A stretch of 64,000 bases of DNA from a virus. Below, in pieces: positions 1-64,000 of this stretch; the first letter of the stretch is position 1, and every line of letters begins with the position of its first letter. Under the pieces are notes generated by a model. The model had not been told where the DNA came from and ran no database searches. It worked only from the letters and a program-made list of their open reading frames with translations. The DNA lies in IMG/VR virus record IMGVR_UViG_3300030102_007788, positions 32,001 through 96,000 of that record; one strand, 5' to 3'. The position numbers were made by a program, and so were the translations under genes.

Positions 1-392
1 ATTAACGCGCCGAAACCTCCTGCCATACCCACTCCGGTTGCCATTAAACCAATACCTACAATGACCGGAATCCAATCTGAGGCCCCTTCAATTACAGGCA
101 CAATATCAATTGTTTCTAAATTAGATTTTTTAACTATTAACTCTGAAGACGCAAGGCCTTCTAGCGTGTTTATATCCTTACTTTCATCGTAAGAAATGTC
201 TTTTTCGTTTATTAAGACTCTGTATTTTATATTTTTCTTATCGTTTTCTATAAGGTGTTTGTACAGCTTTCTGCAATTAGACTCGATTGCCCGAATCGCC
301 TCATCAACACTGGACACCGATAAACTCCATTCCGATTTACCTATCTGCTCGCCAAGTATACCGTGTATTTTAATGCTAGTTAAATTGCTCAT
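1..392 (-). CDS. Lambda gpI-like tail assembly protein (3' end outside window)
   Basis: Not in the ORF track; hand translation from ATG 392 gives MSNLTSIKIHGILGEQIGKSEWSLSVSSVDEAIRAIE...IDIVPVIEGA followed by a hydrophobic Gly-rich stretch, typical of gpI; lies after gpK. Confidence 0.85.
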   Translation of the reverse strand, partial: MSNLTSIKIHGILGEQIGKSEWSLSVSSVDEAIRAIESNCRKLYKHLIENDKKNIKYRVLINEKDISYDESKDINTLEGLASSELIVKKSNLETIDIVPVIEGASDWIPVIVGIGLMATGVGMAGGFGAL

Positions 393-1116
393 TTCTGTAT
401 ATTTTGTAAATTTTACTAATTCTTTTATTCGACATTTTTTCTATAGTCACGTCTCTATTTCTAGGTCTATGGATCATAGAATTGTCCCCTAAATAAATGC
501 CAACATGATTTCCAAGTCTGCCCGGAAGCATTTTAAAAAGAAGTATGTCGTGCTTTTTAGCTTGGGAAAAGTTATCTATTTTAAACCAGTTCTCTTTAGT
601 GTTTAAATTAGTTTCTACTATCTCTTCTATTAGGTTGGGTTTGACTTCGTACCAGTTTTCTTTTCTGCCAGTTTCAGGGTCCTCTAGGGTTATGTTTAAA
701 TTATTGTAGTAGTTCACTACAAAATTGTAACAGTCTGAAATTCCCATCTTAAAAGGCTCATTGCATATATATGTTTTTTCTTTTTTTGGGTCAAATATAG
801 AAAAGGAGTCTTCTGTTACGTTGTAGAGAATAAAAATTAATGAGTGTCCTAAGCTATTTATTAAATCATAAGAAGAGAAGTCTTTTGTTCCATCTGTATG
901 GGAGTGATATACTGCAATTATTTTACCTAACCTCCCAGCTTTAAGATAATCTTTAGGGGATATGGAAAAATTATTATTAGGATTTTCTGAGAAATTTTTG
1001 CACGGGAAAACGTCTATCTCGTTATTTTTTTCGAAAACAAATCCACACGCTTCCTTAGGTTGTTCATCTAAGGAAAATGACTTTATTTTCTCTTTAATTT
1101 TTTCTAAAAATAACAT
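376..1116 (-). CDS. Lambda gpK-like tail assembly protein (JAB/MPN + NlpC/P60 domains)
   Basis: EACG...YHSH...FSSYD JAB motif; DCY...HVGIYLG...IH NlpC/P60 motif; synteny M-L-K-I. Confidence 0.9.
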   Translation of the reverse strand: MLFLEKIKEKIKSFSLDEQPKEACGFVFEKNNEIDVFPCKNFSENPNNNFSISPKDYLKAGRLGKIIAVYHSHTDGTKDFSSYDLINSLGHSLIFILYNVTEDSFSIFDPKKEKTYICNEPFKMGISDCYNFVVNYYNNLNITLEDPETGRKENWYEVKPNLIEEIVETNLNTKENWFKIDNFSQAKKHDILLFKMLPGRLGNHVGIYLGDNSMIHRPRNRDVTIEKMSNKRISKIYKIYRNEQFN

Positions 1117-1119
1117 AAA

Positions 1120-2436
1120 TTATCCACCTCTTGAAATTTTCTTGGCCGCAGGGAACCCTCCGAAAGGTAATTCACCTGCTGGTATTTCGCAGCCGCCTTT
1201 GTTGATATTGACTGATCCGCCCTGAGGGTAAAGGGCGCTTTTTGTAGCTCCCCATCTTAAGCGACATCCCTGAAGTGTTTTAGAACATTGATCAGCAGCC
1301 CAAAAATTCTTGTTAGGTGGGGGTTTTGGGGTCCCTCCGTCTCTTTGTTTTAAGGTTCTCCTGCAGACAAAGTAGTATTTTACTTTTGTGGTTTCATCTA
1401 CGGTATATACATAGTTGCCGGGATCGTAATCTTCGTTAGCACTGTAAAGGCCTTTATCTTTTTTATGAAAATTTTCTGCAGCTATAGTTTGATTTCCAGC
1501 CTCCCTCCATATACTTAGATCTGCGTCAGTGGCAGCGGGGGGAGCATTCTTTAACATCCCTATATTTTTAATATTGTCATTTTCTTGGTCGGTTTTTCCA
1601 TCTGCTCTAAGAGTATCGAGACCAGCTCTTTCTAGTAAGGGTAGATTTTCACCATCAGCTTCGCCGTTTATATACTTTTCCCATTTTTCAAGTTCAGGAT
1701 CGTTGTACGGATGCTGATACCAACAGCCTAAACCTCTATATTGCCAAGAGCATTTATCGGCTAGTATTGTTCTTTTTGGAAGTTTGATATTTTCCAAGTC
1801 TAATACAGAGCTTAATTGATATACCAAATTTGCTTTATTCTCCGTTTGTTTTCTTTCTATGAAATAAACATCGCTTGGTAGGTAAGCAAACGGGTCAGGT
1901 TCATATCCGTCAGGTAAAGAATTGGTATGCGCTCCGATTGCGGCTTCCTTGCTAATTCCAAAGTTAGACGAGTCCAAATATTTTGCAAAGGTCCTCTTTC
2001 TTGTCACTTTTGCTCCTACAATATCTCCCATTTTTCTTATTTGATATTTTAAGAAATTTAATTGACTGATTCCGTCTTCTGTATTGGTCGCTAAACTAAG
2101 AGTAGGTTGTGGGGTACTGCCTTTAGTTGTGGATTCAAAACCTTCAGCCATAATCGGCGCCGGGAAGAAAGCTTTACCTTGCCAAGTGATATAAGAATTG
2201 AAAACTTTTATATTATTGTGAAACCTTAGAATACCTCCTTCAACTTGTGATCTGTCTGTTAACCCTAGTTCTTGGGCGTCTTTTTCTAGATCTATGCTTA
2301 AATCTTTTGCTAATGACCGAATATCGATTTCGAATAAGGTTATGATGGAAGAAGGGGTTAAGTTAGATAGCTCCGCATTTAGAGACCTTATAGAGTTTCT
2401 ACTTTGAGCTGCGTTTCTTGTGTCGTAATCTGGCAT
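1120..2436 (-). CDS. Lambda gpL-like minor tail protein
   Basis: GAKVTRKRTFAKYLD, CSWQYRGLGC, DQCSKTLQGCRLR, LPFGGFP; Fe-S cysteines of gpL present. Confidence 0.9.
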   Translation of the reverse strand: MPDYDTRNAAQSRNSIRSLNAELSNLTPSSIITLFEIDIRSLAKDLSIDLEKDAQELGLTDRSQVEGGILRFHNNIKVFNSYITWQGKAFFPAPIMAEGFESTTKGSTPQPTLSLATNTEDGISQLNFLKYQIRKMGDIVGAKVTRKRTFAKYLDSSNFGISKEAAIGAHTNSLPDGYEPDPFAYLPSDVYFIERKQTENKANLVYQLSSVLDLENIKLPKRTILADKCSWQYRGLGCWYQHPYNDPELEKWEKYINGEADGENLPLLERAGLDTLRADGKTDQENDNIKNIGMLKNAPPAATDADLSIWREAGNQTIAAENFHKKDKGLYSANEDYDPGNYVYTVDETTKVKYYFVCRRTLKQRDGGTPKPPPNKNFWAADQCSKTLQGCRLRWGATKSALYPQGGSVNINKGGCEIPAGELPFGGFPAAKKISRGG

Positions 2437-2437
2437 T

Positions 2438-3022
2438 TTAATTATTGGTTTCTACGAAAGATGCTTTAATACTATGGTTGTCAACAAAAGCAAAAGACGA
2501 AGAAAAGTTAGAGCAGTAGAACCTTTTTTTATAGCCTCCGTCGGCGTATACTGCGGGTAGATGCTGGACAACAAAACTTTCAACCCCTTTTCGGGCTCTT
2601 AAAAAGTGCATTATTGCTTTAGTCTCCTTGTCTGTTCTCATGTCAAAAGAAACATCGAGTTTCATTAGGGAGTTGTTTATTCCATCTGGAATTCGTTGTT
2701 CGTAACCGTTTTGAAAAACTACTGTGTTGGTTTTTGGTTGAAAATTGGTGGTAGCATTGTAAGAAGGAATCCAGATGAACTGAGGCACTTTTTGCGCTCC
2801 TGCAATTTCTGAATTGCCTAAATGCTCTGTATACCCTCCCCAGAACTCAGTATTTGTAACAGCTGTGTTTAGTGGCACAGCCTTTAAAGCGTAATAATAC
2901 TTTACCGTTTTGGGTATTAAACCGGAGGGTCTTAGTAGTTCTTGCACTAAAACTATGTCGTTTTTAGCGTAAGTCCTATTCAGTCTGTGTAGGTCAATAT
3001 CGTATATGCTGTCAGTTGCCAT
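2438..3022 (-). CDS. Lambda gpM-like minor (distal) tail protein with N-terminal extension
   Basis: FQNGYEQRIPDGINN...FLRARKGVESF; start moved to ATG 3022 (MATDSIY) to avoid overlap with the divergent gene. Confidence 0.85.
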   Translation of the reverse strand: MATDSIYDIDLHRLNRTYAKNDIVLVQELLRPSGLIPKTVKYYYALKAVPLNTAVTNTEFWGGYTEHLGNSEIAGAQKVPQFIWIPSYNATTNFQPKTNTVVFQNGYEQRIPDGINNSLMKLDVSFDMRTDKETKAIMHFLRARKGVESFVVQHLPAVYADGGYKKRFYCSNFSSSFAFVDNHSIKASFVETNN

Positions 3023-3083
3023 TTTCCTTGTACCTTTATTATTATAATACACTGAAAAAAGAGTGTAAAATAAAGATAAGGTA

Positions 3084-3962
3084 ATGTTAGGTAGAATTAC
3101 AAGGGAAGCTGAAAAGCTCACAATCAACGGTAGCGGAATAGAAGGAATTCAATCCTTATCGGCTTCTTATAGCTCTGTAGCCAAACCAGTAATAGGATTG
3201 GGCGTAAAGCCTGAGATTTCAGCAGATCCTCACAGTTCTTTTGGGTATTATCCAGAGGGGCCACAGCAGGCTTCTTTGCAGGTAAACACCTTAATGACTC
3301 ATTTTTTACCAAATCCTGATGAATTTAGCAGTTATAAGTCCCGAGACCCGCTCCAAAATTATACAGGTCAGTTTCCTTTTAGCGGAATTATAGACCATGG
3401 GACTAAAAAGTTCTATTTTACAGAGGGATACTTGGAGACTTACTCTGTTAGTTGTGGAATTGGAGAAATACCTCAAAGCTCAACAAGTGCAGTTATTTAT
3501 GGCAATTTTGGCACCGGAGCTAAATTTGATTCGTGGCAGCAGTATAATGATGGAGTAACGAGCCCAAACCTTAATATAGCAAGTTATGGGTCTATGGAAA
3601 TTAATCTAGACACTTTTACAACCAACCGAGTAAATTCTTTTAATGTAAATATTGCCACACCTAGAATTCCTTTATATGCAATAGGTATCGACCAGCCTAC
3701 TGGAGTAATCGCTGGCACACCAATCGAAGTTAATGTAAATTTTCAAATTGAAGCTGATGATTACGAAATAAAAAATATGCGCCTGAGCCCCGGCGAAACA
3801 GTTTTCAAAAATACAATAATAACTTTGAAAGAAAACAATTCTCACAATATATTAATTAGGTACTCTTTTGATAACATGTTGTTATCCTCGGAGTCCTTTA
3901 ATGGAAGTAACAATTCAAACGCTACCGTTGATTTTAATTTAAGATCTTTCATTTTAAGGTAA
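3084..3962 (+). CDS. Putative tail tube/hub-like structural protein, paralog 1
   Basis: Beta-rich; GYLETYSVS and PLYAIG motifs shared with the next two ORFs; adjacent to tail genes. Confidence 0.55.
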   Translation: MLGRITREAEKLTINGSGIEGIQSLSASYSSVAKPVIGLGVKPEISADPHSSFGYYPEGPQQASLQVNTLMTHFLPNPDEFSSYKSRDPLQNYTGQFPFSGIIDHGTKKFYFTEGYLETYSVSCGIGEIPQSSTSAVIYGNFGTGAKFDSWQQYNDGVTSPNLNIASYGSMEINLDTFTTNRVNSFNVNIATPRIPLYAIGIDQPTGVIAGTPIEVNVNFQIEADDYEIKNMRLSPGETVFKNTIITLKENNSHNILIRYSFDNMLLSSESFNGSNNSNATVDFNLRSFILR

Positions 3963-3987
3963 AAATAGTGTAATATCAAAAAAGGTT

Positions 3988-4899
3988 ATGGCAAGAATAT
4001 TTTACGATAAGGCTCCGGTTGAAATTCAGGTGGGTACCTACAGGGAAACCCTGATAGCGACTGACTGTAGCATAAACTTCAATAACTCTCAGTCCCCTAT
4101 CTATTCTGTTGGTAAAAAAGGGCCTATCGGCCAGTTTCCTTCGGCAGCAAGAGCTGGAGACATGTCTTTTAATTTCTTAACCACAATAACAGGAAATTTT
4201 GATTCTATAGTGGGAGTTTCTACATCTACTCAGGGTAATATTATTAACTACCTAGCAGATGCAATTAAAAATTCAACAGATTCTGAGGCCAGCGGAGTTA
4301 TTGTAAAATGCGCAGGAGTAAGTGGCGTTGGTTTTCTTAATTCTTACAGTTTTAATACTACGGCTAATAGCATTTCCTCTTCTAGCGCAGCATTCACTCT
4401 TTTTGGGTCAGGTACGCAGCTGCCTGTTAGTGGGAGATTGAGCGGTATTAGTGCTGGAGTTGGTATAGGTGGAACTGAAGCAAGTACAGTTACAACAGGT
4501 ATTGCTCATGGTAGGTTTACAACTATGCCAGCAGCTTTAAATACAAAGTTGTATGATGACACTACTGCCGAAAATCCCGCCACTGCAACAATTTATAGTG
4601 CAGATTATTCTATAAGTTTTAATCATAACCCAATTTATAAAATTGGTCAAGAATTTCCCACCACAACATTTTATACAAACGCTTCTGAATCTTTAAACGT
4701 TTCTGAAGACCTTTTCAACTCTGGATTAAAATTTGATGAAACTGCGGCTAGTTACAATCTTGAAATAAAAGGGTTGGCCGGGGCCGGTACTCTAGGTATG
4801 AAGGTAAGGGTTAAAGATGCAAAGCAAATTAGCACTTCAGCAAGTGTGGGATTAGATGATATTATCAGAACTCAAAAATCCTTAACCGCGGTTTATTAA
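3988..4899 (+). CDS. Putative tail tube/hub-like structural protein, paralog 2
   Basis: PIYSVGK, GFLNSYSFN, PIYKIGQ; internal duplication. Confidence 0.55.
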   Translation: MARIFYDKAPVEIQVGTYRETLIATDCSINFNNSQSPIYSVGKKGPIGQFPSAARAGDMSFNFLTTITGNFDSIVGVSTSTQGNIINYLADAIKNSTDSEASGVIVKCAGVSGVGFLNSYSFNTTANSISSSSAAFTLFGSGTQLPVSGRLSGISAGVGIGGTEASTVTTGIAHGRFTTMPAALNTKLYDDTTAENPATATIYSADYSISFNHNPIYKIGQEFPTTTFYTNASESLNVSEDLFNSGLKFDETAASYNLEIKGLAGAGTLGMKVRVKDAKQISTSASVGLDDIIRTQKSLTAVY

Positions 4900-4900
4900 T

Positions 4901-5788
4901 GTGTTTTATACTGCCAATAATTCTAAATTACAGGTAAACGGAAATGAAATTTTAGCTTCCGACGCTCAAATTTCTTTACAAACCAACTTACAACCCAACT
5001 ACAATATAACACAGAGGCACACCGCTGATTTTAGGGCAACTAACGGTGTGGGAGGCACCCTTTCGTTTAACTATTACTTAACTGGGGTGGACTATTTTAA
5101 AAGTTTTATAACAGGTCAAGCGGAGATGCCCTTCACTGCGAGTCAGGTTATTTCTGGCAATTTTGGCGGTTTAAATTTTGACAGCGGTTACTTAACTTCT
5201 TATTCAGTTAATTTTGGGCCTAATGCTTTAGCCACAGCTAATGCTTCAATATCTTTTTTTGATCAGTTAAATGGGGAATTTGACCCTACAGTTGAACAGG
5301 CTCCTACGGATAAAGAGGTCCTGAACTTTAAGAACGCTACCGTGTCTCATTATATCCCAATAACCAATGAAACTTTGTCGGGGACTGTAGACGAGTTTGT
5401 GGAGGGAACTTTTAATTATGATTGTGAGGTAAAACCGGTTTATTTAATGGGAGAAACAAAGCCGAGTTCTGTAAACTTTGGACCTAAAAACGTAAGCATG
5501 AATTTTGAAACCGATAACCCTACCGGTTATTTACCTTTTTCAGGAAACACGGCTAGAATTTCCGTAGGGCTGCAAAACTCACAAGGAACTCAGGTTGAAG
5601 CTTTTACGTGTTCTGGGGTTATGAGGGGTAGGAATTTAGCTACTTCAGTTGGAGACTATATTAAGCAAACCATTAACATAACCCAAGCCTCAACACAGGG
5701 GACAAATGTATATGTAGCGAGCATAATTGACAGTAATGGAGTGGCAGGAAACATAGGAGCAGGTACTAGTGGAGGAGGTAACGTATAA
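4901..5788 (+). CDS. Putative tail tube/hub-like structural protein, paralog 3
   Basis: GYLTSYSVN, PVYLMGE; GTG start. Confidence 0.55.
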   Translation: MFYTANNSKLQVNGNEILASDAQISLQTNLQPNYNITQRHTADFRATNGVGGTLSFNYYLTGVDYFKSFITGQAEMPFTASQVISGNFGGLNFDSGYLTSYSVNFGPNALATANASISFFDQLNGEFDPTVEQAPTDKEVLNFKNATVSHYIPITNETLSGTVDEFVEGTFNYDCEVKPVYLMGETKPSSVNFGPKNVSMNFETDNPTGYLPFSGNTARISVGLQNSQGTQVEAFTCSGVMRGRNLATSVGDYIKQTINITQASTQGTNVYVASIIDSNGVAGNIGAGTSGGGNV

Positions 5789-8700
5789 TGCCAGTATATA
5801 ACCCTAAGAAGAGTTTTACTTTAAGCGGAGAGGGCTTGAACTTTATTAATAGAGTTTACTTTGGGGAAGATCAAGTCGAAGAGCTATTTTACCTAGGGTC
5901 TACCGGCGTGTCTGGGGAAATCCCTTCTTCAGCTATGACTGCCGACCTGACCGCTCAGACTAATGACGGCATACTTAATTTAGGCCGTCCTAACATAGTG
6001 TTAGATTCTTCTTCTCAGGTCCTTGTAAGTGGCCTACTTCCCGAATACGTAAGTGGTCAAGCTGGAGACACTATTGTTATATCGGGAGAAAACTTTCATA
6101 AGATAACAAATGTAAACTTTGGAGCCGGTTTAGGCAGCTCGGGTGAATCTGGTCAATTTTCTGTTATATCTGATCAAATCTTAGAAGTAATTGTTCCAAC
6201 TGGCGCAAGTTATGATGGGGTAACTGTTTTTTCTTCACTTAGAACTGGGCTGAATAATAATCAAACTTTTGCTAGCGGAAAATCATACAACAATTTTATT
6301 CCTATTCCCAATGTCACAGGCATAAATTCAGGTATGTTAGCAAAAGACTCAGAGTTTATTATTGGTGGTGTTAATATGTCAGGGGTAACTGGGGTGTCTG
6401 TTAATGATATAATATTTAATCAGTCTTCTTTTGAGAACCTAGGGAAGACTGGCGTAAAAGTCACAGTCCCTACAGGTTATGCGCAAGGCAGACCAAACCT
6501 TTTGTTGCAAAGCGGAGTTTCTCATTTAGCTCCAGAGGAATTTTCTTTTAACCCTCTAGCTGAAATAGTTGGAGTGAGTGCTGGAAACATTATTGGCTCT
6601 CAGATGACAATATCTGGCCACAACTTTAGCTCCGGTATGTTCTACACAGGGCTGGGGTCTCTAACAGGGAGTTTAGTGGAAGTTGGGGAAAAGACCGGAT
6701 TGTTTACGCAAATATCAGACGCTGGGGGGTACAATAGGCTTAGAGGCTATGTCCCTACGGGTATATCGATTCTTCTTTCGGGAGGTAACATTAGCGCAGG
6801 GGTTACGCCTGATATTTTGCATTTGCCTGTTTCAATTTTTACGCCAGATTATCCTGTCGCGTACCCTAGTGACAAAACTTTTAGACCCGGTATTGGGAGC
6901 CCTTCAGTTTCTCTTATATCACCAACCTCTGGAATAGGGGGAGATCTTGTCACGATCAGCGGAGAAAATTTATTTGGAATTACTGGAGTCGTTTTCGGCG
7001 CTGGTAACGCAGGGATAGGGTCGGAGGGTTTTAATTTTGGTATTACTGAAGTGATTCCCGGTAAACAAATTACCGCAACAGTCCCTCAGGTGAGTTATGA
7101 TACAGCGGGTGGGTTTCTGGATATTGAGGTATCGGGAGCTTTTGGTAATGTTGGTATTGAGGAAGGATTTTTTATATATGGTAAACCTAAAATTAATACT
7201 ATTATCCCGGGAGGATCTGGTATACTTCCCGGGGCAACTGGAACCATATACGGAGAAAGACTTTATTCTGGGTCTGAAGTTTTATTGTATGGAGGAAATG
7301 GAGGCTTAGCTTCTAGTAACTTTATACAAAAGTTAAATATTAGCGGCTACAGAGGAGATAATGCTGAAATAGTTTTTAGCTACCCTAACTCTTTTGTGAC
7401 TGGTAACACATATGGGATTAGGGTTGAAAACCAGAGGGGTTATCATATTAGTCCGACTAATACTTACAAGATAACCGGATTTAATACACCTTCGGTTGGT
7501 GGGGTGAGTTTGGTTAGCGGTACCCAAGGAGAATCTGTGACCATCTCGGGGTATTTTGAAGAAATATCTCCCAGTGGTTTGAAAATAGGAGAGACAGTTG
7601 TTAGTGATTTTACTAGAGTTTCAACTACTGGAATCGTATTTGACATACCTACAAAAACTACAAGTAACCTGATAAATATTGAGACTAGCGGAGGATTCGC
7701 TAGTACTACGGGTATTTTAAATATAGCCCTTAAAGAGCCTACAATTAGCGGATATTATCACACTCCGTCTTTTACTGGCGTCAATACTTACTACGATTCA
7801 AGTGACCAAGTTTTTGCGCAATCTAATGTAATTACAATTACAGGGGAAAGACTAAATTTAGTTACAGGTATTGTTTTCTCTGGAAATAACCAACAGTTTG
7901 GTATTAACGAGTTTACAAATAAAGATAATAGCAGTTTAACTTTCCGCCTCCCAACTGGAATTAACGCTGCGAGTGGTAATTTTATAACAAAAGATTTTAA
8001 AAATAGAGACTCTTTAGTGCCGTTGCCCATAAACGTGTTTAACTTATCGGGGTATAATAATTTTGTATTACCGGGGCAAAACTTAACTCTTAGCGGGACT
8101 AATCTAACAGGATTAAATGTTGCCTTTGATCGAGTTCAAGGTGGTCAAATAATAGTAGAACCTCATCAAAATTTAGTTTCTGGAGGTACGGATGTTTTAG
8201 TTTTAACAATGCCGACTGGGGTAGTAGGAGGCACTGCTGCTTTTTCAGGGCGTAATAGTGACGACTTTTTTAATTTTGCTTTTGATCCAACTCCTGTTGT
8301 TACAGGAACCGTAGGGTTTGGGTCAGCCCTGCAGGCCGGGACAGGAAACTTGATTACCATTACTGGAGTTAACTTTCCAACTGGGGTGTCCTCTGGAGAT
8401 TTTGCAATAGGAATAACAGGCACAGGAAACTCGTTATCTAAGCAACAAGTAGACTTGATAAGAATTGAATCGGCTACAGGGGTTGTCGGAGCAGGAACAA
8501 ATGTAGCTACCTCATTGGGATCTGGGGAATTATCATTTAGGCTTCCAAATACTTTTATAGGTACTGGGCAATTTTTTATTAACACAGATAATTCGCTTGC
8601 GTTCCAAGATGACATAACCGCAGATTTAAATTCAACTGGAATAGACACCTCTTTGTTAGACTATGACTTTGTTAGAGCTACTACAAATTTTTTAGGTACT

Positions 8701-9156
8701 AACTTTAAAATTACAGGAGACAGGGTTAACGCGACTGGATATGGGCCTACCAGAGGGGTTACTGGTCAAGCTGTGGAGTTTACCGGGCACGGGCTTAGGG
8801 CTGTTAGGGAAGTTTATTTTCAGGCTCCGAGTGGAGACTTATTTAATTCTCAATTTAATGCTAGCTCAGACACAAAGCTCACAGCTTATGTTCCAGAAGA
8901 AGCAATAGAAGCTCGAGGAACCGCCAATATTATATTTTCAGGAGGTACAAATCAAGAGGTAGGCCCATTTGAGATTATTTTAGATGCTAGTGTTGTAGAA
9001 TTTAACATTGTTGAAGAGGACGATGTGCCGACAAGTTCTAGCAGGGTTGGTAACTTTACGCAAAAAGAAACCATAAACGGAACTGTCTTTCTAGTTACTA
9101 GGACTAGGTTTCCAGATGGAACCACAGCTATTGTGAGTAGCACTCCGCAAGCTTAA
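5788..9156 (+). CDS. Large virion protein with tandem IPT/TIG-like Ig repeats
   Basis: Repeated P-x-I/V...G-x-x-V-T-I-S/T-G-E-N-F/L...V-x-F-G...I-x-A/V-x-V-P units; very rich in G/S/T. Confidence 0.7.
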   Translation: MPVYNPKKSFTLSGEGLNFINRVYFGEDQVEELFYLGSTGVSGEIPSSAMTADLTAQTNDGILNLGRPNIVLDSSSQVLVSGLLPEYVSGQAGDTIVISGENFHKITNVNFGAGLGSSGESGQFSVISDQILEVIVPTGASYDGVTVFSSLRTGLNNNQTFASGKSYNNFIPIPNVTGINSGMLAKDSEFIIGGVNMSGVTGVSVNDIIFNQSSFENLGKTGVKVTVPTGYAQGRPNLLLQSGVSHLAPEEFSFNPLAEIVGVSAGNIIGSQMTISGHNFSSGMFYTGLGSLTGSLVEVGEKTGLFTQISDAGGYNRLRGYVPTGISILLSGGNISAGVTPDILHLPVSIFTPDYPVAYPSDKTFRPGIGSPSVSLISPTSGIGGDLVTISGENLFGITGVVFGAGNAGIGSEGFNFGITEVIPGKQITATVPQVSYDTAGGFLDIEVSGAFGNVGIEEGFFIYGKPKINTIIPGGSGILPGATGTIYGERLYSGSEVLLYGGNGGLASSNFIQKLNISGYRGDNAEIVFSYPNSFVTGNTYGIRVENQRGYHISPTNTYKITGFNTPSVGGVSLVSGTQGESVTISGYFEEISPSGLKIGETVVSDFTRVSTTGIVFDIPTKTTSNLINIETSGGFASTTGILNIALKEPTISGYYHTPSFTGVNTYYDSSDQVFAQSNVITITGERLNLVTGIVFSGNNQQFGINEFTNKDNSSLTFRLPTGINAASGNFITKDFKNRDSLVPLPINVFNLSGYNNFVLPGQNLTLSGTNLTGLNVAFDRVQGGQIIVEPHQNLVSGGTDVLVLTMPTGVVGGTAAFSGRNSDDFFNFAFDPTPVVTGTVGFGSALQAGTGNLITITGVNFPTGVSSGDFAIGITGTGNSLSKQQVDLIRIESATGVVGAGTNVATSLGSGELSFRLPNTFIGTGQFFINTDNSLAFQDDITADLNSTGIDTSLLDYDFVRATTNFLGTNFKITGDRVNATGYGPTRGVTGQAVEFTGHGLRAVREVYFQAPSGDLFNSQFNASSDTKLTAYVPEEAIEARGTANIIFSGGTNQEVGPFEIILDASVVEFNIVEEDDVPTSSSRVGNFTQKETINGTVFLVTRTRFPDGTTAIVSSTPQA

Positions 9157-9788
9157 CGCTCCCAATTATCATACCTTGCATTAAAGGCTATAGATACTCT
9201 CATTGCTTCAGTTGGGTTAGGGTCAACGTAGTGCATTAGCCAAGATGGGAATATCACAATTTTCCCTTCTTTTACTTCATATGTAAAAAGACTGCTATCG
9301 TATTTATTTTTGTTTCTATACCAATTTATATCCCCTTCAAAAGATAACTCTGGACATGCTATAACGTGCTGGGGGCGTGGGTCTAAAAAGTGAATTAAGC
9401 CAGAATTGTGTGGAAAGTTTACGTAATAGCATCCTGAGTAATGGTTTGATGGGTGAATGTGGGGCGGATTAAAATTTCCTTTTAAATTAACGTTTAGCCA
9501 AGCCTCTGGCTTCTCCCATTTTCCTTTTCTCCAAGAATGTTCTTTTTCTACATTGTTGAGTAGTTTCAATGTTTGAATTTGAAAAAAGTTATAAAGCTCT
9601 GGAACAGCATCAAAATCTAGTTCATCTCCACCGTAAGAGTCAAGGGATGGGTTAATATCTTTGTTATCGTTGATGTGTGTTTTCGCTATTGGGTGATTGG
9701 TTATGTAATCAAGGATCTGTTTTTTGAACTTATCATGATAAGGAAAATCGAATTCCCAAAAATCGGTAACAAACAAATCGCGTTTCAT
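9153..9788 (-). CDS. 2OG-Fe(II) oxygenase (TIGR02466-like)
   Basis: NPPHIHP, YSGCYYV, FLDPRP, IFPSWLMHYV, RVSIAFN. Confidence 0.85.
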   Translation of the reverse strand: MKRDLFVTDFWEFDFPYHDKFKKQILDYITNHPIAKTHINDNKDINPSLDSYGGDELDFDAVPELYNFFQIQTLKLLNNVEKEHSWRKGKWEKPEAWLNVNLKGNFNPPHIHPSNHYSGCYYVNFPHNSGLIHFLDPRPQHVIACPELSFEGDINWYRNKNKYDSSLFTYEVKEGKIVIFPSWLMHYVDPNPTEAMRVSIAFNARYDNWER

Positions 9789-9994
9789 AAATCAGCTTCT
9801 CCTATATCTATAAAGTACAAAAGTCTATAAAGCCTTTCTGTCCCTTCCTGATTAAAAATGTCAATAGGCATATCCATATTTAGATCACTGTTTGGAGTAT
9901 GTAACCATGTCTCAACATAATTATCGTCCATGACATCACAACATTCGTTAACTAAATTTACAAATTCTATTAATTTTTCTTTTTTAACATGCAT
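9785..9994 (-). CDS. Stand-alone Xre/MbcA/ParS antitoxin toxin-binding domain
   Basis: WLHTPNSDLNMDMPIDIF...EGTERLYRLLYFIDIG matches the W-L-x-x-P-N-x-x-L...P...G...L...I-x-x-G pattern. Confidence 0.7.
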   Translation of the reverse strand: MHVKKEKLIEFVNLVNECCDVMDDNYVETWLHTPNSDLNMDMPIDIFNQEGTERLYRLLYFIDIGEADL

Positions 9995-11087
9995 GAGAAC
10001 GAATAATATCCACTATTTCATCTTGCTCTTCCTCCGTTAGAAAGGGATGCATCGGAAGGCTCAAAACCTCGCTAGATGCTTTTTCTGAGGCGGGGAAATC
10101 CCCAAGCTGACCCGCCTTCCACCAAGGGAGAGAAGAAAATACGGGTTGTTCATGTAAGCACTTTGGATAATATATAGCAGTTGGAATACCTCTTTTTTGC
10201 AGTTTTTCTTTTAACGAATCCCTATCTTTGGTTCTGATAGTATATTGCCCGTAGACATGAGTATTGCCTTCTGATATTGATGGGGTTACGCACACTTCTC
10301 TTAAGAGCGATGAATAGCGCTTACCAATAGACGATCTAGCTTCTAGCTCTCTTGAAAAGTGCGGGAGCTTCGCTAAAAGAACTGCTGCTTGTATTGTGTC
10401 GAAACGGCCATTCATCCCAACTAGATCGTGATGACCTCTTTCTATTCCGCCATGATTTCTTATAGATCTAAATTTTAAATTTAACTCTTCGTTATTAGTA
10501 AAAAGGGCTCCACCGTCTCCATAACATCCTAATACTTTCGCGGGGAAAAAACTAGTACTGCCTATAACAGTGGTTCCGCAACTTTTTATTCCGTTTCTTT
10601 CTGCTCCAAAACTTTGAGCCCCGTCTTCTATAACGGGCAAATTATATTTTTTTGCTATAGAAGAAATTTTTTCTATATTAGGTATTTGTCCAAATAAGCT
10701 AACTGGGATAATCGCTTTTGTATTTTCATTGATTGCTGCTTCCAGTAAATCGGGATTCATATTATAGCTATCTAGTTCAATATCTATAAATATTGGAGTG
10801 GCTTTTACAGCCATAATAACTTCAGCAGTGCTAATCCAAGTAAACGGGACGGTTATCACCTCATCGCCGGGGCCTATATCTAAAGCTCTAAGGGCTATCT
10901 CTAAACTAACTGTTCCGCTTCCTACTGTTACGCAGTGTTTAACGCCAACAAAATCTGATAGTTCTTGTTCTAGTTTTTCAATTTCTGGACCCATTAAATA
11001 CTTACCGTGGTTAAGTACTGAATGGATTGATGAATCTATGGAGTCTTTATATTGTTGGTATTGAGATTTTAAATCAATGAACTGCAT
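9984..11087 (-). CDS. DegT/DnrJ/EryC1 PLP-dependent sugar aminotransferase (WbpE-like)
   Basis: MQFIDLKSQY, IEDGAQSFGA, TSFFPAKVLGCYGDGG (PLP lysine), LSLPMHP. Confidence 0.95.
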   Translation of the reverse strand: MQFIDLKSQYQQYKDSIDSSIHSVLNHGKYLMGPEIEKLEQELSDFVGVKHCVTVGSGTVSLEIALRALDIGPGDEVITVPFTWISTAEVIMAVKATPIFIDIELDSYNMNPDLLEAAINENTKAIIPVSLFGQIPNIEKISSIAKKYNLPVIEDGAQSFGAERNGIKSCGTTVIGSTSFFPAKVLGCYGDGGALFTNNEELNLKFRSIRNHGGIERGHHDLVGMNGRFDTIQAAVLLAKLPHFSRELEARSSIGKRYSSLLREVCVTPSISEGNTHVYGQYTIRTKDRDSLKEKLQKRGIPTAIYYPKCLHEQPVFSSLPWWKAGQLGDFPASEKASSEVLSLPMHPFLTEEEQDEIVDIIRSHAC

Positions 11088-11758
11088 TATTTCTTACGAT
11101 CTTTACTTTTTCTGTATTCTTCGTATTTTTGCATTCTTTCTCTAATTTCTTTATCGTAATCTCCTCTTTGGAATTTCTCTAGTCTCTCTAGCATCGCTTG
11201 TTTTTTTTTGGGGTTGTCAATTTTATTAAGGTATTCAAGCCCTTTTTGGACGACTCTTGGATCTATTTTTGGCCGTCTAGAAGGTACAGTAACAATGTTT
11301 GGCTTAGGGGTTGCTGGCGTAGTCTTGAGAGGTTTACTTTTATCGTCTTTCTTTTTTATGATTGTTGGTTTGGTGTTAAGCTTGGGCAATGTGACAATGG
11401 ACGGTAATTTGTGGGTATCAAACGAAAGCAACTCTGTTACCCCATTGTTGTCTACCTTCACTAAACCTCTTTCTACACTCAGTAACGTTACTCCACTATC
11501 TGTTCTCTTTTTAGAGGACAGCGTCAAAAACCTTTTTGGTATATCTTTAGAGAACATGTAGACGTTAGTAACTCCTCCCCTAGTTATAATACCTGTCAAG
11601 TTAAGCTTTATAGGTAGTTGCTCTATTAGTTTTGGAACCTCAACTTTTGCTGGCGTCTCTTCAAGTAAGGCGAAGGCGTTCCGTTTAGCGATTGTATCGT
11701 AAGGGTTCTCTTGTGCAAAAAGAGAACTAACAAAGAATAGTGGTATTAGTTTTTTCAT
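11087..11758 (-). CDS. Secreted GspC/PilP-like protein with basic C-terminal tail
   Basis: Signal peptide MKKLIPLFFVSSLFA; NPY..I..RNAF.L; LNLTGII...VTLLSVERGLVKVDNNG resembles the GspC HR domain; ATGA overlap with the pilin. Confidence 0.5.
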   Translation of the reverse strand: MKKLIPLFFVSSLFAQENPYDTIAKRNAFALLEETPAKVEVPKLIEQLPIKLNLTGIITRGGVTNVYMFSKDIPKRFLTLSSKKRTDSGVTLLSVERGLVKVDNNGVTELLSFDTHKLPSIVTLPKLNTKPTIIKKKDDKSKPLKTTPATPKPNIVTVPSRRPKIDPRVVQKGLEYLNKIDNPKKKQAMLERLEKFQRGDYDKEIRERMQKYEEYRKSKDRKK

Positions 11759-12030
11759 TCTGCGTAATAGTAAGGTATTCTTGCTGAGGTATGGCATTTA
11801 TAACATTGATCATATGTCTCTATTAAAAGTTTAATATCGGAGTCCGATATAGTTAGCAGGTCGTACTCTGGCATTTCGTGAAAAGTCTCTATTTGTTTCC
11901 TATATACTTTACATGCAGCGATTCTAGCTTGGCGCTGCGCATTTGCGTAACTTTGTAAGGATAAAGAAATTAGCAAAAATATAACAGTAATGGCTAATAA
12001 AAGCTCCAACACTGTAAATCCTTTTTTCAT
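11755..12030 (-). CDS. Prepilin/pseudopilin with type IV N-methylation site and C-terminal CxxCH
   Basis: KG|FTVLE with E at +5, hydrophobic helix, ARIAAC....KQI, then CYKCH. Confidence 0.85.
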   Translation of the reverse strand: MKKGFTVLELLLAITVIFLLISLSLQSYANAQRQARIAACKVYRKQIETFHEMPEYDLLTISDSDIKLLIETYDQCYKCHTSARIPYYYAE

Positions 12031-12272
12031 TCATCTTCTAATTCTTTTATACACTTGTTTAAATCGCAGCACTCTTGAAGTAAGTTAATAGCCGTGGCTC
12101 TCCAGTATTTACCAATATCTCTTAGAGCTTCGTTTTGATCCCTTAGTTCTTCTAGGTATTTTTGAGCTTTGTCTATGTGCGGGCAAGTGTTCCCGGGTAT
12201 AGGAGGACAGTCCTCTTTTATCTCCTTGTATCCTTTATGGGGAAAATTCACGCCTTCTGTTTTTCTAGCCAC
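12027..12272 (-). CDS. Hypothetical coiled-coil protein
   Basis: TCPHID followed by a helical segment; overlaps both neighbours in an operon. Confidence 0.6.
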   Translation of the reverse strand: MARKTEGVNFPHKGYKEIKEDCPPIPGNTCPHIDKAQKYLEELRDQNEALRDIGKYWRATAINLLQECCDLNKCIKELEDE

Positions 12273-12784
12273 CTATTATGAGCATCCAAAACTACCGTGC
12301 TGGCTTTTTTTCCGTTTTTCCATTCGCCCACTTTTACAGAACTGGCTCTATCAATTTTATAAATTCTGAAAAACTGTTTGTAAATTTTGAGATGCTCCTC
12401 TTCTATGGAGGATAAGCGTGGGTAGCGGCTTTTTGGTGACCAATGCGGTACAGCTATTACTTTATAATCTGTTTCGTTATTGTCTACAAAATCAAGAACG
12501 CCCAAAACTCTACATTTTACTAAACTTCCCCTGTCAATAGGGTCGTGATTAAAAATTAAAACATCTAACGGATCTTTATCTAAAGCGTAAGTTTGAGTTA
12601 TAAACCCATAGTTAACAGGATATTGTAGAGAGGAAACAAGGCATCTCTCAAGCTCAAATATATCATGATTTTCATTATACTCGTATTTAGTATTAGTTCC
12701 TTTAGGGATTTCGACGATACAGCTTATGTGATCAAAGCCATCTTTTGTAATTGGGATATCGTTTACTAGATTTCTTTTTGTCAT
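12248..12784 (-). CDS. ppa: Family I inorganic pyrophosphatase
   Basis: EIPKG..KYE, YPVNYGFI, DKDPLDVL, DYKVIAV. Confidence 0.95.
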   Translation of the reverse strand: MTKRNLVNDIPITKDGFDHISCIVEIPKGTNTKYEYNENHDIFELERCLVSSLQYPVNYGFITQTYALDKDPLDVLIFNHDPIDRGSLVKCRVLGVLDFVDNNETDYKVIAVPHWSPKSRYPRLSSIEEEHLKIYKQFFRIYKIDRASSVKVGEWKNGKKASTVVLDAHNRWLEKQKA

Positions 12785-12801
12785 TAGTGTAATATTATTT
12801 T

Positions 12802-13122
12802 ATGAATCTTTTGGTTCATGCTCCTTTATCTGAGCCGCCAACGGAATCGCTTCCGTTCAGGTACGTGTTGTCGTGCTGTAAGATTGATTGTGGAATGGAG
12901 GTGCTGCTAGAGTGCGAAGAGGGCACTAGGGACTTATACTGGAACTTCTTGAGAAAAAGGGGTATGTTTGACTTTATATCAGACATCGTCAACCCATTTG
13001 AAGAAAGAGGGTTGAGATTAGACACTAAAGTCCGAAACCACCAAAACACCGTAGTAGTTAAGTACATTCGAGTAGAGAATCAAATTGAAATAATTGACCT
13101 CGTAAAAGAAAAGGTAATTTAG
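12802..13122 (+). CDS. Hypothetical protein
   Basis: Fills the gap between two minus-strand genes; preceded by the GTGTAA motif. Confidence 0.6.
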   Translation: MNLLVHAPLSEPPTESLPFRYVLSCCKIDCGMEVLLECEEGTRDLYWNFLRKRGMFDFISDIVNPFEERGLRLDTKVRNHQNTVVVKYIRVENQIEIIDLVKEKVI

Positions 13123-13355
13123 CTGGCAGTTTGCTCTGCCATATTGTCATGCTTAAGCATTTTAGCTTCTAGTACCTTCACTCTCTCGCTGGCTTCTACT
13201 GCTTTTGAAGCTGCATCCTGAGCCATCTGATCAATTTCTAGGGCTTCATTTTGAGCTTCCTGAGCTGCTTTCCTAGCGTCCTCAGCCGCGTCTTGAGTTG
13301 CCGCTGCGCATCTACGGGCTGAATCCAACATTAGTCTTAAATAACCACTTGCCAT
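13119..13355 (-). CDS. Ala-rich helical protein
   Basis: AAATQDAAEDARKAAQEA; directly follows the DUF2589 pair. Confidence 0.65.
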   Translation of the reverse strand: MASGYLRLMLDSARRCAAATQDAAEDARKAAQEAQNEALEIDQMAQDAASKAVEASERVKVLEAKMLKHDNMAEQTAS

Positions 13356-13367
13356 GGTTATATTATA

Positions 13368-13844
13368 TTAAGTTGGGATAGTTTTTACAATTTTATCATT
13401 AACCCTAGCTAGTCCTTCAGGGGTTTCGCCGTTTTTTATAGTTAATTTTACTTTTGCTAAGGTTTTTTTAGGGTCTTTACGGCCAATCATAGCAATCATA
13501 CGTCGTTTTTTATGATTATCTTCGTTCTCAAACTGACCTAAATCTACATCAAACTCCATTTCAAGAGAATCAATTTTAAGATGATTGTGCCCAGCAAGGG
13601 TCATGAGAGGTATCTCTACTTCTTGCTCTCCCTCACTAGTAGGAAGCATCATTTTTTTTGTAATTGGCCGACCATACTCGTCAAAATACGTGCCTATGAC
13701 CCTTTTTAAATGCTCAGTTTCTACATAGCGTTGAGCATAGACTACGGAGTTATAAAGACACTGGATCAGATGATCAAACGTTTTTAACGCAGGAGCACCC
13801 TTGAAAGATCCAGATTTAGAATAAGATAATTTGTCGTCAGACAT
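13368..13844 (-). CDS. DUF2589-like protein B
   Basis: VEIPLMTL...LKIDSLEMEFDV...ETPEGLARV. Confidence 0.7.
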   Translation of the reverse strand: MSDDKLSYSKSGSFKGAPALKTFDHLIQCLYNSVVYAQRYVETEHLKRVIGTYFDEYGRPITKKMMLPTSEGEQEVEIPLMTLAGHNHLKIDSLEMEFDVDLGQFENEDNHKKRRMIAMIGRKDPKKTLAKVKLTIKNGETPEGLARVNDKIVKTIPT

Positions 13845-14440
13845 TATTTATTGCCGCCACCGCCGCCAGCAGGAACAGGTTGGATAGCTGCTCCGAGAAT
13901 GTCAAGAACCTTCATCAGCCCTTCAGGAGCTCCGTCGTCCCGGGCCTCTACGTGAACAGTATATTTTGCGGAGTTATCAGTTTTGCGAATATTTTCGCTT
14001 TTGGTGGATACAGAAGCGTTAAGGTTTACCTTCACGGGAGACCACCAATTATCATACTTAACACTTAGGTCAGTCTTTGTGTTTACTGAGCTTGTGTCTT
14101 GAGTACTGGATTTAACCTCCATGTCAAAATCAACAGTGGCTCTTTTTACTCCCAAGTTAGGGGTTTGAATGATTGACAACAATGGAACCTTCATCTTTCG
14201 GTTTTCAATAGTTGTGGTGATGGTTCCGTCTGCTGCTTTAGATTCTACCGGGGCATCATAATCGAATTCTACGGTGCGAGCACTAAGTTTTCCGTTTCCG
14301 TCGTCTTCGAGTCCGATGTCTTTTATAAACTGTTCCGTTGTGTGAGCAAGTTGGCCCTGTGCTTTTGCTGCTCCGAGTAATGGTTCTGCGATTAATGTCC
14401 CAATTGGGAGCCCTTTGAATTGATCTGCTATGCTAGCCAT
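13844..14440 (-). CDS. DUF2589-like protein A
   Basis: QFKGLPIGTLIAEPLLGAAKAQ, KVPLLSII..PNL, FDMEVKSS, DNSAKYTVHV, PEGLMKVLDIL. Confidence 0.8.
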   Translation of the reverse strand: MASIADQFKGLPIGTLIAEPLLGAAKAQGQLAHTTEQFIKDIGLEDDGNGKLSARTVEFDYDAPVESKAADGTITTTIENRKMKVPLLSIIQTPNLGVKRATVDFDMEVKSSTQDTSSVNTKTDLSVKYDNWWSPVKVNLNASVSTKSENIRKTDNSAKYTVHVEARDDGAPEGLMKVLDILGAAIQPVPAGGGGGNK

Positions 14441-14458
14441 AAATAACCTTACACAATA

Positions 14459-14653
14459 TTATCGACCAGATACGAATTTTTGAAAAATATTCTTTAAATC
14501 ATTTAAAAAAATTCGGGACATTTCTACTCTTACGGCATCGGTGTCTTCCATGACTACAGTGTCCTTTATCAACTTCTCGTATTTCTCCTTAGCGGAAATA
14601 ATCGCTTTGTGAGTTTCAACTGGTTTATTTCTTTCAAATTCAGAGATATTCAT
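14459..14653 (-). CDS. Hypothetical protein
   Basis: ORF in the minus-strand run. Confidence 0.55.
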   Translation of the reverse strand: MNISEFERNKPVETHKAIISAKEKYEKLIKDTVVMEDTDAVRVEMSRIFLNDLKNIFQKFVSGR

Positions 14654-14834
14654 CTTTTTCTACAAGGCTTGTTTTTACGCTTTTCATTAGGCCCATTATC
14701 CTATCGAATTCAACTAATTCGCCGTTTAGTTTTTTTCCCTCGAAATTGTCTAAATCGTTACAAAGAGCGATTATATCACAAGTTATTTGCTTTAATTTAA
14801 AAGCATCCGGAGAAAAAACATATGAGCGGGACAT
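14640..14834 (-). CDS. Hypothetical protein
   Basis: ORF in the minus-strand run. Confidence 0.55.
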   Translation of the reverse strand: MSRSYVFSPDAFKLKQITCDIIALCNDLDNFEGKKLNGELVEFDRIMGLMKSVKTSLVEKDEYL

Positions 14835-14851
14835 ATCTGTAAAAAATTACA

Positions 14852-15868
14852 TCAAAAGTCATCCTCAAGGGAACCCGATTGTTGATATTCTCTAACTCTT
14901 CTTTCAAAGAAGTTCCCCATAGCTTGAACGTCTACTACTTCCCCTAGCCATGGGAAAGGATTTTTATCTGATTCAAATCTATATTCAAGGCCTATACCTT
15001 CTAACCTGCGGTTGCCGATGTAATGCATATAGTCTACAAACATCTCAGCGTTAAGGCCGAGAATACCCCTAGGTAAAACATCTTTAGCATAGGCTATCTC
15101 AAGCTGTACAGCTTTCTGTACATGTTCGGTTACCTCCTGCTGAAACGCTTTAGTCCATATTTTAGGATTTTGCTCTATAATTTGATTAATTACATAAGTA
15201 CCGAATTTAATGTGAGAACTTTCGTCTCGTAGGGTATATTTAATCTGATCAGCAACGCCTTGCATTTTATTCTGGCGGCCAAGTGCCAGCAACATTGCAA
15301 ACCCACTAAAGAAAAAGATGCCTTCGCAAACAATCCAGTAAGTAATAAAATTTCTTAAAATTTCTTTTCTACCCTCTTGGGTGTGGGGATTAAAGTCTGA
15401 CCTGCTTAAATCAGTCGTAATGCTCATCAAGAAGTCATCTTTAGCTTTAATTGACGGAATATTCAGATAAGCCTGATAAACTTCATCTATCTTAAGATCC
15501 AAAGAATCGCAAACGTAAACAATAGTAAGATTATGAAGGCTCTCCTCAAACGCTTGTCTAAGAATATACTGACGACACTCAGCATCAGTAATGTACCTAA
15601 AACCAGAAAGTAATAAATTATTACCAACAAGAGATTCACTACCGGCAAAGAAGCCGAGTGAACGTTTGACCAAAAGTTTTTCATCGTCAGTTATTTCTCC
15701 GTTTTTCCATTGCTTAATATCGTCTGCCATAGAGATTTCTGTTGGCATCCAGTTATTAGCGCAGCCCTTTAAGAATAAGTCCCAAGCGGTCTTATGCTTG
15801 TGCGGAAGAATACAGTTAACCCCCGCTACATCTTTCCCAAGTATTTGTCCGTTCTTTGATTCGCTCAT
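14852..15868 (-). CDS. nrdB: Ribonucleotide reductase beta subunit, class Ic (R2c)-like
   Basis: FFAGSESLV, RQAFEESLH, CEGIFFFSGF, RDESSH, NFFERRVREYQ. Confidence 0.95.
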   Translation of the reverse strand: MSESKNGQILGKDVAGVNCILPHKHKTAWDLFLKGCANNWMPTEISMADDIKQWKNGEITDDEKLLVKRSLGFFAGSESLVGNNLLLSGFRYITDAECRQYILRQAFEESLHNLTIVYVCDSLDLKIDEVYQAYLNIPSIKAKDDFLMSITTDLSRSDFNPHTQEGRKEILRNFITYWIVCEGIFFFSGFAMLLALGRQNKMQGVADQIKYTLRDESSHIKFGTYVINQIIEQNPKIWTKAFQQEVTEHVQKAVQLEIAYAKDVLPRGILGLNAEMFVDYMHYIGNRRLEGIGLEYRFESDKNPFPWLGEVVDVQAMGNFFERRVREYQQSGSLEDDF

Positions 15869-16626
15869 TTTGTATAATAAGTAGATTGTGCTTTAAGATT
15901 CCCTAAGTAAGTATTAAAACCGCGATGGCCAAGATTTACGTCAGAGACGACTTTTATCTTTCCGCCTAAAGATGTCCAGAGTTTACAAAAGCCATAATCT
16001 TCGCTTTCATACTTCTTAGTTTCTTCATTTACTTTACACTGAAAAATATCGTAAAAGTTATCTCCCGCGTCCATATATCCATCTATATCATTTTTGTAAT
16101 GAAGCTCTGGTTTTTCTTTGATAATTTTTTCTATACATTCTCTTTTTATAAGCATGAAGCCGGTTGCTGCGTATTTAGCTTCAACCGAAGTTTGAGTTTT
16201 AGATTTTTTAAATTCTTCGAAATCTAGCTCTGTGGAGAAATCGGTTGCTAGATGCCTCCAATATTCGGGGAGCTTACCTGTCGAAGCCATTAGCTCAATT
16301 TTCTGACCATTGAAATACTTCTTGGGGTAGACTCCCACTACTACATCGTCGTCTTCGTCAACCAGTTTTAAAACATCAAATGCGCTAAACTGTATATCAG
16401 TATCGACAAAAAGTAGGTGGGTGTAGTCTTTATTTAACATGAAAGCTACAGCTGCATTTCTTCCGCGGCTAATTAAGCTTTCAAACCAAATAGACCTTAA
16501 TCCGATCTTGATTCCTTTCTGTCTACAAACCGATAGAAAGTCGATGGTGCTCATCATGTAATCAGAGTGAACCATCCCCGTGTATCCAATCACGGGATAG
16601 AATATATTTACTTTAGAGTAATCCAT
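15865..16626 (-). CDS. GT-A fold glycosyltransferase-like protein
   Basis: ESLISRGRN, LLFVDTDI (DxD), ATGFMLIKR, SEDYGFC; TAATG overlap with the nrdA stop. Confidence 0.8.
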   Translation of the reverse strand: MDYSKVNIFYPVIGYTGMVHSDYMMSTIDFLSVCRQKGIKIGLRSIWFESLISRGRNAAVAFMLNKDYTHLLFVDTDIQFSAFDVLKLVDEDDDVVVGVYPKKYFNGQKIELMASTGKLPEYWRHLATDFSTELDFEEFKKSKTQTSVEAKYAATGFMLIKRECIEKIIKEKPELHYKNDIDGYMDAGDNFYDIFQCKVNEETKKYESEDYGFCKLWTSLGGKIKVVSDVNLGHRGFNTYLGNLKAQSTYYTK

Positions 16627-19055
16627 TATTGGCAAGCCTCACATGCTTCAGGGTTGGCGATAGAACAAGCTATTTGTTCTTCTTCAGTATATTCTTTTTT
16701 AGTTGACTTTTCAACTTTGGAAGCACCTCGGTTGCGTAAATAATACGTAGTTTTCAAGCCTGCTTCCCACGCTGCCATATAAATGTCATTGAGATATTTT
16801 AGACTTGTCCCTTTGTTATAAAGGTTAAACGAAATACCTTGGTCAATCCACTTTTGTCTAGTGGCGTTACATTCAATTAATTTGAACATATCTCGATCAA
16901 AAGCAGTTTTATACTTCTCTTTATACTTTTCTGGGATATCTAGAAGGGTTACGTCTCCGTCCACTTCCTTAACAGCTTCCGCAAACTGAGGGTTCCAAAT
17001 ACCCTCTTTTTTCATGTCGTTGACGAATTGTTCGTTTGTGATGTAGAAGTTTCCGCTTTTGTTTTCGTAGACGAAGAGGACCGAGAAGTTCGGTTCGATG
17101 CTCTGCTCCACACCGTTGATATAACCAATAGTGGCAGTAGGAGCAATTGCCATAGTGTTGCTATTTCGGATTCCATATTTTGAAATACTCTCCCTTACTT
17201 CTGACCAATCCATTTTACCCCCCCGGGGGGTGCCTGAAGATTTTTTTCTAAAATCTAGTAATCGATTGTATGTGTCGATAGGTAATTCACCCTTATCCCA
17301 TAGAGATCCAGAGTAAGTTTTATAACTGCCTCTTTCTTGAGCAAGCTTACTAGAAGAAAGAATAGCGTGATAAGAAAAGAACTCGGTAAGTTCATCGACA
17401 TATTTTACGGCTTCATCTGAATCGTATTGTAAGTCAACGAGTTGCAATACATCATGAGTGGCCATCATGCCAAGACCAATTGGTCTATGTTGCATGTTTG
17501 CGTTTTCAGCTTCTTTTGTTGGATAGAAGTTTAAATCTATTACGTTATCAAGGAGGCGTATAGCTGTTTTAACTGTACTAGCTAATAAATCTTTGTTTAG
17601 CGCATATTTACCTGACTCGTCTTGAGATAGGTGATTTTTTAGATTAACGCTGCCTAGGTTGCAAACAGCGGTTTCTCCGATTTCTACTTTTTCTCCGTCT
17701 TTGTATTTAGATGGTTTTGTATGTAGTAATATTTCAGTGCATAGGTTGCTGGAGTGGACAGTCCCTTGATGCTGATTGCTATACCTTAAGTTAGATGGGT
17801 CTTTAAAAGTAATCCAAGGATGTGAGGTTTCAAATAAAACCTTTAACATTTTCTTCCAAAGTTCTTTAGCTTTTACCTTGCGAAAGTTCTTAAGTTCTCC
17901 CGCCTCGGCTTTATTAACCATCTGCTCGTAAACTGCGGTAAAACAATCCCCAAATGCTTCATGCAGGTCTCTTGAATCCGAAGGACAAAACATGTACCAG
18001 TCTTCATCAGTTTTAACTTTCTGCATAAATAGGTCAGGAACCCAAGAGGCTGTGTTCATGTCGTGACACCGTAGTCTTTCGTCGCCGGTATTTCTGCGAA
18101 GGTTGAGGAAATCCTCAAAATCGAGATGCCAAGGCTCCAGATAAGCGCAACCAGCGCCGGGCCTTTTACCTCCTTGATTTACCGCGACGAGTGTGTCGTT
18201 GAGGATTTTGAGCCATGGCACAAGACCTCCAGAAATCCCGTTTGTGCCTTTGATATAAGCCCCAGAAGCACGAAAATTAGTAACATCAAAGCCAAGACCT
18301 CCGGCGTACTTACTCTTTCTGGCCTCTTGCCAGACTCCTTCGAATATTCCGTCGATACTGTCATCGAATGTATTTAGGTAACATGAGCTTAATTGAGAGT
18401 GAGTAGTTCCACTATTAAAAAGAGTAGGAGTGGATGGAGTGTACAGCAAATTGCTAAACAGGTTATAGAATTCAATTGCTCGTTCTTCTTTGTTATCTTC
18501 ATTTAAGGCCAAGCCCATTGCTATCCGCATCCAGAAAGCTTGCGGGGACTCTATAATCTTATTATTATTGCGAATAAAGTATCTGTCGATTAAAATTTGT
18601 AATCCGAGGTATTTAAATTTCCTGTCTCTTTCTGGAACAAGGGCTTCTGATAATTTTTTTAAGTCGTAATCAAGCAGCCTTTCGTTTAAAATGTCGTTTT
18701 TTACAAGTTTTTTAACACCTTGGACAAAAGCTTTCTTATACTGAAGATCAAAAGTATCCGAATCTACACTTTCCCTGAAAACTTCTTTGTATAAAGCGTT
18801 AACAGCTAGAGCGGCAGCAGCGTTGCTGTAGTTAGGCTCTTTTTCTATCTTAGCTCGGGCCGACAAGATCAAAGCTTCATCAATCTCTTTGGTGGTAATT
18901 TTATCATAAAGTTGTAACTGTGCATCAAGAATAATCTCACTGGCAGAAACGTTATTTCCGTCTATCCCAGCGCAGGCCCTATAAACACATTTGTTTATTT
19001 TCTCTACGTCAAACTGCTCTAGTTTACCGTTTCTCTTTTTTACTTTTATTTCCAT
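16626..19055 (-). CDS. nrdA: Ribonucleotide reductase alpha subunit with ATP cone
   Basis: VKKRNG ATP cone, LSSCY, SNLCTE, VCNLGS, TTYY, C-terminal CEAC. Confidence 0.97.
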   Translation of the reverse strand: MEIKVKKRNGKLEQFDVEKINKCVYRACAGIDGNNVSASEIILDAQLQLYDKITTKEIDEALILSARAKIEKEPNYSNAAAALAVNALYKEVFRESVDSDTFDLQYKKAFVQGVKKLVKNDILNERLLDYDLKKLSEALVPERDRKFKYLGLQILIDRYFIRNNNKIIESPQAFWMRIAMGLALNEDNKEERAIEFYNLFSNLLYTPSTPTLFNSGTTHSQLSSCYLNTFDDSIDGIFEGVWQEARKSKYAGGLGFDVTNFRASGAYIKGTNGISGGLVPWLKILNDTLVAVNQGGKRPGAGCAYLEPWHLDFEDFLNLRRNTGDERLRCHDMNTASWVPDLFMQKVKTDEDWYMFCPSDSRDLHEAFGDCFTAVYEQMVNKAEAGELKNFRKVKAKELWKKMLKVLFETSHPWITFKDPSNLRYSNQHQGTVHSSNLCTEILLHTKPSKYKDGEKVEIGETAVCNLGSVNLKNHLSQDESGKYALNKDLLASTVKTAIRLLDNVIDLNFYPTKEAENANMQHRPIGLGMMATHDVLQLVDLQYDSDEAVKYVDELTEFFSYHAILSSSKLAQERGSYKTYSGSLWDKGELPIDTYNRLLDFRKKSSGTPRGGKMDWSEVRESISKYGIRNSNTMAIAPTATIGYINGVEQSIEPNFSVLFVYENKSGNFYITNEQFVNDMKKEGIWNPQFAEAVKEVDGDVTLLDIPEKYKEKYKTAFDRDMFKLIECNATRQKWIDQGISFNLYNKGTSLKYLNDIYMAAWEAGLKTTYYLRNRGASKVEKSTKKEYTEEEQIACSIANPEACEACQ

Positions 19056-19099
19056 GTCGTTAGTAGAAAAAAATACACCTACAATCGAGGTGTTTTTTT

Positions 19100-19128
19100 A
19101 TGTTATGCCTTACAGGGAGAGTGGTCAA
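19100..19128 (-). promoter_or_regulatory. CCTG-spacer sigma70-like promoter of nrdA
   Basis: TTGACC-ACTCTC-CCTG-TAAGGCA-TAACAT. Confidence 0.75.
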
Positions 19129-19129
19129 G

Positions 19130-19297
19130 TCATTTTTCGACGATTTCCAGTTTTTCTTTGACCTTTTTCTGCATGGCAGTTAAATATTTTTTTGCTTGCT
19201 GTAATCCTTCATCAGTGTGTGGGAATGCCCCATACGACCATTTTCTTTCTATAGATTCGATTAAATAATATTTTTTATTTTTTTTGTTTCTTGGCAT
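19130..19297 (-). CDS. Small basic hypothetical protein (55 aa)
   Basis: Hand-translated MPRNKKNKKYYLIESIERKWSYGAFPHTDEGLQQAKKYL...; fills the gap. Confidence 0.6.
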   Translation of the reverse strand: MPRNKKNKKYYLIESIERKWSYGAFPHTDEGLQQAKKYLTAMQKKVKEKLEIVEK

Positions 19298-19604
19298 ACT
19301 TTTTAACGAAGTTTACAATTCTTAATTCCAGTTCCATTAAATTTTTTTCAAGAATATCTAGCTGGTTATTCTCGAATTCAATCCTATTCATCAAGGAGCG
19401 CATCTCTTTTGAGTATTGCGCGTACTTTGATTCAGCCTCTTCTGTTGGGAGGTAAGAGGCCTCTGCCTCTAACTCGTCCATTTTGGCAAAAAGTTTGTTA
19501 GCCTCATCTTCCCAAAAACCGATACTATCACAGCAAAGATTAGCAGATTCTAAAAGATCTTTCTTTTTGTCTGAAAGAAGCTGTACTTGTTGTTCAAATT
19601 TCAT
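19275..19604 (-). CDS. Coiled-coil hypothetical protein
   Basis: Helical heptad pattern. Confidence 0.6.
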   Translation of the reverse strand: MKFEQQVQLLSDKKKDLLESANLCCDSIGFWEDEANKLFAKMDELEAEASYLPTEEAESKYAQYSKEMRSLMNRIEFENNQLDILEKNLMELELRIVNFVKKYAKKQKK

Positions 19605-19782
19605 TAAGTAGAGTCTTTCTGATTAATTTAAGTTTTGAGGTCATAAAACCTTCGCCGGTGTTTTGGGTGGGGTCTTCTTCTTTTTTTGTAAAATCTTCAG
19701 ACTGAGAGAACTCTATGAGTTGTTCTATTAGCTGTATCACTTGGTCGTGGGCAGCTTGAGTTATGATAACATCGTTAGTCAT
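19594..19782 (-). CDS. Hypothetical protein
   Basis: ORF directly downstream of a predicted promoter. Confidence 0.6.
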   Translation of the reverse strand: MTNDVIITQAAHDQVIQLIEQLIEFSQSEDFTKKEEDPTQNTGEGFMTSKLKLIRKTLLNEI

Positions 19783-19790
19783 TTAAAAAA

Positions 19791-19819
19791 ATTTTATTTT
19801 ATAGAAGACGGAAAGTCAA
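19791..19819 (-). promoter_or_regulatory. sigma70-like promoter without CCTG
   Basis: TTGACT-17 nt-TAAAAT. Confidence 0.6.
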
Positions 19820-19831
19820 ATACTATTACAC

Positions 19832-19856
19832 AAAAAAACCGGGCCGAAGCCCGGTT
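19832..19856 (-). terminator. Rho-independent terminator after hsp20
   Basis: AACCGGGC-TTCG-GCCCGGTT followed by a T run. Confidence 0.9.
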
Positions 19857-19862
19857 GTCCCG

Positions 19863-20231
19863 CTATGTTATTTGGATTTCCTTGGGTTTGTGCTTTTCTT
19901 TTCTTTTAAGGGTTATAGTGAGGATACCTTTGTCCAGTTTTGCCTCTACTGAAGACGTGTCTGCTTTCTCTGGTACTCTGTAGGTTTCTCCAAACTTAAC
20001 TTCCTTCCCCCGCCTTTTGGTTTTTCCTTGCAAGTTGAGGTGTCCGGTATTGTCAATTTTGATGCTGACATCTTTCTTATCAAAACCGGGCATTTCTACC
20101 TCGAACACATAATCTCCGTCCTCTTCAAAAAAATAATTGTTTTCTTCGTGGAAGGCTCTTTCGATGTCGGTGAATAACGGCGTTGCGAAATCGAGCAAGC
20201 CCCTGCTAAAAGATGTACTTGGCGTATACAT
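19863..20231 (-). CDS. Hsp20/alpha-crystallin small heat shock protein
   Basis: EVEMPGFDKKDVSI, VEAKLDKGILTITL. Confidence 0.92.
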   Translation of the reverse strand: MYTPSTSFSRGLLDFATPLFTDIERAFHEENNYFFEEDGDYVFEVEMPGFDKKDVSIKIDNTGHLNLQGKTKRRGKEVKFGETYRVPEKADTSSVEAKLDKGILTITLKRKEKHKPKEIQIT

Positions 20232-20243
20232 ACGATTTATTAT

Positions 20244-20260
20244 AGCAGCGGGTGTGCCAA
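20244..20260 (-). promoter_or_regulatory. sigma54-type -24/-12 promoter of hsp20
   Basis: TTGGCACACCCGCTGCT with exact GG-N10-GC spacing, about 12 nt upstream of the ATG. Confidence 0.65.
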
Positions 20261-20336
20261 CTTGGCATGGCGCTGTTTTTCCTAGGAAAAATGAAGGTTT
20301 TAATTTTTAGGTGTGGAACAACTGAGACATTTTGAA

Positions 20337-20558
20337 TCAAGGTGTCTCATAAGATAGGGACCTTATGTCATACATGGAAACAACTTCGGTTTCAAGAGGG
20401 TTTTCGAATTTAGAAATTTCAAAGTATTCTTCGTCAATGACTCTCTCTACTTTTCCTTTCCATTTTGATCCGTCTTTGGCGCGGACAACAAGAACTTGAT
20501 CCCCCACCATTTTTGAGTTGTAAGACATTAAGTCTTTTTTTGAATTGTTAGTGTCCAT
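20337..20558 (-). CDS. Small SH3/Sm-like hypothetical protein
   Basis: VLVVRAKDGSKWKGKVERV beta pattern. Confidence 0.5.
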   Translation of the reverse strand: MDTNNSKKDLMSYNSKMVGDQVLVVRAKDGSKWKGKVERVIDEEYFEISKFENPLETEVVSMYDIRSLSYETP

Positions 20559-20559
20559 T

Positions 20560-21033
20560 TTATCTACCGGAACTGCCAAATCCGCCTTCGCCTCTTTGGC
20601 TATTTTCTAATGTTTTCATTTCAATCCATTCTGGCGTGTGGCAACTTTCAATTATGAGTTGAGCCACTCTATCGCCGGGTTTTACGTCAAACTTGTTAGC
20701 TGAACCGAACATAGACTCGTAAACACTCGGCTTTAAATTATAGCCTTCAAAGTTTAGGTTTATCAATAAAATTTTTATTTCACCCCGATAACCTGAATCC
20801 ACGACCCCAGCCATGACATCTATTCCTCTTTTTACAGCCAGTCCACTTCTAGGGGCAATCCGTCCATAAAAACCTTCAGGAATTTCTACGCTAATTCCTG
20901 TCGAAATTAATGTTCTTTGGCCCGGCTCCAAAGTGGCGTACTCTGTTGAAAAAAGGTCAAACCCGGCATCAGAAGTGTTAGCTCGGTAGGGAGCTAAGGC
21001 TTCTTTGTTTATTTTTTTATAATTTATTTTCAT
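20560..21033 (-). CDS. dut: Trimeric dUTPase
   Basis: AGFDL, PRSGL, GVVDSGYRGE, RVAQL, RGEGGFGSSG. Confidence 0.97.
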   Translation of the reverse strand: MKINYKKINKEALAPYRANTSDAGFDLFSTEYATLEPGQRTLISTGISVEIPEGFYGRIAPRSGLAVKRGIDVMAGVVDSGYRGEIKILLINLNFEGYNLKPSVYESMFGSANKFDVKPGDRVAQLIIESCHTPEWIEMKTLENSQRGEGGFGSSGR

Positions 21034-21434
21034 AGTTTAACGCAGTCAATTCCGTAAAAATCAAAAATGTTTAACGCCGCGACATCTCTATCATAAACTT
21101 CTTCATAGACGACTTTTTTAACACCGTATGCTGCTATCATAGTAGCACATGAGGAGCATGGAAGTAGCGTGCATGCAAGGAGATTTACTTCCCCTCTTTT
21201 GACTAAACTCAAGCAGTTAACCTCAGCATGAATCATATAGGGTCTGCGGTGGTTTCGGTTCCGAAAAAATTGATACGAGACATCTTTTCCCGGAGCTAAA
21301 CCGTTGTAGCCAACTGCAACTATCATATTTTTGCTGTTAAGAGCACAGGCTCCGACTTTTTTGTAGATGTCCTCACTCCTTTGCGCAGCGGTCCTAGCAA
21401 TATCTAACGCGTATTTTTCCCAAGAAACTCTCAT
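21030..21434 (-). CDS. dCMP deaminase
   Basis: VGYNG, HAEVN, PCSSC. Confidence 0.92.
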   Translation of the reverse strand: MRVSWEKYALDIARTAAQRSEDIYKKVGACALNSKNMIVAVGYNGLAPGKDVSYQFFRNRNHRRPYMIHAEVNCLSLVKRGEVNLLACTLLPCSSCATMIAAYGVKKVVYEEVYDRDVAALNIFDFYGIDCVKL

Positions 21435-21453
21435 AATCTTCCTTAAAAATCAC

Positions 21454-21482
21454 AACCTAAATCAAACAGGTTGCCAAATCAA
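21454..21482 (-). promoter_or_regulatory. CCTG-spacer promoter (leftward)
   Basis: TTGATT-TGGCAA-CCTG-TTTGATT-TAGGTT. Confidence 0.65.
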
Positions 21483-21495
21483 GAAAAAAAAGTTG

Positions 21496-21525
21496 TTGAC
21501 TTCCCTGCCTGAGTCAATTACAGCT
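21496..21525 (+). promoter_or_regulatory. CCTG-spacer promoter (rightward, before the structured element)
   Basis: TTGACT-TCCCTG-CCTG-AGTCAAT-TACAGC; weak -10. Confidence 0.55.
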
Positions 21526-21815
21526 TGCTCACGTAGCACTTCCGTCTTGCTACGGTAAAAGGTAGGCGGATCCGCAATCTATGTGTCCGGCTCTGCTGTG
21601 GAGACTTGCAACCGGAGGAACTAACTGGCGTGAAAAGGGCGCTTCGTTAGGCGAGTAGTATAGGCGATGTCATATGGGTGGAAACTACCACGCACCCAAA
21701 AAAGGCTAGCCGGGGAGAATTCTCAGGGAAAAGTAAAAAGATTGCCGATGTTCTGGAATAGCCGCCAAAACGGGGAAAGTCTCCGTTTCACTTCGACTTT
21801 CTAGGGAAAAGTTTT
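21525..21815 (+). ncRNA. Candidate structured non-coding RNA, family not recognised
   Basis: GC-rich non-coding island with at least six stems, following a predicted promoter. Confidence 0.55.
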
Positions 21816-21857
21816 ATATATATTTATTTATTTAACTATAGTTAACTTTAATTAAAC

Positions 21858-22454
21858 ATGGATTTTAATTACAAAAATATAGGTATATCCGGGGTCGCAG
21901 GATCCGGCAAAAATACTCTAGCTGAAATACTGGGGCTGTTTTTTTCTAGATTACAGTTGCCGATTAAAGAGCTTTCAATTGCAAGGAACTTAAAGCAGGA
22001 GATAAGCCCCGTCTGTAAGAGTCTTTATTCTATTGATTCTCTTAATTGCTCCAGAGAGGAGAAAAATTTAATCAGACCTATGCTGGTTGCTCACGGAGAA
22101 ATAAAAAGAAAAATGACAGAGGGTACTCATTGGACCTCATTACTGGAGAAAGATTTAGAAAAAGATAAAATAAATATTATTACCGACATAAGATACGCTG
22201 AATATCCCGAGGATGAATATTTTTGGCTTACAAAAAAAGCAAACGGCGTATTGATTCACGTTTCAAGGTACGACGAAATCGATGGAGAAAGACATTTCAT
22301 AAAACCTGCAAATCCGTCTGAGGAGAAAAACGACCATCGAGTAAAAAAATTATCAGATTTTTCCTTAAATTGGAAAACTGAAAAGAATTATGGAGATATG
22401 ATCTTTAACTGCCGAAAATTACTCAAGTGGCTTAAAAAAATATATGTCGAATGA
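21858..22454 (+). CDS. Deoxynucleoside monophosphate kinase
   Basis: GISGVAGSGKNT P-loop; IITDIRYAE. Confidence 0.85.
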   Translation: MDFNYKNIGISGVAGSGKNTLAEILGLFFSRLQLPIKELSIARNLKQEISPVCKSLYSIDSLNCSREEKNLIRPMLVAHGEIKRKMTEGTHWTSLLEKDLEKDKINIITDIRYAEYPEDEYFWLTKKANGVLIHVSRYDEIDGERHFIKPANPSEEKNDHRVKKLSDFSLNWKTEKNYGDMIFNCRKLLKWLKKIYVE

Positions 22455-22884
22455 TACCGTAGAGGATAGTTTATGCCAACCTATCGTAGCTTATTGCGGT
22501 AGAAATGCTAGTATAAATTTTTCCCCTGAAAATGCCAATAAAGCTTTAGGTTTTTCTTTCGACAATCACTACGCTTTATTCAATTATGAGATTCGAATAG
22601 TAAGATTCAACGGTAAAGATGTAAAAGCAACAGAAAATAATGAGAATTATTATCTAGTAGAAATTTTCATATGCTCAGATGACTTGAATGATGATTCTTT
22701 TTGCGATTCTTATATTTTCAGAGAAGAAAATTTAGAAGATTTAATTGAGTATGTTATAATATTGCCACGTCTCTTTAAAAGACACCATCGTTATGTTCTT
22801 GCCATGGAGAGAGATGACGTGTGTTTTTTTAAAGATTTCGGGTATAAGGTTGACTTATGGAAACAGGCTGCTGGGATAATATAA
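22444..22884 (+). CDS. Hypothetical protein
   Basis: ORF in operon. Confidence 0.55.
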   Translation: MSNDTVEDSLCQPIVAYCGRNASINFSPENANKALGFSFDNHYALFNYEIRIVRFNGKDVKATENNENYYLVEIFICSDDLNDDSFCDSYIFREENLEDLIEYVIILPRLFKRHHRYVLAMERDDVCFFKDFGYKVDLWKQAAGII

Positions 22885-23456
22885 CGGATAATTGTCTAGT
22901 AAATAATGTAAAAAATAGCAATTGTGAGGAAAGCTTACTAGAACTGTCAAACAGGCATACTGGACTTTGCTTCAAAATAATGAAAAAATACGCAAAGACT
23001 TTTTGCGCCAATGATATCTGCATCCAAGAAAAACACGCTGAAAAAAATTTAATTATTTGGAATTCAGCAAAGACTTTTAACACTGAAAAAAATGTAAAAT
23101 TTTCTACTTGGCTAGCCAATCAAGTTAAATACAGCTGCCTTAATGAAATTAACAAAAAGTCTAAAGACAGACTAGTAACGCTTGAAGATGAGATGCTGGA
23201 CGTGTTAAAAGATCCACCAGAAGAAGAGGATTCTGGTATCTTTGAGTATACTAATAATATTTTAAAGCAACTTCGAGATAACAGGATTCAAAACATCTTC
23301 TCAATGAGGTATTCGAAAGAGGTTAAAAAGCCTTCATGGTCTCTAATTGCAAAAAGACTTGATATCAGCACTCAAACAGCTATAAACCTACATAATAGAG
23401 GCTTGGAAATTTTAAGAAAAAAAATCAAAAGTAATAAATTTTTAGACAATGTTTAA
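22857..23456 (+). CDS. Phage-encoded sigma70-family factor
   Basis: Region 2-like AKTFN...VKFSTWLANQVK; region 4 HTH SWSLIAKRLDISTQTAINLHNRGLEILR. Confidence 0.8.
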   Translation: METGCWDNITDNCLVNNVKNSNCEESLLELSNRHTGLCFKIMKKYAKTFCANDICIQEKHAEKNLIIWNSAKTFNTEKNVKFSTWLANQVKYSCLNEINKKSKDRLVTLEDEMLDVLKDPPEEEDSGIFEYTNNILKQLRDNRIQNIFSMRYSKEVKKPSWSLIAKRLDISTQTAINLHNRGLEILRKKIKSNKFLDNV

Positions 23457-23464
23457 AAAAAGTG

Positions 23465-23493
23465 TTGACACCCCTGCCAGAGGGGTATAATAT
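23465..23493 (+). promoter_or_regulatory. CCTG-class promoter (CCAG variant)
   Basis: TTGACA-CCCCTG-CCAG-AGGGGTA-TAATAT. Confidence 0.75.
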
Positions 23494-23503
23494 ACAGACT
23501 CTT

Positions 23504-23803
23504 ATGTCTACCGAACAAAAGAACAACGACTGGAAAGAGCGTGAATTAGGCGCTCTTTGGGCAAAGAAAAGCAACAACGGTTCTCAGTACATGACTGGCC
23601 ATATTGAAGTTAAAGGGGCATCTGGAAAGGTGCAGCTCGTAGTCTTCAAAAATAAAGGCAAGTACAATGACGACGGAACTGTTAAAAGCGAGAACGCTCC
23701 CGATCTTCGCATCTATCTTAGTGAACCACGCGAGGAGCGCTCTAATAAAGCCGAGACCACGGCTGCGACTACAAACCAATCCAATAACGACCCATTGTTT
23801 TAA
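23504..23803 (+). CDS. DUF736-like putative ssDNA-binding protein
   Basis: ELGALWAKKS.NG..YMTG...PDLRIY; acidic tail ending DPLF. Confidence 0.6.
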   Translation: MSTEQKNNDWKERELGALWAKKSNNGSQYMTGHIEVKGASGKVQLVVFKNKGKYNDDGTVKSENAPDLRIYLSEPREERSNKAETTAATTNQSNNDPLF

Positions 23804-24909
23804 TGTCGGACATAGCCTTACATCTTCCAATTAACGGTGTAAGCTTTGGTCAGGTTAGCACTGCCCTTCTGCGTGAATATTACCAGAAGGGCGTGCAACC
23901 TTTTATTTTTACAATAGGCCAAGTTGACCTCAACTCACAAGAAGCGGACAAGGATTTCACCAAGTGGATAGAGTCCTGCATTAAAAAGTCCTTCGAAGAG
24001 TACAAAAGGTCTACGCCTATCTTAAAGCTGTGGCATTTAAACCATGAAAGTTTATCGTCTTACAGCAAAAGTCAGACTCTTTTTACTTTTTATGAATTAG
24101 ATCACCCTACGACATATGAAGTAAATATTGCTAAAAATCAGTCCAATATAATCGTAAGTAGCACTCACGCTAAACAAATTTTTGAGGCAGTCGGTTTAAC
24201 TAACTGCCACTACGTTCCTTTGGGTTTTGATAAAAACAATTTCAAAGTAAAAGATCAGCAATACCTTGAGGGTAAAATTGTCTTTAATCTTACTGGTAAG
24301 TTAGAAAAAAGAAAGCACCACAAAGAGGTAATTCAAGCTTGGGTTAAAAAGTACGGCAATAATAAAGACTACGTTTTGCAGTGCGCTATTACAAACCCCT
24401 TCATGAAAGAAGAGGATTTCAAGAGTAGGCTTTCCCATATACTTGACGGCAAAAGTTATTTTAATCTTAACTTTTTAGGGAGTATGCAGAAAAATGTTCT
24501 GTACAATGATTTTCTAAACTCCTCTAACATTGTTATAGGCATGTCGGGGGGAGAGGGCTGGGGCTTACCAGAGTTTCAATCTACTGCCCTTGGAAAACAT
24601 GCGGTTATACTTGATGCGCCGGGTTACCAAGAGTGGGCGAATGAAAAAAATGCTGTCATGATAAAGCCTGATGGAAAAGAAGAAGCTGCCGACGGTATAT
24701 TTTTTAATAAAGGTGGAGCTTTTAATCAGGGGAGTATATTTACCTTTAATGAAGATGAATTCATCGCTGGCTGCGAGCAGGCTGTAGAAAGATACAAGTC
24801 TTCTCCCGTAAACACCGAGGGGTTAAAACTGCAAGATGAGTTCACTTACGAAAAGACAGTCAAAAGTATCACGGACATCATGCAATCACAAGGAGAAATA
24901 AATGCCTGA
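23803..24909 (+). CDS. GT-B (GT4-like) glycosyltransferase
   Basis: GKLEKRK; GEGWGLPEFQ. Confidence 0.85.
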   Translation: MSDIALHLPINGVSFGQVSTALLREYYQKGVQPFIFTIGQVDLNSQEADKDFTKWIESCIKKSFEEYKRSTPILKLWHLNHESLSSYSKSQTLFTFYELDHPTTYEVNIAKNQSNIIVSSTHAKQIFEAVGLTNCHYVPLGFDKNNFKVKDQQYLEGKIVFNLTGKLEKRKHHKEVIQAWVKKYGNNKDYVLQCAITNPFMKEEDFKSRLSHILDGKSYFNLNFLGSMQKNVLYNDFLNSSNIVIGMSGGEGWGLPEFQSTALGKHAVILDAPGYQEWANEKNAVMIKPDGKEEAADGIFFNKGGAFNQGSIFTFNEDEFIAGCEQAVERYKSSPVNTEGLKLQDEFTYEKTVKSITDIMQSQGEINA

Positions 24910-25267
24910 GTATATTTACGAACACCCTGAAACCGGCGAAAAAATAACTGTTTGGCAGACTATTCACGAGGCTCATGAATATGAAGTCGATGGAGTTGCT
25001 TATAACAGGGTTTATACGGTACCTAACGCTTCAATAGATACAAAGATTGACCCTTTTTCTCAAAAAGAATTTAGGGAGAAAGCTAAAGCTTCAACTATTG
25101 GAGACCTGTGGGATCAGTCAGCGGAAGCTTCCGAGAAAAGAACTGAGAAGCTTGGGCACGATCCTGTTAAGCAAAAACATTTTGAGGACTATTCCAAGAA
25201 AAATAAAGGCGCCAAACATCCACTAGACAGAGGTAAAGTGGATAATTCCAACTTTACTCTTGAATGA
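24902..25267 (+). CDS. FmdB-like small protein lacking zinc cysteines
   Basis: MPEYIYEHPETGE N-terminus. Confidence 0.5.
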   Translation: MPEYIYEHPETGEKITVWQTIHEAHEYEVDGVAYNRVYTVPNASIDTKIDPFSQKEFREKAKASTIGDLWDQSAEASEKRTEKLGHDPVKQKHFEDYSKKNKGAKHPLDRGKVDNSNFTLE

Positions 25268-26145
25268 TAAAATATACCGTAATAGACGACTCCGCTATAC
25301 AGCTAGGAGGCACGTCACTTACTTTAGAGGCCATAACAGAGCCTTTTAAAGATGAGTGTGAGTTTATTACGACTTCAGAGTTAACAAAAACTCATTTACA
25401 ATTCAAGCACCCTAAAGTTTGGATTATAGGTAACACCTTAGGACTCTCTAGAGAATCTTATGAGTCATTATTAGAGGTTATAAAAAATAGAACTTCTATT
25501 AAAATAGATTTTGATTATGGATTTTGCAGGTTCAGAGGGCCAACCCCGCACCGCGTTTTAGGTAAAAAAGAGTGCGATTGTCTGGTAAACTCAGAAACAG
25601 CAACACTAAAAAATTTATACTACCAAATAAAAGAAAACAGCTCCGCTGTCTTCTACATGTCAGAGGCGCAACGTCAGATTCATCAACAGGCAATTGGCAT
25701 AAAAGATGAGCAGTCTATAGTTTTATCATCCTGTTTTACTAGCGATTCTTTCAAAAAAATGAAAGAGTACAGAAGTAAGCTTAAATCAGAAAAGTATGCA
25801 GTGATTGATGGCCATCAAGGCTGGCACTCTGAAGCTAAAGGTGTTACAAAGTCAATTAATTATGCCGTGACTAAAAATTTAGCTTACGATGTGTTTAAAA
25901 CAGACACGCATGACGAAATGCTTGATAAACTAAGTGAGTATAAAGGATTAATATTTTTACCCACTATCGAAGATACCTGCCCTAGGATAACCATCGAAGC
26001 GAAACTTATGGGCTTGGAAGTTATAACAAATGAAAACTCCCAGCACACCTCTGAAAGCTGGTGGAACTTCAGTTTAGAGAAGATGGAAGAATACTTAAAA
26101 GAAAGGCCAGAATTATTACATCAAAAACTCATAAGTTTGAGTTAA
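25264..26145 (+). CDS. GT-B glycosyltransferase-like protein
   Basis: QLGGTSLT; FLPTIEDTCPRITIEAKLMG. Confidence 0.7.
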   Translation: MIKYTVIDDSAIQLGGTSLTLEAITEPFKDECEFITTSELTKTHLQFKHPKVWIIGNTLGLSRESYESLLEVIKNRTSIKIDFDYGFCRFRGPTPHRVLGKKECDCLVNSETATLKNLYYQIKENSSAVFYMSEAQRQIHQQAIGIKDEQSIVLSSCFTSDSFKKMKEYRSKLKSEKYAVIDGHQGWHSEAKGVTKSINYAVTKNLAYDVFKTDTHDEMLDKLSEYKGLIFLPTIEDTCPRITIEAKLMGLEVITNENSQHTSESWWNFSLEKMEEYLKERPELLHQKLISLS

Positions 26146-26882
26146 TTGCTAGGATTCATGGTGACTGTTTGCATAACATTAAAAGGTTAGTATCTAGTGT
26201 TTTAGTCCAAAGTCATTATAATTTTAGGCTTCATTTAGCTATCGACAAAACCTCTAACGAGGTTATTTCTTTATGCAGGCAGATAGAATCTGACCCTCAG
26301 TGCGTTATGCCTTTTCCCGTCGATTACCCATCCGGTACAATAAAAGTCTGGGAAAACAATGGTGACCGACTTTACGCTGTAGCCAACACGGCTCGCGTTT
26401 TAGATTCTCTTAACGATATAGATTCAATTATAGGAGTCATAGATGCTGACGACCAACTCTGTGAAAGGAGCGCTTTACAGTGGGTCAACAGACTTTACAA
26501 TAACGCAAATTTAGGCGCTGTTTGGACATCAAACATCTGGGAGCCGTATGGTATTAATTTATGTTCAAACAATTTAGATGACTCTCAAGATGTATATAAA
26601 CATCCTTGGGTAAGTAGTCACTTCAGAACCTTCAAGCTCGGATATTATAAAAGAGTTAATCCAGATAATTTTAAAGATGAAAATGGCGACTGGATGAAAA
26701 GGTGCGAAGACCAAACTTTTATGCTTCCCATTATCCACGTAATTCATAAAAATAACGAGCACACACATTTTTTAGAAAATCCATGTTATCTGTATAGAGG
26801 ATATCAAGAGATAGGTGGTGAAGCGCATCAATACCAAATGCAATTAGAAAAATTTATAAGAAATAGAGGTTTTGTAGAATGA
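26061..26882 (+). CDS. GT2-family glycosyltransferase (start uncertain)
   Basis: SVLVQSHYNF, IDADD, SHFRTFK, ED. Confidence 0.75.
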   Translation: MELQFREDGRILKRKARIITSKTHKFELIARIHGDCLHNIKRLVSSVLVQSHYNFRLHLAIDKTSNEVISLCRQIESDPQCVMPFPVDYPSGTIKVWENNGDRLYAVANTARVLDSLNDIDSIIGVIDADDQLCERSALQWVNRLYNNANLGAVWTSNIWEPYGINLCSNNLDDSQDVYKHPWVSSHFRTFKLGYYKRVNPDNFKDENGDWMKRCEDQTFMLPIIHVIHKNNEHTHFLENPCYLYRGYQEIGGEAHQYQMQLEKFIRNRGFVE

Positions 26883-27829
26883 GTTTTAGTTTTTATATAA
26901 ATAACTGTAGTCCGACAGGCGGTCCCGGTATTTTTGGAGGCCGTCTTAAAAAGCAGTTTGAAAAAAATGGTCATAAATTTGTAGACCCATATGTGTCCGG
27001 GGAAGTTCCTGAAAAAAATATCTCTATTATACAAGGGGAGAGAATACCGGGATGTCCTTTTAACATGCTTAGGCTAGATGGTCTTTATTTTGATTCGGAT
27101 AATCCCAATAATGATCAAATGAATTCGGGTATTTTTAAGAGCTTTGACGAAGCAGACTATATAGTTTACCAGTCCGAGTTCTCAAAAGAAATGTATCACG
27201 CTTTTTACAAGGATAAACCTTTTACTATTATTGCTAATGGTATAGACCAGCAAGATTTTATTTCAAACGCGAAGCCTATAAAGTATGAAAATCCAGTTTT
27301 TTCCAAATACGAAAAAATATGCGTTGCTTCAGCTTCTTGGCGCAGGCATAAAAGGTTAGAAGAAACTATAGAGGCATTTAAAGACCCTAAACTTAAAAAC
27401 GTATTACTGATTGCGTTAGGAGGTTTTGAATATATAAAAGACAAATCTTCAATACCTGAGAATGTTATACTAACACCTTTACTGAAACCTAACGATACTG
27501 CCTCTATTTATACAATGGCTGATGCTATGATTCATTTAGCTTGGTTAGATTGGTGTCCAAATACTGTTGTAGAGGCCTTGTCTTGCGGAGCTCCAGTTCT
27601 ATGCTCTCATAACGGTGGTACTAAGGAGCTAGTTAAAGATGACGGAGTAGTTATTCAGCTAGAAGAAGACTATGATATAGGCACTAAAGTTCCTCTTTAC
27701 AACCCACCAAAAGTAGATACAAAAATAATTGTTGATGGTGTTTTAGAGGTTATAGAAAAATCAACGCTTTTTGATAGGCCTGATCTAGATATTAGTTACG
27801 TAGCTAATCAATACGAGGAACACTTATGA
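26879..27829 (+). CDS. GT4 glycosyltransferase
   Basis: GGPGIFG; IANG; DWCPNTVVEALSCGAPV. Confidence 0.88.
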   Translation: MSFSFYINNCSPTGGPGIFGGRLKKQFEKNGHKFVDPYVSGEVPEKNISIIQGERIPGCPFNMLRLDGLYFDSDNPNNDQMNSGIFKSFDEADYIVYQSEFSKEMYHAFYKDKPFTIIANGIDQQDFISNAKPIKYENPVFSKYEKICVASASWRRHKRLEETIEAFKDPKLKNVLLIALGGFEYIKDKSSIPENVILTPLLKPNDTASIYTMADAMIHLAWLDWCPNTVVEALSCGAPVLCSHNGGTKELVKDDGVVIQLEEDYDIGTKVPLYNPPKVDTKIIVDGVLEVIEKSTLFDRPDLDISYVANQYEEHL

Positions 27830-28722
27830 AAAATTATAACGCTTGTATTTCTTATATATCCTCACGAGAGAACTGTATAGGTAACTCTCTAAAGTCACTA
27901 CATGATAACTTTAATTATAAATACAACTACCCTGTCTACGTTCATTATTTTGACGATATATATTCTCATCCCGATTTACTAAAGTCAGTACATGAGCAAA
28001 TAGGTGATTACATCCAATTTATCAAAATAGATTATAACACCCCAAAACATGTAAAAAAGGAAGACTTATTTTTTAATAGAGATTTGTGGTATGTGAATAA
28101 TCATTTTTCCGTACATAGGATTGGTTACTTGCATATGTGTCATTTTGTTAGCAACATGTTTGAGTATCCCAACACTAAGTTTCATGAGTATGATTACGTA
28201 ATGGTTCATGACGATGAAGCTGGATACAATTCAGAATTACCTTACAACCCATTTGAAATTCTCTCTGAGCGGGAAGAATTTTTAGGTAGTTTTAAATCAG
28301 GCCAAAGGTTAAGAGACGGCAAACCTCACCAAGGTCACTTAGACACTAGAATTGGTCTTTGTGAACTAACAGTTAATTTCTTAAAAAAGAATAACATAAC
28401 CCCTAAAAATAAAAAGTTATTAAATTTGTTAGATAGCGATACTGCTGAAAGTGACTTTCACTTTTTAGATTGGTGCGACACTTACGTCCTTAAAACATCA
28501 ATGTTTAAAACTGATATATGGAAACTCTGGATAAAGGAGGTGAACGAAAGTGGAGGTATCTACAAATACCGCTGGGGAGACAATGAAATAATTAGCCTAT
28601 TTGCGCATTTTGTTCAAGAGGAAATTTTTGATTTTAAAGCTGTTGAGGAGGGATACCACGACTTAGGTAAATACAGAAGACTACAAGACACCGCGCCAAG
28701 TGTGCAAGACCTAAATAAATGA
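27826..28722 (+). CDS. GT15 (Kre2/Mnt1-like mannosyltransferase) family protein
   Basis: FNYKYNYPV, GYLHMCHF, YDYVMVHDD, GGIYKYRWGD. Confidence 0.75.
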   Translation: MKNYNACISYISSRENCIGNSLKSLHDNFNYKYNYPVYVHYFDDIYSHPDLLKSVHEQIGDYIQFIKIDYNTPKHVKKEDLFFNRDLWYVNNHFSVHRIGYLHMCHFVSNMFEYPNTKFHEYDYVMVHDDEAGYNSELPYNPFEILSEREEFLGSFKSGQRLRDGKPHQGHLDTRIGLCELTVNFLKKNNITPKNKKLLNLLDSDTAESDFHFLDWCDTYVLKTSMFKTDIWKLWIKEVNESGGIYKYRWGDNEIISLFAHFVQEEIFDFKAVEEGYHDLGKYRRLQDTAPSVQDLNK

Positions 28723-29654
28723 CCTTTTACATCATAGAGCCTCATTTTCACTATCAACAGTTTTCTTATTATTCTACATTAGCAAAAGAAATAGTAAAAA
28801 ATGAAGATGCCCAAGTAGCCCTAAATCCAAATTCTATCCAAGACATACCAGAATCTCTTTCTAAAGAGAATTGTATTTTTTTAGGCTTGGGTTTTTTCGA
28901 TAGCAAATGCTATGAAAAACATTTTTCTAACTTCCTGAATACAAAGGCTTTAAAAATAGCATACTTGCATAAAGTAAAAAACTCCTATCAAGAAAAAATA
29001 AACTTCTGCAAAAGCCATAAGGTAGATTTGATTCTAACTTCCACCCCCTTAGAAAAAGAAATACAAGAAGATTCAGGTATACGAACTTTCACTTTACCAT
29101 ATGGAGCAGATCCCAATACTTTCAATATTGCCCCTGATGTTAAAAAACAATATGACATAAGCTTCAGCGGCGCTATGCATGAAAACAAGCAGGGTGTACC
29201 AGAAGAATTATTAAACATAAGATTTAAAGCGCGTGATCTTATCAAAGAAAGAAAAGACTTGTCTATTTTTTGGAATGGCTCTGACGACCCCAGTCAATCC
29301 TATAGAATGTCCCAGCCTGAATATGTCAAAAAACTAAATCAAAGCAAGATCTGGTATGCTGCGACTGGGCCAGCTTGGGACATGAACCCTCGTCATTCTG
29401 AAATTTTATTTTGCGGAGCTGTTTTGCTTACAAACGAAACCCCTAGCGGTTATTATGACCAATGGGAGGACGGTTTTAATTGTGTTCGATACAAGACGGA
29501 TCTGTCAAATCTTAATGAAAAAATAAATGAAGCGTTAGAAAAACAAGAATTTATAAGCAAAAACGCATATAATTTTGCGTTAGATAATTTAACTCCTAAT
29601 AAAATTTACGAAAGACTTAAGTGGATAATAAAGCAAAATTTAAAGATAATTTAA
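28719..29654 (+). CDS. CgeB-like GT-B glycosyltransferase
   Basis: LPYGADP, YDISFSG, YVKKLNQSKI, RHSEILFCG. Confidence 0.7.
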   Translation: MTFYIIEPHFHYQQFSYYSTLAKEIVKNEDAQVALNPNSIQDIPESLSKENCIFLGLGFFDSKCYEKHFSNFLNTKALKIAYLHKVKNSYQEKINFCKSHKVDLILTSTPLEKEIQEDSGIRTFTLPYGADPNTFNIAPDVKKQYDISFSGAMHENKQGVPEELLNIRFKARDLIKERKDLSIFWNGSDDPSQSYRMSQPEYVKKLNQSKIWYAATGPAWDMNPRHSEILFCGAVLLTNETPSGYYDQWEDGFNCVRYKTDLSNLNEKINEALEKQEFISKNAYNFALDNLTPNKIYERLKWIIKQNLKII

Positions 29655-30475
29655 AGCTTATAGAGATAGAAATTTTTTCTTTCTGTAATAGGAAGTGCTG
29701 GTTTTGCCCCAACTCTTATGTGGATCGTATTTCAGAAACAACTTTCATGAATGAGGAAGTATATTTAGGCCTCATCAAACAACTTCAGGAAATAGATTAT
29801 TCAGGCGAGTTAACATACAGCAGATACAACGAGCCCCTTTCTTACCGAGAAGTTTTTACTAAAAGAGTAAAACAAGCTCGTAAACTTTTACCAAATGCAA
29901 CCTTAAGAACAAATACTAACGGAGATTATATAACTAGAGATTACATAGAAGAGCTTTGTGACATAGGGCTAGATCAACTTTGGATTCAACAGTATTTAGC
30001 TAATCAAGAAAGGTACAATCATGCTAAAGTAAAATCAAAAATGATATCTAAAATTAAAAAATTAGACTTACCTTACGAAACGCTTGTTGATATAGAAGGC
30101 TGTAAAATAGAGTTTGACCTCTCTCACAGGGATACCACAATTCACCTTAGGGCAAGAAACTTTGCGATTGACGGATCTAGCAGAGGAGGTACCGTACCTA
30201 TTGCAGAGCAGTACACAAGAACACAACGATGCCTTCAGCCGTTTCATAATATGTACATTGATTACAACGGGCACGTTATGGTGTGTTGCGCCCTAAGGTC
30301 TGACGTGGAGCCTTACGACGAAGGTAGAATGGGGCACATAAACCAAGGTAAATTATGGGACATACATTCTAGCGACACCTATAAACCTTGGAGGGAGCAC
30401 CATAAAGAAGACGGCCCCAAAGAGGGGGTTTGCAAAACTTGCAGAGACAATGTCAAGCCATCTTATCTAGAATGA
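29621..30475 (+). CDS. Radical SAM protein with SPASM/twitch domain
   Basis: CNRKCWFC; CLQPF...VCC...CKTC. Confidence 0.88.
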   Translation: MDNKAKFKDNLKLIEIEIFSFCNRKCWFCPNSYVDRISETTFMNEEVYLGLIKQLQEIDYSGELTYSRYNEPLSYREVFTKRVKQARKLLPNATLRTNTNGDYITRDYIEELCDIGLDQLWIQQYLANQERYNHAKVKSKMISKIKKLDLPYETLVDIEGCKIEFDLSHRDTTIHLRARNFAIDGSSRGGTVPIAEQYTRTQRCLQPFHNMYIDYNGHVMVCCALRSDVEPYDEGRMGHINQGKLWDIHSSDTYKPWREHHKEDGPKEGVCKTCRDNVKPSYLE

Positions 30476-31248
30476 AAACAGCGGTACTTATAACAGGTCA
30501 ACTTAGAGACTATAAGATAAATTGCCTTAACCATGTCAAGCATCTTATAGAACCCAACAACGCAGATGTTTTTGTTTATGCATGCACTCAAAATACTATT
30601 CACAACTGCGGTAAGAGTCTAGACCAGAAATATTATAGAACTGCTAACTATGGCAAAGATGAGATAATTGATAATGTAAGTGAAATATATGGCAATTACT
30701 TAAAACTTGTAGAAGTAGATGAAAATGAAAAGTTAACGGAGGATGACTTTGGCACACTTGGATATTTCAGAACAAGGATGCAAAACCAAATAGATAACAT
30801 AGGCAAAGGTTTTGCTATGGCTAAGTCCCATGACGATTATGACGTTATAATTAGATGCAGACCTGACAACTCTATGTACTTGCAGCCTGTCAAAGTTAAG
30901 GATTTCCCTTTTAACGACACTACAATATATAGCACGGTTTTTATGCCATCTAGGCATAGGGATTTATGTTTTTTTGCGATGGCTAACCCACACGTATTTG
31001 AAAAATACTGCTCTTACGAATACCTTAAAGGGGAAGACCCAAATAGAAAGGATAGTAACTTTTTATGCACGGAGCACGCTTGGGAGGGGTATTTAATGCA
31101 AAACGGCATAAATGTTCAATATATACCAGATGTATGCAGGCCATTCACTCAATTTGACAAAAGCACAAAAGTAGCAGATTTCCCATACAGAAACGAAAAA
31201 GAAAAGTTGGTGGATCATCACGGAAATTGGGTAGATCAAGTAATATAA
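30472..31248 (+). CDS. Putative glycan-synthesis protein
   Basis: TAVLITGQLR...YDVIIRCRPD pattern seen in glycan clusters. Confidence 0.55.
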   Translation: MKTAVLITGQLRDYKINCLNHVKHLIEPNNADVFVYACTQNTIHNCGKSLDQKYYRTANYGKDEIIDNVSEIYGNYLKLVEVDENEKLTEDDFGTLGYFRTRMQNQIDNIGKGFAMAKSHDDYDVIIRCRPDNSMYLQPVKVKDFPFNDTTIYSTVFMPSRHRDLCFFAMANPHVFEKYCSYEYLKGEDPNRKDSNFLCTEHAWEGYLMQNGINVQYIPDVCRPFTQFDKSTKVADFPYRNEKEKLVDHHGNWVDQVI

Positions 31249-32129
31249 TGCAGCCTGTTATAAGAGTAGACTTTACCGTAGGGTTTGGTAATAACTTATT
31301 CCAATTTGTTTACGCTAAATTATTAGCTGAAAAAATCGGAGCCAAGATTTATATTCTCTCTCCTATTACAGACTACTTTGGAATAGATTGCCTAGACTTG
31401 CTAGTAGCAGACGACACCTATGAAAATGTTTCTGTATATTTTTCTAGTAAAATTTTTGAAAACGGGCTTCCCTTAAAACAGGTGACTACCGAGCAGCAGG
31501 CTAAGACCGAGCTAGAGAACCCTTCAAAGTGCAACTATTTACTTAATGGTTATTTCGAAGATTATACGTTATACGAAACCCATCTTGAAAAAATTAGATC
31601 TTGGTTTATTAGACCTGATGTTATAGATAAAGAAAATGCAGTCTTGCATCTAAGGTTAGGAGATAGGTTATTCATCCCCACAACTTACCAACAGGAAAGT
31701 CTTCTTACTTTCGATAAGTATAAACGCGGCTTAGATCAAATGGATTTTGACAAACTTTACATTGTTTCTGACCTACCTGAGTGGAGGCATTTTAAATATG
31801 ATGAGCTTTTACAATACAGATACCACGTTAAGGTTGAGGAAAATACTCTCGAAATGTCTGCAAAAGCTGCTAATTACGTAAACGAATTAGTTGAAAAATT
31901 TTCAAATTCATATAAAATAAGCTTTTGTAACGGTAATCTTAGTTCTGATTTTTATAAGATTATGAGCTACGATAAAATTATTTTTGGCTATAGCACTTTC
32001 GCTTGGTGGGCAGCCGCTTTAAGCGGCGCTTCTAAAGTAGGTGTTTTTGAACCATGGAGGCCATGGAAAAAAGAAAATAATAAAAATTTAGGTAAAACAA
32101 GCTACCCCGGTTGGTTTGGGTGGAAATAA
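31248..32129 (+). CDS. GT11 alpha-1,2-fucosyltransferase-like
   Basis: GFGNNLFQ, GYFED, HLRLGD, STFAWWAA. Confidence 0.85.
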   Translation: MQPVIRVDFTVGFGNNLFQFVYAKLLAEKIGAKIYILSPITDYFGIDCLDLLVADDTYENVSVYFSSKIFENGLPLKQVTTEQQAKTELENPSKCNYLLNGYFEDYTLYETHLEKIRSWFIRPDVIDKENAVLHLRLGDRLFIPTTYQQESLLTFDKYKRGLDQMDFDKLYIVSDLPEWRHFKYDELLQYRYHVKVEENTLEMSAKAANYVNELVEKFSNSYKISFCNGNLSSDFYKIMSYDKIIFGYSTFAWWAAALSGASKVGVFEPWRPWKKENNKNLGKTSYPGWFGWK

Positions 32130-32133
32130 AATT

Positions 32134-33072
32134 ATGAAACATATAGTAACAGGCGGAGCGGGTTTTATAGGAACTCACTTAGTTAAAAAACTTGTAGAGC
32201 AAGGTGATGAGGTAGTTGTAATTGATAATCACTCCTCCTCTGGCGGTGAACTTTTAAATGAGAACAGTTTAAAAGAATCTGTGACAACAATTTCTGGCGA
32301 TATATCGTATATAAAAACCCAGACAGGCTTGCATCATAAGTTAAAAGACGCTTTTGAAGGTGTCGATACTGTTTTTCATTTAGCTGCGAGAGCTAGAGTG
32401 CAACCTTCAATTGAAAATCCAGTATTTTTTAATGCGACTAACGTTGAAGGAACATTAAACATGCTGGAGTATGCGCGAGAAGCCAAGGTTAGAAGGTTTG
32501 TTTTTACTTCCTCTTCTTCTCTTTATGGCGATACAGAAGTTTTTCCAACTCCCGAAACGCTGGAGCCTAACCCCTTAAGCCCCTACGGTCTACAAAAACT
32601 AATAGGAGAACAGTATTGCCAGTTATATTCTCGCATCCACGATATGGATACAGTGTGCTTAAGATACTTTAATGTTTACGGAGAAGGAGCTCCAACAAAA
32701 GGTGCTTATTGTCTCGTTATGGGTATATTTATCAGGCAAGCACTTGAAGGAAAAAATTTAACTATATATGGAAACGGGCAGCAACGCAGGGATTTTACTT
32801 ATGTAGGCGATGTTGTAAACGCCAATATCTTAGCCTCTAAGTGCGATAAAAAGTTCGCGGGAGAAGCTTTCAATATAGGGAACGGAGAAAACAAAAGCGT
32901 TCAAGAGATTGCAGACGTTTTCAAGCTGCCCTGCGATTATTTACCGGCAAGATTAGAGCCCCAACAGACCTTAGCGGATAATTCTAAAGCTAAGGAAGTG
33001 CTAGGGTGGGAACCTACCGGAGATGTTGTAACGTGGCTGGAAAGACATTTAACAGAAATACTTAAAAAATGA
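32134..33072 (+). CDS. NAD-dependent sugar epimerase/dehydratase
   Basis: TGGAGFIG, SSSS, YGLQK, RYFNVYG. Confidence 0.92.
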   Translation: MKHIVTGGAGFIGTHLVKKLVEQGDEVVVIDNHSSSGGELLNENSLKESVTTISGDISYIKTQTGLHHKLKDAFEGVDTVFHLAARARVQPSIENPVFFNATNVEGTLNMLEYAREAKVRRFVFTSSSSLYGDTEVFPTPETLEPNPLSPYGLQKLIGEQYCQLYSRIHDMDTVCLRYFNVYGEGAPTKGAYCLVMGIFIRQALEGKNLTIYGNGQQRRDFTYVGDVVNANILASKCDKKFAGEAFNIGNGENKSVQEIADVFKLPCDYLPARLEPQQTLADNSKAKEVLGWEPTGDVVTWLERHLTEILKK

Positions 33073-34001
33073 AAATATTCATAGCAGGGCATAATGGTCT
33101 TGTTGGTTCAGCCATCAAGAGAAGGTTAGCGGGAGAAGACGTTGAAGTAATTTATGCTAATAGGCATAGCTTAGACCTACTCGACCAAAGGGCAGTAGGG
33201 TACTTCTTCGAAGCGAATAAGCCAGACGTTGTCATAGATGCCGCAGCCAAAGTTGGAGGTATTCACGCTAACAATATCTATCCAGCAGATTTCATTTATC
33301 AAAATTTACAGATTCAAAATAATATAATTCACAGCTGCTTTGAAAACAAAGTTAAGAAGTTAATTTTTTTAGGTAGTATATGTATTTACCCAAAGTTTGC
33401 TGAGCAACCAATCAAGGAAGAATACTTACTGACTTCACCCCTTGAGCCTACTAACGAACCCTATGCCGTAGCAAAGATAGCTGGAATTAAGATGTGTCAA
33501 AGTTATTACCGCCAGCATGATTGTGATTTCTTTTCTTTGATGCCAACGAATCAATACGGGCCTAATGATAATTTTCACCCCGAGAATTCTCATGTTTTAC
33601 CAGCCCTTTTACGACGTTTTCATGAAGCTAAACGAGACGGTGTGCCTTCTGTTAAGGTGTGGGGCACGGGTAAAGCTAAAAGAGAGTTTCAATATGTTGA
33701 CGACTTGGCTGATGCTTGCGCTTTTGCTATTGAAAATATTACAGCAGCCGATGTCTACGAAAACGGAGCCACACATTTAAACGTGGGAACAGGGGAAGAG
33801 TGGTCAATAGAAGGCTTGGCTCAAAAGATAGCTCAAGTTGTCGGTTACGAGGGCGATATATTGTTTGACGATAGAAAGCCAGACGGAGTACTAAGGCGTG
33901 TTGGAGACAACTCTCGTATAAACAAATTAGGCTGGAGTCACAAATACTCTTTAGAAGAAGGTCTCGATTTAACCTATAATTGGTACAAGGATAATGTCTA
34001 A
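33069..34001 (+). CDS. fcl: GDP-L-fucose synthase
   Basis: AGHNGLVGSA, AAKVGGIHAN, LEPTNEPYAVAK, SHVLPAL. Confidence 0.95.
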   Translation: MKIFIAGHNGLVGSAIKRRLAGEDVEVIYANRHSLDLLDQRAVGYFFEANKPDVVIDAAAKVGGIHANNIYPADFIYQNLQIQNNIIHSCFENKVKKLIFLGSICIYPKFAEQPIKEEYLLTSPLEPTNEPYAVAKIAGIKMCQSYYRQHDCDFFSLMPTNQYGPNDNFHPENSHVLPALLRRFHEAKRDGVPSVKVWGTGKAKREFQYVDDLADACAFAIENITAADVYENGATHLNVGTGEEWSIEGLAQKIAQVVGYEGDILFDDRKPDGVLRRVGDNSRINKLGWSHKYSLEEGLDLTYNWYKDNV

Positions 34002-35034
34002 GAGAGTATTAGTAACAGGAATCACTGGGCAAGACGGTTCCAACATGGTTGATTACTTGCTAAAAAATACCGATCACTTAATTTTTGGTATGGCAAGAAG
34101 GTCGTCTAACATAAATTTAGAAAACTGTACTGATTTTATTGATGACGAAAGGTTTCAGTTAGTTTACGGAGACCTAACGGACAGCTTTTCAATCGCTAAA
34201 TTAGTACAAGAGATTCAACCAGACTATTTTATAAATTTCGCCGCCAACTCTTTTGTTGGATGTAGCTGGGATATGCCTGAGCACGTAATGGACACTAATA
34301 CTGTTGGCACCATTAGGTGCTTAGAGGCTATTAGGAGATATCAACCTAAATGTAGATATTACAGTGCCGGAAGTTCAGAAGAGATGGGAGACGTAGATTA
34401 CAGCCCACAAGATAAAGCTCACCCACCTAAACCCAGAAGCCCATATGGAGTATCCAAAGTAGCGGCTAGATATTTAGTTAAAGTTTATAGAGAGTCCTAT
34501 GGAATCTTCGCCATTCATGGCATCTTGTATAATCACGAGGGTATCCGAAGAGGCGAAGAGTTCGTTACCCGTAAAATTACCAAGGGAGTTGCTCGTATAT
34601 TATGTGCAATGGACCAAGGGAAGGAATTTGACCCGATCTCGCTAGGCAATATAAATTCCAAGCGAGATTGGTCTGATTCTGAAGATTTCATCCATGGAGT
34701 TTGGCTTATGCTTAATCAAGATGAGCCAAAAGAATATATTCTATCCAGCAACGAAACTCATACAATAAAAGAGTTTGTTGAAGTAGCTTTTGAAGCTGCT
34801 GGTATTGAAGGCACATGGAGCGGAGAAGGGATAAACGAAAAATATACATGCTCCCTTGACAAGACTCCATTAGTAGTAATATCTGAGAAATTTTATCGCC
34901 CCTGTGAGGTAGATATTCTTTATGGCGATTCTACCCCAATAAGAGAAGAGCTAGGATGGAAACCTGAATGGGACTTTAATGGTTTAGTAACTAGAATGGT
35001 AAACAATGACATTCGGTTGAAAAAAAATGGATGA
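33994..35034 (+). CDS. gmd: GDP-mannose 4,6-dehydratase
   Basis: TGITGQDGS, PRSPYGVSK, NHE..RRGEEFVTRKIT. Confidence 0.95.
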   Translation: MSKRVLVTGITGQDGSNMVDYLLKNTDHLIFGMARRSSNINLENCTDFIDDERFQLVYGDLTDSFSIAKLVQEIQPDYFINFAANSFVGCSWDMPEHVMDTNTVGTIRCLEAIRRYQPKCRYYSAGSSEEMGDVDYSPQDKAHPPKPRSPYGVSKVAARYLVKVYRESYGIFAIHGILYNHEGIRRGEEFVTRKITKGVARILCAMDQGKEFDPISLGNINSKRDWSDSEDFIHGVWLMLNQDEPKEYILSSNETHTIKEFVEVAFEAAGIEGTWSGEGINEKYTCSLDKTPLVVISEKFYRPCEVDILYGDSTPIREELGWKPEWDFNGLVTRMVNNDIRLKKNG

Positions 35035-35659
35035 TTACATTTGCATTTTTGACAACGTCTTTAATGACACTAGCAAGATAGACAGTTTTTACGACTATCT
35101 GCTAACTGAACCTGACTTAAATTATTTTTGCGAAAAAGATAAAATTTTAAATTTTAATGAAGGGGAAGAGTATTTTAACCACTCTTCAGTGTTCAAGCAC
35201 ATATGGGATAAGCACGCTTCTCATTTTGACACAAAGAAAAAAACTCTTTATTTTGAAATGTGGTACAACCATAGCCATGGGGCTTATCACGTAGACAAAG
35301 ACGAAGGTCATTACGATTTAAATAATGAAATTATCAGCCCTATATTTTCTTCTGTATTTTTTTTAGGACCCAGTGAAACTATTAGTGGAGGTGATCTGTA
35401 TATAAATACGTTAGGTATGAGCGCTTTGGACGAGTTTGAAAGACCTAAAACTAAGCATAATATTTTAAATGTCGATGGGCCAGAGTGGGTTAAAATTGAT
35501 TTCAGGTACAATAGATTAGTCGTTTTTGATCCTCGTTATCCACACGTTGTCTCCCCAATTATTTGCGAGAACGAAAAGTTGCCACGTACCAGTATTGCGT
35601 TAAACCCTTGGGATAAGCCTTTGGTAGAAGGAACTCCCTATGGTTATTTCAACAAGTAA
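35027..35659 (+). CDS. 2OG-Fe(II) oxygenase
   Basis: HVD...GGDL...NRLVVFD..YPHVV...RTSIALN. Confidence 0.75.
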   Translation: MDDYICIFDNVFNDTSKIDSFYDYLLTEPDLNYFCEKDKILNFNEGEEYFNHSSVFKHIWDKHASHFDTKKKTLYFEMWYNHSHGAYHVDKDEGHYDLNNEIISPIFSSVFFLGPSETISGGDLYINTLGMSALDEFERPKTKHNILNVDGPEWVKIDFRYNRLVVFDPRYPHVVSPIICENEKLPRTSIALNPWDKPLVEGTPYGYFNK

Positions 35660-35665
35660 AACGTC

Positions 35666-35694
35666 TTGACTTACTTCCCTGTTTCGCCCATCAT
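35666..35694 (+). promoter_or_regulatory. CCTG-spacer promoter
   Basis: TTGACT-TACTTC-CCTG-TTTCGCC-CATCAT; ATG 7 nt after the -10. Confidence 0.72.
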
Positions 35695-35700
35695 TCATTT

Positions 35701-36084
35701 ATGGCCGCTAAACGGAAGCGCAAACCTACCTTAAATCAGTTCATTATCAATAAGCTTCTGGATAATCCAAAAGCTATTTGGAAGAACAAAGGTATCGTTT
35801 CCCGTGAAATGGGGTTCACAAAAAAATTAATAGAAAAATACCCGCTTGAGGCTTTTTGGAGGGCGTTGCCTTTGAAATTTAGCGCCGAAAGCTTGGCTTG
35901 GTACATTTCTCCACAGGGATGGGCCTACCTTAAAATAGAGTTTGCTAAATTTTCTATGGATATTAAGCCTAGCGAGACCCATAATACGTCGGACTCCAAG
36001 TTCGGAGAGGACAAAATTATTTCAAAAACTACTAGAACAATAGAGGATTTTTTAAAGTATGGCAGCGAAAAAGAAAACGGTTGA
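35701..36084 (+). CDS. Hypothetical protein
   Basis: First gene after the promoter. Confidence 0.65.
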   Translation: MAAKRKRKPTLNQFIINKLLDNPKAIWKNKGIVSREMGFTKKLIEKYPLEAFWRALPLKFSAESLAWYISPQGWAYLKIEFAKFSMDIKPSETHNTSDSKFGEDKIISKTTRTIEDFLKYGSEKENG

Positions 36085-37150
36085 AGGGTTTAACCCAGTA
36101 GATCAGATAGAAAGCTATCTTAATGCTCACAAAGATGAGCATTTTAATTTTGAAGAAGAGCCAAATTACGTGGTTTCAAGCGGCAGCTTGCTTCTCGATA
36201 ACGAAATGTCAGGAGGAATCAGGCCCGGAGTTATTAGGGCATCTGGTGTATCAGAAGGCGGCAAGACATCTTGTGCCCTGTCTTTTGCTAGAAATTTTCA
36301 AGATACCGTTAAGAACGGAATGGTTATCTACATCAAATCGGAGGGTAGATTATCTCCCGAAATGATAGAGAGATCAGGCGTAGACACCTCCAAGGAAAAA
36401 TGGTTTGTCTATAAAAGTAATATTTTTGAAAGCGTTTTACAGTTAATGAGGGAGATGATCATGAACAACCCTACTGACTGTAGGTATTTCTTTATCATTG
36501 ACTCTATGGACGCAATGGTTCCCAAAAAAGATCTAGAGAAGGGTTTTGACGACCCAGATAAGGTGGCTGGAGGTTCAGTATTAAGCTCCACATTTCTAAA
36601 GAAAATGGCTTTAGGACTTTCCACAAAAGGTCACATTTGTTTCATGATCTCTCAGGTTAGAAGTAAGGTGAGCGTGAACCAGTATGAAAAAACTGACCCC
36701 AAGCTAACAAATGCCTCTGGCGGCAATGCCCTTCTTCACTACTCTGATTGGATTCTGGAATTTCAGCAGCGATTTGGAGGCGATTCAATTCCCGCTAAAG
36801 CTGACAAGCCTGAAGGTCATTATTGCAAGATTGTATTTCGTAAGAGTGCAAACGAAAAGACAGGAACTGTTGTCCGCTACCCAATTAAATATGGCAGAGT
36901 AAACGGTAAAAGTGTCTGGGTGGAGTATGAAGTGCTTCAGTTTATGATGGAGTGGGACATGGTAGATGTTAAAGGCGCATGGATAATCGTTGACGATCAA
37001 ATTGTAGAGGACGTTAAAAAAGAAACTGGACTCGAGATCGCCTCAAAACATCAAGGTGCAGATAATTTCAGAAAATATCTAGAAGAGAACACCGAAATAT
37101 GCAATTACCTGTTTAGCAAATTCAGGAATGCTCTCACCATTGCATCGTGA
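36059..37150 (+). CDS. RecA/UvsX-like recombinase
   Basis: SSGSLLLD..GG, GVSEGGKT, IIDS, ISQVR, SGGNALLHYS. Confidence 0.9.
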   Translation: MAAKKKTVEGFNPVDQIESYLNAHKDEHFNFEEEPNYVVSSGSLLLDNEMSGGIRPGVIRASGVSEGGKTSCALSFARNFQDTVKNGMVIYIKSEGRLSPEMIERSGVDTSKEKWFVYKSNIFESVLQLMREMIMNNPTDCRYFFIIDSMDAMVPKKDLEKGFDDPDKVAGGSVLSSTFLKKMALGLSTKGHICFMISQVRSKVSVNQYEKTDPKLTNASGGNALLHYSDWILEFQQRFGGDSIPAKADKPEGHYCKIVFRKSANEKTGTVVRYPIKYGRVNGKSVWVEYEVLQFMMEWDMVDVKGAWIIVDDQIVEDVKKETGLEIASKHQGADNFRKYLEENTEICNYLFSKFRNALTIAS

Positions 37151-37563
37151 AGCTTTACGACATAAGAGGGAGACTTGTAAATAAAAGTGTCACTAGATAT
37201 AAAATTGACTGGGATGCCGCTTGTAGATCAAAACTACAATACAACGTTAAACAATTTTTCAAAACGTTTTGGTATGGCCAAATCTGCTATGAAGAGTTTC
37301 CAGTTTACGGAACTAGGATGAAAGTTGATCTAGTAAACATGACTAAAAGAATAGCTGTTGAAACCCAAGGGGCACAGCACGACTCCTTTAACAAGTTTTT
37401 CCACAATAACTCTAGAGCCAATTACTTAAGGTCAATAACTCGCGACCACGATAAAAGAATATGGTTAGAAAACAATAATTTTAAAGTTTTAGAGATTTTT
37501 GAGGAAGATTTAAAGTCTTTATCGAAAAAGTATATTAGCGATAAGTTTGAAATAGATATCTAA
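37147..37563 (+). CDS. Vsr/DUF559-like endonuclease
   Basis: VDL...IAVETQGAQH...RDHDKRIWL. Confidence 0.75.
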   Translation: MKLYDIRGRLVNKSVTRYKIDWDAACRSKLQYNVKQFFKTFWYGQICYEEFPVYGTRMKVDLVNMTKRIAVETQGAQHDSFNKFFHNNSRANYLRSITRDHDKRIWLENNNFKVLEIFEEDLKSLSKKYISDKFEIDI

Positions 37564-37578
37564 AATAGTGTAATATTT

Positions 37579-37857
37579 ATGCAGATGAGTAAAAGCCAAA
37601 CGACAAGAATTCCGGACTCGCTCCTAGATCAAATTAGTGAGTGGTCTTGCGGAGGATTCATGTTATTTAATTTCGATGAGGATGGTAATCCCCAAGTATA
37701 CTCAAAAGTAGAGAGTGAAAAGAACGCTATGTCTCTACAATACTTAATTAACCATTGGTCTGAAGCCATGGAATCGATGAATTCAGATACTTTCATTAAA
37801 AATTTAAATAGTGCTTTTGACGATCCAGAAGAAGAAGGATACGAAGACGATGAGTGA
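37579..37857 (+). CDS. Acidic hypothetical protein coupled to the tubulin gene
   Basis: Overlaps the tubulin start; GTGTAA motif upstream. Confidence 0.65.
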   Translation: MQMSKSQTTRIPDSLLDQISEWSCGGFMLFNFDEDGNPQVYSKVESEKNAMSLQYLINHWSEAMESMNSDTFIKNLNSAFDDPEEEGYEDDE

Positions 37858-39115
37858 TACCGATATAAACCAATACTACCCACAGGACGAAGTTCCTCCT
37901 GTTACTTTAACTGCTGGCGAGGCACCAGAAGCTGCTCCCGCAACACCAGAAGAACCCAAGCCAAATACTGAGGAGGCTCCAGCTACGGAACCTGTAGAAG
38001 ACTTGGGCATTGATTTACCAGATATTCCACTACCCGACGACGAACCGATAGAAGACGCGATCAAAGATACTTTTGACGATGCTGCTTTTAACTTTGCGGT
38101 TGTGGGTGTCGGGCAAGGAGGTTCTAGGCTGGCTGAGTCTTTTTGGAACTTGGGTTATCGTCGTGTTGGTGTTATTAACACCGCTCAACAGGATCTTTCT
38201 TTGATCAAAATTCCTGAATCAAATAAATTGCTAATTGGTGATGGAGGAGCTGGTAAAAATCCTGACGCCGCTGATGAGGTATTTAGAACTAGATATGAAG
38301 ACATATTAGATTTTCTTAAAAAGACTTTCGGCGCTGGATACGAAAGGGTTCTGGTGTGTGCTGGCGCAGGTGGAGGCACCGGAGCGGGAGGGGTCGCTAG
38401 GGTTTTGGAAATTTGCCATGATCTAAATCAGTCTCTCGGAAAAGAGACTAAGGATACTGACGCAAAGGTTGGATGCATTCTTGCGTTACCAACTAAAGGC
38501 GAAGGTATCAAAGTCCAAGACAACGCTAAGAAAACGACACTTAAAGTCTTAGACTTGCAAAAAGCTGGCGTTATCTCCCCGTTGGTTATACTGGACAATG
38601 AAAAAATTAAGCAGCTTTATCCCAAGCTGAGCGTAAATCAATTTTGGACTACTGCAAATAGCAGTATCTGTTCTGTATTTCATTTGTTCAATAAGATTTC
38701 CGCTAAAGAATCTGCTTATACTACTTTTGACAAAGCTGATTTGGATACTATTTTCTCATCGGGAATTATTATGTTTGGAGCAACTCCTGTTAAGGATACA
38801 TCCGAAACTGGCATTTCTTACGCCGTGAGAGATAATTTGCGTAAGAATATTTTAGCAGGCGTTGACGCATCAACCGGAAACGTTGCTGCTTGTATCATTA
38901 TCGGAGACAAAGATTCTCTTGACAATATCCCTCAGTCTAGCTTAGAACATGGGTTTGAACAATTGAGTCGGATGATGGGTTCAGGCTCAACAGTTCACCG
39001 CGGTATTTATGCTGGCGCCAAGAAAGGCGTAGCCGTTTATACTGCTATCGGAGGTCTGCAGGCACCTGAAAACCTGTTCGATTATTTCTTCAAAGTGGAC
39101 CGAGTATATAAATAG
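37850..39115 (+). CDS. Tubulin/FtsZ-superfamily GTPase (TubZ/PhuZ-like)
   Basis: VGVGQGG, INTA, GAGK, GGGTGAG signature, LDNEK, T7-like FDKADL. Confidence 0.9.
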   Translation: MSDTDINQYYPQDEVPPVTLTAGEAPEAAPATPEEPKPNTEEAPATEPVEDLGIDLPDIPLPDDEPIEDAIKDTFDDAAFNFAVVGVGQGGSRLAESFWNLGYRRVGVINTAQQDLSLIKIPESNKLLIGDGGAGKNPDAADEVFRTRYEDILDFLKKTFGAGYERVLVCAGAGGGTGAGGVARVLEICHDLNQSLGKETKDTDAKVGCILALPTKGEGIKVQDNAKKTTLKVLDLQKAGVISPLVILDNEKIKQLYPKLSVNQFWTTANSSICSVFHLFNKISAKESAYTTFDKADLDTIFSSGIIMFGATPVKDTSETGISYAVRDNLRKNILAGVDASTGNVAACIIIGDKDSLDNIPQSSLEHGFEQLSRMMGSGSTVHRGIYAGAKKGVAVYTAIGGLQAPENLFDYFFKVDRVYK

Positions 39116-39118
39116 TAT

Positions 39119-40624
39119 ATGCCCATATATTCTAATCAAGTCGAGCATCATGTGCTCGGCGGGCTGCTAAAACACCCAACTGTCCTTTCGGAGATTGATT
39201 CTTTTGTTAGTATAGGTGATTTCTACAACGATGTTCATCAGACTATATATTGCGTATTAAGAGATTCTATCCTTAGCGATGATAAGATCGATAAGGTGCT
39301 AATTGCTACAAAGATATCTAATTTAGGTATTTCCTCAAAAGATGATATCGAGATATACGATTATATAAATACTCTTTTCCACACCCCAATTACTAAAGGC
39401 GCTGTTATAGAAGCTTGCAAGGAATTGGTTAAGTTTAGAATCAGAAGAGAGTTAAGCGAGACTGCTGACAGAATAAAAGATCATGTTAAGAATTCTTCAT
39501 GCGAAACATTAGAGGATATTATATCTAAGTCAGACTCTATATACGGGGACAAGGTAACTAGCTACTCCTTTGAGGATGACCCTAAAAATGTTTTTGATGA
39601 TTTAGAATACCTCATTGAAGAGAGGGGCAACAACCCAGTCGAGGACACAGGACTCGCTACGCCTTACAATGAGTTTAATCGATTGTTTGGCGGCCTAAGA
39701 GACGGTAACGTATATGCAATTGTTTCTAGACCAGCGCAGGGTAAAACTACTTTCATAAACGACATCTGCCTTGGCACCGCAATCAAAGCAAACGTGCCAG
39801 TACTAGTACTGGATACAGAGATGACAACTGAAGAGATTCAGTTTCGTATGGCAGCAGCAAATACTGGAGTCCCTCTGTGGTATTTGGAAACTGGTAAGTT
39901 CAGAAATAACAAAGAAATGTTAAATAAGGTTAGAAACTATTTTAATAACCTTAAGACCCATAATTACTTCCACTACCATGTAAAAAATAAAAACGTTGAC
40001 GAGATATGCGCTTTAATTAGGAGGTGGCATATGAAGCATGTTGGCCGAGGTAATAAATGCATTATAGCTTACGACTATGTAAAACTTACAGGTGAAAAGG
40101 TAAGTCAAAACTGGGCAGAGCACCAAGCTATCGGCGAGAAGATTGATAAACTTAAAAGGATAGCTGAAGAAATAAAAGCTCCACTTATTACTGCTATGCA
40201 GATGAATAGGTCGGGAGAAAGCCATAACAGAAATTCTAATACTCTTGTTGACGATAGTTCAGTAATATCGTTATCCGATAGACTTCAGTGGTTTGCTACA
40301 TTCGTAGCCATCTTTCGGCGAAAGACGGTAGACGAAATAGCGTTAGATGGAGAACGTTTTGGTACTCATAAACTTGTACCACTTAAAACTCGATTCCAAG
40401 GTAAGGACGCAGCAGGTCACCAAGATTTAATTCGTCGGCAAACTGTAGAAACTATAAATGGCAGAGAGGTTGAAAGTGAAAGATTGATGAACAACTTCCT
40501 TAACTTCACCGTAGAGAACTTTAAAGTGTCAGAGCAAGGGTCACTTCAAGACATCATCAGATTTGAGTCTCAGAATTTTGATATACAGTCTGGAAACAAT
40601 GATGACGACGGATTACTAATATGA
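39119..40624 (+). CDS. dnaB: DnaB-type replicative helicase
   Basis: EHHVLGGLL N-domain, SRPAQGKTT, DTEM, DYVKL, QMNR. Confidence 0.92.
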   Translation: MPIYSNQVEHHVLGGLLKHPTVLSEIDSFVSIGDFYNDVHQTIYCVLRDSILSDDKIDKVLIATKISNLGISSKDDIEIYDYINTLFHTPITKGAVIEACKELVKFRIRRELSETADRIKDHVKNSSCETLEDIISKSDSIYGDKVTSYSFEDDPKNVFDDLEYLIEERGNNPVEDTGLATPYNEFNRLFGGLRDGNVYAIVSRPAQGKTTFINDICLGTAIKANVPVLVLDTEMTTEEIQFRMAAANTGVPLWYLETGKFRNNKEMLNKVRNYFNNLKTHNYFHYHVKNKNVDEICALIRRWHMKHVGRGNKCIIAYDYVKLTGEKVSQNWAEHQAIGEKIDKLKRIAEEIKAPLITAMQMNRSGESHNRNSNTLVDDSSVISLSDRLQWFATFVAIFRRKTVDEIALDGERFGTHKLVPLKTRFQGKDAAGHQDLIRRQTVETINGREVESERLMNNFLNFTVENFKVSEQGSLQDIIRFESQNFDIQSGNNDDDGLLI

Positions 40625-41517
40625 GCGATGGTATTAAAGATATCTTAACAGAGATAGGTTATACTCTTCGTGACTGCGGTAAGGAGTATAGAACTAAACC
40701 CCTATACAGAGATTCTGATAACCCAAATGTATTATGTATTCAAAAAGAAACTGGTGTTTGGTTTGACTTCAAAGAAAACAAATACGGAAAGCTAGAAGAT
40801 CTAGTAAAGCTCACCTTAGACCTCAAAGATATCTCAGAGGCAAAAGATTTCATCAAAAGCAAGGGCGTAACGCATACCGTAGCTCGACCAAAAGAAAAAC
40901 TAAAAAGCCAAGCCTTTTACAAGTTAGATAATTTGAGTAAAATGTTTCCCGAGTACGAATACTGGGAGAGTAGAGGTGTTAGCTCCACCACACTGAAGAT
41001 GTTAGAAAGCGGAGTGATGAAAGAGGGAAAATTAAACAGTAGATATGTTTTTCCTATTTTTGATGGTTATGATCGATTGGTAGGTTGCGCAGGGAGAGAT
41101 ATCACTAATAAAAGCCCGATAAAATGGAAACTTTTAGGGGAAAAGAGGTACTGGGTCTATCCTTTTAAATACAATAAAGATGAAATATTAAAAACCAAAC
41201 ACGTATTCCTAGTCGAAAGCATTGGCGATATGCTAAGCTTATGGGAAGCTGGGATTAAAAATACTTTAGTTTTATTCGGTTTATCCGCGTCATCAAAAAT
41301 TAAACAAATCTTGATGATGTTAAATCTGGATAAAATTTATATTTCCCTCAATAATGATGAAAGCGAAGCGGGGAACAATGCTGCGAAAAGCATTTACGTA
41401 AGCCTCTCTAATCATTTTGACAATAACCAGTTACAAATTGAACTTCCAACTAAAAACGATTTTGGTTGTATGTCAAAAGAAGAAATATTAACATGGCACA
41501 AAAGAATAAAGATGTAA
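40621..41517 (+). CDS. DnaG-type primase (Toprim)
   Basis: RYVFPIFD...VG.AGR, LVESIGD, LNND..GN. Confidence 0.85.
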   Translation: MSDGIKDILTEIGYTLRDCGKEYRTKPLYRDSDNPNVLCIQKETGVWFDFKENKYGKLEDLVKLTLDLKDISEAKDFIKSKGVTHTVARPKEKLKSQAFYKLDNLSKMFPEYEYWESRGVSSTTLKMLESGVMKEGKLNSRYVFPIFDGYDRLVGCAGRDITNKSPIKWKLLGEKRYWVYPFKYNKDEILKTKHVFLVESIGDMLSLWEAGIKNTLVLFGLSASSKIKQILMMLNLDKIYISLNNDESEAGNNAAKSIYVSLSNHFDNNQLQIELPTKNDFGCMSKEEILTWHKRIKM

Positions 41518-42491
41518 AAGAAAGAATACTTTCAGCATCTAGAATTAAGACCCTCGAGACTTGTTCTTGGTCATATTGGTGCAACTATCACCTAAAAGTA
41601 CCACAGAAGCAAAATGAGGGCGCCTTACGGGGTACTGTGTGCCATCTAGTGTTTGAAATGCTTGTCAAACCCAAACATAAAAAACATTTTACTAAAATTT
41701 TAAAGGCTAGCAGTATTCACGGTAGCCCTGCTGTTTTGCGTATGGTAATGAAGCACCTCACGCAAATGGAAAAAAGCTTTGACCTACCCATGACCAATGA
41801 GGAGAACACCGAATTGGTTGATGACATGATAGTTGTAGGCCTGAACTGCGATTTTTTTGGGAAAGGAGGTAAAGTTGACAAGCCTGAGCATGAGTTTCTT
41901 CTGGAAAGTAAAGATCCCGAATACAAAATAAGGGGCTTTATTGACAAACCTATAGTCTACAAAAAAGGTAAAAAGATTAAAATTGTAGATTATAAAAGTA
42001 GTAAGTATAAATTTCGTGGGGAAGAACTGCACTCAAATGTTCAAGCGATGGTTTATACTCTGGCTGCTCAAAAAGAGTGGGAAGGTTATACCCCTACTGT
42101 AGAATTTCAATTTCTGAGACACCCCCGCAGCCCATTGCAGCAGCTACAGTTTAATAAAGAGCAGCTTCGAGGACTAGAGTATTATCTAGCTCATACTTTT
42201 TTTATTATAAATAATTTTACAGAAGAAACCGCCAAAACTAACTATGCGGCAGACACCAAGAAAAATTCTTGGCTATGTAAGATTGGAAAATGGAGATGCC
42301 CTTACTTAGATGCGTATGATTACTTTGCTATTGTAGACAAAGAAGGTAAAGAAATTAAAAGCTCTTTTAAGCGTAAAGACTTGGTAGGCAAAGTTTTAGA
42401 TGGGCAAAAAATTAAAAAAAAGAATTACCCCGGATGCCCTCGTCACGAGCCGCAAAGCGCCTCAGAGAATATCCTTGACATGTTTACCTGA
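41493..42491 (+). CDS. PD-(D/E)XK RecB/Cas4-like exonuclease
   Basis: LSASRIK..C, RGTVCH, RGFID, IVDYKS, QAMVY, C-terminal cysteines. Confidence 0.85.
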   Translation: MAQKNKDVKERILSASRIKTLETCSWSYWCNYHLKVPQKQNEGALRGTVCHLVFEMLVKPKHKKHFTKILKASSIHGSPAVLRMVMKHLTQMEKSFDLPMTNEENTELVDDMIVVGLNCDFFGKGGKVDKPEHEFLLESKDPEYKIRGFIDKPIVYKKGKKIKIVDYKSSKYKFRGEELHSNVQAMVYTLAAQKEWEGYTPTVEFQFLRHPRSPLQQLQFNKEQLRGLEYYLAHTFFIINNFTEETAKTNYAADTKKNSWLCKIGKWRCPYLDAYDYFAIVDKEGKEIKSSFKRKDLVGKVLDGQKIKKKNYPGCPRHEPQSASENILDMFT

Positions 42492-42503
42492 TTCCATTAA
42501 GCT
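42475..42503 (+). promoter_or_regulatory. CCTG-spacer promoter
   Basis: TTGACA-TGTTTA-CCTG-ATTCCAT-TAAGCT. Confidence 0.75.
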
Positions 42504-42511
42504 TTTGTCTT

Positions 42512-43276
42512 ATGGAGGAAATTGTCCCGCTGTTTAAAAGTCATTGTAGTCTCGGGAGGTCAATACTGACCTTAGAGAAACCAAAGGATGAGGCTGACCC
42601 TGAAACCAGTGATTCAGTTTTCGATATAGTCAAGCAGGAAAACTTAGAGGATGTTTTTCTAGTCGAGGATAATATGACAGGTTTTCTTCAGGCCTACACA
42701 AATGCAGAAGAACTTGGAGTTAAACTAGTTTTTGGACTGCGCATTACTTTTTGCCCAGACCACGCAAATAAATCAGAAGAGGGAAGGAAAAATTCTTACA
42801 AAAATATTATATTTGCCAAGAACAACGCTGGGTATAAACAGTTAATAAAAATATATACTCACGCATCTCAGGATGGCTTCTATTATGAACCGCGTACAGA
42901 TAACGCTAAATTTAAAGAGTTTTATACGGAAGACCTGATGTTGGCGATACCTTTTTATGATTCTTTTCTGTATGTTAATAAATATACAGACTCAAGCTGT
43001 GTTCCGAATTTTTCTTTTTGTGATCCAATTTTCTTTGTTGAGGATAACGACGTGTTAGTCGATCAAGATTTGGAAGCTTCAGTGCATAAGTTTTGTGATG
43101 GTAAATATGACATAATCAAAACAAAAAGTATATTTTATAAAAATAAGACAGACTTCGGAGCTTATTTAACACACCGATGCATCAGTAAAAGAACCAGTTT
43201 GGAAAAGCCAAACTTTGATGGTATGTGCTCTAATGAATTTTGTTTTGAAAGCTACAAGGAGGTAGTGAATGGATAG
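42512..43276 (+). CDS. Stand-alone PHP domain of DNA polymerase III alpha
   Basis: KSHCSLG, EDNMTGF, GVKLVFG, FAKNNAGYKQLIKI, FYYEPR. Confidence 0.82.
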   Translation: MEEIVPLFKSHCSLGRSILTLEKPKDEADPETSDSVFDIVKQENLEDVFLVEDNMTGFLQAYTNAEELGVKLVFGLRITFCPDHANKSEEGRKNSYKNIIFAKNNAGYKQLIKIYTHASQDGFYYEPRTDNAKFKEFYTEDLMLAIPFYDSFLYVNKYTDSSCVPNFSFCDPIFFVEDNDVLVDQDLEASVHKFCDGKYDIIKTKSIFYKNKTDFGAYLTHRCISKRTSLEKPNFDGMCSNEFCFESYKEVVNG

Positions 43277-43934
43277 CCATTTAATTAGATTTCAAGAGAA
43301 AAAGTTTTTGTTTTTGGATTTTGAAACGTTTAATTTAAATTTAAACAACGAGTTTAATTTACCTTGGCAAGTTGCCACGTTATATCTAGAAACGAGGAAC
43401 AATGGAAATGGGAAGTTAATCACGGATGAGTTGTGCAGGCACGACTTGTATATTAAATGGGATACAGATTTAAAAATAGGAGAAGGAGCCAGAAGGATTA
43501 CTGGCTATTCCGAAACTAAATTTAAAAGTAGGTGCATACCGCAAGAGGAAGCTTTTAAAAAAATATACAACTTGTGCGAAGAGTGTGATTACATCGTAGG
43601 GCATAATGTTTTAGGGTTTGATATATACCTTTTAAGAGACTGGTACAGAGCTCACAGTAAAGAATATAAACATTTACCATTTAAAGTAATTGATACTTTA
43701 GCTTTTGCTAGATCAATAGCAATAGACTATAGCTTCGCAAACAGTGGTAGCTCTTTATTTGAATTTCAAATGAAGATGCTTAATGTAAGAAAAAAGGGCC
43801 TAAAAACCAGCTTGGGAGCTCTAGGCAAGTCTTATTCAATAGATCATGATTATGAAAAACTTCATGACGCTTTAGTTGATTTAGAACTTAACAGTAAAGT
43901 CTGGGATAAAATTAAACTCCAGATAGATTTTTAA
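43269..43934 (+). CDS. DEDDh 3'-5' exonuclease (DnaQ-like)
   Basis: LDFET, VGHNVLGFD, IDT, LHDALVD. Confidence 0.9.
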   Translation: MDSHLIRFQEKKFLFLDFETFNLNLNNEFNLPWQVATLYLETRNNGNGKLITDELCRHDLYIKWDTDLKIGEGARRITGYSETKFKSRCIPQEEAFKKIYNLCEECDYIVGHNVLGFDIYLLRDWYRAHSKEYKHLPFKVIDTLAFARSIAIDYSFANSGSSLFEFQMKMLNVRKKGLKTSLGALGKSYSIDHDYEKLHDALVDLELNSKVWDKIKLQIDF

Positions 43935-43956
43935 ATAATTAAAAAGCGGCTATAAT

Positions 43957-44202
43957 ATGGTTATGGCCAGTTTAGATTTTGTATATGACCTTACAGATAG
44001 ATTTGAAGAAGATAATATTGAGTATGTTGTCGTCGCTCTACGAGAAGGTAAAGAATTAGATAAAGTAGATGTATTTTATAAAACAAAACCAGAGTCAAAG
44101 GCCTCTATGCTTACTGCCTTGGAACAGCTTTCAAAGTTAATAAAAGAAGATGACGGAGATAGTTCAGACGGCAAAAAAAAGAAGAGGCGAAGGAAAAAAT
44201 AA
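43957..44202 (+). CDS. Hypothetical protein
   Basis: ORF with TATAAT just upstream. Confidence 0.6.
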   Translation: MVMASLDFVYDLTDRFEEDNIEYVVVALREGKELDKVDVFYKTKPESKASMLTALEQLSKLIKEDDGDSSDGKKKKRRRKK

Positions 44203-46780
44203 ATTTTCCAGTAGGTTTAAGTCTCTAAACGTTCCCCTACATGGAGTAAGATTACCAACGTTTACTCCTGAAAAAAAATATCTAGAAGAATATGGGGTCG
44301 ATGAATCGGCTTCTAATTTAGAATTCTTGAAGCAGATTTGCCGCAAGAGGTTCAAAGAACTCAAACTCGGGGAGAAAACGAACTCCAAAGAGTACAATGA
44401 CCGAATGATCAAAGAGCTTAACTTGATCGAAGAGTTAGGGTTCGTTGATTATATGCTTCTTGTCTGGAAGGTTATAAGATTCTGCAGGGACGGGGATATA
44501 CCCCTAGGTTTAGGAAGAGGTTCCGCTGCGGGGAGTTTGGTTTTATATCTTCTTCACGTTACCTCTATTGACCCAATCAAGTATGGTTTGTTTTTTGAAA
44601 GATTTGTTTCTAAAGCTCGCGCTAAAAAAAGTGTTGTAGATGGGGTGACTTATCTTGATGGAGACTTGATGTGTGACGTTGATATAGATGTATGTTATTA
44701 CAGGCGTCAAGAGATATTGCAGTACCTCAAACAAGAATTTGAAGGTTATAGTTCTAAAATTTTAACGCTCAACACGCTTTCCGGTAAACTTGTAATGAAG
44801 GAGTGCGGTAAAGTTGTCGCGGAGAAAAATGAAGTTGAAATGAATCAAGTGTCAGGAATGATACCTAAAATTTTTGGTCAGGTTATGGACATAGCCGATG
44901 CAAGAGAAGAGGTTCCTGAGTTTGACGAATGGTGTGATAATAATCCTAAAGTTTTTAAGATTGCTCAAAAGATAAAAGGACTGATTAAAAATAAAGGGGT
45001 TCATGCTTCAGCGGTCATGCTATCTTATCATAAAACTATAGATAGCTGTCCCTGCGAGCTTGACTCATCAAAAGAGCCTGTCTCCTCTTTTGAGGCTGAC
45101 TGGGTTAACAAATTTAATGTTAAATTAGATGTTTTAGGTTTAAGAACTTCTTCCGTGGTTCACGAATGTTGCAAAACGATTAGAGAGATAAGAGGCGAAG
45201 AGCTTTATCCCGAGACTATTGATTTAGATAATCCAGAAATTTATGAGTTATTAAATAGAGGGATGGAGGAAGGCCTCTCAAGCGGACTGTTTCAAATTGA
45301 AGGTGATTTGGCTGCTCAAACTTGCACCAAAGTTAAACCTACCAACTTTGAACATTTAAGTGCTGTTCTAGCACTAGCTAGGCCGGGAGCAATGGACTAC
45401 ATTGATCGTTATGCTGAATACGTTAACGAAAAAATCTATGAACCTGTCCATGAGTTCTTTGATGAGATCTTAGAGGAAACTGGCGGCATCGTTCTTTACC
45501 AAGAACAGATGATGAAGATGGCAAATAAAATCGGCTTCACTCTCGACGAGGCTGAAATTTTACGCCGTATTGTCGGTAAGAAAAAAGTCTCAGAAGTTAA
45601 AAAATGGAAAAAGAAGATTAGAGATAAAGTCAAGGAGAATAATCTAGCAAAGGAAATTGGAGACGTACTTTGGAAAGTATTAGAGGACTCTGCTAATTAC
45701 TCTTACAATAAATCGCATTCGGTTTCTTATGCAGCTTTAGCTGCCGCTACTGCTTACTTAAAATTTAAATATCCTCGTGAATTTTACTTGTCGTTACTTA
45801 AAATGACAAAGTATGAACCTAAACCTTTAGAGGAAATAGCCAGCATATCCCGCGAGCTAAAGTTAATGGGAATTAAATTGCTCGGGCCAAACTTATTGAA
45901 GTCTGAAATGGATTTTTCTGTCGAGGGAGAAAATATTAGATTTGGCTTAACTTCAATTAAGGGTATTGCTGAAAAGTCTATAGAAAAGCTAGAGTCTTTT
46001 AAAGACCAATACTCGAACAAGTTTGAAGTGTTCCAAGGAGCCAACCAAGCAGGGATTGGAGTAGGTATATTATCATCCCTTATTCAAGCGGGGGCTTTGG
46101 ACGGAGATATAAAGCAATCTAGAAGTAAAATAGTAGCCGAAGCACAACTTTGGAATTTACTAACAGCAAGAGAGCGTGGTCTAGTTTTTGATATTGCGGC
46201 TGAATACAATTACGATTTGTCTAAGATAGTTCAAATGATGTTTAAAGAGCTCAAAGATATCAAAGGAAAACCTTTGATTAAAGAGTCACGGATGAACACT
46301 ATCCGAAAACATTTTGCGCCGTATAAAGAAATCTACAATAAAAATAGCGCTAATGAAGATTTTGCAAACTGGTACTATGAAAACATATTACTAGGATATA
46401 CTTACGGTAAAAGATTAAAGGACGTAAGCCCCGAGTACAATCATTTAGTTTCTATTGAAGATGCTTTACAAGCAGGGGAGGGCTCAGTTTCCTTTATCGG
46501 TACTGTTGAAGATACTTGGCTAACTAAAAGTAAGAAGGGAACTCCTTACTTTAAGATAACCATGAAAGATGAATCTGCCGATTGCACCGTTATGATTTTT
46601 TCTAACAAGAAAAAAGACAACATTGAGGAATGTAAACGCGCCAACGATGGAGTGCTACCCAAAAAGGGTAATATTGTAATTATAAAAGGCGTAGTAAAAG
46701 AAGGTAATACTGTTTTTGGTAATTTAGCCAAAGTACAGGATCAAAAAATTTATATGAAATTAAGCGAGATAAAGTCTTGA
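44150..46780 (+). CDS. dnaE: DNA polymerase III alpha catalytic core (no PHP domain)
   Basis: GRGSAAGS, FERF, DVDID, KLDVLG, YQEQ, NKSH, C-terminal OB fold. Confidence 0.95.
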   Translation: MTEIVQTAKKRRGEGKNKFSSRFKSLNVPLHGVRLPTFTPEKKYLEEYGVDESASNLEFLKQICRKRFKELKLGEKTNSKEYNDRMIKELNLIEELGFVDYMLLVWKVIRFCRDGDIPLGLGRGSAAGSLVLYLLHVTSIDPIKYGLFFERFVSKARAKKSVVDGVTYLDGDLMCDVDIDVCYYRRQEILQYLKQEFEGYSSKILTLNTLSGKLVMKECGKVVAEKNEVEMNQVSGMIPKIFGQVMDIADAREEVPEFDEWCDNNPKVFKIAQKIKGLIKNKGVHASAVMLSYHKTIDSCPCELDSSKEPVSSFEADWVNKFNVKLDVLGLRTSSVVHECCKTIREIRGEELYPETIDLDNPEIYELLNRGMEEGLSSGLFQIEGDLAAQTCTKVKPTNFEHLSAVLALARPGAMDYIDRYAEYVNEKIYEPVHEFFDEILEETGGIVLYQEQMMKMANKIGFTLDEAEILRRIVGKKKVSEVKKWKKKIRDKVKENNLAKEIGDVLWKVLEDSANYSYNKSHSVSYAALAAATAYLKFKYPREFYLSLLKMTKYEPKPLEEIASISRELKLMGIKLLGPNLLKSEMDFSVEGENIRFGLTSIKGIAEKSIEKLESFKDQYSNKFEVFQGANQAGIGVGILSSLIQAGALDGDIKQSRSKIVAEAQLWNLLTARERGLVFDIAAEYNYDLSKIVQMMFKELKDIKGKPLIKESRMNTIRKHFAPYKEIYNKNSANEDFANWYYENILLGYTYGKRLKDVSPEYNHLVSIEDALQAGEGSVSFIGTVEDTWLTKSKKGTPYFKITMKDESADCTVMIFSNKKKDNIEECKRANDGVLPKKGNIVIIKGVVKEGNTVFGNLAKVQDQKIYMKLSEIKS

Positions 46781-46805
46781 CACGAAACCCTGAATCAAAT
46801 ACTCT
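46777..46805 (+). promoter_or_regulatory. CCTG-spacer promoter
   Basis: TTGACA-CGAAAC-CCTG-AATCAAA-TACTCT. Confidence 0.75.
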
Positions 46806-46816
46806 AATCAACTGAC

Positions 46817-47383
46817 ATGTTACAGTTCTATAAACCTAATCCAAAAAATAGCGGCTCCGCCTGTTCGTTCTCCTACAGCAAAAAAGACAAAGCTGTCTGG
46901 GTGAATTTCGTTAAACAAGCTACTTGGAACGACCAAACCAAAACTGGAACGTTCAAGAGCTCTGGCCCAGACAAGAAGGCTAACTCAAAGTTTAATATAA
47001 CTGAGGTAGCTGGAGTTGTCCGAGCCATTGAGCAAAATAGCGAGTTTGGCAACTTTCACGGAAACAAGGAAAGAAACACCACCTTTAAGTTTTGCCCATA
47101 TTTACGAGACGGCAAACAAGTAGGTTATAGCTTTTCCTTGAACCAGAATGATTCTCAAGCTAACGTAAAGAAATCTTTTATCATTGGGTTCACCTTTGAA
47201 GAAGGCAGGATGTTGAAAGAGTATGCTTTGGCAGCTATGAGAAATTATTTTGATACCGTTATCGACGAAAGCAATTACGGCGGAAATGGTCAAAATACTA
47301 AGCCAAATGAGGAAAAAGTAGAAAATACGGCTCCTTCCACGAATAATAACCAAGGTGGCAACGTTGGTGATATTCCGTGGTAA
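46817..47383 (+). CDS. Putative ssDNA-binding protein (Whirly/PC4-like repeat)
   Basis: Two beta-beta-beta-alpha units; disordered tail ending DIPW; located after the polymerase. Confidence 0.5.
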   Translation: MLQFYKPNPKNSGSACSFSYSKKDKAVWVNFVKQATWNDQTKTGTFKSSGPDKKANSKFNITEVAGVVRAIEQNSEFGNFHGNKERNTTFKFCPYLRDGKQVGYSFSLNQNDSQANVKKSFIIGFTFEEGRMLKEYALAAMRNYFDTVIDESNYGGNGQNTKPNEEKVENTAPSTNNNQGGNVGDIPW

Positions 47384-49305
47384 TGAAGAAGCTTTTATTT
47401 CAAACTGATTCTAGTTTAGCTAAGACGGGCTTTGGCAGAAATGCTAAGGCCCTCTTGTCTTATCTATATAAAACAAAAAAATATGAAATAGTACAGTATT
47501 GCTGTGGGACTGACTACTCAAACGCTGCACTCAAAGCTACTCCGTGGAAGTCGATTGGCACTCTCCCTGACGATCCCGCAGAGAGGCAAAGAGTTGGACA
47601 GGATGCTGGACAAGCTCGCCTAGCAAGCTATGGCGGCTATCTTATTGATAAAGTCATCAAAGAGGAAAAGCCGGATTTTTATTTTGGGGTTCAGGATATT
47701 TGGGGTACAGAATTTGCAATTGATAAACCTTGGTTTAATAAAATAAATTCAGTTATTTGGACGACCCTAGACTCCCTACCTATCCTTCCGTCAGCGATAC
47801 AAAATGCTTCAAAAATAGAAAATTATTGGATTTGGAGCTCTTTTGCTACGAAGGCTCTTCACGAACTAGGTCATAAACATGTTAAAACAATGCACGGATG
47901 CATTGATGCCTCCAGCTTTTATAGATTTGATGACGATTCAAGAAAACTACTCAGAAAAAATCACAACATAGAAGAAGATGCTTTTATAATTGGTTTTGTT
48001 TTCAGGAATCAGTTAAGAAAATCTGTCCCCAATCTGTTAGAGGGGTACGCAAGATGGAAAAAAGAAAATAATCCATCTCGCAAAACATATCTTTTACTGC
48101 ATACGTACTGGAAGGAAGGTTGGAATATCCACTCTCTCGCTAAAGAATACGGTATTCCCCGTGAAGAGATTTTAACCACTTACGTTTGCAAAAAATGCTC
48201 CGGTTATCAAATTAAACCTTACAGCGGGGAGGATCAACAATGCCCTGCTTGCCACCCTGAAAAATCGCAAGTTACTACTAGCGTAGGCTTCGGCATTACA
48301 GAAGAACAGCTCAATGAAGTATACAACCTAATGGACGTATACTGCCATCCGTTCACTAGCGGTGGCCAAGAAATTCCTATCCAAGAAGCAAAGCTAACAG
48401 AGTTGATAACCCTAGTTACAGATTATAGTTGCGGAGAAGAAAGCTGCGAAGAAGGATCTGGCTCTATACCTTTAAACTGGACTGAGTATAGAGAGCATCA
48501 GACAGAATTCAGAAAAGCTTCTACATGCCCTATATCAATCGCATCTAGCATAGATACAGTATACAATATGCCCAAAGAAGAAGCTGAAGCTCAAGGCGAA
48601 GCTTCTAGAAAGTGGGCTATAGAAAACTTCTCAGTTGAGTCAGTAGGTAAAAAATTTGAAGAGTTCATAGACAACACTCCTTCTAAAAATTACGACTTCA
48701 AAGACGAGGATCCTGAAAAGCAAAAGCGAAATTTTCCAGACGCCATCATTCCTCACGTCGAGAGTGATTCTGAATGGGTTCTCTCCCTATACAAACTCAT
48801 TCTTAATACAGATAATCACGTAAATGATGAAGGTTATAAGACTTGGATGAACTCCCTTGGGAATAAAGTCCCTAGGTCTCAGGTAGAAGAATATTTCAGA
48901 AAGGTAGCGAAAGAGCATAACGCAAAATATTTCCCAGTTAAGATAGAGGATTACCTAGATGAAGATGACGCTGGCAAAAGAATTTTGTATGTTATGCCCG
49001 AATCTCAGGTAGATGTGTTTTTATCTACAGCTTTGTTTAAGTCTATTAAAACCAAGTACCCTGAATATAATTTATACGTGTCAACTAAGCCTGAAAATAT
49101 TTCTATACTGTTAGGGAACGAGCATGTTCACGCAACTATTCCATACAACGCTCAGTTTGACAACACTTTATACCTAGAGGGTATCGGTGGAGAGAATGGC
49201 CTTTTTGAAATAGCTTTCACTCCCCACTTAACCACACAAAGAGTCAGCAACTATATCCACAACGATAAAGACATTATAAACAAAAAAGAGCTATGCACAT
49301 TTTAG
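47383..49305 (+). CDS. Multidomain GT4 glycosyltransferase with Zn ribbon, DUF4214-like segment and GT9-like C-terminus
   Basis: TGFGR, RNQLRK, SGGQEIPIQEA; CKKC..CPAC; SLYKLIL...EGYKTW; DVFLSTALFKSIKTKYP. Confidence 0.8.
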   Translation: MKKLLFQTDSSLAKTGFGRNAKALLSYLYKTKKYEIVQYCCGTDYSNAALKATPWKSIGTLPDDPAERQRVGQDAGQARLASYGGYLIDKVIKEEKPDFYFGVQDIWGTEFAIDKPWFNKINSVIWTTLDSLPILPSAIQNASKIENYWIWSSFATKALHELGHKHVKTMHGCIDASSFYRFDDDSRKLLRKNHNIEEDAFIIGFVFRNQLRKSVPNLLEGYARWKKENNPSRKTYLLLHTYWKEGWNIHSLAKEYGIPREEILTTYVCKKCSGYQIKPYSGEDQQCPACHPEKSQVTTSVGFGITEEQLNEVYNLMDVYCHPFTSGGQEIPIQEAKLTELITLVTDYSCGEESCEEGSGSIPLNWTEYREHQTEFRKASTCPISIASSIDTVYNMPKEEAEAQGEASRKWAIENFSVESVGKKFEEFIDNTPSKNYDFKDEDPEKQKRNFPDAIIPHVESDSEWVLSLYKLILNTDNHVNDEGYKTWMNSLGNKVPRSQVEEYFRKVAKEHNAKYFPVKIEDYLDEDDAGKRILYVMPESQVDVFLSTALFKSIKTKYPEYNLYVSTKPENISILLGNEHVHATIPYNAQFDNTLYLEGIGGENGLFEIAFTPHLTTQRVSNYIHNDKDIINKKELCTF

Positions 49306-50486
49306 AGTCTTATGCTTTACAGAATGATCTTAAAATAGATCGACCAAACGTATACGAGAAGTATTTCCCTTTAGCTGTAGATAAATTTATTACCCTAGAC
49401 TCCTCATGTCTTCAAACTGGGGCAATGCAGTATGACCACTGGAATTTGGTAACAGAATATTTAACGCCTCGATTACAAAAACATGGGATTACAATCCTTC
49501 AGCTAGGTTCTAAAAACTGCCAGCCTATACACGGCTGCTACCAAGCTACTGGCCAGTGCGACTTTAATCAGCAAAGCTATATTATAAAAAGGTCACTGTT
49601 GCACCTAAGTACAAATAACGAGTCGTCTCATGTAGCTTCCTCATACGGCAAGAAATTAGTCACGCTTTTTCCTTACAATTGTTATATAGGTCAATTTAAA
49701 CCTTACTGGTCTGAAGAGAATGATATCACCCTGCTGCAAGGAAAGGGGCAGCACAATAAGCCTTCTTTTAACCCTTCAGAAAACCCCAAATCTATTAATA
49801 GCATAAAACCTGACGAGGTAGCAAAAGCAGTTCTTAAAAAACTAAATATTTATGATGAAAATGACCCTGCATGGCAATATAACATATTAAAAATTGGGCC
49901 TTCTTTAAACAGGAGAAGAATAGAATCTAATTTATCCCATATAGTTGATTGTAGCAAGCTGGGTGTCAGCTCCATCATTCTAAGAATGGACTTGAACCAC
50001 AATGAAGAGAACTTAGTCGAGCAGTTGAAAGTATCACCCTGTTCAATCATAACCAGTAAAGCAATTAGTGAATCAATTATAGATACATATTCCAAAAAAA
50101 TACTTGAAGTTGTATATTACATAACAGATGATCACGACCCAAGTTTTATTAAAAAGCTGAAGTCTAAGTCCATTAACTTTGTTTTAAGAAGCAGGAGAAC
50201 AGAAAACGAAATAAATGATATCAAAATTGACTACATGGATTACGGATTAATTCACGCCATCTCCCCAAGAAGCCAAAAGGATTTTGAGGAATTAAAAGAT
50301 AAAGATAATTTATATTATAAATCTAATTATTATATCATTCATAATGGTAAATTTTACCCTAGCACCGCCGCGCTGCTTCGCCTTACTCACGGTATGGAAA
50401 CTTTTGAGCAAAAGCCTCAGCCGATTATCGACGACCCTTTGTTTTGGGAAGATATTGATCATTTTCAAATAATGCAAAAAAAATAG
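49293..50486 (+). CDS. GT9-like C-terminal-lobe protein
   Basis: ILQLG...IKRSLLHLSTNNESSHVASSYGKKLVTLF...INSIKPDEV. Confidence 0.6.
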   Translation: MHILESYALQNDLKIDRPNVYEKYFPLAVDKFITLDSSCLQTGAMQYDHWNLVTEYLTPRLQKHGITILQLGSKNCQPIHGCYQATGQCDFNQQSYIIKRSLLHLSTNNESSHVASSYGKKLVTLFPYNCYIGQFKPYWSEENDITLLQGKGQHNKPSFNPSENPKSINSIKPDEVAKAVLKKLNIYDENDPAWQYNILKIGPSLNRRRIESNLSHIVDCSKLGVSSIILRMDLNHNEENLVEQLKVSPCSIITSKAISESIIDTYSKKILEVVYYITDDHDPSFIKKLKSKSINFVLRSRRTENEINDIKIDYMDYGLIHAISPRSQKDFEELKDKDNLYYKSNYYIIHNGKFYPSTAALLRLTHGMETFEQKPQPIIDDPLFWEDIDHFQIMQKK

Positions 50487-50515
50487 TTGACTTAGCTCCC
50501 TGTCTCTAATAAAGT
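50487..50515 (+). promoter_or_regulatory. CCTG-spacer promoter
   Basis: TTGACT-TAGCTC-CCTG-TCTCTAA-TAAAGT. Confidence 0.75.
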
Positions 50516-50525
50516 CATCTCTCTT

Positions 50526-51236
50526 ATGGCAAACACAAATAAGCCTCCCGTAGATTTCAAGCGTAACCAGTACGGTCTTCTAGAAGATAAAAATATAAAA
50601 TATGAATTTAGTGAAGATGGTACGGTAAACTGGCGCAAAATGATCAAGACTGAGTTCCTTGTAGCAAACAGGGAACTTACCGATGAAACAGATGTCTCCA
50701 AGTTAGAAGATAGAGAGCTGATCATTCTACTTGGAGGGCTGAAAGATTTGGCTGCCATACGCGGGTATACCTCAGTAGAGTATAAGATTCACGAAGCATC
50801 AACAGAATACGTATGTGCTTCATGTAGAATAACTTGGGTTCCTAATTACGAAACAGAAGGTGACGACCCTATTGTATTTGAAGCTATTGCTGATGCAAAC
50901 CTCAACAATACCGAAGGATTCAGTCAGATGTATTTAGCTGCGATTGCAGAGAATAGGGCGTTTTGTCGAGCTGTTCGTAATTTCTTACGCATCAACATCG
51001 TAGCTAAAGAGGAATGTAAATCTGTTCGGATTGCAAAGCCAAACCCCAAGAAAAACTCTGCTTCTCCAGAAATATTTTTGACCAACCTTATGAAAGATAA
51101 GAAGATAGATTTTGAAGCTATCAAAGGTAAGATGGTTAAGGAGTCGGTTGACGGCGCTTCAGATTGGGAAACAGTTAAAGATATTCCTCGTTTGAAGATG
51201 TTTGAGATTATAGAGAGAATTCAGAAGAAGAAATGA
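50526..51236 (+). CDS. Putative single-strand annealing protein
   Basis: GLKDLA..RG...AIAENRAFCRAVRNFL pattern resembling Rad52/RecT-like phage annealases. Confidence 0.5.
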   Translation: MANTNKPPVDFKRNQYGLLEDKNIKYEFSEDGTVNWRKMIKTEFLVANRELTDETDVSKLEDRELIILLGGLKDLAAIRGYTSVEYKIHEASTEYVCASCRITWVPNYETEGDDPIVFEAIADANLNNTEGFSQMYLAAIAENRAFCRAVRNFLRINIVAKEECKSVRIAKPNPKKNSASPEIFLTNLMKDKKIDFEAIKGKMVKESVDGASDWETVKDIPRLKMFEIIERIQKKK

Positions 51237-51589
51237 GTAAACCCGTTAATGTTAAAAAGGTTGAAAAGCCTTGGGGTAAGGAGTTTTGGTTAGCCAACAA
51301 CAAAGACCATGATTACTGTGGTAAAATTTTAATAATTAATCCCGGCTCTGGTACGTCTCTTCATTTCCACTCCAAGAAACATGAGACTTTTTATATACTG
51401 GAAGGTTCTCTTGAGCTTACGCTGATTGATACTGAGACCACAGAGGAACACACTGTTTGTATGGAGGAAGGGAATGCTTTTGAGCTGTCTCAGAACGTCC
51501 CTCACCGGCTAGAATCTGGAGAAGGAGCAAAGATCATAGAGATAAGCACCTTCCACGAAGATAGCGATAGCTACCGTGTTCTAAAATGA
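51233..51589 (+). CDS. Cupin (mannose-6-phosphate isomerase-like)
   Basis: VEKPWG, SLHFH..KHETF, PHRL. Confidence 0.85.
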   Translation: MSKPVNVKKVEKPWGKEFWLANNKDHDYCGKILIINPGSGTSLHFHSKKHETFYILEGSLELTLIDTETTEEHTVCMEEGNAFELSQNVPHRLESGEGAKIIEISTFHEDSDSYRVLK

Positions 51590-52008
51590 AATTGGCAATA
51601 GTTAGCGGCGGGTTTGACCCAGTGCATATAGGTCATCTTGAGTTATTCGAGAAAGCTAAATCAATGGCAGACTCTTTGTATGTCATTATCAATAGCGACA
51701 AATTTCTTGAGAGAAAAAAGGGCAAACCTTTTATGAACTTCAGAGAAAGGTCTACTATTGTCCAAGCCTTGAAACCTGTTAACATGATTATTGGCAGTAT
51801 CGATGTGGATGATACGGTATGTAAAACTTTGAAGTGGGTACATGGTATGTACAAACAAAGATATAGTGAAATAATGTTTTGCAACGGTGGAGACCGAACA
51901 GGCGGCACAAATACCCCAGAGCATGAGTTATGTCAGGAGTTGGGTATTGAAACTGTTTACGGACTCGGCGAAAAAGTACAGAGCAGTAGTTGGCTGTTAA
52001 AGAAATGA
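51586..52008 (+). CDS. Cytidylyl/adenylyltransferase (HIGH family)
   Basis: SGGFDPVHIGH, NGGDR, QSSS. Confidence 0.88.
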   Translation: MKLAIVSGGFDPVHIGHLELFEKAKSMADSLYVIINSDKFLERKKGKPFMNFRERSTIVQALKPVNMIIGSIDVDDTVCKTLKWVHGMYKQRYSEIMFCNGGDRTGGTNTPEHELCQELGIETVYGLGEKVQSSSWLLKK

Positions 52009-52757
52009 AAACGTTTATATTATTCATGGTGGCTTCCGTCGCTGCTTTCGCGCAGACAGCGGAAGATAGATCAATCGTTTCCTTTACAAACGAATACATT
52101 CCTGAGCTTGATGAAAGGGTACTGACTCGCGAAGAAATTTGGGAAGAGCCTAAAGGAAAAGAATATTACCCCATCAACGATATCATTACAAAGAAAACCT
52201 TATTTATACCTGTCACAGGGGCAAATAAAGCTTTTTATCAATCTCTAAATTATTACAACAGAAATCTTTTTATGGCGCTAAGAAAAGCTGCTGAAAAAGC
52301 CAGAGAAGATAAAAAAACGATGTATGTTAATATTGTAGGCGGGCAGGGGATTCCTGCTCATACATTTGGAGGCAGAAACAATACATATAAAGCCTCTGAA
52401 TATACAGAAGGGCAATGGACTGTTCTTGGAATAAGCCCAAAAGGTGATCTAGTAAAAGATCATTACCAACATGGAGAGTATGGTAAGCTGGGCCGTGATG
52501 GCATCTCTTACGAGCATGCTATAAAAACATTCAAAGCCACCGCTCTACGTAAAGCCGCGGAGAGAGCTGAGAAAAATGACGAGGAAAATGACTGGCATGT
52601 TATATTTGATTTAGGCGATCAAGTATCCCAAACTTATATATTTAAAACTTTTTCTGAGTATGAGGAATTTTACAATTTAACTCGATTATATGAACAAGAT
52701 AAAAGTTCATACGAGGTAAAGAAGGTCAAGGCGTCAAAACCTTTAACTGAAAAATAG
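52005..52757 (+). CDS. Secreted hypothetical protein
   Basis: Signal peptide MKTFILFMVASVAAFA; internal repeat ALRKAAE(K/R)A. Confidence 0.65.
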   Translation: MKTFILFMVASVAAFAQTAEDRSIVSFTNEYIPELDERVLTREEIWEEPKGKEYYPINDIITKKTLFIPVTGANKAFYQSLNYYNRNLFMALRKAAEKAREDKKTMYVNIVGGQGIPAHTFGGRNNTYKASEYTEGQWTVLGISPKGDLVKDHYQHGEYGKLGRDGISYEHAIKTFKATALRKAAERAEKNDEENDWHVIFDLGDQVSQTYIFKTFSEYEEFYNLTRLYEQDKSSYEVKKVKASKPLTEK

Positions 52758-52764
52758 CCTTGAA

Positions 52765-53364
52765 ATGAACTCTGTCAAATTAGACAAACAGGTTCTAAAA
52801 AACTTAGTTTCGTTAGGTAAAAAACGTCACGAAGCTAAAGATATTTCTTTTCGTAATCACAGCAAGCATGGAAGATTTCGCAAATACAAAGGTGATAGCG
52901 ATGTTACTATTTATGATTTAACAGTTACAAAACGTCATATCCCTCACATCGCTGGCGTTATAGGTGAGTTCGCCTACGGCAAACTTATAGGAGAAGATGT
53001 AGATCGAAAAATATACTCCGTTAGGGATGACGGGGTAGACTTCAAAAACGGAGCAGAGGTAAAGACTTCAACGTTCTATACAGGCTCCTTTGGCCAGACC
53101 GAGCTTAAAATACCTAAAAGGGAATATATCGAAAGAAGCCCTAGCCTTTACGTGCTTGCTCGATTGAATTCTAAACTATTACTTAAATCTCCCAACGAAA
53201 TGATTGTTGACATTTTGGGTCAAATCTCTAATAATAAGTTTGATTCTTTGAAACAAGAGAAGCAATACATTGAGGGTGGCCCAATTAACTATGTCGTAAA
53301 ACAAAGCGACCTCGACCCCGTAAAAGTGGTTGAGAAACCTTGGTTTTTTGACCTTTGGAATTAA
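52765..53364 (+). CDS. Hypothetical PD-(D/E)XK-like protein
   Basis: GEFAY...DDGVDF...EVKT. Confidence 0.5.
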   Translation: MNSVKLDKQVLKNLVSLGKKRHEAKDISFRNHSKHGRFRKYKGDSDVTIYDLTVTKRHIPHIAGVIGEFAYGKLIGEDVDRKIYSVRDDGVDFKNGAEVKTSTFYTGSFGQTELKIPKREYIERSPSLYVLARLNSKLLLKSPNEMIVDILGQISNNKFDSLKQEKQYIEGGPINYVVKQSDLDPVKVVEKPWFFDLWN

Positions 53365-53373
53365 TTACGCTTT

Positions 53374-53865
53374 ATGGGAATGTTTGATGAAATAAAAGTA
53401 CCTAAGTCCTATTTAAAAGGACTCCTGACAAAAGACCAAGAGAAACTCCTTAGTGGTAATAATTACCAGACTAAATCTTTTGAAAACTTTTTGGGGCAAT
53501 ATAAAATTTATAGACAGAGATTGTATTTTAAAGATGCCGAGTGCTCTAAAGAGGAAAAGTGGGTAAGGACTTCGCATAGCGGAAAAGTTAATTTTTATAA
53601 CTCTATGACTGACCAAGATGGAAATGAATGGTGGGCTGAGTTTGGTTTTTTATTTAAAGATGGGGTTTTAGATAAAAAAGAGGTAGTTAAATTTGAGATG
53701 ATGGAAACCGCTGAAGAGGCAAAGAGAAAAGCAGAGAGATTTCTGCAAACCTCAAAGGAGCAAGACGCTATTCGAGCCACGTTTAAGTATAAGTTTTTCA
53801 ATTGCCTGAGTAGATTTTTTTATAAATTTTATTCGTGGAGTCAAAAAAAGATAACTTTTAGGTGA
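53374..53865 (+). CDS. Hypothetical phage protein
   Basis: MGMFD...YQTKS pattern. Confidence 0.6.
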   Translation: MGMFDEIKVPKSYLKGLLTKDQEKLLSGNNYQTKSFENFLGQYKIYRQRLYFKDAECSKEEKWVRTSHSGKVNFYNSMTDQDGNEWWAEFGFLFKDGVLDKKEVVKFEMMETAEEAKRKAERFLQTSKEQDAIRATFKYKFFNCLSRFFYKFYSWSQKKITFR

Positions 53866-53901
53866 GGTAAGTTCAAACACCTAAATCTCTAGTTAAATAT
53901 T

Positions 53902-54144
53902 ATGAAATCATTCATTAACTTCGAGTATATGATTACTCCGGGAATCTTAAAGATTCTTTGTTATATTGGGGCAGTAGTTACTGTCGTTATGGGAATTTTT
54001 GCGCTTTTCTCGGGAGCTTCCGATGCGGCGACAGCCGGAATTAGCTTGATGGTTTTGGGGCCAATAGCTTGCCGTATTTATACAGAGCTGTTGTTGGTCA
54101 TCTTTGAAATCCATAAGACTCTCAAAGAAATACGAGATAAGTAA
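53902..54144 (+). CDS. DUF4282-like membrane protein
   Basis: F..MITP.ILK...RIYTELLLVIFEI; two transmembrane helices. Confidence 0.75.
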   Translation: MKSFINFEYMITPGILKILCYIGAVVTVVMGIFALFSGASDAATAGISLMVLGPIACRIYTELLLVIFEIHKTLKEIRDK

Positions 54145-54161
54145 TAGGGGTGTGAATCTCC

Positions 54162-54237
54162 GCCCCGATGGCCGAAAGGATAAGGCAACAGCCTTCTAAG
54201 CTGTAGATTCTAGGTTCGAATCCTAGTCGGGGTACCA
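54162..54237 (+). tRNA. tRNA-Arg (TCT)
   Basis: GCCCCGA/TCGGGGT acceptor stem, ACAGC-CTTCTAA-GCTGT anticodon arm, TTCGAAT T loop, encoded CCA. Confidence 0.95.
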
Positions 54238-54325
54238 TTTTGAATTTATTTGTTTTACTGCTAAAAAACTACTGGAAATTTAAATTTAAAAATTTATTTT
54301 TTAAAGAGCGGTGTAATTGCAAAGT

Positions 54326-54445
54326 ATGTGTGACTGCTCCGAATGCAAAAAAGGGTTTGAAGAAATAGACCTTATTTGGGTGCAGGTAAAGAAAGAACTT
54401 TTATTACTCTGTAAGGAGTGCTACAAAAAATTATATGAACGTTAA
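54326..54445 (+). CDS. 39-aa zinc-finger microprotein
   Basis: MCDCSECKKG...LCKECYKK; GTGTAA upstream; overlaps the thyX start. Confidence 0.55.
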   Translation: MCDCSECKKGFEEIDLIWVQVKKELLLLCKECYKKLYER

Positions 54446-55076
54446 GCTTATTTCATTATCTCAACCGCATGATAGCAGTATGAGTTGTGAAGATTTGATT
54501 GCTTACTGCGCTAGAGTTAGCAACCCATCTAATCAGAACAACACCGCAACAGCCCCAAAACTGTTGAAGTATTTGATCAAACACCGTCATTGGTCTCCTT
54601 TCGAGATGGTAAGCATGACTCTCGAAATAAAAACTAGCAGAGCTATCGCTGCGCAAATTTTAAGGCATCGCAGTTTTAGCTTTCAAGAGTTTAGCCAAAG
54701 ATATTCTGAAGCTCAAACTTTAGAACCTGTGGAAATAAGGAAGCAGGCTGAAAAAAATCGCCAGAGTAGTGTTGATGGATTTCAGGATTCTTATTTACTT
54801 TCCAGAGTAAGAGAACATACCGCAAAAGGCATTTCATTATACAAAGAGTTGGTGGCAGCAGGAGCGGCAAAAGAGTCGGCAAGAATGATTCTACCGCTTA
54901 CCACTGAAACAACAATGTATATGGGAGGAACTATTAGATCTTGGGTGCATTATATAGATTTACGGTCACAAGAGGACACACAGAAAGAGCACAGAGAAAT
55001 AGCTTTAGCATGCAGGGATATTTTTTGCGAGAACTTCCCTAACATTTCTGAAGCGTTGGAGTGGAAAAGTGTGTAA
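54435..55076 (+). CDS. thyX: Flavin-dependent thymidylate synthase
   Basis: HWSPFE, RHRSFSFQEFSQRY. Confidence 0.97.
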   Translation: MNVKLISLSQPHDSSMSCEDLIAYCARVSNPSNQNNTATAPKLLKYLIKHRHWSPFEMVSMTLEIKTSRAIAAQILRHRSFSFQEFSQRYSEAQTLEPVEIRKQAEKNRQSSVDGFQDSYLLSRVREHTAKGISLYKELVAAGAAKESARMILPLTTETTMYMGGTIRSWVHYIDLRSQEDTQKEHREIALACRDIFCENFPNISEALEWKSV

Positions 55077-55085
55077 TTTTAGAAA

Positions 55086-56261
55086 ATGATTGTTGATTTC
55101 ACATCTCAAATTATAGCGGAAAAAGAGAATAAGACTCTTAACAAGCCTTTTCGTACCCCCGGCGGCCCTAAAAAGTTTTCAGTTTATGTTAAAAATGAGA
55201 AGGGCAACGTTGTAAAAGTTAATTTTGGCGACCCAAATATGGAGATCAAGCGCGACGACCCTAACCGACGTAAGAATTTTCGTGCTCGTCATAACTGCGA
55301 CAACCCCGGCCCAAAAACAAAAGCTCGCTATTGGTCTTGTAAAATGTGGAGCAAGAAGAGCGTTACCCAGATGACTAAAGGCTCACATCCGGGGTATGAT
55401 TGGGACGGTGAAACTATTTTTGATTTAGATGAGATCCTTACAATTAACCCAGCTCTTGCTTTAATAGACGACCCAGAGGAGGAGGAAAATGAAGAAGGCT
55501 GCGACTGTAATACTGATTGTGGATGTGAAGAGGCTGAAGCGGCTCACGACATGTCTAAGTATAGCTTTAATAACCCCGGTGAGGCTATGAAAAAAGCCAA
55601 AGAAATGGGGTTTGACGATATTCACACTCACGGCGATGGGGATGATACAGTTTTTATGCCGGGGCCAAGCCATGAAGCTTTAATGAAGAAACTGGAGTCT
55701 AAAGGTAGCTTGTGGAAAAACATACATAATAAAAGAGAAAGAATTAAAAAAGGCTCTGGAGAAAAAATGAGAAAGAAGGGGGATAAGGGCGCTCCAACTC
55801 CTGAGCAAATGAAAAAAGCCAAGAAGAAGAAGGTATACGCTGAGTACGACATGACTCTCGAAGAATATGATGAGGTTATGGATTTAGAGGATGCTGTTGC
55901 TGCAAGGCCGGGGCGCAAGTCAGGAGCTCAAACACCAGCCAAACCCAGCGAAAGAAAAAAGGGCTCTTCTAAAAACAAACCCGGCAGCGCAGGTAAGGGT
56001 GGGTCGGCAATCACATTTTCAGAAAAAGTTATTAACTCTCTCAAAAATAAAGTAAAAGAACATAATTCTAAAAGTAAGAAAAAAGTCACACTTGGTCAAC
56101 TGAAAAAGGTCTATAGAAGAGGAGCGGGGGCTTTCTCCCAATCCCATAGGCCCGGTATGACTAGGGGAGGGTGGGCCATGGCTCGCGTTAACATGTTCTT
56201 AAAAATGAAGCGAGGCGGGAAAGTTAAGGATTCTTACCGCAAAGCTGATGGAGATATCTAA
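55086..56261 (+). CDS. Modular basic phage protein (DUF6321-like N-terminal and DUF5824-like C-terminal modules)
   Basis: VNFGDPNM...FRARHNC...YWSC; LKKVYRRGAGA...WAMARVN. Confidence 0.6.
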   Translation: MIVDFTSQIIAEKENKTLNKPFRTPGGPKKFSVYVKNEKGNVVKVNFGDPNMEIKRDDPNRRKNFRARHNCDNPGPKTKARYWSCKMWSKKSVTQMTKGSHPGYDWDGETIFDLDEILTINPALALIDDPEEEENEEGCDCNTDCGCEEAEAAHDMSKYSFNNPGEAMKKAKEMGFDDIHTHGDGDDTVFMPGPSHEALMKKLESKGSLWKNIHNKRERIKKGSGEKMRKKGDKGAPTPEQMKKAKKKKVYAEYDMTLEEYDEVMDLEDAVAARPGRKSGAQTPAKPSERKKGSSKNKPGSAGKGGSAITFSEKVINSLKNKVKEHNSKSKKKVTLGQLKKVYRRGAGAFSQSHRPGMTRGGWAMARVNMFLKMKRGGKVKDSYRKADGDI

Positions 56262-56262
56262 T

Positions 56263-56409
56263 ATGTCTAGCAAAGAGCAAATTCAAGATATGATTGAGGA
56301 TTTATCCGGTTTAGATATTAGCCGCATGGGGGAAGAAGAGAGGGAAGAGGCGACTTATATTGTGAACGATATTATCATTTCTCTTGAAGAATTAATAGAT
56401 TTATTGTAG
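56263..56409 (+). CDS. Small acidic protein (48 aa)
   Basis: Hand-translated MSSKEQIQDMIEDLSG...; fills the gap. Confidence 0.5.
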   Translation: MSSKEQIQDMIEDLSGLDISRMGEEEREEATYIVNDIIISLEELIDLL

Positions 56410-56430
56410 TTTTCGAGGCACAATACTTAA

Positions 56431-56787
56431 ATGTATGAGTATAGTGCTGAAGTCCTCAGAATAGTTGACGGTGACACGGTTGATGTATTAATTGACTGTG
56501 GTTTTTCTACTTTCCGCAAAGAAAGGGTGCGTCTTTACGGTATAAACGCCCCTGAGAGCCGTACCAGAGACAAAGAAGAGAAGGTTAGGGGTCTAGCCGC
56601 CAAAGCGCGTTTAGAGGAGCTTATAAGCCTTACCTCGTCAAAAATTGTCATAAAGACGGAACTAGACAAGAAAGGTAAATATGGTCGAATACTTGGGGTG
56701 CTATGGGATGAGGATAAGAAGAAAAACTTTAATCAAATGCTTGTCTCAGAAGGGCATGCAGTAGAATATAACGGGGGCGAAAGATGA
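56431..56787 (+). CDS. Thermonuclease (SNase family)
   Basis: VDGDT, RLYGINAPE, KYGRILG. Confidence 0.92.
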   Translation: MYEYSAEVLRIVDGDTVDVLIDCGFSTFRKERVRLYGINAPESRTRDKEEKVRGLAAKARLEELISLTSSKIVIKTELDKKGKYGRILGVLWDEDKKKNFNQMLVSEGHAVEYNGGER

Positions 56788-57014
56788 CACCTGACTGCTT
56801 AGCGAAAAGAGTTTTTTTATGTTTCTTGTTGGTTATAATTTTTATTGGCTGCGCCGGATGCCATAGCGTTAAGTGGGAGTGGTTACCCCAAGGCAAAAAA
56901 TTAAAACTTAATAAAGAAGTCCCCCGTTTTTCAGACCCGCGACCTTTCATTAACGGGAGCGAAACAGGCGAGCCCACCCCCAAAGGAATAACTATTATTA
57001 AAGGCAGCTTTTAA
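56784..57014 (+). CDS. Putative lipoprotein or membrane protein
   Basis: Hydrophobic stretch ending in AGC. Confidence 0.5.
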   Translation: MTPDCLAKRVFLCFLLVIIFIGCAGCHSVKWEWLPQGKKLKLNKEVPRFSDPRPFINGSETGEPTPKGITIIKGSF

Positions 57015-57622
57015 TGAACATTGGTGTTATCAGTTTTGAGTGCCCACCAAATAACGATAGGGCTCTCAGTTTCCCAAATAAACAAAAGTATTGCGACAAG
57101 CACGGCTATACTTTTCTGTCTTATACCGAATCCTTAAATGAATATTGTCATCCATCTTGGAGTAAAATACTATATCTAATTAAACATTTGCGGGATTTTG
57201 ACTGGCTTGTATGGACTGATGCTGATACCTATATCATAAATTCTGATATAAAACTTGAAAGCTTTATTAAGAATGGTAAGGAGTTTATTATACAATGTGA
57301 CACCGAGGGAAATTATACAGCTATTAACGCAGGAGTTATCTTTGTAAAAAATTCTCAGTTCTGTTATAACCTTTTAAAAATATGGTGGGAAACACACACG
57401 ATGGAGATGTGTAGGAACCTCAATAATGATGAGTGGGAACAGCTCGGGCTTAAGTACCTAATAGGCCAGAAAGGTGAGAAGTATCAGGGTATAATTGATG
57501 TTATATTGGACGATAAAACAGGATTTAATGTTATACCGGAGTTTACAGATGAAAATACTTTTATAATGCATGCTAGAAAACCGCATAAAAACATAGAAGA
57601 TGTTAAGCATTTGATTTTTTAG
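57014..57622 (+). CDS. GT34 (Mnn10/GMA12-like) glycosyltransferase
   Basis: KQKYCDKHGY, WSKI, WTDAD, NAGV, WEQ. Confidence 0.8.
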   Translation: MNIGVISFECPPNNDRALSFPNKQKYCDKHGYTFLSYTESLNEYCHPSWSKILYLIKHLRDFDWLVWTDADTYIINSDIKLESFIKNGKEFIIQCDTEGNYTAINAGVIFVKNSQFCYNLLKIWWETHTMEMCRNLNNDEWEQLGLKYLIGQKGEKYQGIIDVILDDKTGFNVIPEFTDENTFIMHARKPHKNIEDVKHLIF

Positions 57623-57623
57623 A

Positions 57624-57875
57624 ATGAAAGATTATATAAAAAAAGCTTTAGATGACTTGGTAAAGAATAGGCCGCAAATAAACTTAGATAGTGAGGCGGC
57701 TAGAATTCAGATTGCGGAGCATGTCGCTCACTGCATAAAAGAATCTTTAGTAGAGGAAACTAAAGATAAATGTGTTATTTGCGGGTGCGTAACAGAGTAT
57801 GATAGATTTGATCATATCGATAAAAGATACTTCTATGTAGAAGGGGCCGGGCAGCTTTGCCCAGACTGTTACTAG
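57624..57875 (+). CDS. Zinc-finger hypothetical protein
   Basis: CVIC...YVEGAGQLCPDC. Confidence 0.65.
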   Translation: MKDYIKKALDDLVKNRPQINLDSEAARIQIAEHVAHCIKESLVEETKDKCVICGCVTEYDRFDHIDKRYFYVEGAGQLCPDCY

Positions 57876-57879
57876 TGCT

Positions 57880-59028
57880 TTGACAAACGTAGTTTTTATT
57901 TCTAATTTTAGTGGTCCTTCAGGTTCCGCAATAGCTGCCCGCGGTTACTTCAAAATACTTGCGACTCACCCAAAAATAAATTTAAAAGCAATAAACGCTA
58001 AACCCGAAGGGGCGATAGGCGAAGAACCTGAAAACTTTAACAGGTATCTCAGCAAAAGTCTTCCGGAAAGCTATGTCCTTATCTATCTTATAGAGCCGGG
58101 AGAACAGCATCTAACTAATGCTTGCGACCAAACCGGTTGTAACATCAGAAAAATAATACAGCATTCCACAAAATGTTTAATATTTACCGCGTGGGAATGT
58201 ATAGGTATTCCAAATACGTGGAGAAATTTTTTTAACAATTACGCAGACGAAGTAGTAACTTATTGTAATTTTCAGCAAAGAAATTTATCGGGAGAGCTAA
58301 ACAGGACTGTTAATATCATTCCTCATTTAGTATCTGTAAATACCCAAGGAACTAGCAATAACTCTAACACTGAAAAATTCAGGATATTGTCTATCTCCCA
58401 ATGGTCTGAGAGGAAGGGCTTCGATATAGCTATTCAAGCGTATTTATGTGAATTTTTTAACCACCAAGATGTAGAGTTTGTGATAAAAACTTATGGTAGA
58501 TCTGGCGTCGCTGGCGAAGACCTTGAGATAAAAAAACAAATAATGAATTATAAAGCTAACTGTTCTCGTCTTGGACAACTACCAAAATGTCAAATCAAAT
58601 TATGGGTAGCGGCTACTACATTTAACAATATAGATCGCCTCTATGATAATTGTGACTTGTACTTTTCTCCCACAAGAGGAGAGGGTTTTGGACTGACTAT
58701 TGCTGAAGCTTTAGTTAGAGGTAAAAGAGTTTTAGTCCCAGATCAAGGAGGGCATTTGGACTACATCCACCCTAACAATTATTTTATAAAAAGTCGATGG
58801 GAGACGATGAGATGTGCCGATTGGAGTATAAATTATTCATCTGAGTTTAAGTTAGTTGAACCAGATTTTGAAGATACTAGATTACAGTTAAGAAAAGCTT
58901 ACGAAGACTTTACAAATAAGAAACAAGAATGGGCAAATAAACAAGAGGCCAGCCAAAAATTTACGATGGATTATCTTTCAGAAGATAAGATAAAAAGTAG
59001 TCTAGAAAGAGTATTAGGTATAAAATAA
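57880..59028 (+). CDS. GT4 glycosyltransferase
   Basis: ERKG, RGEGFGLTIAEA. Confidence 0.88.
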   Translation: MTNVVFISNFSGPSGSAIAARGYFKILATHPKINLKAINAKPEGAIGEEPENFNRYLSKSLPESYVLIYLIEPGEQHLTNACDQTGCNIRKIIQHSTKCLIFTAWECIGIPNTWRNFFNNYADEVVTYCNFQQRNLSGELNRTVNIIPHLVSVNTQGTSNNSNTEKFRILSISQWSERKGFDIAIQAYLCEFFNHQDVEFVIKTYGRSGVAGEDLEIKKQIMNYKANCSRLGQLPKCQIKLWVAATTFNNIDRLYDNCDLYFSPTRGEGFGLTIAEALVRGKRVLVPDQGGHLDYIHPNNYFIKSRWETMRCADWSINYSSEFKLVEPDFEDTRLQLRKAYEDFTNKKQEWANKQEASQKFTMDYLSEDKIKSSLERVLGIK

Positions 59029-59033
59029 GGGCA

Positions 59034-59123
59034 ATGACGAAAAAAGAGATTATAAGTTTTTGGATACTCATACTTTTATGTATTGTATTAAACTGTTTTT
59101 TGGCCGCTAAATATTTAGTATGA
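59034..59123 (+). CDS. 29-aa single-TM microprotein
   Basis: MTKKEIISFWILILLCIVLNCFLAAKYLV; ATGA overlap with the next ORF. Confidence 0.45.
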   Translation: MTKKEIISFWILILLCIVLNCFLAAKYLV

Positions 59124-59245
59124 TTGAGCTAGCATTACAAGTTACATCGGGATTAATAATCTTTATAGCATTCATGTTTGCTTGGTCGTCTACCAGACTA
59201 GTAGAAGAAAAAAAGAAAAGAAAGAAAGATAAGGATAGTGATTAA
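59120..59245 (+). CDS. 41-aa single-TM microprotein with basic tail
   Basis: MIELALQVTSGLIIFIAFMFAWSSTRLVEEKKKRKK. Confidence 0.5.
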   Translation: MIELALQVTSGLIIFIAFMFAWSSTRLVEEKKKRKKDKDSD

Positions 59246-59432
59246 AAAACTATGGCTGATTTGGTGCAGGACGGTTGACCACCGTATCGGAAAGAATGAC
59301 GATGATGAGCCAGAAATACCTATCCTTACCCTAAAGCAAGCTCAGATAAGTCTTTTTATTAGGACTTTTATTATTCTTGTAAATTTAATTACGTGTTTTT
59401 TCATAGTAGCTAATATAATACATAAATGGTAA
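59238..59432 (+). CDS. Small membrane protein
   Basis: C-terminal transmembrane helix. Confidence 0.6.
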   Translation: MIKKLWLIWCRTVDHRIGKNDDDEPEIPILTLKQAQISLFIRTFIILVNLITCFFIVANIIHKW

Positions 59433-59728
59433 ACGAAAAAGATATCGAAAAAATCCTGAACGATCTTCTTGAAAAAGACCAGTCCGCAATGATAGCTTTG
59501 CTATCTTTAACTGTACCAACTAAAAAAGCAGTTTTGGAGGATTACGACGTTAGGTTTGGTAGTCGTGGCGGCGATTACCCTCAGCTTGGGATAATCACCA
59601 TACTAAACAAGATCATTGAGAGTTCAAATAAAAGGATTAAGTTTGATTATAGCTGCGATCCCATCAGTATGGAAATGACCCCACATAAATTTAAATTAGT
59701 GGATATAAATAAAAGATATGACGTATAA
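59426..59728 (+). CDS. Hypothetical protein
   Basis: ORF in overlapping run. Confidence 0.55.
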   Translation: MVNEKDIEKILNDLLEKDQSAMIALLSLTVPTKKAVLEDYDVRFGSRGGDYPQLGIITILNKIIESSNKRIKFDYSCDPISMEMTPHKFKLVDINKRYDV

Positions 59729-59981
59729 AGAGTTACTGTTTAAAATGGCGAGAAGGGGGATGTTGAGTCTCTCTAACGACAAAGATGGACGAGGCCTCTT
59801 CTGGATGGGTATGAGCAATATGGAAGCTCTTGAAAAAGAGTTTGATTGGAAAGATTTTGAAGGGGAAGATCCGCCTGAAAAAGAATACTACATAGACAAG
59901 CAGGGAAGAAGGCAGGAGAAGTGCGAAGACTTTGAATATAGACAGTATCCATTCAAAAGTGAATCAGAAAACGTCAAATAA
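59718..59981 (+). CDS. Hypothetical protein
   Basis: ORF in overlapping run. Confidence 0.55.
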   Translation: MTYKELLFKMARRGMLSLSNDKDGRGLFWMGMSNMEALEKEFDWKDFEGEDPPEKEYYIDKQGRRQEKCEDFEYRQYPFKSESENVK

Positions 59982-60389
59982 ACACATATTTATGAACGAA
60001 AAAAATCCAAATAAACAACTTTATATACTCGAGAATAAAGATATTACTTGGGAGTATGACGAAGATTCTCTAACTGCTAAAATTATAGAAACTTTAGATG
60101 CAATAGCTGAAGGAAGTATAAAGCTTTCTTCTCCTTATCAGCCAAATCTTGGGACAAAATATATTGGATCAGATGTAAGAAAAAGTATCGCTGAAGCAAT
60201 AGTAGATAAATTGTGAACGAAAAAACGCCAAATAAACACAATTTTACTCCACGGGAAGCCCCGAAACTTCCCGAGAATGAAAATTTTGTTTCTCATTCTG
60301 ATATACCTTGGCCCTTAATGAGCGAATGCCTAGAGCGTGATAGACAAATTCAAATTATGAACGATAAAATGCCAAATAAACACAATCTC
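59959..60389 (+). repeat. Four ~30-bp dispersed direct repeats RTGAAYNANAAAANNYCAAATAAACA
   Basis: Copies start at 59959, 59992, 60213 and 60357. Confidence 0.8.
59992..60216 (+). CDS. Hypothetical protein starting with the repeat peptide
   Basis: MNEKNPNKQL...; alternative GTG start at 59959. Confidence 0.55.
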   Translation: MNEKNPNKQLYILENKDITWEYDEDSLTAKIIETLDAIAEGSIKLSSPYQPNLGTKYIGSDVRKSIAEAIVDKL

Positions 60390-60527
60390 CCCGATGTCCG
60401 ATCATTCACATTTGACGACGATAAGAACGATTGGACTGAAGAAAGTTATCATAATTTTTATTTTTTTGAGGGTGAGGATGCCAAGGTAATTTATCATTAT
60501 TATGATACTGGTGAAGCAAAAGGTTAA
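60213..60527 (+). CDS. Hypothetical protein with two repeat peptides
   Basis: MNEKTPNKHNF...MNDKMPNKHNL. Confidence 0.55.
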   Translation: MNEKTPNKHNFTPREAPKLPENENFVSHSDIPWPLMSECLERDRQIQIMNDKMPNKHNLPDVRSFTFDDDKNDWTEESYHNFYFFEGEDAKVIYHYYDTGEAKG

Positions 60528-60685
60528 TTAACAGATTAGTTAATCTCAGGGTTAACAGTCTCGTTAACTTCATAAAAAAAATTTTTTTGAGTTGAGAGGT
60601 ATTTAATTTATCTTGTTAAAAACTACCTCATTCTTCTCATAAAAATTATTTTTTTTGACAGAGCATAAAAATATGAAAAAAGGGG

Positions 60686-60714
60686 TTGACTTGTTTCCCT
60701 GCATCAGTTATGCT
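60686..60714 (+). promoter_or_regulatory. CCTG-spacer promoter of rIIA
   Basis: TTGACT-TGTTTC-CCTG-CATCAGT-TATGCT; A/T tracts upstream. Confidence 0.78.
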
Positions 60715-60724
60715 GTTCTTCGTT

Positions 60725-63154
60725 ATGATTACTTCGTCACAACAGACAACGCTAAAACAGTCCGACGATTTCCAGTCGGTATCCTTTGGAATAAAAGAGA
60801 GTGGACTCTCTCATATCTTCAACGTCCTGCGAAATCAATTATATTCTGATAAGATTCTCGCAGTTATTCGTGAGTATTCTACTAATGCGGTAGATGCCCA
60901 CATTGAAGTAGGTAAAGCAGACCTACCTATATTAGTTACTCTCCCCTCTGCTCTTACGCCTGAGTTCAAGGTGCGAGATTTTGGTCGAGGTTTGACAGAA
61001 ACTCAAGTCTCTGAGATTTATGCAATGTATGGTGAATCTACCAAACGAGGCACAAATGAACAGATTGGTCAGTTGGGGCTTGGTTCAAAATCGGCATTCG
61101 CTTATGGAGATAATTTTATCATAAATTCTTATGTTAAGGGAACGAAAACAACATATAATGCCTTTATCGACCCCTCTGATGTTGGTCAGATATCCAAAAT
61201 TCATACCGAAAAGACCGATGAGAAGGATGGCATTGAAATTGTTATACCAGTAAAATCGGATGACCATGACGAGTTTTACAGAAAGGCAGTTCGTTTATAC
61301 AAGTATTTCAAGGTTGTTCCTAGTGTCAAGGGAGCAAGCCAAGAGCAACTAGAAAGAGACTTGGAACAGGATGAAGTTGTCGTTACAAAAGATAACTGGA
61401 GTCTTGTAAAAGGCGACTCGTATGCGGTGATGGGCAACATTGCCTATCCCCTAGACTACTCTGCTTTGAACTTGGGTTGGCAGGATGAGAGAGCAGATTT
61501 AATTTCAGCGGGAGTTGTGATTGATTTTGCGATTGGCGATTTGGAAATTTCTGCTTCCCGTGAAGCATTGCAATATACCGATAAGACAAAAGATGTTATC
61601 ATTAAAAAACTAGAAGCGATTATCAAACAACTACCCGATGTATTGGGCGAGAAGTTTGACGAATGTGATACTTTATGGGATGTAAAGGTTTTATATAATG
61701 AGGCTTTTCGGCATGGAGGTTTTGGTCAAAAGATTCGCAAGATAGTAGAAACCAAGGGTATTTTATGGAATGGTATCAAGGTTACTAATGGAAATTTCAG
61801 CACTCAAAAATGGAAATCTGAGCATCTTGAATTAAAGCATTTTAGTAAACCTAATCATTACGGTAATCGTAAACGTGTTAGGGGCGAGGAAGCTAATAAC
61901 ATTTATGCTAAAAATGATGTTTTAATAATTGTAGATGATTTGCCTACGCATCACGGTAGACTGAATCGTATCGCACCTTTAGTGGAGAATTACGATAAGC
62001 GCGATGAGCAGCACAAGGATACTCCCGTATATGAATCTGTTTATTTGATAAACTTCCGCGAAAGTAAAGCCAAGCAGGAGTTTTACGACCAAACTAAATT
62101 TGATTTTCCTACGAAAAAACTGTCAGAGTATCCCAAGATTGTATTGCGCGATATATACCCAAGCAATTCGACAGTATCGGGAGGCACTACTACTAAAAAC
62201 TCAAAGCATAGCACCAAGGTTTTTTCCTTGGATGCGGAATGCTCTCATGGTCATTATCATAATTGCCGTAGCGACTTCTTTGAGTCTAATGAAGTTGATT
62301 TAGATGAAGGGGGAGTTTATGTCATCGTGGATAAATTTTATTGGGGAAATGACAGGGATGGAGACAAGCATCCCTCGCACCTCGTTAAAAAGGTAAAAGC
62401 ATTAACAAACATAGGTATAGATGTTCCTACTGTTTATGCGATGAAACCTACTGAGAAGAACTTAAAAGCAGTAGACGGCAAGCAATGGACTTACTTTGAA
62501 GATTGGGCGATTGAGGCGTTTCAAAATTATATCGGTGAGCTTGGCTACGTCGAAGATTTATACTTCAAATTGGTAGCAGAAAACCATACCAAGTTATGTG
62601 ACCGCAATGATACATTTTGTGATGCGTTAATAACAATGAGTGAAAAAGATGATAGTTTCATCGACTCACTTCCAGAGTCATTAGCTAAAACATATCTCAA
62701 TCGTTACCATGAAATGAATCGGGAAAGTGGAAGTGAAGCGGATAAAGAGTTATCTAAAATTAGAGACGCTTTCAATACGATTGGCAAATCAACCCGTGAA
62801 TATGGGTATGGTTATTGCGACTCTGAGGAAAAGCTCGAAAAGATTAAGAATCCTGACACAAGAGGCATCCTAGACTATTGTCTGACTAAAGATTGGGATT
62901 GGTTGCGTGAAGCAGAGCATGACTTGAATGCAATGAACGAGGAATGCCAGAAACGCTATAAGATGATTACATTGATGGATGACTCTAACTATAATTGGAG
63001 GAATCAAACCAAGGCTATAAAAGCAGCAAAAGAATACATCACCATAGTTGAAGCGACATATAATATTAAAAAAAAGATAGAAAAAACAAAGGCATCAAAC
63101 GCTGATTTACTCGCAAAGTTTCCAGAGAACATTTTCTTAAACGCTAACGTATAA
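60725..63154 (+). CDS. rIIA: RIIA-like protein (GHKL ATPase)
   Basis: LYSDKILAVIREYSTNAVDAH, DFGRGL, GQLGLGSKS; followed by rIIB. Confidence 0.88.
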   Translation: MITSSQQTTLKQSDDFQSVSFGIKESGLSHIFNVLRNQLYSDKILAVIREYSTNAVDAHIEVGKADLPILVTLPSALTPEFKVRDFGRGLTETQVSEIYAMYGESTKRGTNEQIGQLGLGSKSAFAYGDNFIINSYVKGTKTTYNAFIDPSDVGQISKIHTEKTDEKDGIEIVIPVKSDDHDEFYRKAVRLYKYFKVVPSVKGASQEQLERDLEQDEVVVTKDNWSLVKGDSYAVMGNIAYPLDYSALNLGWQDERADLISAGVVIDFAIGDLEISASREALQYTDKTKDVIIKKLEAIIKQLPDVLGEKFDECDTLWDVKVLYNEAFRHGGFGQKIRKIVETKGILWNGIKVTNGNFSTQKWKSEHLELKHFSKPNHYGNRKRVRGEEANNIYAKNDVLIIVDDLPTHHGRLNRIAPLVENYDKRDEQHKDTPVYESVYLINFRESKAKQEFYDQTKFDFPTKKLSEYPKIVLRDIYPSNSTVSGGTTTKNSKHSTKVFSLDAECSHGHYHNCRSDFFESNEVDLDEGGVYVIVDKFYWGNDRDGDKHPSHLVKKVKALTNIGIDVPTVYAMKPTEKNLKAVDGKQWTYFEDWAIEAFQNYIGELGYVEDLYFKLVAENHTKLCDRNDTFCDALITMSEKDDSFIDSLPESLAKTYLNRYHEMNRESGSEADKELSKIRDAFNTIGKSTREYGYGYCDSEEKLEKIKNPDTRGILDYCLTKDWDWLREAEHDLNAMNEECQKRYKMITLMDDSNYNWRNQTKAIKAAKEYITIVEATYNIKKKIEKTKASNADLLAKFPENIFLNANV

Positions 63155-63171
63155 AAAACGAAAGGACTAAT

Positions 63172-64000
63172 ATGTTACCATACATACTTACTGATAACTC
63201 GCTGACCATTGTAGTAGATGGCAAAGCACTCACGATGGAGAAAACGAATCCATCATTCAACGAGGCAACTAAACTTCTCGCAGAAGAACGGTTTGATGAA
63301 TTGCCTGACTTGTTCGATGTTCCAAAGGCAGTCGAAAAATTCGCAGATGGAAACATATCTGTCTCCGATGGTGAGGTTCGTTACAAAGATGAAACGATTC
63401 ACAATCATGTTGTAGGTCGAATCCTTGACTTCATGCGTCAGGGACTGCCATATAAGCCTCTGGTGAGGTTTTTGGATAAGCTCATGGAGAATCCCTCTCG
63501 TCGTGCTGTAAACGAGTTGTATGCGTTCCTTGAACACAAGGCAATGCCTTTGACTCCAGACGGTAACTTTCTTGCCTACAAGGGAGTGAGAGAGGATTAT
63601 ACCGATTGGCACTCTGGCAAATTCCGCAACCAAGTTGGTGATGAGCATGAAATGATTCGCAACAAGGTCTGCGATGACGCAAACATTGGATGTTCTTACG
63701 GGTTCCATGCTGGTAGCTTGGAGTATGCCAAGGGATACGGTAATGGAGGTCATTTAATGGTTGTTGAAATCGACCCCCGTGATGTTGTTAGTGTTCCATT
63801 GGATTGCGACCAGCAAAAATTACGCACCGCAAAGTATAAGGTTGTTTCACACTTTGAAAAGAAGTTGGAAGAACCAATGTGCGATGATTACGGTGATTAC
63901 GTTGAATTGGACGATGAGGAACCTAGCGATAACTCTCAATGGGATAATGGCTTTGATGCTGGCTACGAGGCAGCAAAAAAGGATTTAGTGGATAGTCTGT
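63172..64000 (+). CDS. rIIB: RIIB-like protein (3' end outside window)
   Basis: Hand-translated: NPSRRAVNELYAFL...TPDGNFLAYKGV...CSYGFHAG...PRDVVSVPLD. Confidence 0.88.
   Translation, partial: MLPYILTDNSLTIVVDGKALTMEKTNPSFNEATKLLAEERFDELPDLFDVPKAVEKFADGNISVSDGEVRYKDETIHNHVVGRILDFMRQGLPYKPLVRFLDKLMENPSRRAVNELYAFLEHKAMPLTPDGNFLAYKGVREDYTDWHSGKFRNQVGDEHEMIRNKVCDDANIGCSYGFHAGSLEYAKGYGNGGHLMVVEIDPRDVVSVPLDCDQQKLRTAKYKVVSHFEKKLEEPMCDDYGDYVELDDEEPSDNSQWDNGFDAGYEAAKKDLVDSL

Follow-up and report, generated by a model that had tools for sequence, protein, structure and literature searches.

The window analysed here is a 64-kb part of the 170,406-bp genome of an uncultured marine phage, and predicted promoters accompany its nrdA, dCMP deaminase/dUTPase, recA, dnaE, PHP-domain polymerase subunit and rIIA genes (Table 1). 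A first-pass annotation had listed nine sigma70-like promoters with CCTG at a fixed place in the spacer, and a tenth, 19819(-), without it. By direct reading, each of the nine consists of TTGA(C/T)N, 6 nt, CCTG (once CCAG), 7 nt and a TAnnnT-like hexamer; the spacer is 17 nt and the tetramer occupies spacer positions 7-10, exactly as listed, and the tenth promoter is indeed without the block. The TTGA(C/T)N box, the 17-nt spacer and the mostly TAnnnT hexamer are the layout of a primary sigma factor and were found at all nine window sites. All of them lie at gene or operon boundaries, as had been stated, and so do the copies past the window end; the one exception is a further match, at 38201, which is probably a chance match or an internal promoter. 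Rfam gave no match at 21400-21900, and the product of the 236-aa gene after the 50487 promoter had no Pfam match.

Table 1. Predicted promoters, related motifs and sigma-like genes (window coordinates, except where genome is stated).
Feature	Position	Strand	Description
Late-class promoter GTGTAATAT	3968..3976	+	upstream of ORF at 3988, tail-gene region
Late-class promoter GTGTAATAT	12787..12795	+	upstream of ORF at 12802
Block promoter, nrdA	19100..19128	-	TTGACC-N6-CCTG-N7-TAACAT; ~38-nt leader with hairpin, then ATG at 19055
Block-less host-type promoter	19791..19819	-	17-nt spacer, -10 TAAAAT; upstream of 62-aa ORF; Hsp20 gene upstream of promoter
GTGTAATA motif	19824..19831	-	directly upstream of -35 box of block-less promoter 19819(-)
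Block promoter, dCMP deaminase/dUTPase operon	21454..21482	-	TTGATT variant, -10 TAGGTT; short leader with AAGGA
Block promoter	21496..21524	+	CCTG, -10 TACAGC; heads ~330-nt ORF-free stretch, then 198-aa, 146-aa and sigma-like genes
Sigma-like gene A	22857..23456	+	199 aa, ECF-like, two domains
Block promoter, CCAG variant	23465..23493	+	-10 TAATAT; upstream of DUF736-like gene and glycosyltransferase island
Block promoter	35666..35694	+	ATG 6 nt past -10 box; upstream of 127-aa gene and recA
Late-class promoter GTGTAATAT	37568..37576	+	ATG 3 nt after first eight bases (2 nt after final T); 92-aa gene next
Intragenic match	38201..38229	+	TTGATC-N6-CCTG-N7-TAAATT inside 434-aa ORF; left out of class
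Block promoter, PHP-domain polymerase subunit	42475..42503	+	ATG 8 nt past -10 box
Block promoter	46777..46805	+	directly downstream of dnaE; upstream of 188-aa gene called SSB in first-pass annotation
Block promoter	50487..50515	+	upstream of 236-aa gene called annealase in first-pass annotation
Block promoter, rIIA	60686..60714	+	ATG 10 nt past -10 box, GTT-ATG form
Second sigma-like protein	genome 129467-130174

The pattern TTGAY-N7-CCTG gave nine matches in the window compared to 0.68 expected, and none of 100 shuffles reached nine; these matches take in the intragenic 38201, which was absent from the earlier list, the promoter at 23465 being the CCAG variant. In the whole genome 12 CCTG sites were found, compared to 1 with a reversed-pattern control, and CCTG stood at offset 12 in 10 of 403 TTGAC sites and at any other offset in 0-3. 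Among the 81 TTGAY-N18-[TCG]AnnnT sites genome-wide, CCWG started at spacer position 7 in 16, compared to a mean of 0.77 at the other 13 offsets (binomial p 1.2e-12). The positional enrichment on which the first-pass annotation had let its proposal depend was thus present genome-wide. Seven more copies lie past the window end, on the window scale at 71265, 71595, 76409(-), 77009(-), 77489, 77766 and 80772(-).

The block is wider than CCTG: three C (spacer positions 6, 7 and 8) are followed by W, G and W at positions 9, 10 and 11, and a T stands at 13; information is confined to positions 6-11 and 13, and the flanks are near zero. The full consensus runs A-tract, TTGACW, N5, CCCWGW, N, T, N4 and TAnnnT, usually followed by a near-leaderless ATG, and CCCWG is present in about 16 host-type promoters of the phage genome. 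The A-tracts upstream of the block promoters resemble UP elements. Judged from ATGs that lie 6-11 nt past the -10 box, we infer starts close to these ATGs, and at 35666 the mRNA should be leaderless because of this spacing. The block is duplex spacer DNA at about -24 to -19, separated by roughly a helical turn from each of the -35 and -10 boxes. Three known elements were considered and rejected, namely the TG of CCTG as an extended -10 (wrong register), a sigma54 -24/-12 promoter (wrong motif) and LexA or PhoB half-sites (inconsistent matches).

Pooled over three genomes, 25 block promoters were compared with 32 block-less promoters; the two kinds are alike in the design of their -35 and -10 boxes, A-tract and start. 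A 17-nt spacer was found in 24/25 block promoters compared to 15/32 block-less ones (Fisher p 5e-5), TGn in 1/25 compared to 11/32 (Fisher p 0.007), and the match to the -10 box was lower in the block promoters (p 0.02). In this genome TGn and the block never occur together, so that its block promoters are not of the extended -10 type, and the block-less promoters either combine a 16-nt spacer with TGn or have a near-consensus -10 box. The two classes also differ in their genes. Within the window, each of the nine operon heads for DNA metabolism carries the block, and the TGn promoters head cassettes of 64-88-aa ORFans; the split is imperfect, as seven block promoters lie among small-gene cassettes past the window and two window promoters have longer leaders.

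A third class, GTGTAAT, is found upstream of late genes. It consists of a -10 element only (a -35 box was searched for and none was found), carries no block, and is conserved across clades despite a complete change of the block. An ECF-like phage sigma best fits this class on sequence grounds. The product of sigma-like gene A matched TIGR02937 over residues 30-190 (profile 6-165 of 165, E 3.6e-10), as well as Pfam Sigma70_r2 and PHROG sigma and HTH families, and the gene itself lies downstream of a block promoter. ECF sigmas commonly autoregulate, and sigma A, proposed as a reader in the first-pass annotation, or the second sigma-like protein could read the block by combining a host-like -35/-10 preference with a spacer requirement, the sigma A operon then being autoregulated. 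The two-domain ECF-like form of sigma A and its position behind a block promoter would suit this, and the selectivity of ECF sigmas is reported to be tuned by spacer sequence (PMC5758882). However, the TTGACW and TAnnnT boxes, typical of primary and not of ECF sigmas, are the same in promoters with and without the block, and the separate GTGTAAT class stays conserved where the block diverged. There is also a direct precedent for a phage ECF-like sigma on a single -10-like element: in the excerpts consulted on phiEco32, early promoters use host sigma70, and gp36, an ECF-like sigma and middle-gene product, reads a single tAATGTAtA element (PMC8948821). The late class resembles that system in its single -10-like element (GTGTAATAT here) with starts a few bases downstream; unlike here, no spacer element is reported for phiEco32 in those excerpts, which further describe gp79 as an inhibitor of sigma70 transcription (PMC8948821). 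We regard a phage sigma as a highly improbable reader of the block.

Megablast against phages gave no match, and tblastn with DnaE, rIIA and tail-L gave identities of about 35% or less, with the best rIIA matches in roseobacter and Rhodobacter 147-kb siphoviruses. NrdA matched genome contigs at 42-52% identity save for one match; these were taxonomically scattered and gave no host signal. A pattern scan of 400 genomes from a phylum of roughly 1-Mb genomes, which may not be that of the host, showed no block enrichment. In the cultured Roseophage DSS3P8, no comparable TTGAC-N17 near-leaderless promoters were found in the 42 kb examined. A pattern scan of viral contigs gave, among the matches listed, mostly single chance matches, and two contigs with three copies each were followed up. 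As carriers, contig G410 was rejected as an unrelated phage whose many promoters are mostly without the block, and contig G411 because its three copies are paralogous.

Across 71 related contigs the information peak at spacer positions 6-11 is kept while its sequence is clade-specific: CCCWG, CCCCG, CCAGA, CAAGAA, AAAGCGT or TTAAAAAAC. The peak was present in 8 of 9 clades compared, weakly in one of these, and read at the peak CCCtga, cCCCga, cCAGAA, ACAAGAAGT, CCCCg, aAAAGcGT or TAAAAA. One clade manages without a block, which counts against the explanation favoured below. A complete 158-kb relative has TTAAAAAAC in about 10 promoters, where -35 box and block form a conserved unit of roughly 19 bp. 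Between close relatives, 0 of 35 block positions were substituted, compared to 8 of 84 in the remaining spacer. In a clade of 80% identity, CCTG of the orthologous PHP promoter is replaced by CATG and the -10 box changes from TAAGCT to TAGAAT, an improvement that may be read as compensation for the lost CCTG. Nearly all clades totally avoid CCWGG; a tie between the block and this avoidance was dropped, as clades with other blocks avoid CCWGG too. Compared in this way, the block behaves as a position-fixed third element under selection, and this part of the first-pass proposal, a third recognition element, is borne out by fixed position, selection and the peak in relatives. Its three suggested readers fared differently: the phage sigma is disfavoured, a host RNA polymerase (RNAP) feature is weakened and a phage activator is kept.

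The block might also have no dedicated reader and reflect mechanical tuning of the DNA (twist, stiffness, response to supercoiling) or a remnant of promoter-cassette copying. Spacer sequence can modulate promoter strength without specific contacts (review PMC10911233). Recent copying is, however, excluded since the flanking spacer positions hold no information, and C-rich and A-tract blocks, of opposite physical properties, occupy the same place, with a tetramer that is exact, strand-specific and unsubstituted in close relatives. This explanation appears very unlikely to us.

In another reading the block is the operator of a phage repressor, which would silence the early or middle class as infection proceeds, much like a Cro-type shut-off. 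The interval between -35 and -10 is the classic position of repressors, clade-specific sequences at a conserved position resemble the divergence of heteroimmune operators, and the long unit of the TTAAAAAAC relative would also suit an operator. P1 C1 and mycobacteriophage L5 gp71 are identified repressors of temperate phages with asymmetric operators of 13-17 bp overlapping promoters, known as stoperators in L5. The block is similar to these sites in its many short asymmetric copies at the -35/spacer region and in a sequence that differs between related phages; unlike them it is 5-6 bp long, and no lysogeny genes were found in this phage. Since searches of the phage genome gave no match for integrase (PF00589), ParB (PF02195) or HTH_3 (PF01381), the last standing for the Cro/CI type, a lysogenic immunity repressor is unlikely. 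The weaker -10 boxes of the block promoters would suit activation better than repression of strong promoters, and in this genome the block amounts to no more than about 5 bits. This is little information for a protein that binds DNA independently, a point that also weighs against the reader favoured below. A repressor is therefore quite unlikely in our assessment.

The first-pass annotation had stated that ordinary sigma70 spacers have no strong consensus, which is right, but a spacer element read by the RNAP core, the Z-element, had already been described (Yuzenkova et al. 2011; PMC3173786). It is AACCT-like and occupies -22 to -18, placed 4 bp ahead of the -10 box, with a functional window of -24 to -18 and contact near -21. 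Together with the -35 box it acts at promoters whose -10 box is weak, and an analogy to the TG motif has been drawn (PMC3173786). Its consensus is loose, its effects are under 2-fold, and conserved residues of the core read it, namely Y47/R48 (E. coli numbering) of the beta' zipper (PMC3173786). The host RNAP could similarly read the block directly, through the beta' zipper, the zinc-binding domain or sigma, as a lineage-specific analogue that strengthens promoters with a weak -10, and the clade differences would then reflect different hosts. Like the Z-element, which occupies the same spacer zone (PMC3173786; review PMC10911233), the block goes with weaker -10 boxes and is an alternative to TGn, so that both the exclusion of TGn and the weaker -10 boxes match a core-read Z-element equally well (PMC3173786). 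The better -10 box that accompanies block loss, the fixed position relative to both hexamers and the lack of a phage reader in the profile searches given below point the same way.

Unlike the Z-element, however, the block is an exact tetramer of other sequence, 7 bp upstream of the -10 box, and within the -24 to -18 window its CCCWG(W) covers no more than the upstream part. Sister clades have entirely different blocks, ranging from C-rich to an A6 tract, although the zipper residues are described as evolutionarily conserved (PMC3173786). With TTAAAAAAC and the variety between clades, the block exceeds in length and in diversity what a conserved RNAP surface could read. The near-general avoidance of CCWGG hints at similar hosts, and in a 168-kb phage that is unrelated and free of CCWGG, only four of the dozens of promoter-like TTGACA-N17-TAGnnT sites have CCTG at spacer positions 7-10. 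The late -35-less promoters, too, are without the block. In the solved (Taq) open complex the holoenzyme makes no DNA contact from -29 to -18, and the zipper touches the -17 phosphate (PMC4593229). A host RNAP feature is thus a possible but unlikely reader, and the contact-free stretch leaves room for a third protein at the block.

A MotA-like phage activator, also among the readers suggested earlier, is the best remaining reading in a modified form, as it would fall outside the MotA family and the -35 box is kept. A six-frame search of the genome gave no match at E <= 1 for MotA/AsiA (PF09158, PF09114, PF09010), nor did the phage genome for GcrA (PF07750), and among about 28 early proteins compared with Pfam, PHROGs or NCBIfam no transcription factor apart from sigma was found; these negative results count against a phage-encoded reader. 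In T4 the MotA box takes the place of the -35 box and has its centre near -30. As in T4 middle promoters, a class with replication genes is distinguished here by a short additional element ahead of a sigma70-type -10 box, the temporal role being proposed, and a cascade from early to middle to late in which a phage sigma serves the late genes may likewise be proposed from sequence. Unlike T4, TTGACW is intact, the element lies at spacer positions 6-11, and no MotA/AsiA homologue was found. TGn, at -15/-14, is read by sigma region 3.0; the block is comparable to it as an auxiliary element compensating weak core elements, and TGn itself occurs in the block-less subclass of the phage, but the block is at -24 to -19.

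We therefore favour, tentatively and at somewhat below even confidence, the explanation that the CCCWG block marks a middle class and is read by an RNAP-associated factor that evolves fast and is probably encoded by the phage. Observed here are the element with its fixed position and the selection on it, the exclusion of TGn, the bias in gene class, the clade-specific sequences and the separate late class; a protein reader, its origin in the phage and an activating effect are proposed. The block would be a class-specific third element on promoters otherwise read by host primary-sigma RNAP, and its reader a small trans-acting protein that acts on, or docks to, the polymerase at the -35 and -10 boxes, most likely from the immediate-early genes of the phage. 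Strong block-less promoters (16-nt spacer with TGn, or near-consensus -10) would first be read by host RNAP alone. The block promoters, with their 17-nt spacer and weaker -10, would follow as a delayed-early or middle class of nucleotide-metabolism, replication, recombination, rIIA and sigma operons, read by host RNAP together with the block reader; the phage sigma expressed at this step would then read the GTGTAAT promoters. Reader and block may co-evolve, and this would give each clade a private block sequence at the same position. A fixed short sequence with clade-specific replacement at the same spot suggests a protein that marks one class of early or middle genes. It is possible, though we hold this wider claim with less confidence, that in a large group of abundant marine phages a previously undescribed RNAP-associated factor reads 5-9 bp in the contact-free middle of the spacer while sigma region 4 stays on the -35 box, and that its specificity drifts by clade (CCCWG, CCCCG, CCAGA, AAAGCGT, TTAAAAAAC) as a private middle-promoter code.

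The sequence of a promoter spacer is generally regarded as neutral, and the Z-element, weak and loosely defined, is the only described spacer element read by the RNAP core. The block is exact and locked in position, and it sets apart a class of promoters in a family of at least 70 marine phage contigs, with a sequence that varies by clade and a constant position. If a protein reads the block, host RNAP would be re-programmed in a new way, with the -35 contact retained, which differs from the sigma appropriation of T4; such a system would also provide a natural set of orthogonal promoter/reader pairs. For this group of uncultured phages the three classes, block-less with TGn or a consensus -10, block, and GTGTAAT, amount to a temporal map that can be tested.

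The nine promoters that the first-pass annotation had described, with CCTG at positions 7-10 of the spacer, read in the sequence exactly as written there, and the tenth promoter, at 19819(-), was confirmed by reading the sequence to lack the tetramer. The pattern TTGAY-N7-CCTG was observed 9 times in the window, where 0.68 copies are expected, and 12 times genome-wide against 1 for a reversed-pattern control. Downstream of TTGAC, offset 12 had ten occurrences of CCTG and every other offset 0-3. With CCAG allowed (CCWG), it stood at spacer position 7 in 16 of the 81 TTGAY-N18-[TCG]AnnnT sites genome-wide, compared to a mean of 0.77 at the other 13 offsets of the same sites (p 1.2e-12). Positional enrichment of CCTG is thus present genome-wide and the finding stands. 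One window match is intragenic and probably irrelevant to the promoter class, and seven further copies in promoter context lie beyond the window end. The consensus from the information profile is TTGACW-N5-CCCWGW-N-T-N4-TAnnnT, with the other spacer positions near 0 bits. The block promoters also have an A-tract upstream, and in most of them the ATG lies 6-11 nt past the -10 box, often in the form GTT-ATG. Gene starts and promoter sets were called by simple purpose-written rules. Between the phage and its 97-99% relatives, seven orthologous promoters showed no substitution in the block (spacer positions 6-10; 0/35) or the -35 box (0/42), 2/42 in the -10 box and 8/84 in the rest of the spacer. 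This pattern, although of small numbers, together with the flat flanks excludes simple promoter copying.

Pooled over three whole genomes, the block promoters differed from the host-type promoters without a block: a 17-nt spacer was present in 24/25 versus 15/32 (Fisher p 5e-5), the extended -10 element TGn in 1/25 versus 11/32 (Fisher p 0.007), and the match to TATAAT was lower (Mann-Whitney p 0.02). In the window phage, block promoters head every DNA-metabolism operon in the window, and TGn promoters with a 16-nt spacer head cassettes of 64-88-aa ORFans beyond it. This block-less subclass, whose 16-nt spacer is T-rich and whose -10 region reads TGn with TAtaCT, is also present in the relative G406, whereas G407 has 16-nt-spacer promoters with perfect TATAAT instead. 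The nrdA leader, from block promoter to ATG, contains a hairpin with a 6-bp stem (ACACCT...AGGTGT) followed by ATTTTT, which may act in attenuation or terminate transcription of the gene upstream. The stretch downstream of the promoter at 21496, termed a structured RNA in the first-pass annotation, spans about 330 nt without an ORF and gave no Rfam match at E <= 1.

Features and their coordinates in the window, the genome or stretches of it beyond the window end (L248, L266)
Feature	Position	Strand
Block-less promoters, 16-nt T-rich spacer, TGn, TAtaCT (in L248)	window-scale 79116, 82956, 83699, 83962	-
GTGTAATAT sites	window 3968, 12787, 37568	+
GTGTAATAT sites	window 19831, 3052	-
GTGTAATAT sites, including (with others)	genome 18297, 120084, 123188, 127992, 129088, 156036, 161212	
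Intragenic match to the block pattern	window 38201	
nrdA leader hairpin	window 19060-19095	-
Stretch without ORF	window 21525-21857	+
Second sigma-like gene, outside the window	genome 129467-130174 (L266:568-1275)	+
Phage_L5_gp82 family, early gene	L248:13073-13492	+
GP88 family, early gene	L248:9681-10436	+
DUF932 family, early gene	L248:11414-12349	-
AAA+ protein	L248:7622-8596	
Single CCWGG site, outside the window	genome 150026	
Run of 10 N in the record, just past the window end	genome 97139-97148	

The window (38% G+C) covers bases 32001-96000 of an IMG/VR virus record that comprises 170,406 bp, is rated complete and encodes a lambda-L-type tail protein, a class I RNR, a split DnaE/PHP polymerase, RecA, rIIA and an ECF-like sigma. 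No close cultured relative was found in phage nucleotide and translated protein comparisons; its rIIA shares about 30% identity with that of 147-kb roseobacter and Rhodobacter siphoviruses. Three early genes belong to families first described in mycobacteriophage L5-type phages, and a 324-aa AAA+ protein with a RuvB-like winged helix is kept in both whole relatives. Related loci retrieved via DnaE numbered 71, on 69 distinct contigs, with DnaE identities of 29-99% (at least 48% in 69). In these relatives the frame is kept (A-tract, TTGACW, 17-nt spacer, TAnnnT, near-leaderless ATG) and spacer information still peaks at positions 6-11, with a consensus there that differs by clade, based on small sets of 5-21 distinct promoters each. 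By DnaE identity, the block is CCCtga in the window phage and its 97-99% relatives, cCCCga in the 64-67% clade, cCAGAA, one base nearer the -35 box, in the 57-58% clade, ACAAGAAGT and CCCCg in two 55% clades, aAAAGcGT in the 55-56% clade and TAAAAA in the 54-58% clade. An AT-rich 54-55% clade gave a weak A/T-rich signal. No block was detectable among six promoters of the 80% clade, where the orthologue of the PHP promoter has CATG for CCTG and a -10 box TAGAAT for TAAGCT. In a complete 158-kb relative, TTAAAAAAC occupies spacer positions 5-13 in about ten promoters.

Additionally, CCWGG occurs once in the whole genome against about 175 expected. Most of the 71 related loci, those of clades with other blocks among them, lack it altogether, against 10-30 expected sites where a locus is long enough. 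Roseophage DSS3P8 has 0 against 91 expected, within 42 kb, and G410, an unrelated 168-kb phage contig with 55.5% G+C, also has none. GATC and GTAC are depleted too, to about 0.68 of expectation. The avoidance suggests that these marine phages share either exposure to EcoRII-type restriction or a nuclease of their own, and it may help to point to the host.

A third class, GTGTAAT, consists of a -10 element only. GTGTAATAT has about 16 copies in the genome when counted as GTGTA[AT]TA (about 11 of the exact 9-mer), nearly all intergenic and upstream of structural or late genes, with the ATG 3-12 nt downstream; -35 box and spacer block are both absent at these copies, and GTGTA is depleted in the remainder of the genome. 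Enrichment of the GTGTAA core followed by an ORF start extends to two whole relatives whose block has changed. Along its whole length, the sigma encoded at 22857 aligns with the ECF sigma model. A second sigma-like gene (235 aa, TIGR02937 E 3e-7), unrelated to it in sequence, is preceded by a GTGTAATAT promoter; G406 carries two sigma-like genes and G407 three. These multiple genes suggest a sigma cascade, possibly with a fourth promoter class. The ECF-like sigma of phiEco32, itself a middle-gene product, reads tAATGTAtA as its single element, and transcription begins 6-8 bp further downstream (PMC8948821); it offers a precedent for an ECF-like phage sigma with a single-element promoter. Because of the late-class features, the conservation in relatives and this precedent, we infer that the phage sigma reads GTGTAAT rather than the block, and the proposal that the sigma at 22857 reads the block is disfavoured.

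Direct reading by the host RNAP, also proposed earlier as a lineage-specific feature, would make the block an analogue of the Z-element, which lies in the same spacer zone, aids weak -10 boxes and has been likened to TGn (PMC3173786), in keeping with the mutual exclusivity of block and TGn. However, the Z-element, AACCT-like and loosely defined, sits 4 bp away from the -10 box (PMC3173786), and the beta' zipper is conserved, yet among sister clades the block varies between C-rich sequence and an A6 tract, while the complete CCWGG avoidance common to nearly all clades hints at similar hosts. In the Taq open complex, moreover, contacts are absent from -29 to -18, leaving the block zone contact-free, and the zipper reaches the phosphate at -17 (PMC4593229). 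Direct reading is thereby weakened. The block as operator of a shut-off repressor is possible; an immunity repressor is unlikely, as integrase, ParB and HTH_3 were all absent from the phage genome in profile searches. The lack of an integrase contrasts with the provirus label that IMG/VR gives to G406 (contig of L012, 144 kb).

As MotA, AsiA and GcrA were likewise absent in profile searches of the phage genome, the MotA-like activator suggested in the first-pass annotation would hold in function and not in family, and family profile searches gave no candidate reader among the about 28 early proteins. For the block position, the helical-face argument is one that we infer from geometry. We favour a model in which a functional MotA analogue would leave the -35 box in place, since a fixed position with a drifting sequence would be expected of a protein that co-evolves and is docked to RNAP. 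The clade-specific sequence of the block at a constant position is the main new point of comparison among these phages.

Follow-up and report, generated by a model that had tools for sequence, protein, structure and literature searches.

A large, pseudoknotted RNA candidate of uncultured marine phages that also occurs on a mobile island in bacteria

Introduction

What is encoded by a GC-rich region without an open reading frame, situated at the strand switch of an otherwise tightly packed phage genome? The window, i.e., the whole stretch of 64,000 nt analysed here, is part of a 170-kb IMG/VR virus record with a GC content of 39%. Genes encoding a dUTPase and a dCMP deaminase run leftward and a dNMP kinase gene runs rightward, with a gap of 424 nt (21435-21857) in between. 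A preliminary description, made from the sequence alone, regarded this gap as a GC-rich island without a credible ORF located behind a promoter, and proposed either a novel multi-domain non-coding RNA (ncRNA) or a replication origin with a structured primer RNA. All motifs quoted in that description were found at their positions. The GC content of the gap core is indeed 50-53%, compared to about 35% in its flanks, and no credible or conserved ORF was detected in the gap. A 45-aa frame (21667-21804) was rejected as a gene, since a 5-nt indel and further indels that are not multiples of three disrupt it in relatives.

All long ORFs across 21858-64000 are located on the plus strand. The replicative polymerase encoded at 44150-46780 (+) belongs to the DnaE (Pol III alpha) type and shares less than 33% identity with that of any cultured phage, an rIIA-like gene is situated at 60686-63154, and the only tRNA gene predicted in the window by ARAGORN is a tRNA-Arg gene at 54162. 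Neither a blastn search of cultured phages with the gap sequence nor a tblastn search of 50,697 phage records with the kinase resulted in a match. Judged by its sequence, the phage belongs to a lineage without cultured relatives.

Results and Discussion

Homologues and Conservation

Starting from the deaminase, 42 related IMG/VR loci were collected, six of which matched the gap in blastn with 72-84% nucleotide identity. In the alignment of these relatives an invariant GTTGAC, a 17-nt spacer and a TAnAAC hexamer precede a block of approximately 290 nt that is rich in compensatory changes. A covariance model (R1) in combination with pattern scans and a kinase-profile search extended the family to 18 IMG/VR members, which fall into two groups: group 1, with scores of 280-330 bits, is close, and group 2, with 52-74 bits and E-values of 1e-17 to 1e-24, is divergent. 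A metagenome scan with a pattern of the 3' end returned 106 stretches, with 80 loci among the matches listed; at least 61 metagenome loci (61 of these 80) match the covariance model, nearly all of them from marine samples. Over the IMG/VR and metagenome matches, E-values range from 1e-16 to 1e-112. Altogether, the covariance model identified at least 71 RNA copies in IMG/VR and marine metagenomes, 58 of which are distinct. The corresponding alignment A9 (71 sequences, 58 distinct) is the basis of the covariation counts given below.

In group 1, identity to the window amounts to 79-87% at the nucleotide level for the RNA (21528-21817, +), 62-68% for the adjacent kinase gene and 73% for the dUTPase gene. 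By this sequence comparison, the predicted RNA is more strongly conserved than the adjoining protein-coding genes. Groups 1 and 2 together span kinases with only 43-48% amino acid identity to that of the window.

Eleven Helices and Three Pseudoknots

The comparative data establish a predicted overall fold of eleven helices and three pseudoknots within approximately 290 nt (Table 1). Five of the seven pairings suggested in the preliminary description are part of it. The stems CGTAGCA/TGCTACG, TCCGG/CCGGA, CTAAC/GTTAG and TGGGTG/CACCCA show covariation in the 58 distinct homologues. GCAATCT and AGATTGC also pair with covariation, but as the nested closing helix of the central domain and not as the supposed pseudoknot. 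The other two pairings had to be abandoned. Instead of forming GGCTA/TAGCC, the GGC pairs with GUC at 21669-21671, and TAGCC lies within the variable hairpin H9. In case of AAACGGGG/CTCCGTTT, one pair is broken in 13 of 58 sequences, the ACG belongs to H9, and AAGUCUCC pairs with loop 4 in all 58.

In the 5' pseudoknot, helix S2 is 99.8% paired with covariation at all seven pairs, and helix S1, which was absent from the model, is 92.7% paired with covariation at five of seven; the crossing loop is A-rich (AAAAGGU). The long-range helix P3 is 99.8% paired and covaries at six of nine pairs, one of which occurs as CG, UG, UA and AU. Every pair of the H4 stem except one covaries. The pairing of loop 4, GGAGACUU, with its 3' strand is canonical in 58 of 58 sequences even though it was absent from the model, and occurs in the states GGAGAC/GUCUCC, GAAGAC/GUCUUC and AGAGAC/GUCUCU. 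The base of H5 is 99.6% paired with covariation at five of five pairs. Depending on the lineage, the pseudoknot between J5/6 and loop 7 is formed by GUAGU:ACUAC, GUAGG:(U/C)CUAC, GAGGUU:GACCUC or GAGGC:GCCUC.

H9 folds into a hairpin in all 40 distinct variants despite their differing sequences. In several independent lineages (L006, L152, L197, L138, L159, L178, L131 and others) it carries an inserted hairpin with a loop of U7-9, the stems of which differ (GUUCA/UGAAC, GUCUCG/GAGAC, CUCA/GAG). H10 occurs as GU-UUC-AC in the window, as GC-UUC-GC in L012 and L195, and as a hairpin of 5-7 bp in group 2. H11 is only a putative helix, since hardly any variation occurs in the last 25 nt (GACUUU...AAAGUUUAU). 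An alternative pairing connects GACUUUC with GAAAGUC (21775-21781) and includes one covarying pair (GC in 44, AU in 6 and AC in 4 sequences). The 3' part thus offers mutually exclusive pairings, loop 4 with AAGUCUCC on the one hand and GAAAGUC with GACUUUC or H11 on the other, an arrangement that by its pairing potential resembles a switch. Two copies of AGGGAAAAG as well as AAAAGG and AAAAAG form invariant, unpaired, purine-rich segments.

Table 1. Coordinates of the locus, of the predicted RNA fold and of related loci (window positions unless a locus is named).
Feature	Position	Strand	Remarks
dUTPase gene	20560-21033	-	
dCMP deaminase gene	21030-21434	-	
Promoter	21484-21524	+	A-tract 21484-21491; -35 TTGACT 21496-21501; 17-nt spacer; -10 TACAGC 21519-21524
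5' H-type pseudoknot	21532-21570	+	S1 21532-21538/21548-21554; S2 21541-21547/21564-21570
Central domain	21571-21748	+	Closed by long-range helix P3, 21571-21580/21739-21748
Hairpin H4	21586-21616	+	Loop strand GGAGACUU (21600-21607) pairs with 21777-21784
Hairpin H5	21621-21650	+	Length varies: ~30 nt in window, ~80 nt in group 2
J5/6 strand GUAGU	21655-21659	+	Pairs with ACUAC in loop 7, 21684-21688
Hairpins H6 and H7, stacked	21663-21711	+	Covariation
H6 strands	21663-21665 and 21669-21671 with 21704-21706 and 21709-21711	+	6/6 pairs covary
H7 strands	21675-21680 with 21693-21698	+	3/5 pairs covary
Small hairpin H8	21713-21724	+	95% paired in group 1; not conserved in group 2
Purine motif AGGGAAAAG, first copy	21725-21733	+	Invariant in group 1
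Variable hairpin H9	21749-21773	+	Base uses ACG of ACGGGG
3' strand AAGUCUCC of loop-4 pseudoknot, then mini-hairpin H10	21777-21794	+	
Putative terminal hairpin H11 GACUUU/AAAGUU	21795-21817	+	Loop CUAGGGA with second AGGGAAAAG, then conserved GUUUAU; near-invariant
A/T-rich spacer	21818-21857	+	Unconserved; 25-110 nt in relatives, 25-45 nt in group 1
dNMP kinase gene (P-loop)	21858-22454	+	phrog_139 match
Type B candidate structured region, ~420-480 nt	L008:2384-2920; L022:2426-2960; L127:942-1511	-; -; +	
Type B relatives	L028, L044, L035, L041-L043		
Type C candidate, ~430 nt	L025:1668-2110; L031:1714-2134; L037:1599-2034	-; -; -	
Type C candidate, further loci	L027:1425-1875; L033:1676-2136	-; -	
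Island spans	L200:1972-5533; L243:615-4176; L154; L195; L252:5865-6164		
Island ORFs			61, 142 (zinc ribbon), 72, 64, 80 aa; LRR or ankyrin cargo

Covariation, Strand and Folding Energy

For the statistics, the structure of A9 was written with three kinds of brackets. Canonical pairs occupy 98.3% of the paired cells, compared to 85.2% after column shuffling and 35-47% when the partners are slid by one to three columns, and the covariation score is 0.418 versus 0.05-0.08 in the slid controls. Homologues had been called for in order to test covariation, and double-sided changes were found at 46 of 65 pairs in the 58 distinct sequences. Since A9 was fitted to nested helices, counts for these helices lean towards the model; the two pseudoknot helices left out of the model are still 93-100% paired. 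Throughout the 58 sequences the helices change in sequence while their register remains constant. G-U pairs are frequent (e.g., UG in 27 and GU in 53 of 58 sequences), and as these would be A-C on the opposite strand, the RNA is assigned to the plus strand. This pattern of substitutions shows that selection works on a plus-strand RNA, in agreement with the earlier proposal of a novel multi-domain ncRNA.

The folding energy of the single sequence is unremarkable compared to shuffled sequences (z = -0.41 for the plus and -1.22 for the minus strand). Due to this ordinary stability, the case for an RNA is comparative and not thermodynamic.

Promoter, 3' End and Spacer

The promoter predicted upstream of the RNA proved to be conserved. 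Its GTTGAC is invariant in alignment A1 and near-invariant across approximately 50 phage loci, in which TTGAC(A/T)-N17-TAnAAn recurs together with the upstream A-tract; the promoter is located 8 nt before the first helix. Transcription would start at about 21530-21532. We infer the 5' end, the 3' end and the existence of a discrete RNA species from the sequence. With AGGGAAAAGTTTAT as promoter consensus, 21 matches were counted in the whole genome, with 17.8 expected, and it was therefore discarded as a consensus for the genome at large. A TCCCCG motif is conserved in the promoter spacer (21502-21518 and equivalent positions) of many group-1 and type-B loci, which suggests an extra protein contact or a regulator site in the promoter.

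No convincing intrinsic terminator was found between the RNA and the kinase gene in the window. The almost pure A/T tract noted behind the RNA is present. It corresponds to the stretch 5' of the kinase gene, which is short and variable, and the role as an unwinding element ascribed to it found no independent support. A promoter-like TTTATA-N18-TATAGT is situated at 21813-21842 and, at the DNA level, the stretch 21795-21817 may double as a TCGACT-N18-TATATT-like promoter of the kinase gene, which lacks a recognisable Shine-Dalgarno sequence. Direct and inverted repeats of the TAACGT or ACGTATTGTTACGT type, some with a period of 11-14 nt, occur 3' of the RNA in group 2 (L128, L129, L131, L168, L178) and in the island loci described below (L154, L160, L195). 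They are absent from group 1 and from the spacer of the window, which carries the palindrome TTAACTATAGTTAA at approximately 21828-21841 in their place. The repeats may be protein-binding sites.

Phage Synteny and a Bacterial Mobile Island

The gene order is constant in approximately 55 phage loci: dUTPase with or without deaminase leftward, followed by promoter, RNA, spacer, dNMP kinase and a sigma-like protein, in some cases with a 146-aa protein encoded between the latter two. In every one of these loci, the RNA is located 25-110 nt upstream of the operon encoding the kinase and the sigma-like protein.

A different context was observed for L154, L195, L159/L200, L160, L243-L248 and L252, where group-1-type RNAs (255-264 bits) reside in DNA of 52-60% GC. 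Near-identical copies are thus present in bacterial DNA of about 55% GC, that of L252 in a Verrucomicrobia MAG (GTDB genome). At these loci, an ORF of 80 aa, which is conserved, precedes the RNA; a gene for a small serine recombinase/invertase (213 aa) and several tiny ORFs are nearby, and genes encoding LRR, ankyrin or hydrolase proteins are found beyond it. A 43.5-kb contig additionally encodes ApbE, thioredoxin and two-component proteins. The island occurs at differing chromosomal sites. No kinase gene is present in the island loci, the TTGACA promoter is likewise absent from them, and two of them continue with a convergent gene. The RNA is independent of any single neighbouring gene.

A tree of the RNA places the island copies in at least two different phage subclades. 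Between L195 and L200, the flanks are 92-100% identical, the centre of the RNA is 60-80% identical, and the 40 nt behind GUUUAU are unrelated. Due to this mosaic structure and to the distribution of the island copies across phage subclades, the RNA has been exchanged or patched between phages and the island. By sequence comparison, the same predicted RNA has passed between phages and a mobile island in bacteria, where its neighbouring genes are different. Verrucomicrobia are a possible host of the phage lineage. With regard to the island proteins, Pfam recognised only resolvase/invertase, zinc ribbon and LRR_5 domains, and PADLOC assigned none of eight tested to a defence family. For the 80-aa protein, neither a Pfam or PHROG family nor an Atlas neighbour nor a homologue in this phage was found.

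Candidate Structured Regions in the Same Slot of Distant Phages

In more distant phages, the kinases of which are 37-58% identical to that of the window, the same slot contains a TTGACA promoter and an ORF-free, GC-richer region of 300-480 nt. Two kinds of candidates were distinguished from the RNA of the window (type A). The conserved type B region is flanked by a near-identical promoter (TTGACA...TAAAAC) on one side and by the kinase homologue on the other. For type C, compensatory changes occur at 20 of 88 predicted pairs, observed in only five sequences, and two of the loci (L031, L025) have an additional TTGACA-N17 promoter between type C and the start codon (ATG) of the kinase gene. In several distant phages, the slot RNA ends in a terminator-like hairpin, with a TTGACA-N17-TAATAT promoter then preceding the kinase gene, which favours separate RNA genes in this slot. 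No homology between type A and types B or C was detected with the covariance model (filters off) or with nhmmer --max, and no Rfam match was obtained for types B and C.

Search for Known Families

The suggested scan of Rfam 15 (4227 models) revealed no known family in the window or in divergent members. No match at the gathering threshold was obtained for 21300-22000; the models included tmRNA, RNase P, 6S, SRP, riboswitches, ribozymes and group I/II introns as well as GOLLD, ROOL, HEARO, OLE and raiA. At E<=10, the best scores in the window were 11-20 bits, compared to gathering thresholds of 56-72, and came from unrelated families on both strands. Nothing consistent emerged from 20 relatives and eight other members. 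ARAGORN predicted neither a tRNA nor a tmRNA in the gap of the window or in five member loci.

Several individual candidates were rejected. 6S RNA is incompatible with the 5' pseudoknot, the branched core and the unpaired ends, and the Rfam 6S model gave no match. In case of a TnpB/IscB omega RNA or Cas12-type scaffold, PF07282 is absent from the 170-kb genome, with matches in control genomes, and HEARO was not matched either; the genes adjoining the RNA encode dUTPase, deaminase and kinase, and no RNA-guided nuclease is among them. A retron/DRT-type ncRNA was discarded as no reverse transcriptase (PF00078) was matched in the genome. Antisense targets in the phage genome are not enriched, with 86 of 281 10-mers of the RNA complemented elsewhere, which is about the chance level (0.33 per 10-mer).

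The signature motifs of the RNA did not occur in the literature searched, and a 2026 Minerva preprint contained nothing relevant to it. A 2023 IMG/VR screen listed 10,006 unnamed candidate structured RNAs (PMC10690425), among which the present RNA may be. Set against Rfam 15, the predicted RNA is a new class that no described family matches.

Evaluation of Alternative Explanations

In our preferred explanation, to which we assign about half of the total probability, 21528-~21815 (+) encodes a large stand-alone ncRNA with a compact fold, which represents a new class. A strong sigma70-type promoter of its own would drive this RNA, and folding would begin no more than a few nucleotides from the 5' end. 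The RNA may be released from the kinase message or terminated before it. Through its invariant purine-rich single strands and rigid pseudoknotted core, it would interact with a conserved macromolecule of the host or the phage at an early stage of infection, and would thereby serve as a scaffold or decoy that binds proteins and not as a sensor for the downstream gene. It is tempting to speculate further that the RNA is the first representative of a previously undescribed class of large ncRNAs of phages, produced early and at a high level and acting in phage-host conflict, a possible but doubtful extension. In that case, an island with a recombinase gene in a marine, Verrucomicrobia-like bacterium would have acquired the RNA several times, or the copy there would have been patched by recombination. 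The turnover of the slot, which harbours at least two other unrelated structured RNAs in sister phage lineages, together with the capture by the island is easier to reconcile with an RNA that decoys or inhibits a host system, or with a catalytic RNA, than with a housekeeping regulator.

The main, though rather unlikely, alternative to a stand-alone RNA is a cis-acting leader of the operon encoding the kinase and the sigma-like protein, i.e., a riboswitch-like or protein-binding regulator or a processive antiterminator similar to put/EAR that would modify the transcribing polymerase. It would explain the fixed position before a kinase homologue in approximately 55 phage loci of both groups, the fact that no strong terminator follows the RNA in the window, the plus-strand genes ahead that extend over more than 40 kb (21858-64000), the alternative pairings in the 3' part, and the occupation of the slot by a structured non-coding region in more distant phages as well. 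With regard to a riboswitch, the observations are divided: the RNA lies upstream of the dNMP kinase gene in all phage loci, but the island copies lack the kinase gene and two of them face a convergent gene, and neither a terminator nor a Shine-Dalgarno sequence of the kinase gene that could be sequestered was found. Furthermore, neither the length nor the sequence of the spacer is conserved, and the 3' region, which would have to serve as the expression platform, is the most invariant part, unlike in known riboswitches. Related slot types part the RNA from the kinase gene by a terminator-like hairpin and a second promoter, and no riboswitch or leader family of Rfam was matched. The assumption of a ribozyme that frees itself from the operon transcript by self-cleavage or self-processing, or performs another catalysis, appears quite improbable. 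Three pseudoknots and many invariant unpaired nucleotides within approximately 290 nt point to a complexity typical of ribozymes and large riboswitches; on the other hand, no conserved context of a cleavage site was seen and the ribozyme families of Rfam were unmatched.

Still less credence is given to the replication origin that had been proposed for this locus. In the version considered here, the structured primer would be like ColE1 RNA II or the T4 R-loop primers, the A/T tract would unwind, and the phage would replicate the island. Such an origin is suggested by the divergent gene junction with an adjacent A/T-rich tract, by the TAACGT-type direct repeats behind the RNA in group 2 phages and the island, and by the capture of the element by a recombinase-bearing mobile island. 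No independent support for it was obtained, since the cumulative GC skew of the whole genome rises near-monotonically and mirrors gene orientation, with a local dip that only marks the strand switch. Moreover, with 25-45 nt in group 1 the A/T tract is short and it lacks conservation, the repeats are missing from the window and from group 1, and a fold with three pseudoknots and invariant loops is needless for a primer. That the region is not an RNA at all, but a DNA-level regulatory region or decayed coding sequence with chance inverted repeats, is extremely improbable. The single-sequence energies no better than those of shuffles would agree with it; compensatory changes at 46 pairs, tolerance of G-U on one strand only, a helix register constant over 58 sequences and indels that are not multiples of three contradict it.

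Likeness to Known Systems and Significance

Among the closest parallels to the proposed stand-alone RNA are the "ornate" ncRNAs GOLLD, ROOL, the raiA motif and OLE of bacteria and phages, which are likewise large, defined by covariation, and composed of many helices, pseudoknots and invariant loops. They also occur in phages and mobile DNA of mostly uncultured organisms, with neighbouring genes that do not reveal their function. The RNA of the window is shorter than GOLLD (about 800 nt), ROOL and OLE (both about 580-610 nt), occupies a fixed syntenic slot with its own consensus promoter, and has no Rfam match. New large RNAs with multiple pseudoknots are rare, and past ones proved to be ribozymes, riboswitches or RNA-only assemblies. 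According to a cryo-EM study, GOLLD and ROOL multimerise (bioRxiv 10.1101/2024.12.08.627333).

With phi29 pRNA, the RNA of the window would share the properties of a stand-alone structured phage RNA with an early promoter and a covarying loop-loop pairing; it differs by the lack of sequence or Rfam similarity, a position away from packaging genes and an unrelated phage lineage with a DnaE-type polymerase. HK022 put and EAR elements are similar in their proximity to an early promoter, their location where a long series of co-directional genes starts, and the lack of a terminator directly behind. These elements comprise about 70-120 nt. Going by their descriptions, the RNA of the window is set apart by a different architecture and by island copies without a following operon. 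ColE1 RNA II and the T4 oriF/oriG transcripts resemble it as promoter-driven structured transcripts running into an A/T-rich stretch, but the skew provides no origin signal here, and the constraints on the fold go far beyond those required of a primer. Cobalamin-type riboswitches have in common with it a multi-helix junction, a hairpin loop pairing with a distant 3' segment, and nucleotide-metabolism genes downstream. In contrast to these, the RNA of the window has no Rfam match at E<=10, its 3' partner strand is invariant and not gene-specific, and it also occurs without such a downstream gene.

With 58 distinct sequences in two deep groups, a defined promoter, a clear model of the secondary structure and three testable pseudoknots, a comparative set is at hand, and the RNA can be used directly for probing, cryo-EM and partner pull-downs. 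Its natural history is unusual in that uncultured marine phages with genomes of 170 kb share it with a mobile island in bacteria, and offers a possible link to a verrucomicrobial host for a phage lineage without cultured relatives. Before the dNMP kinase genes, a conserved "ncRNA slot" appears to extend across a much wider phage clade.
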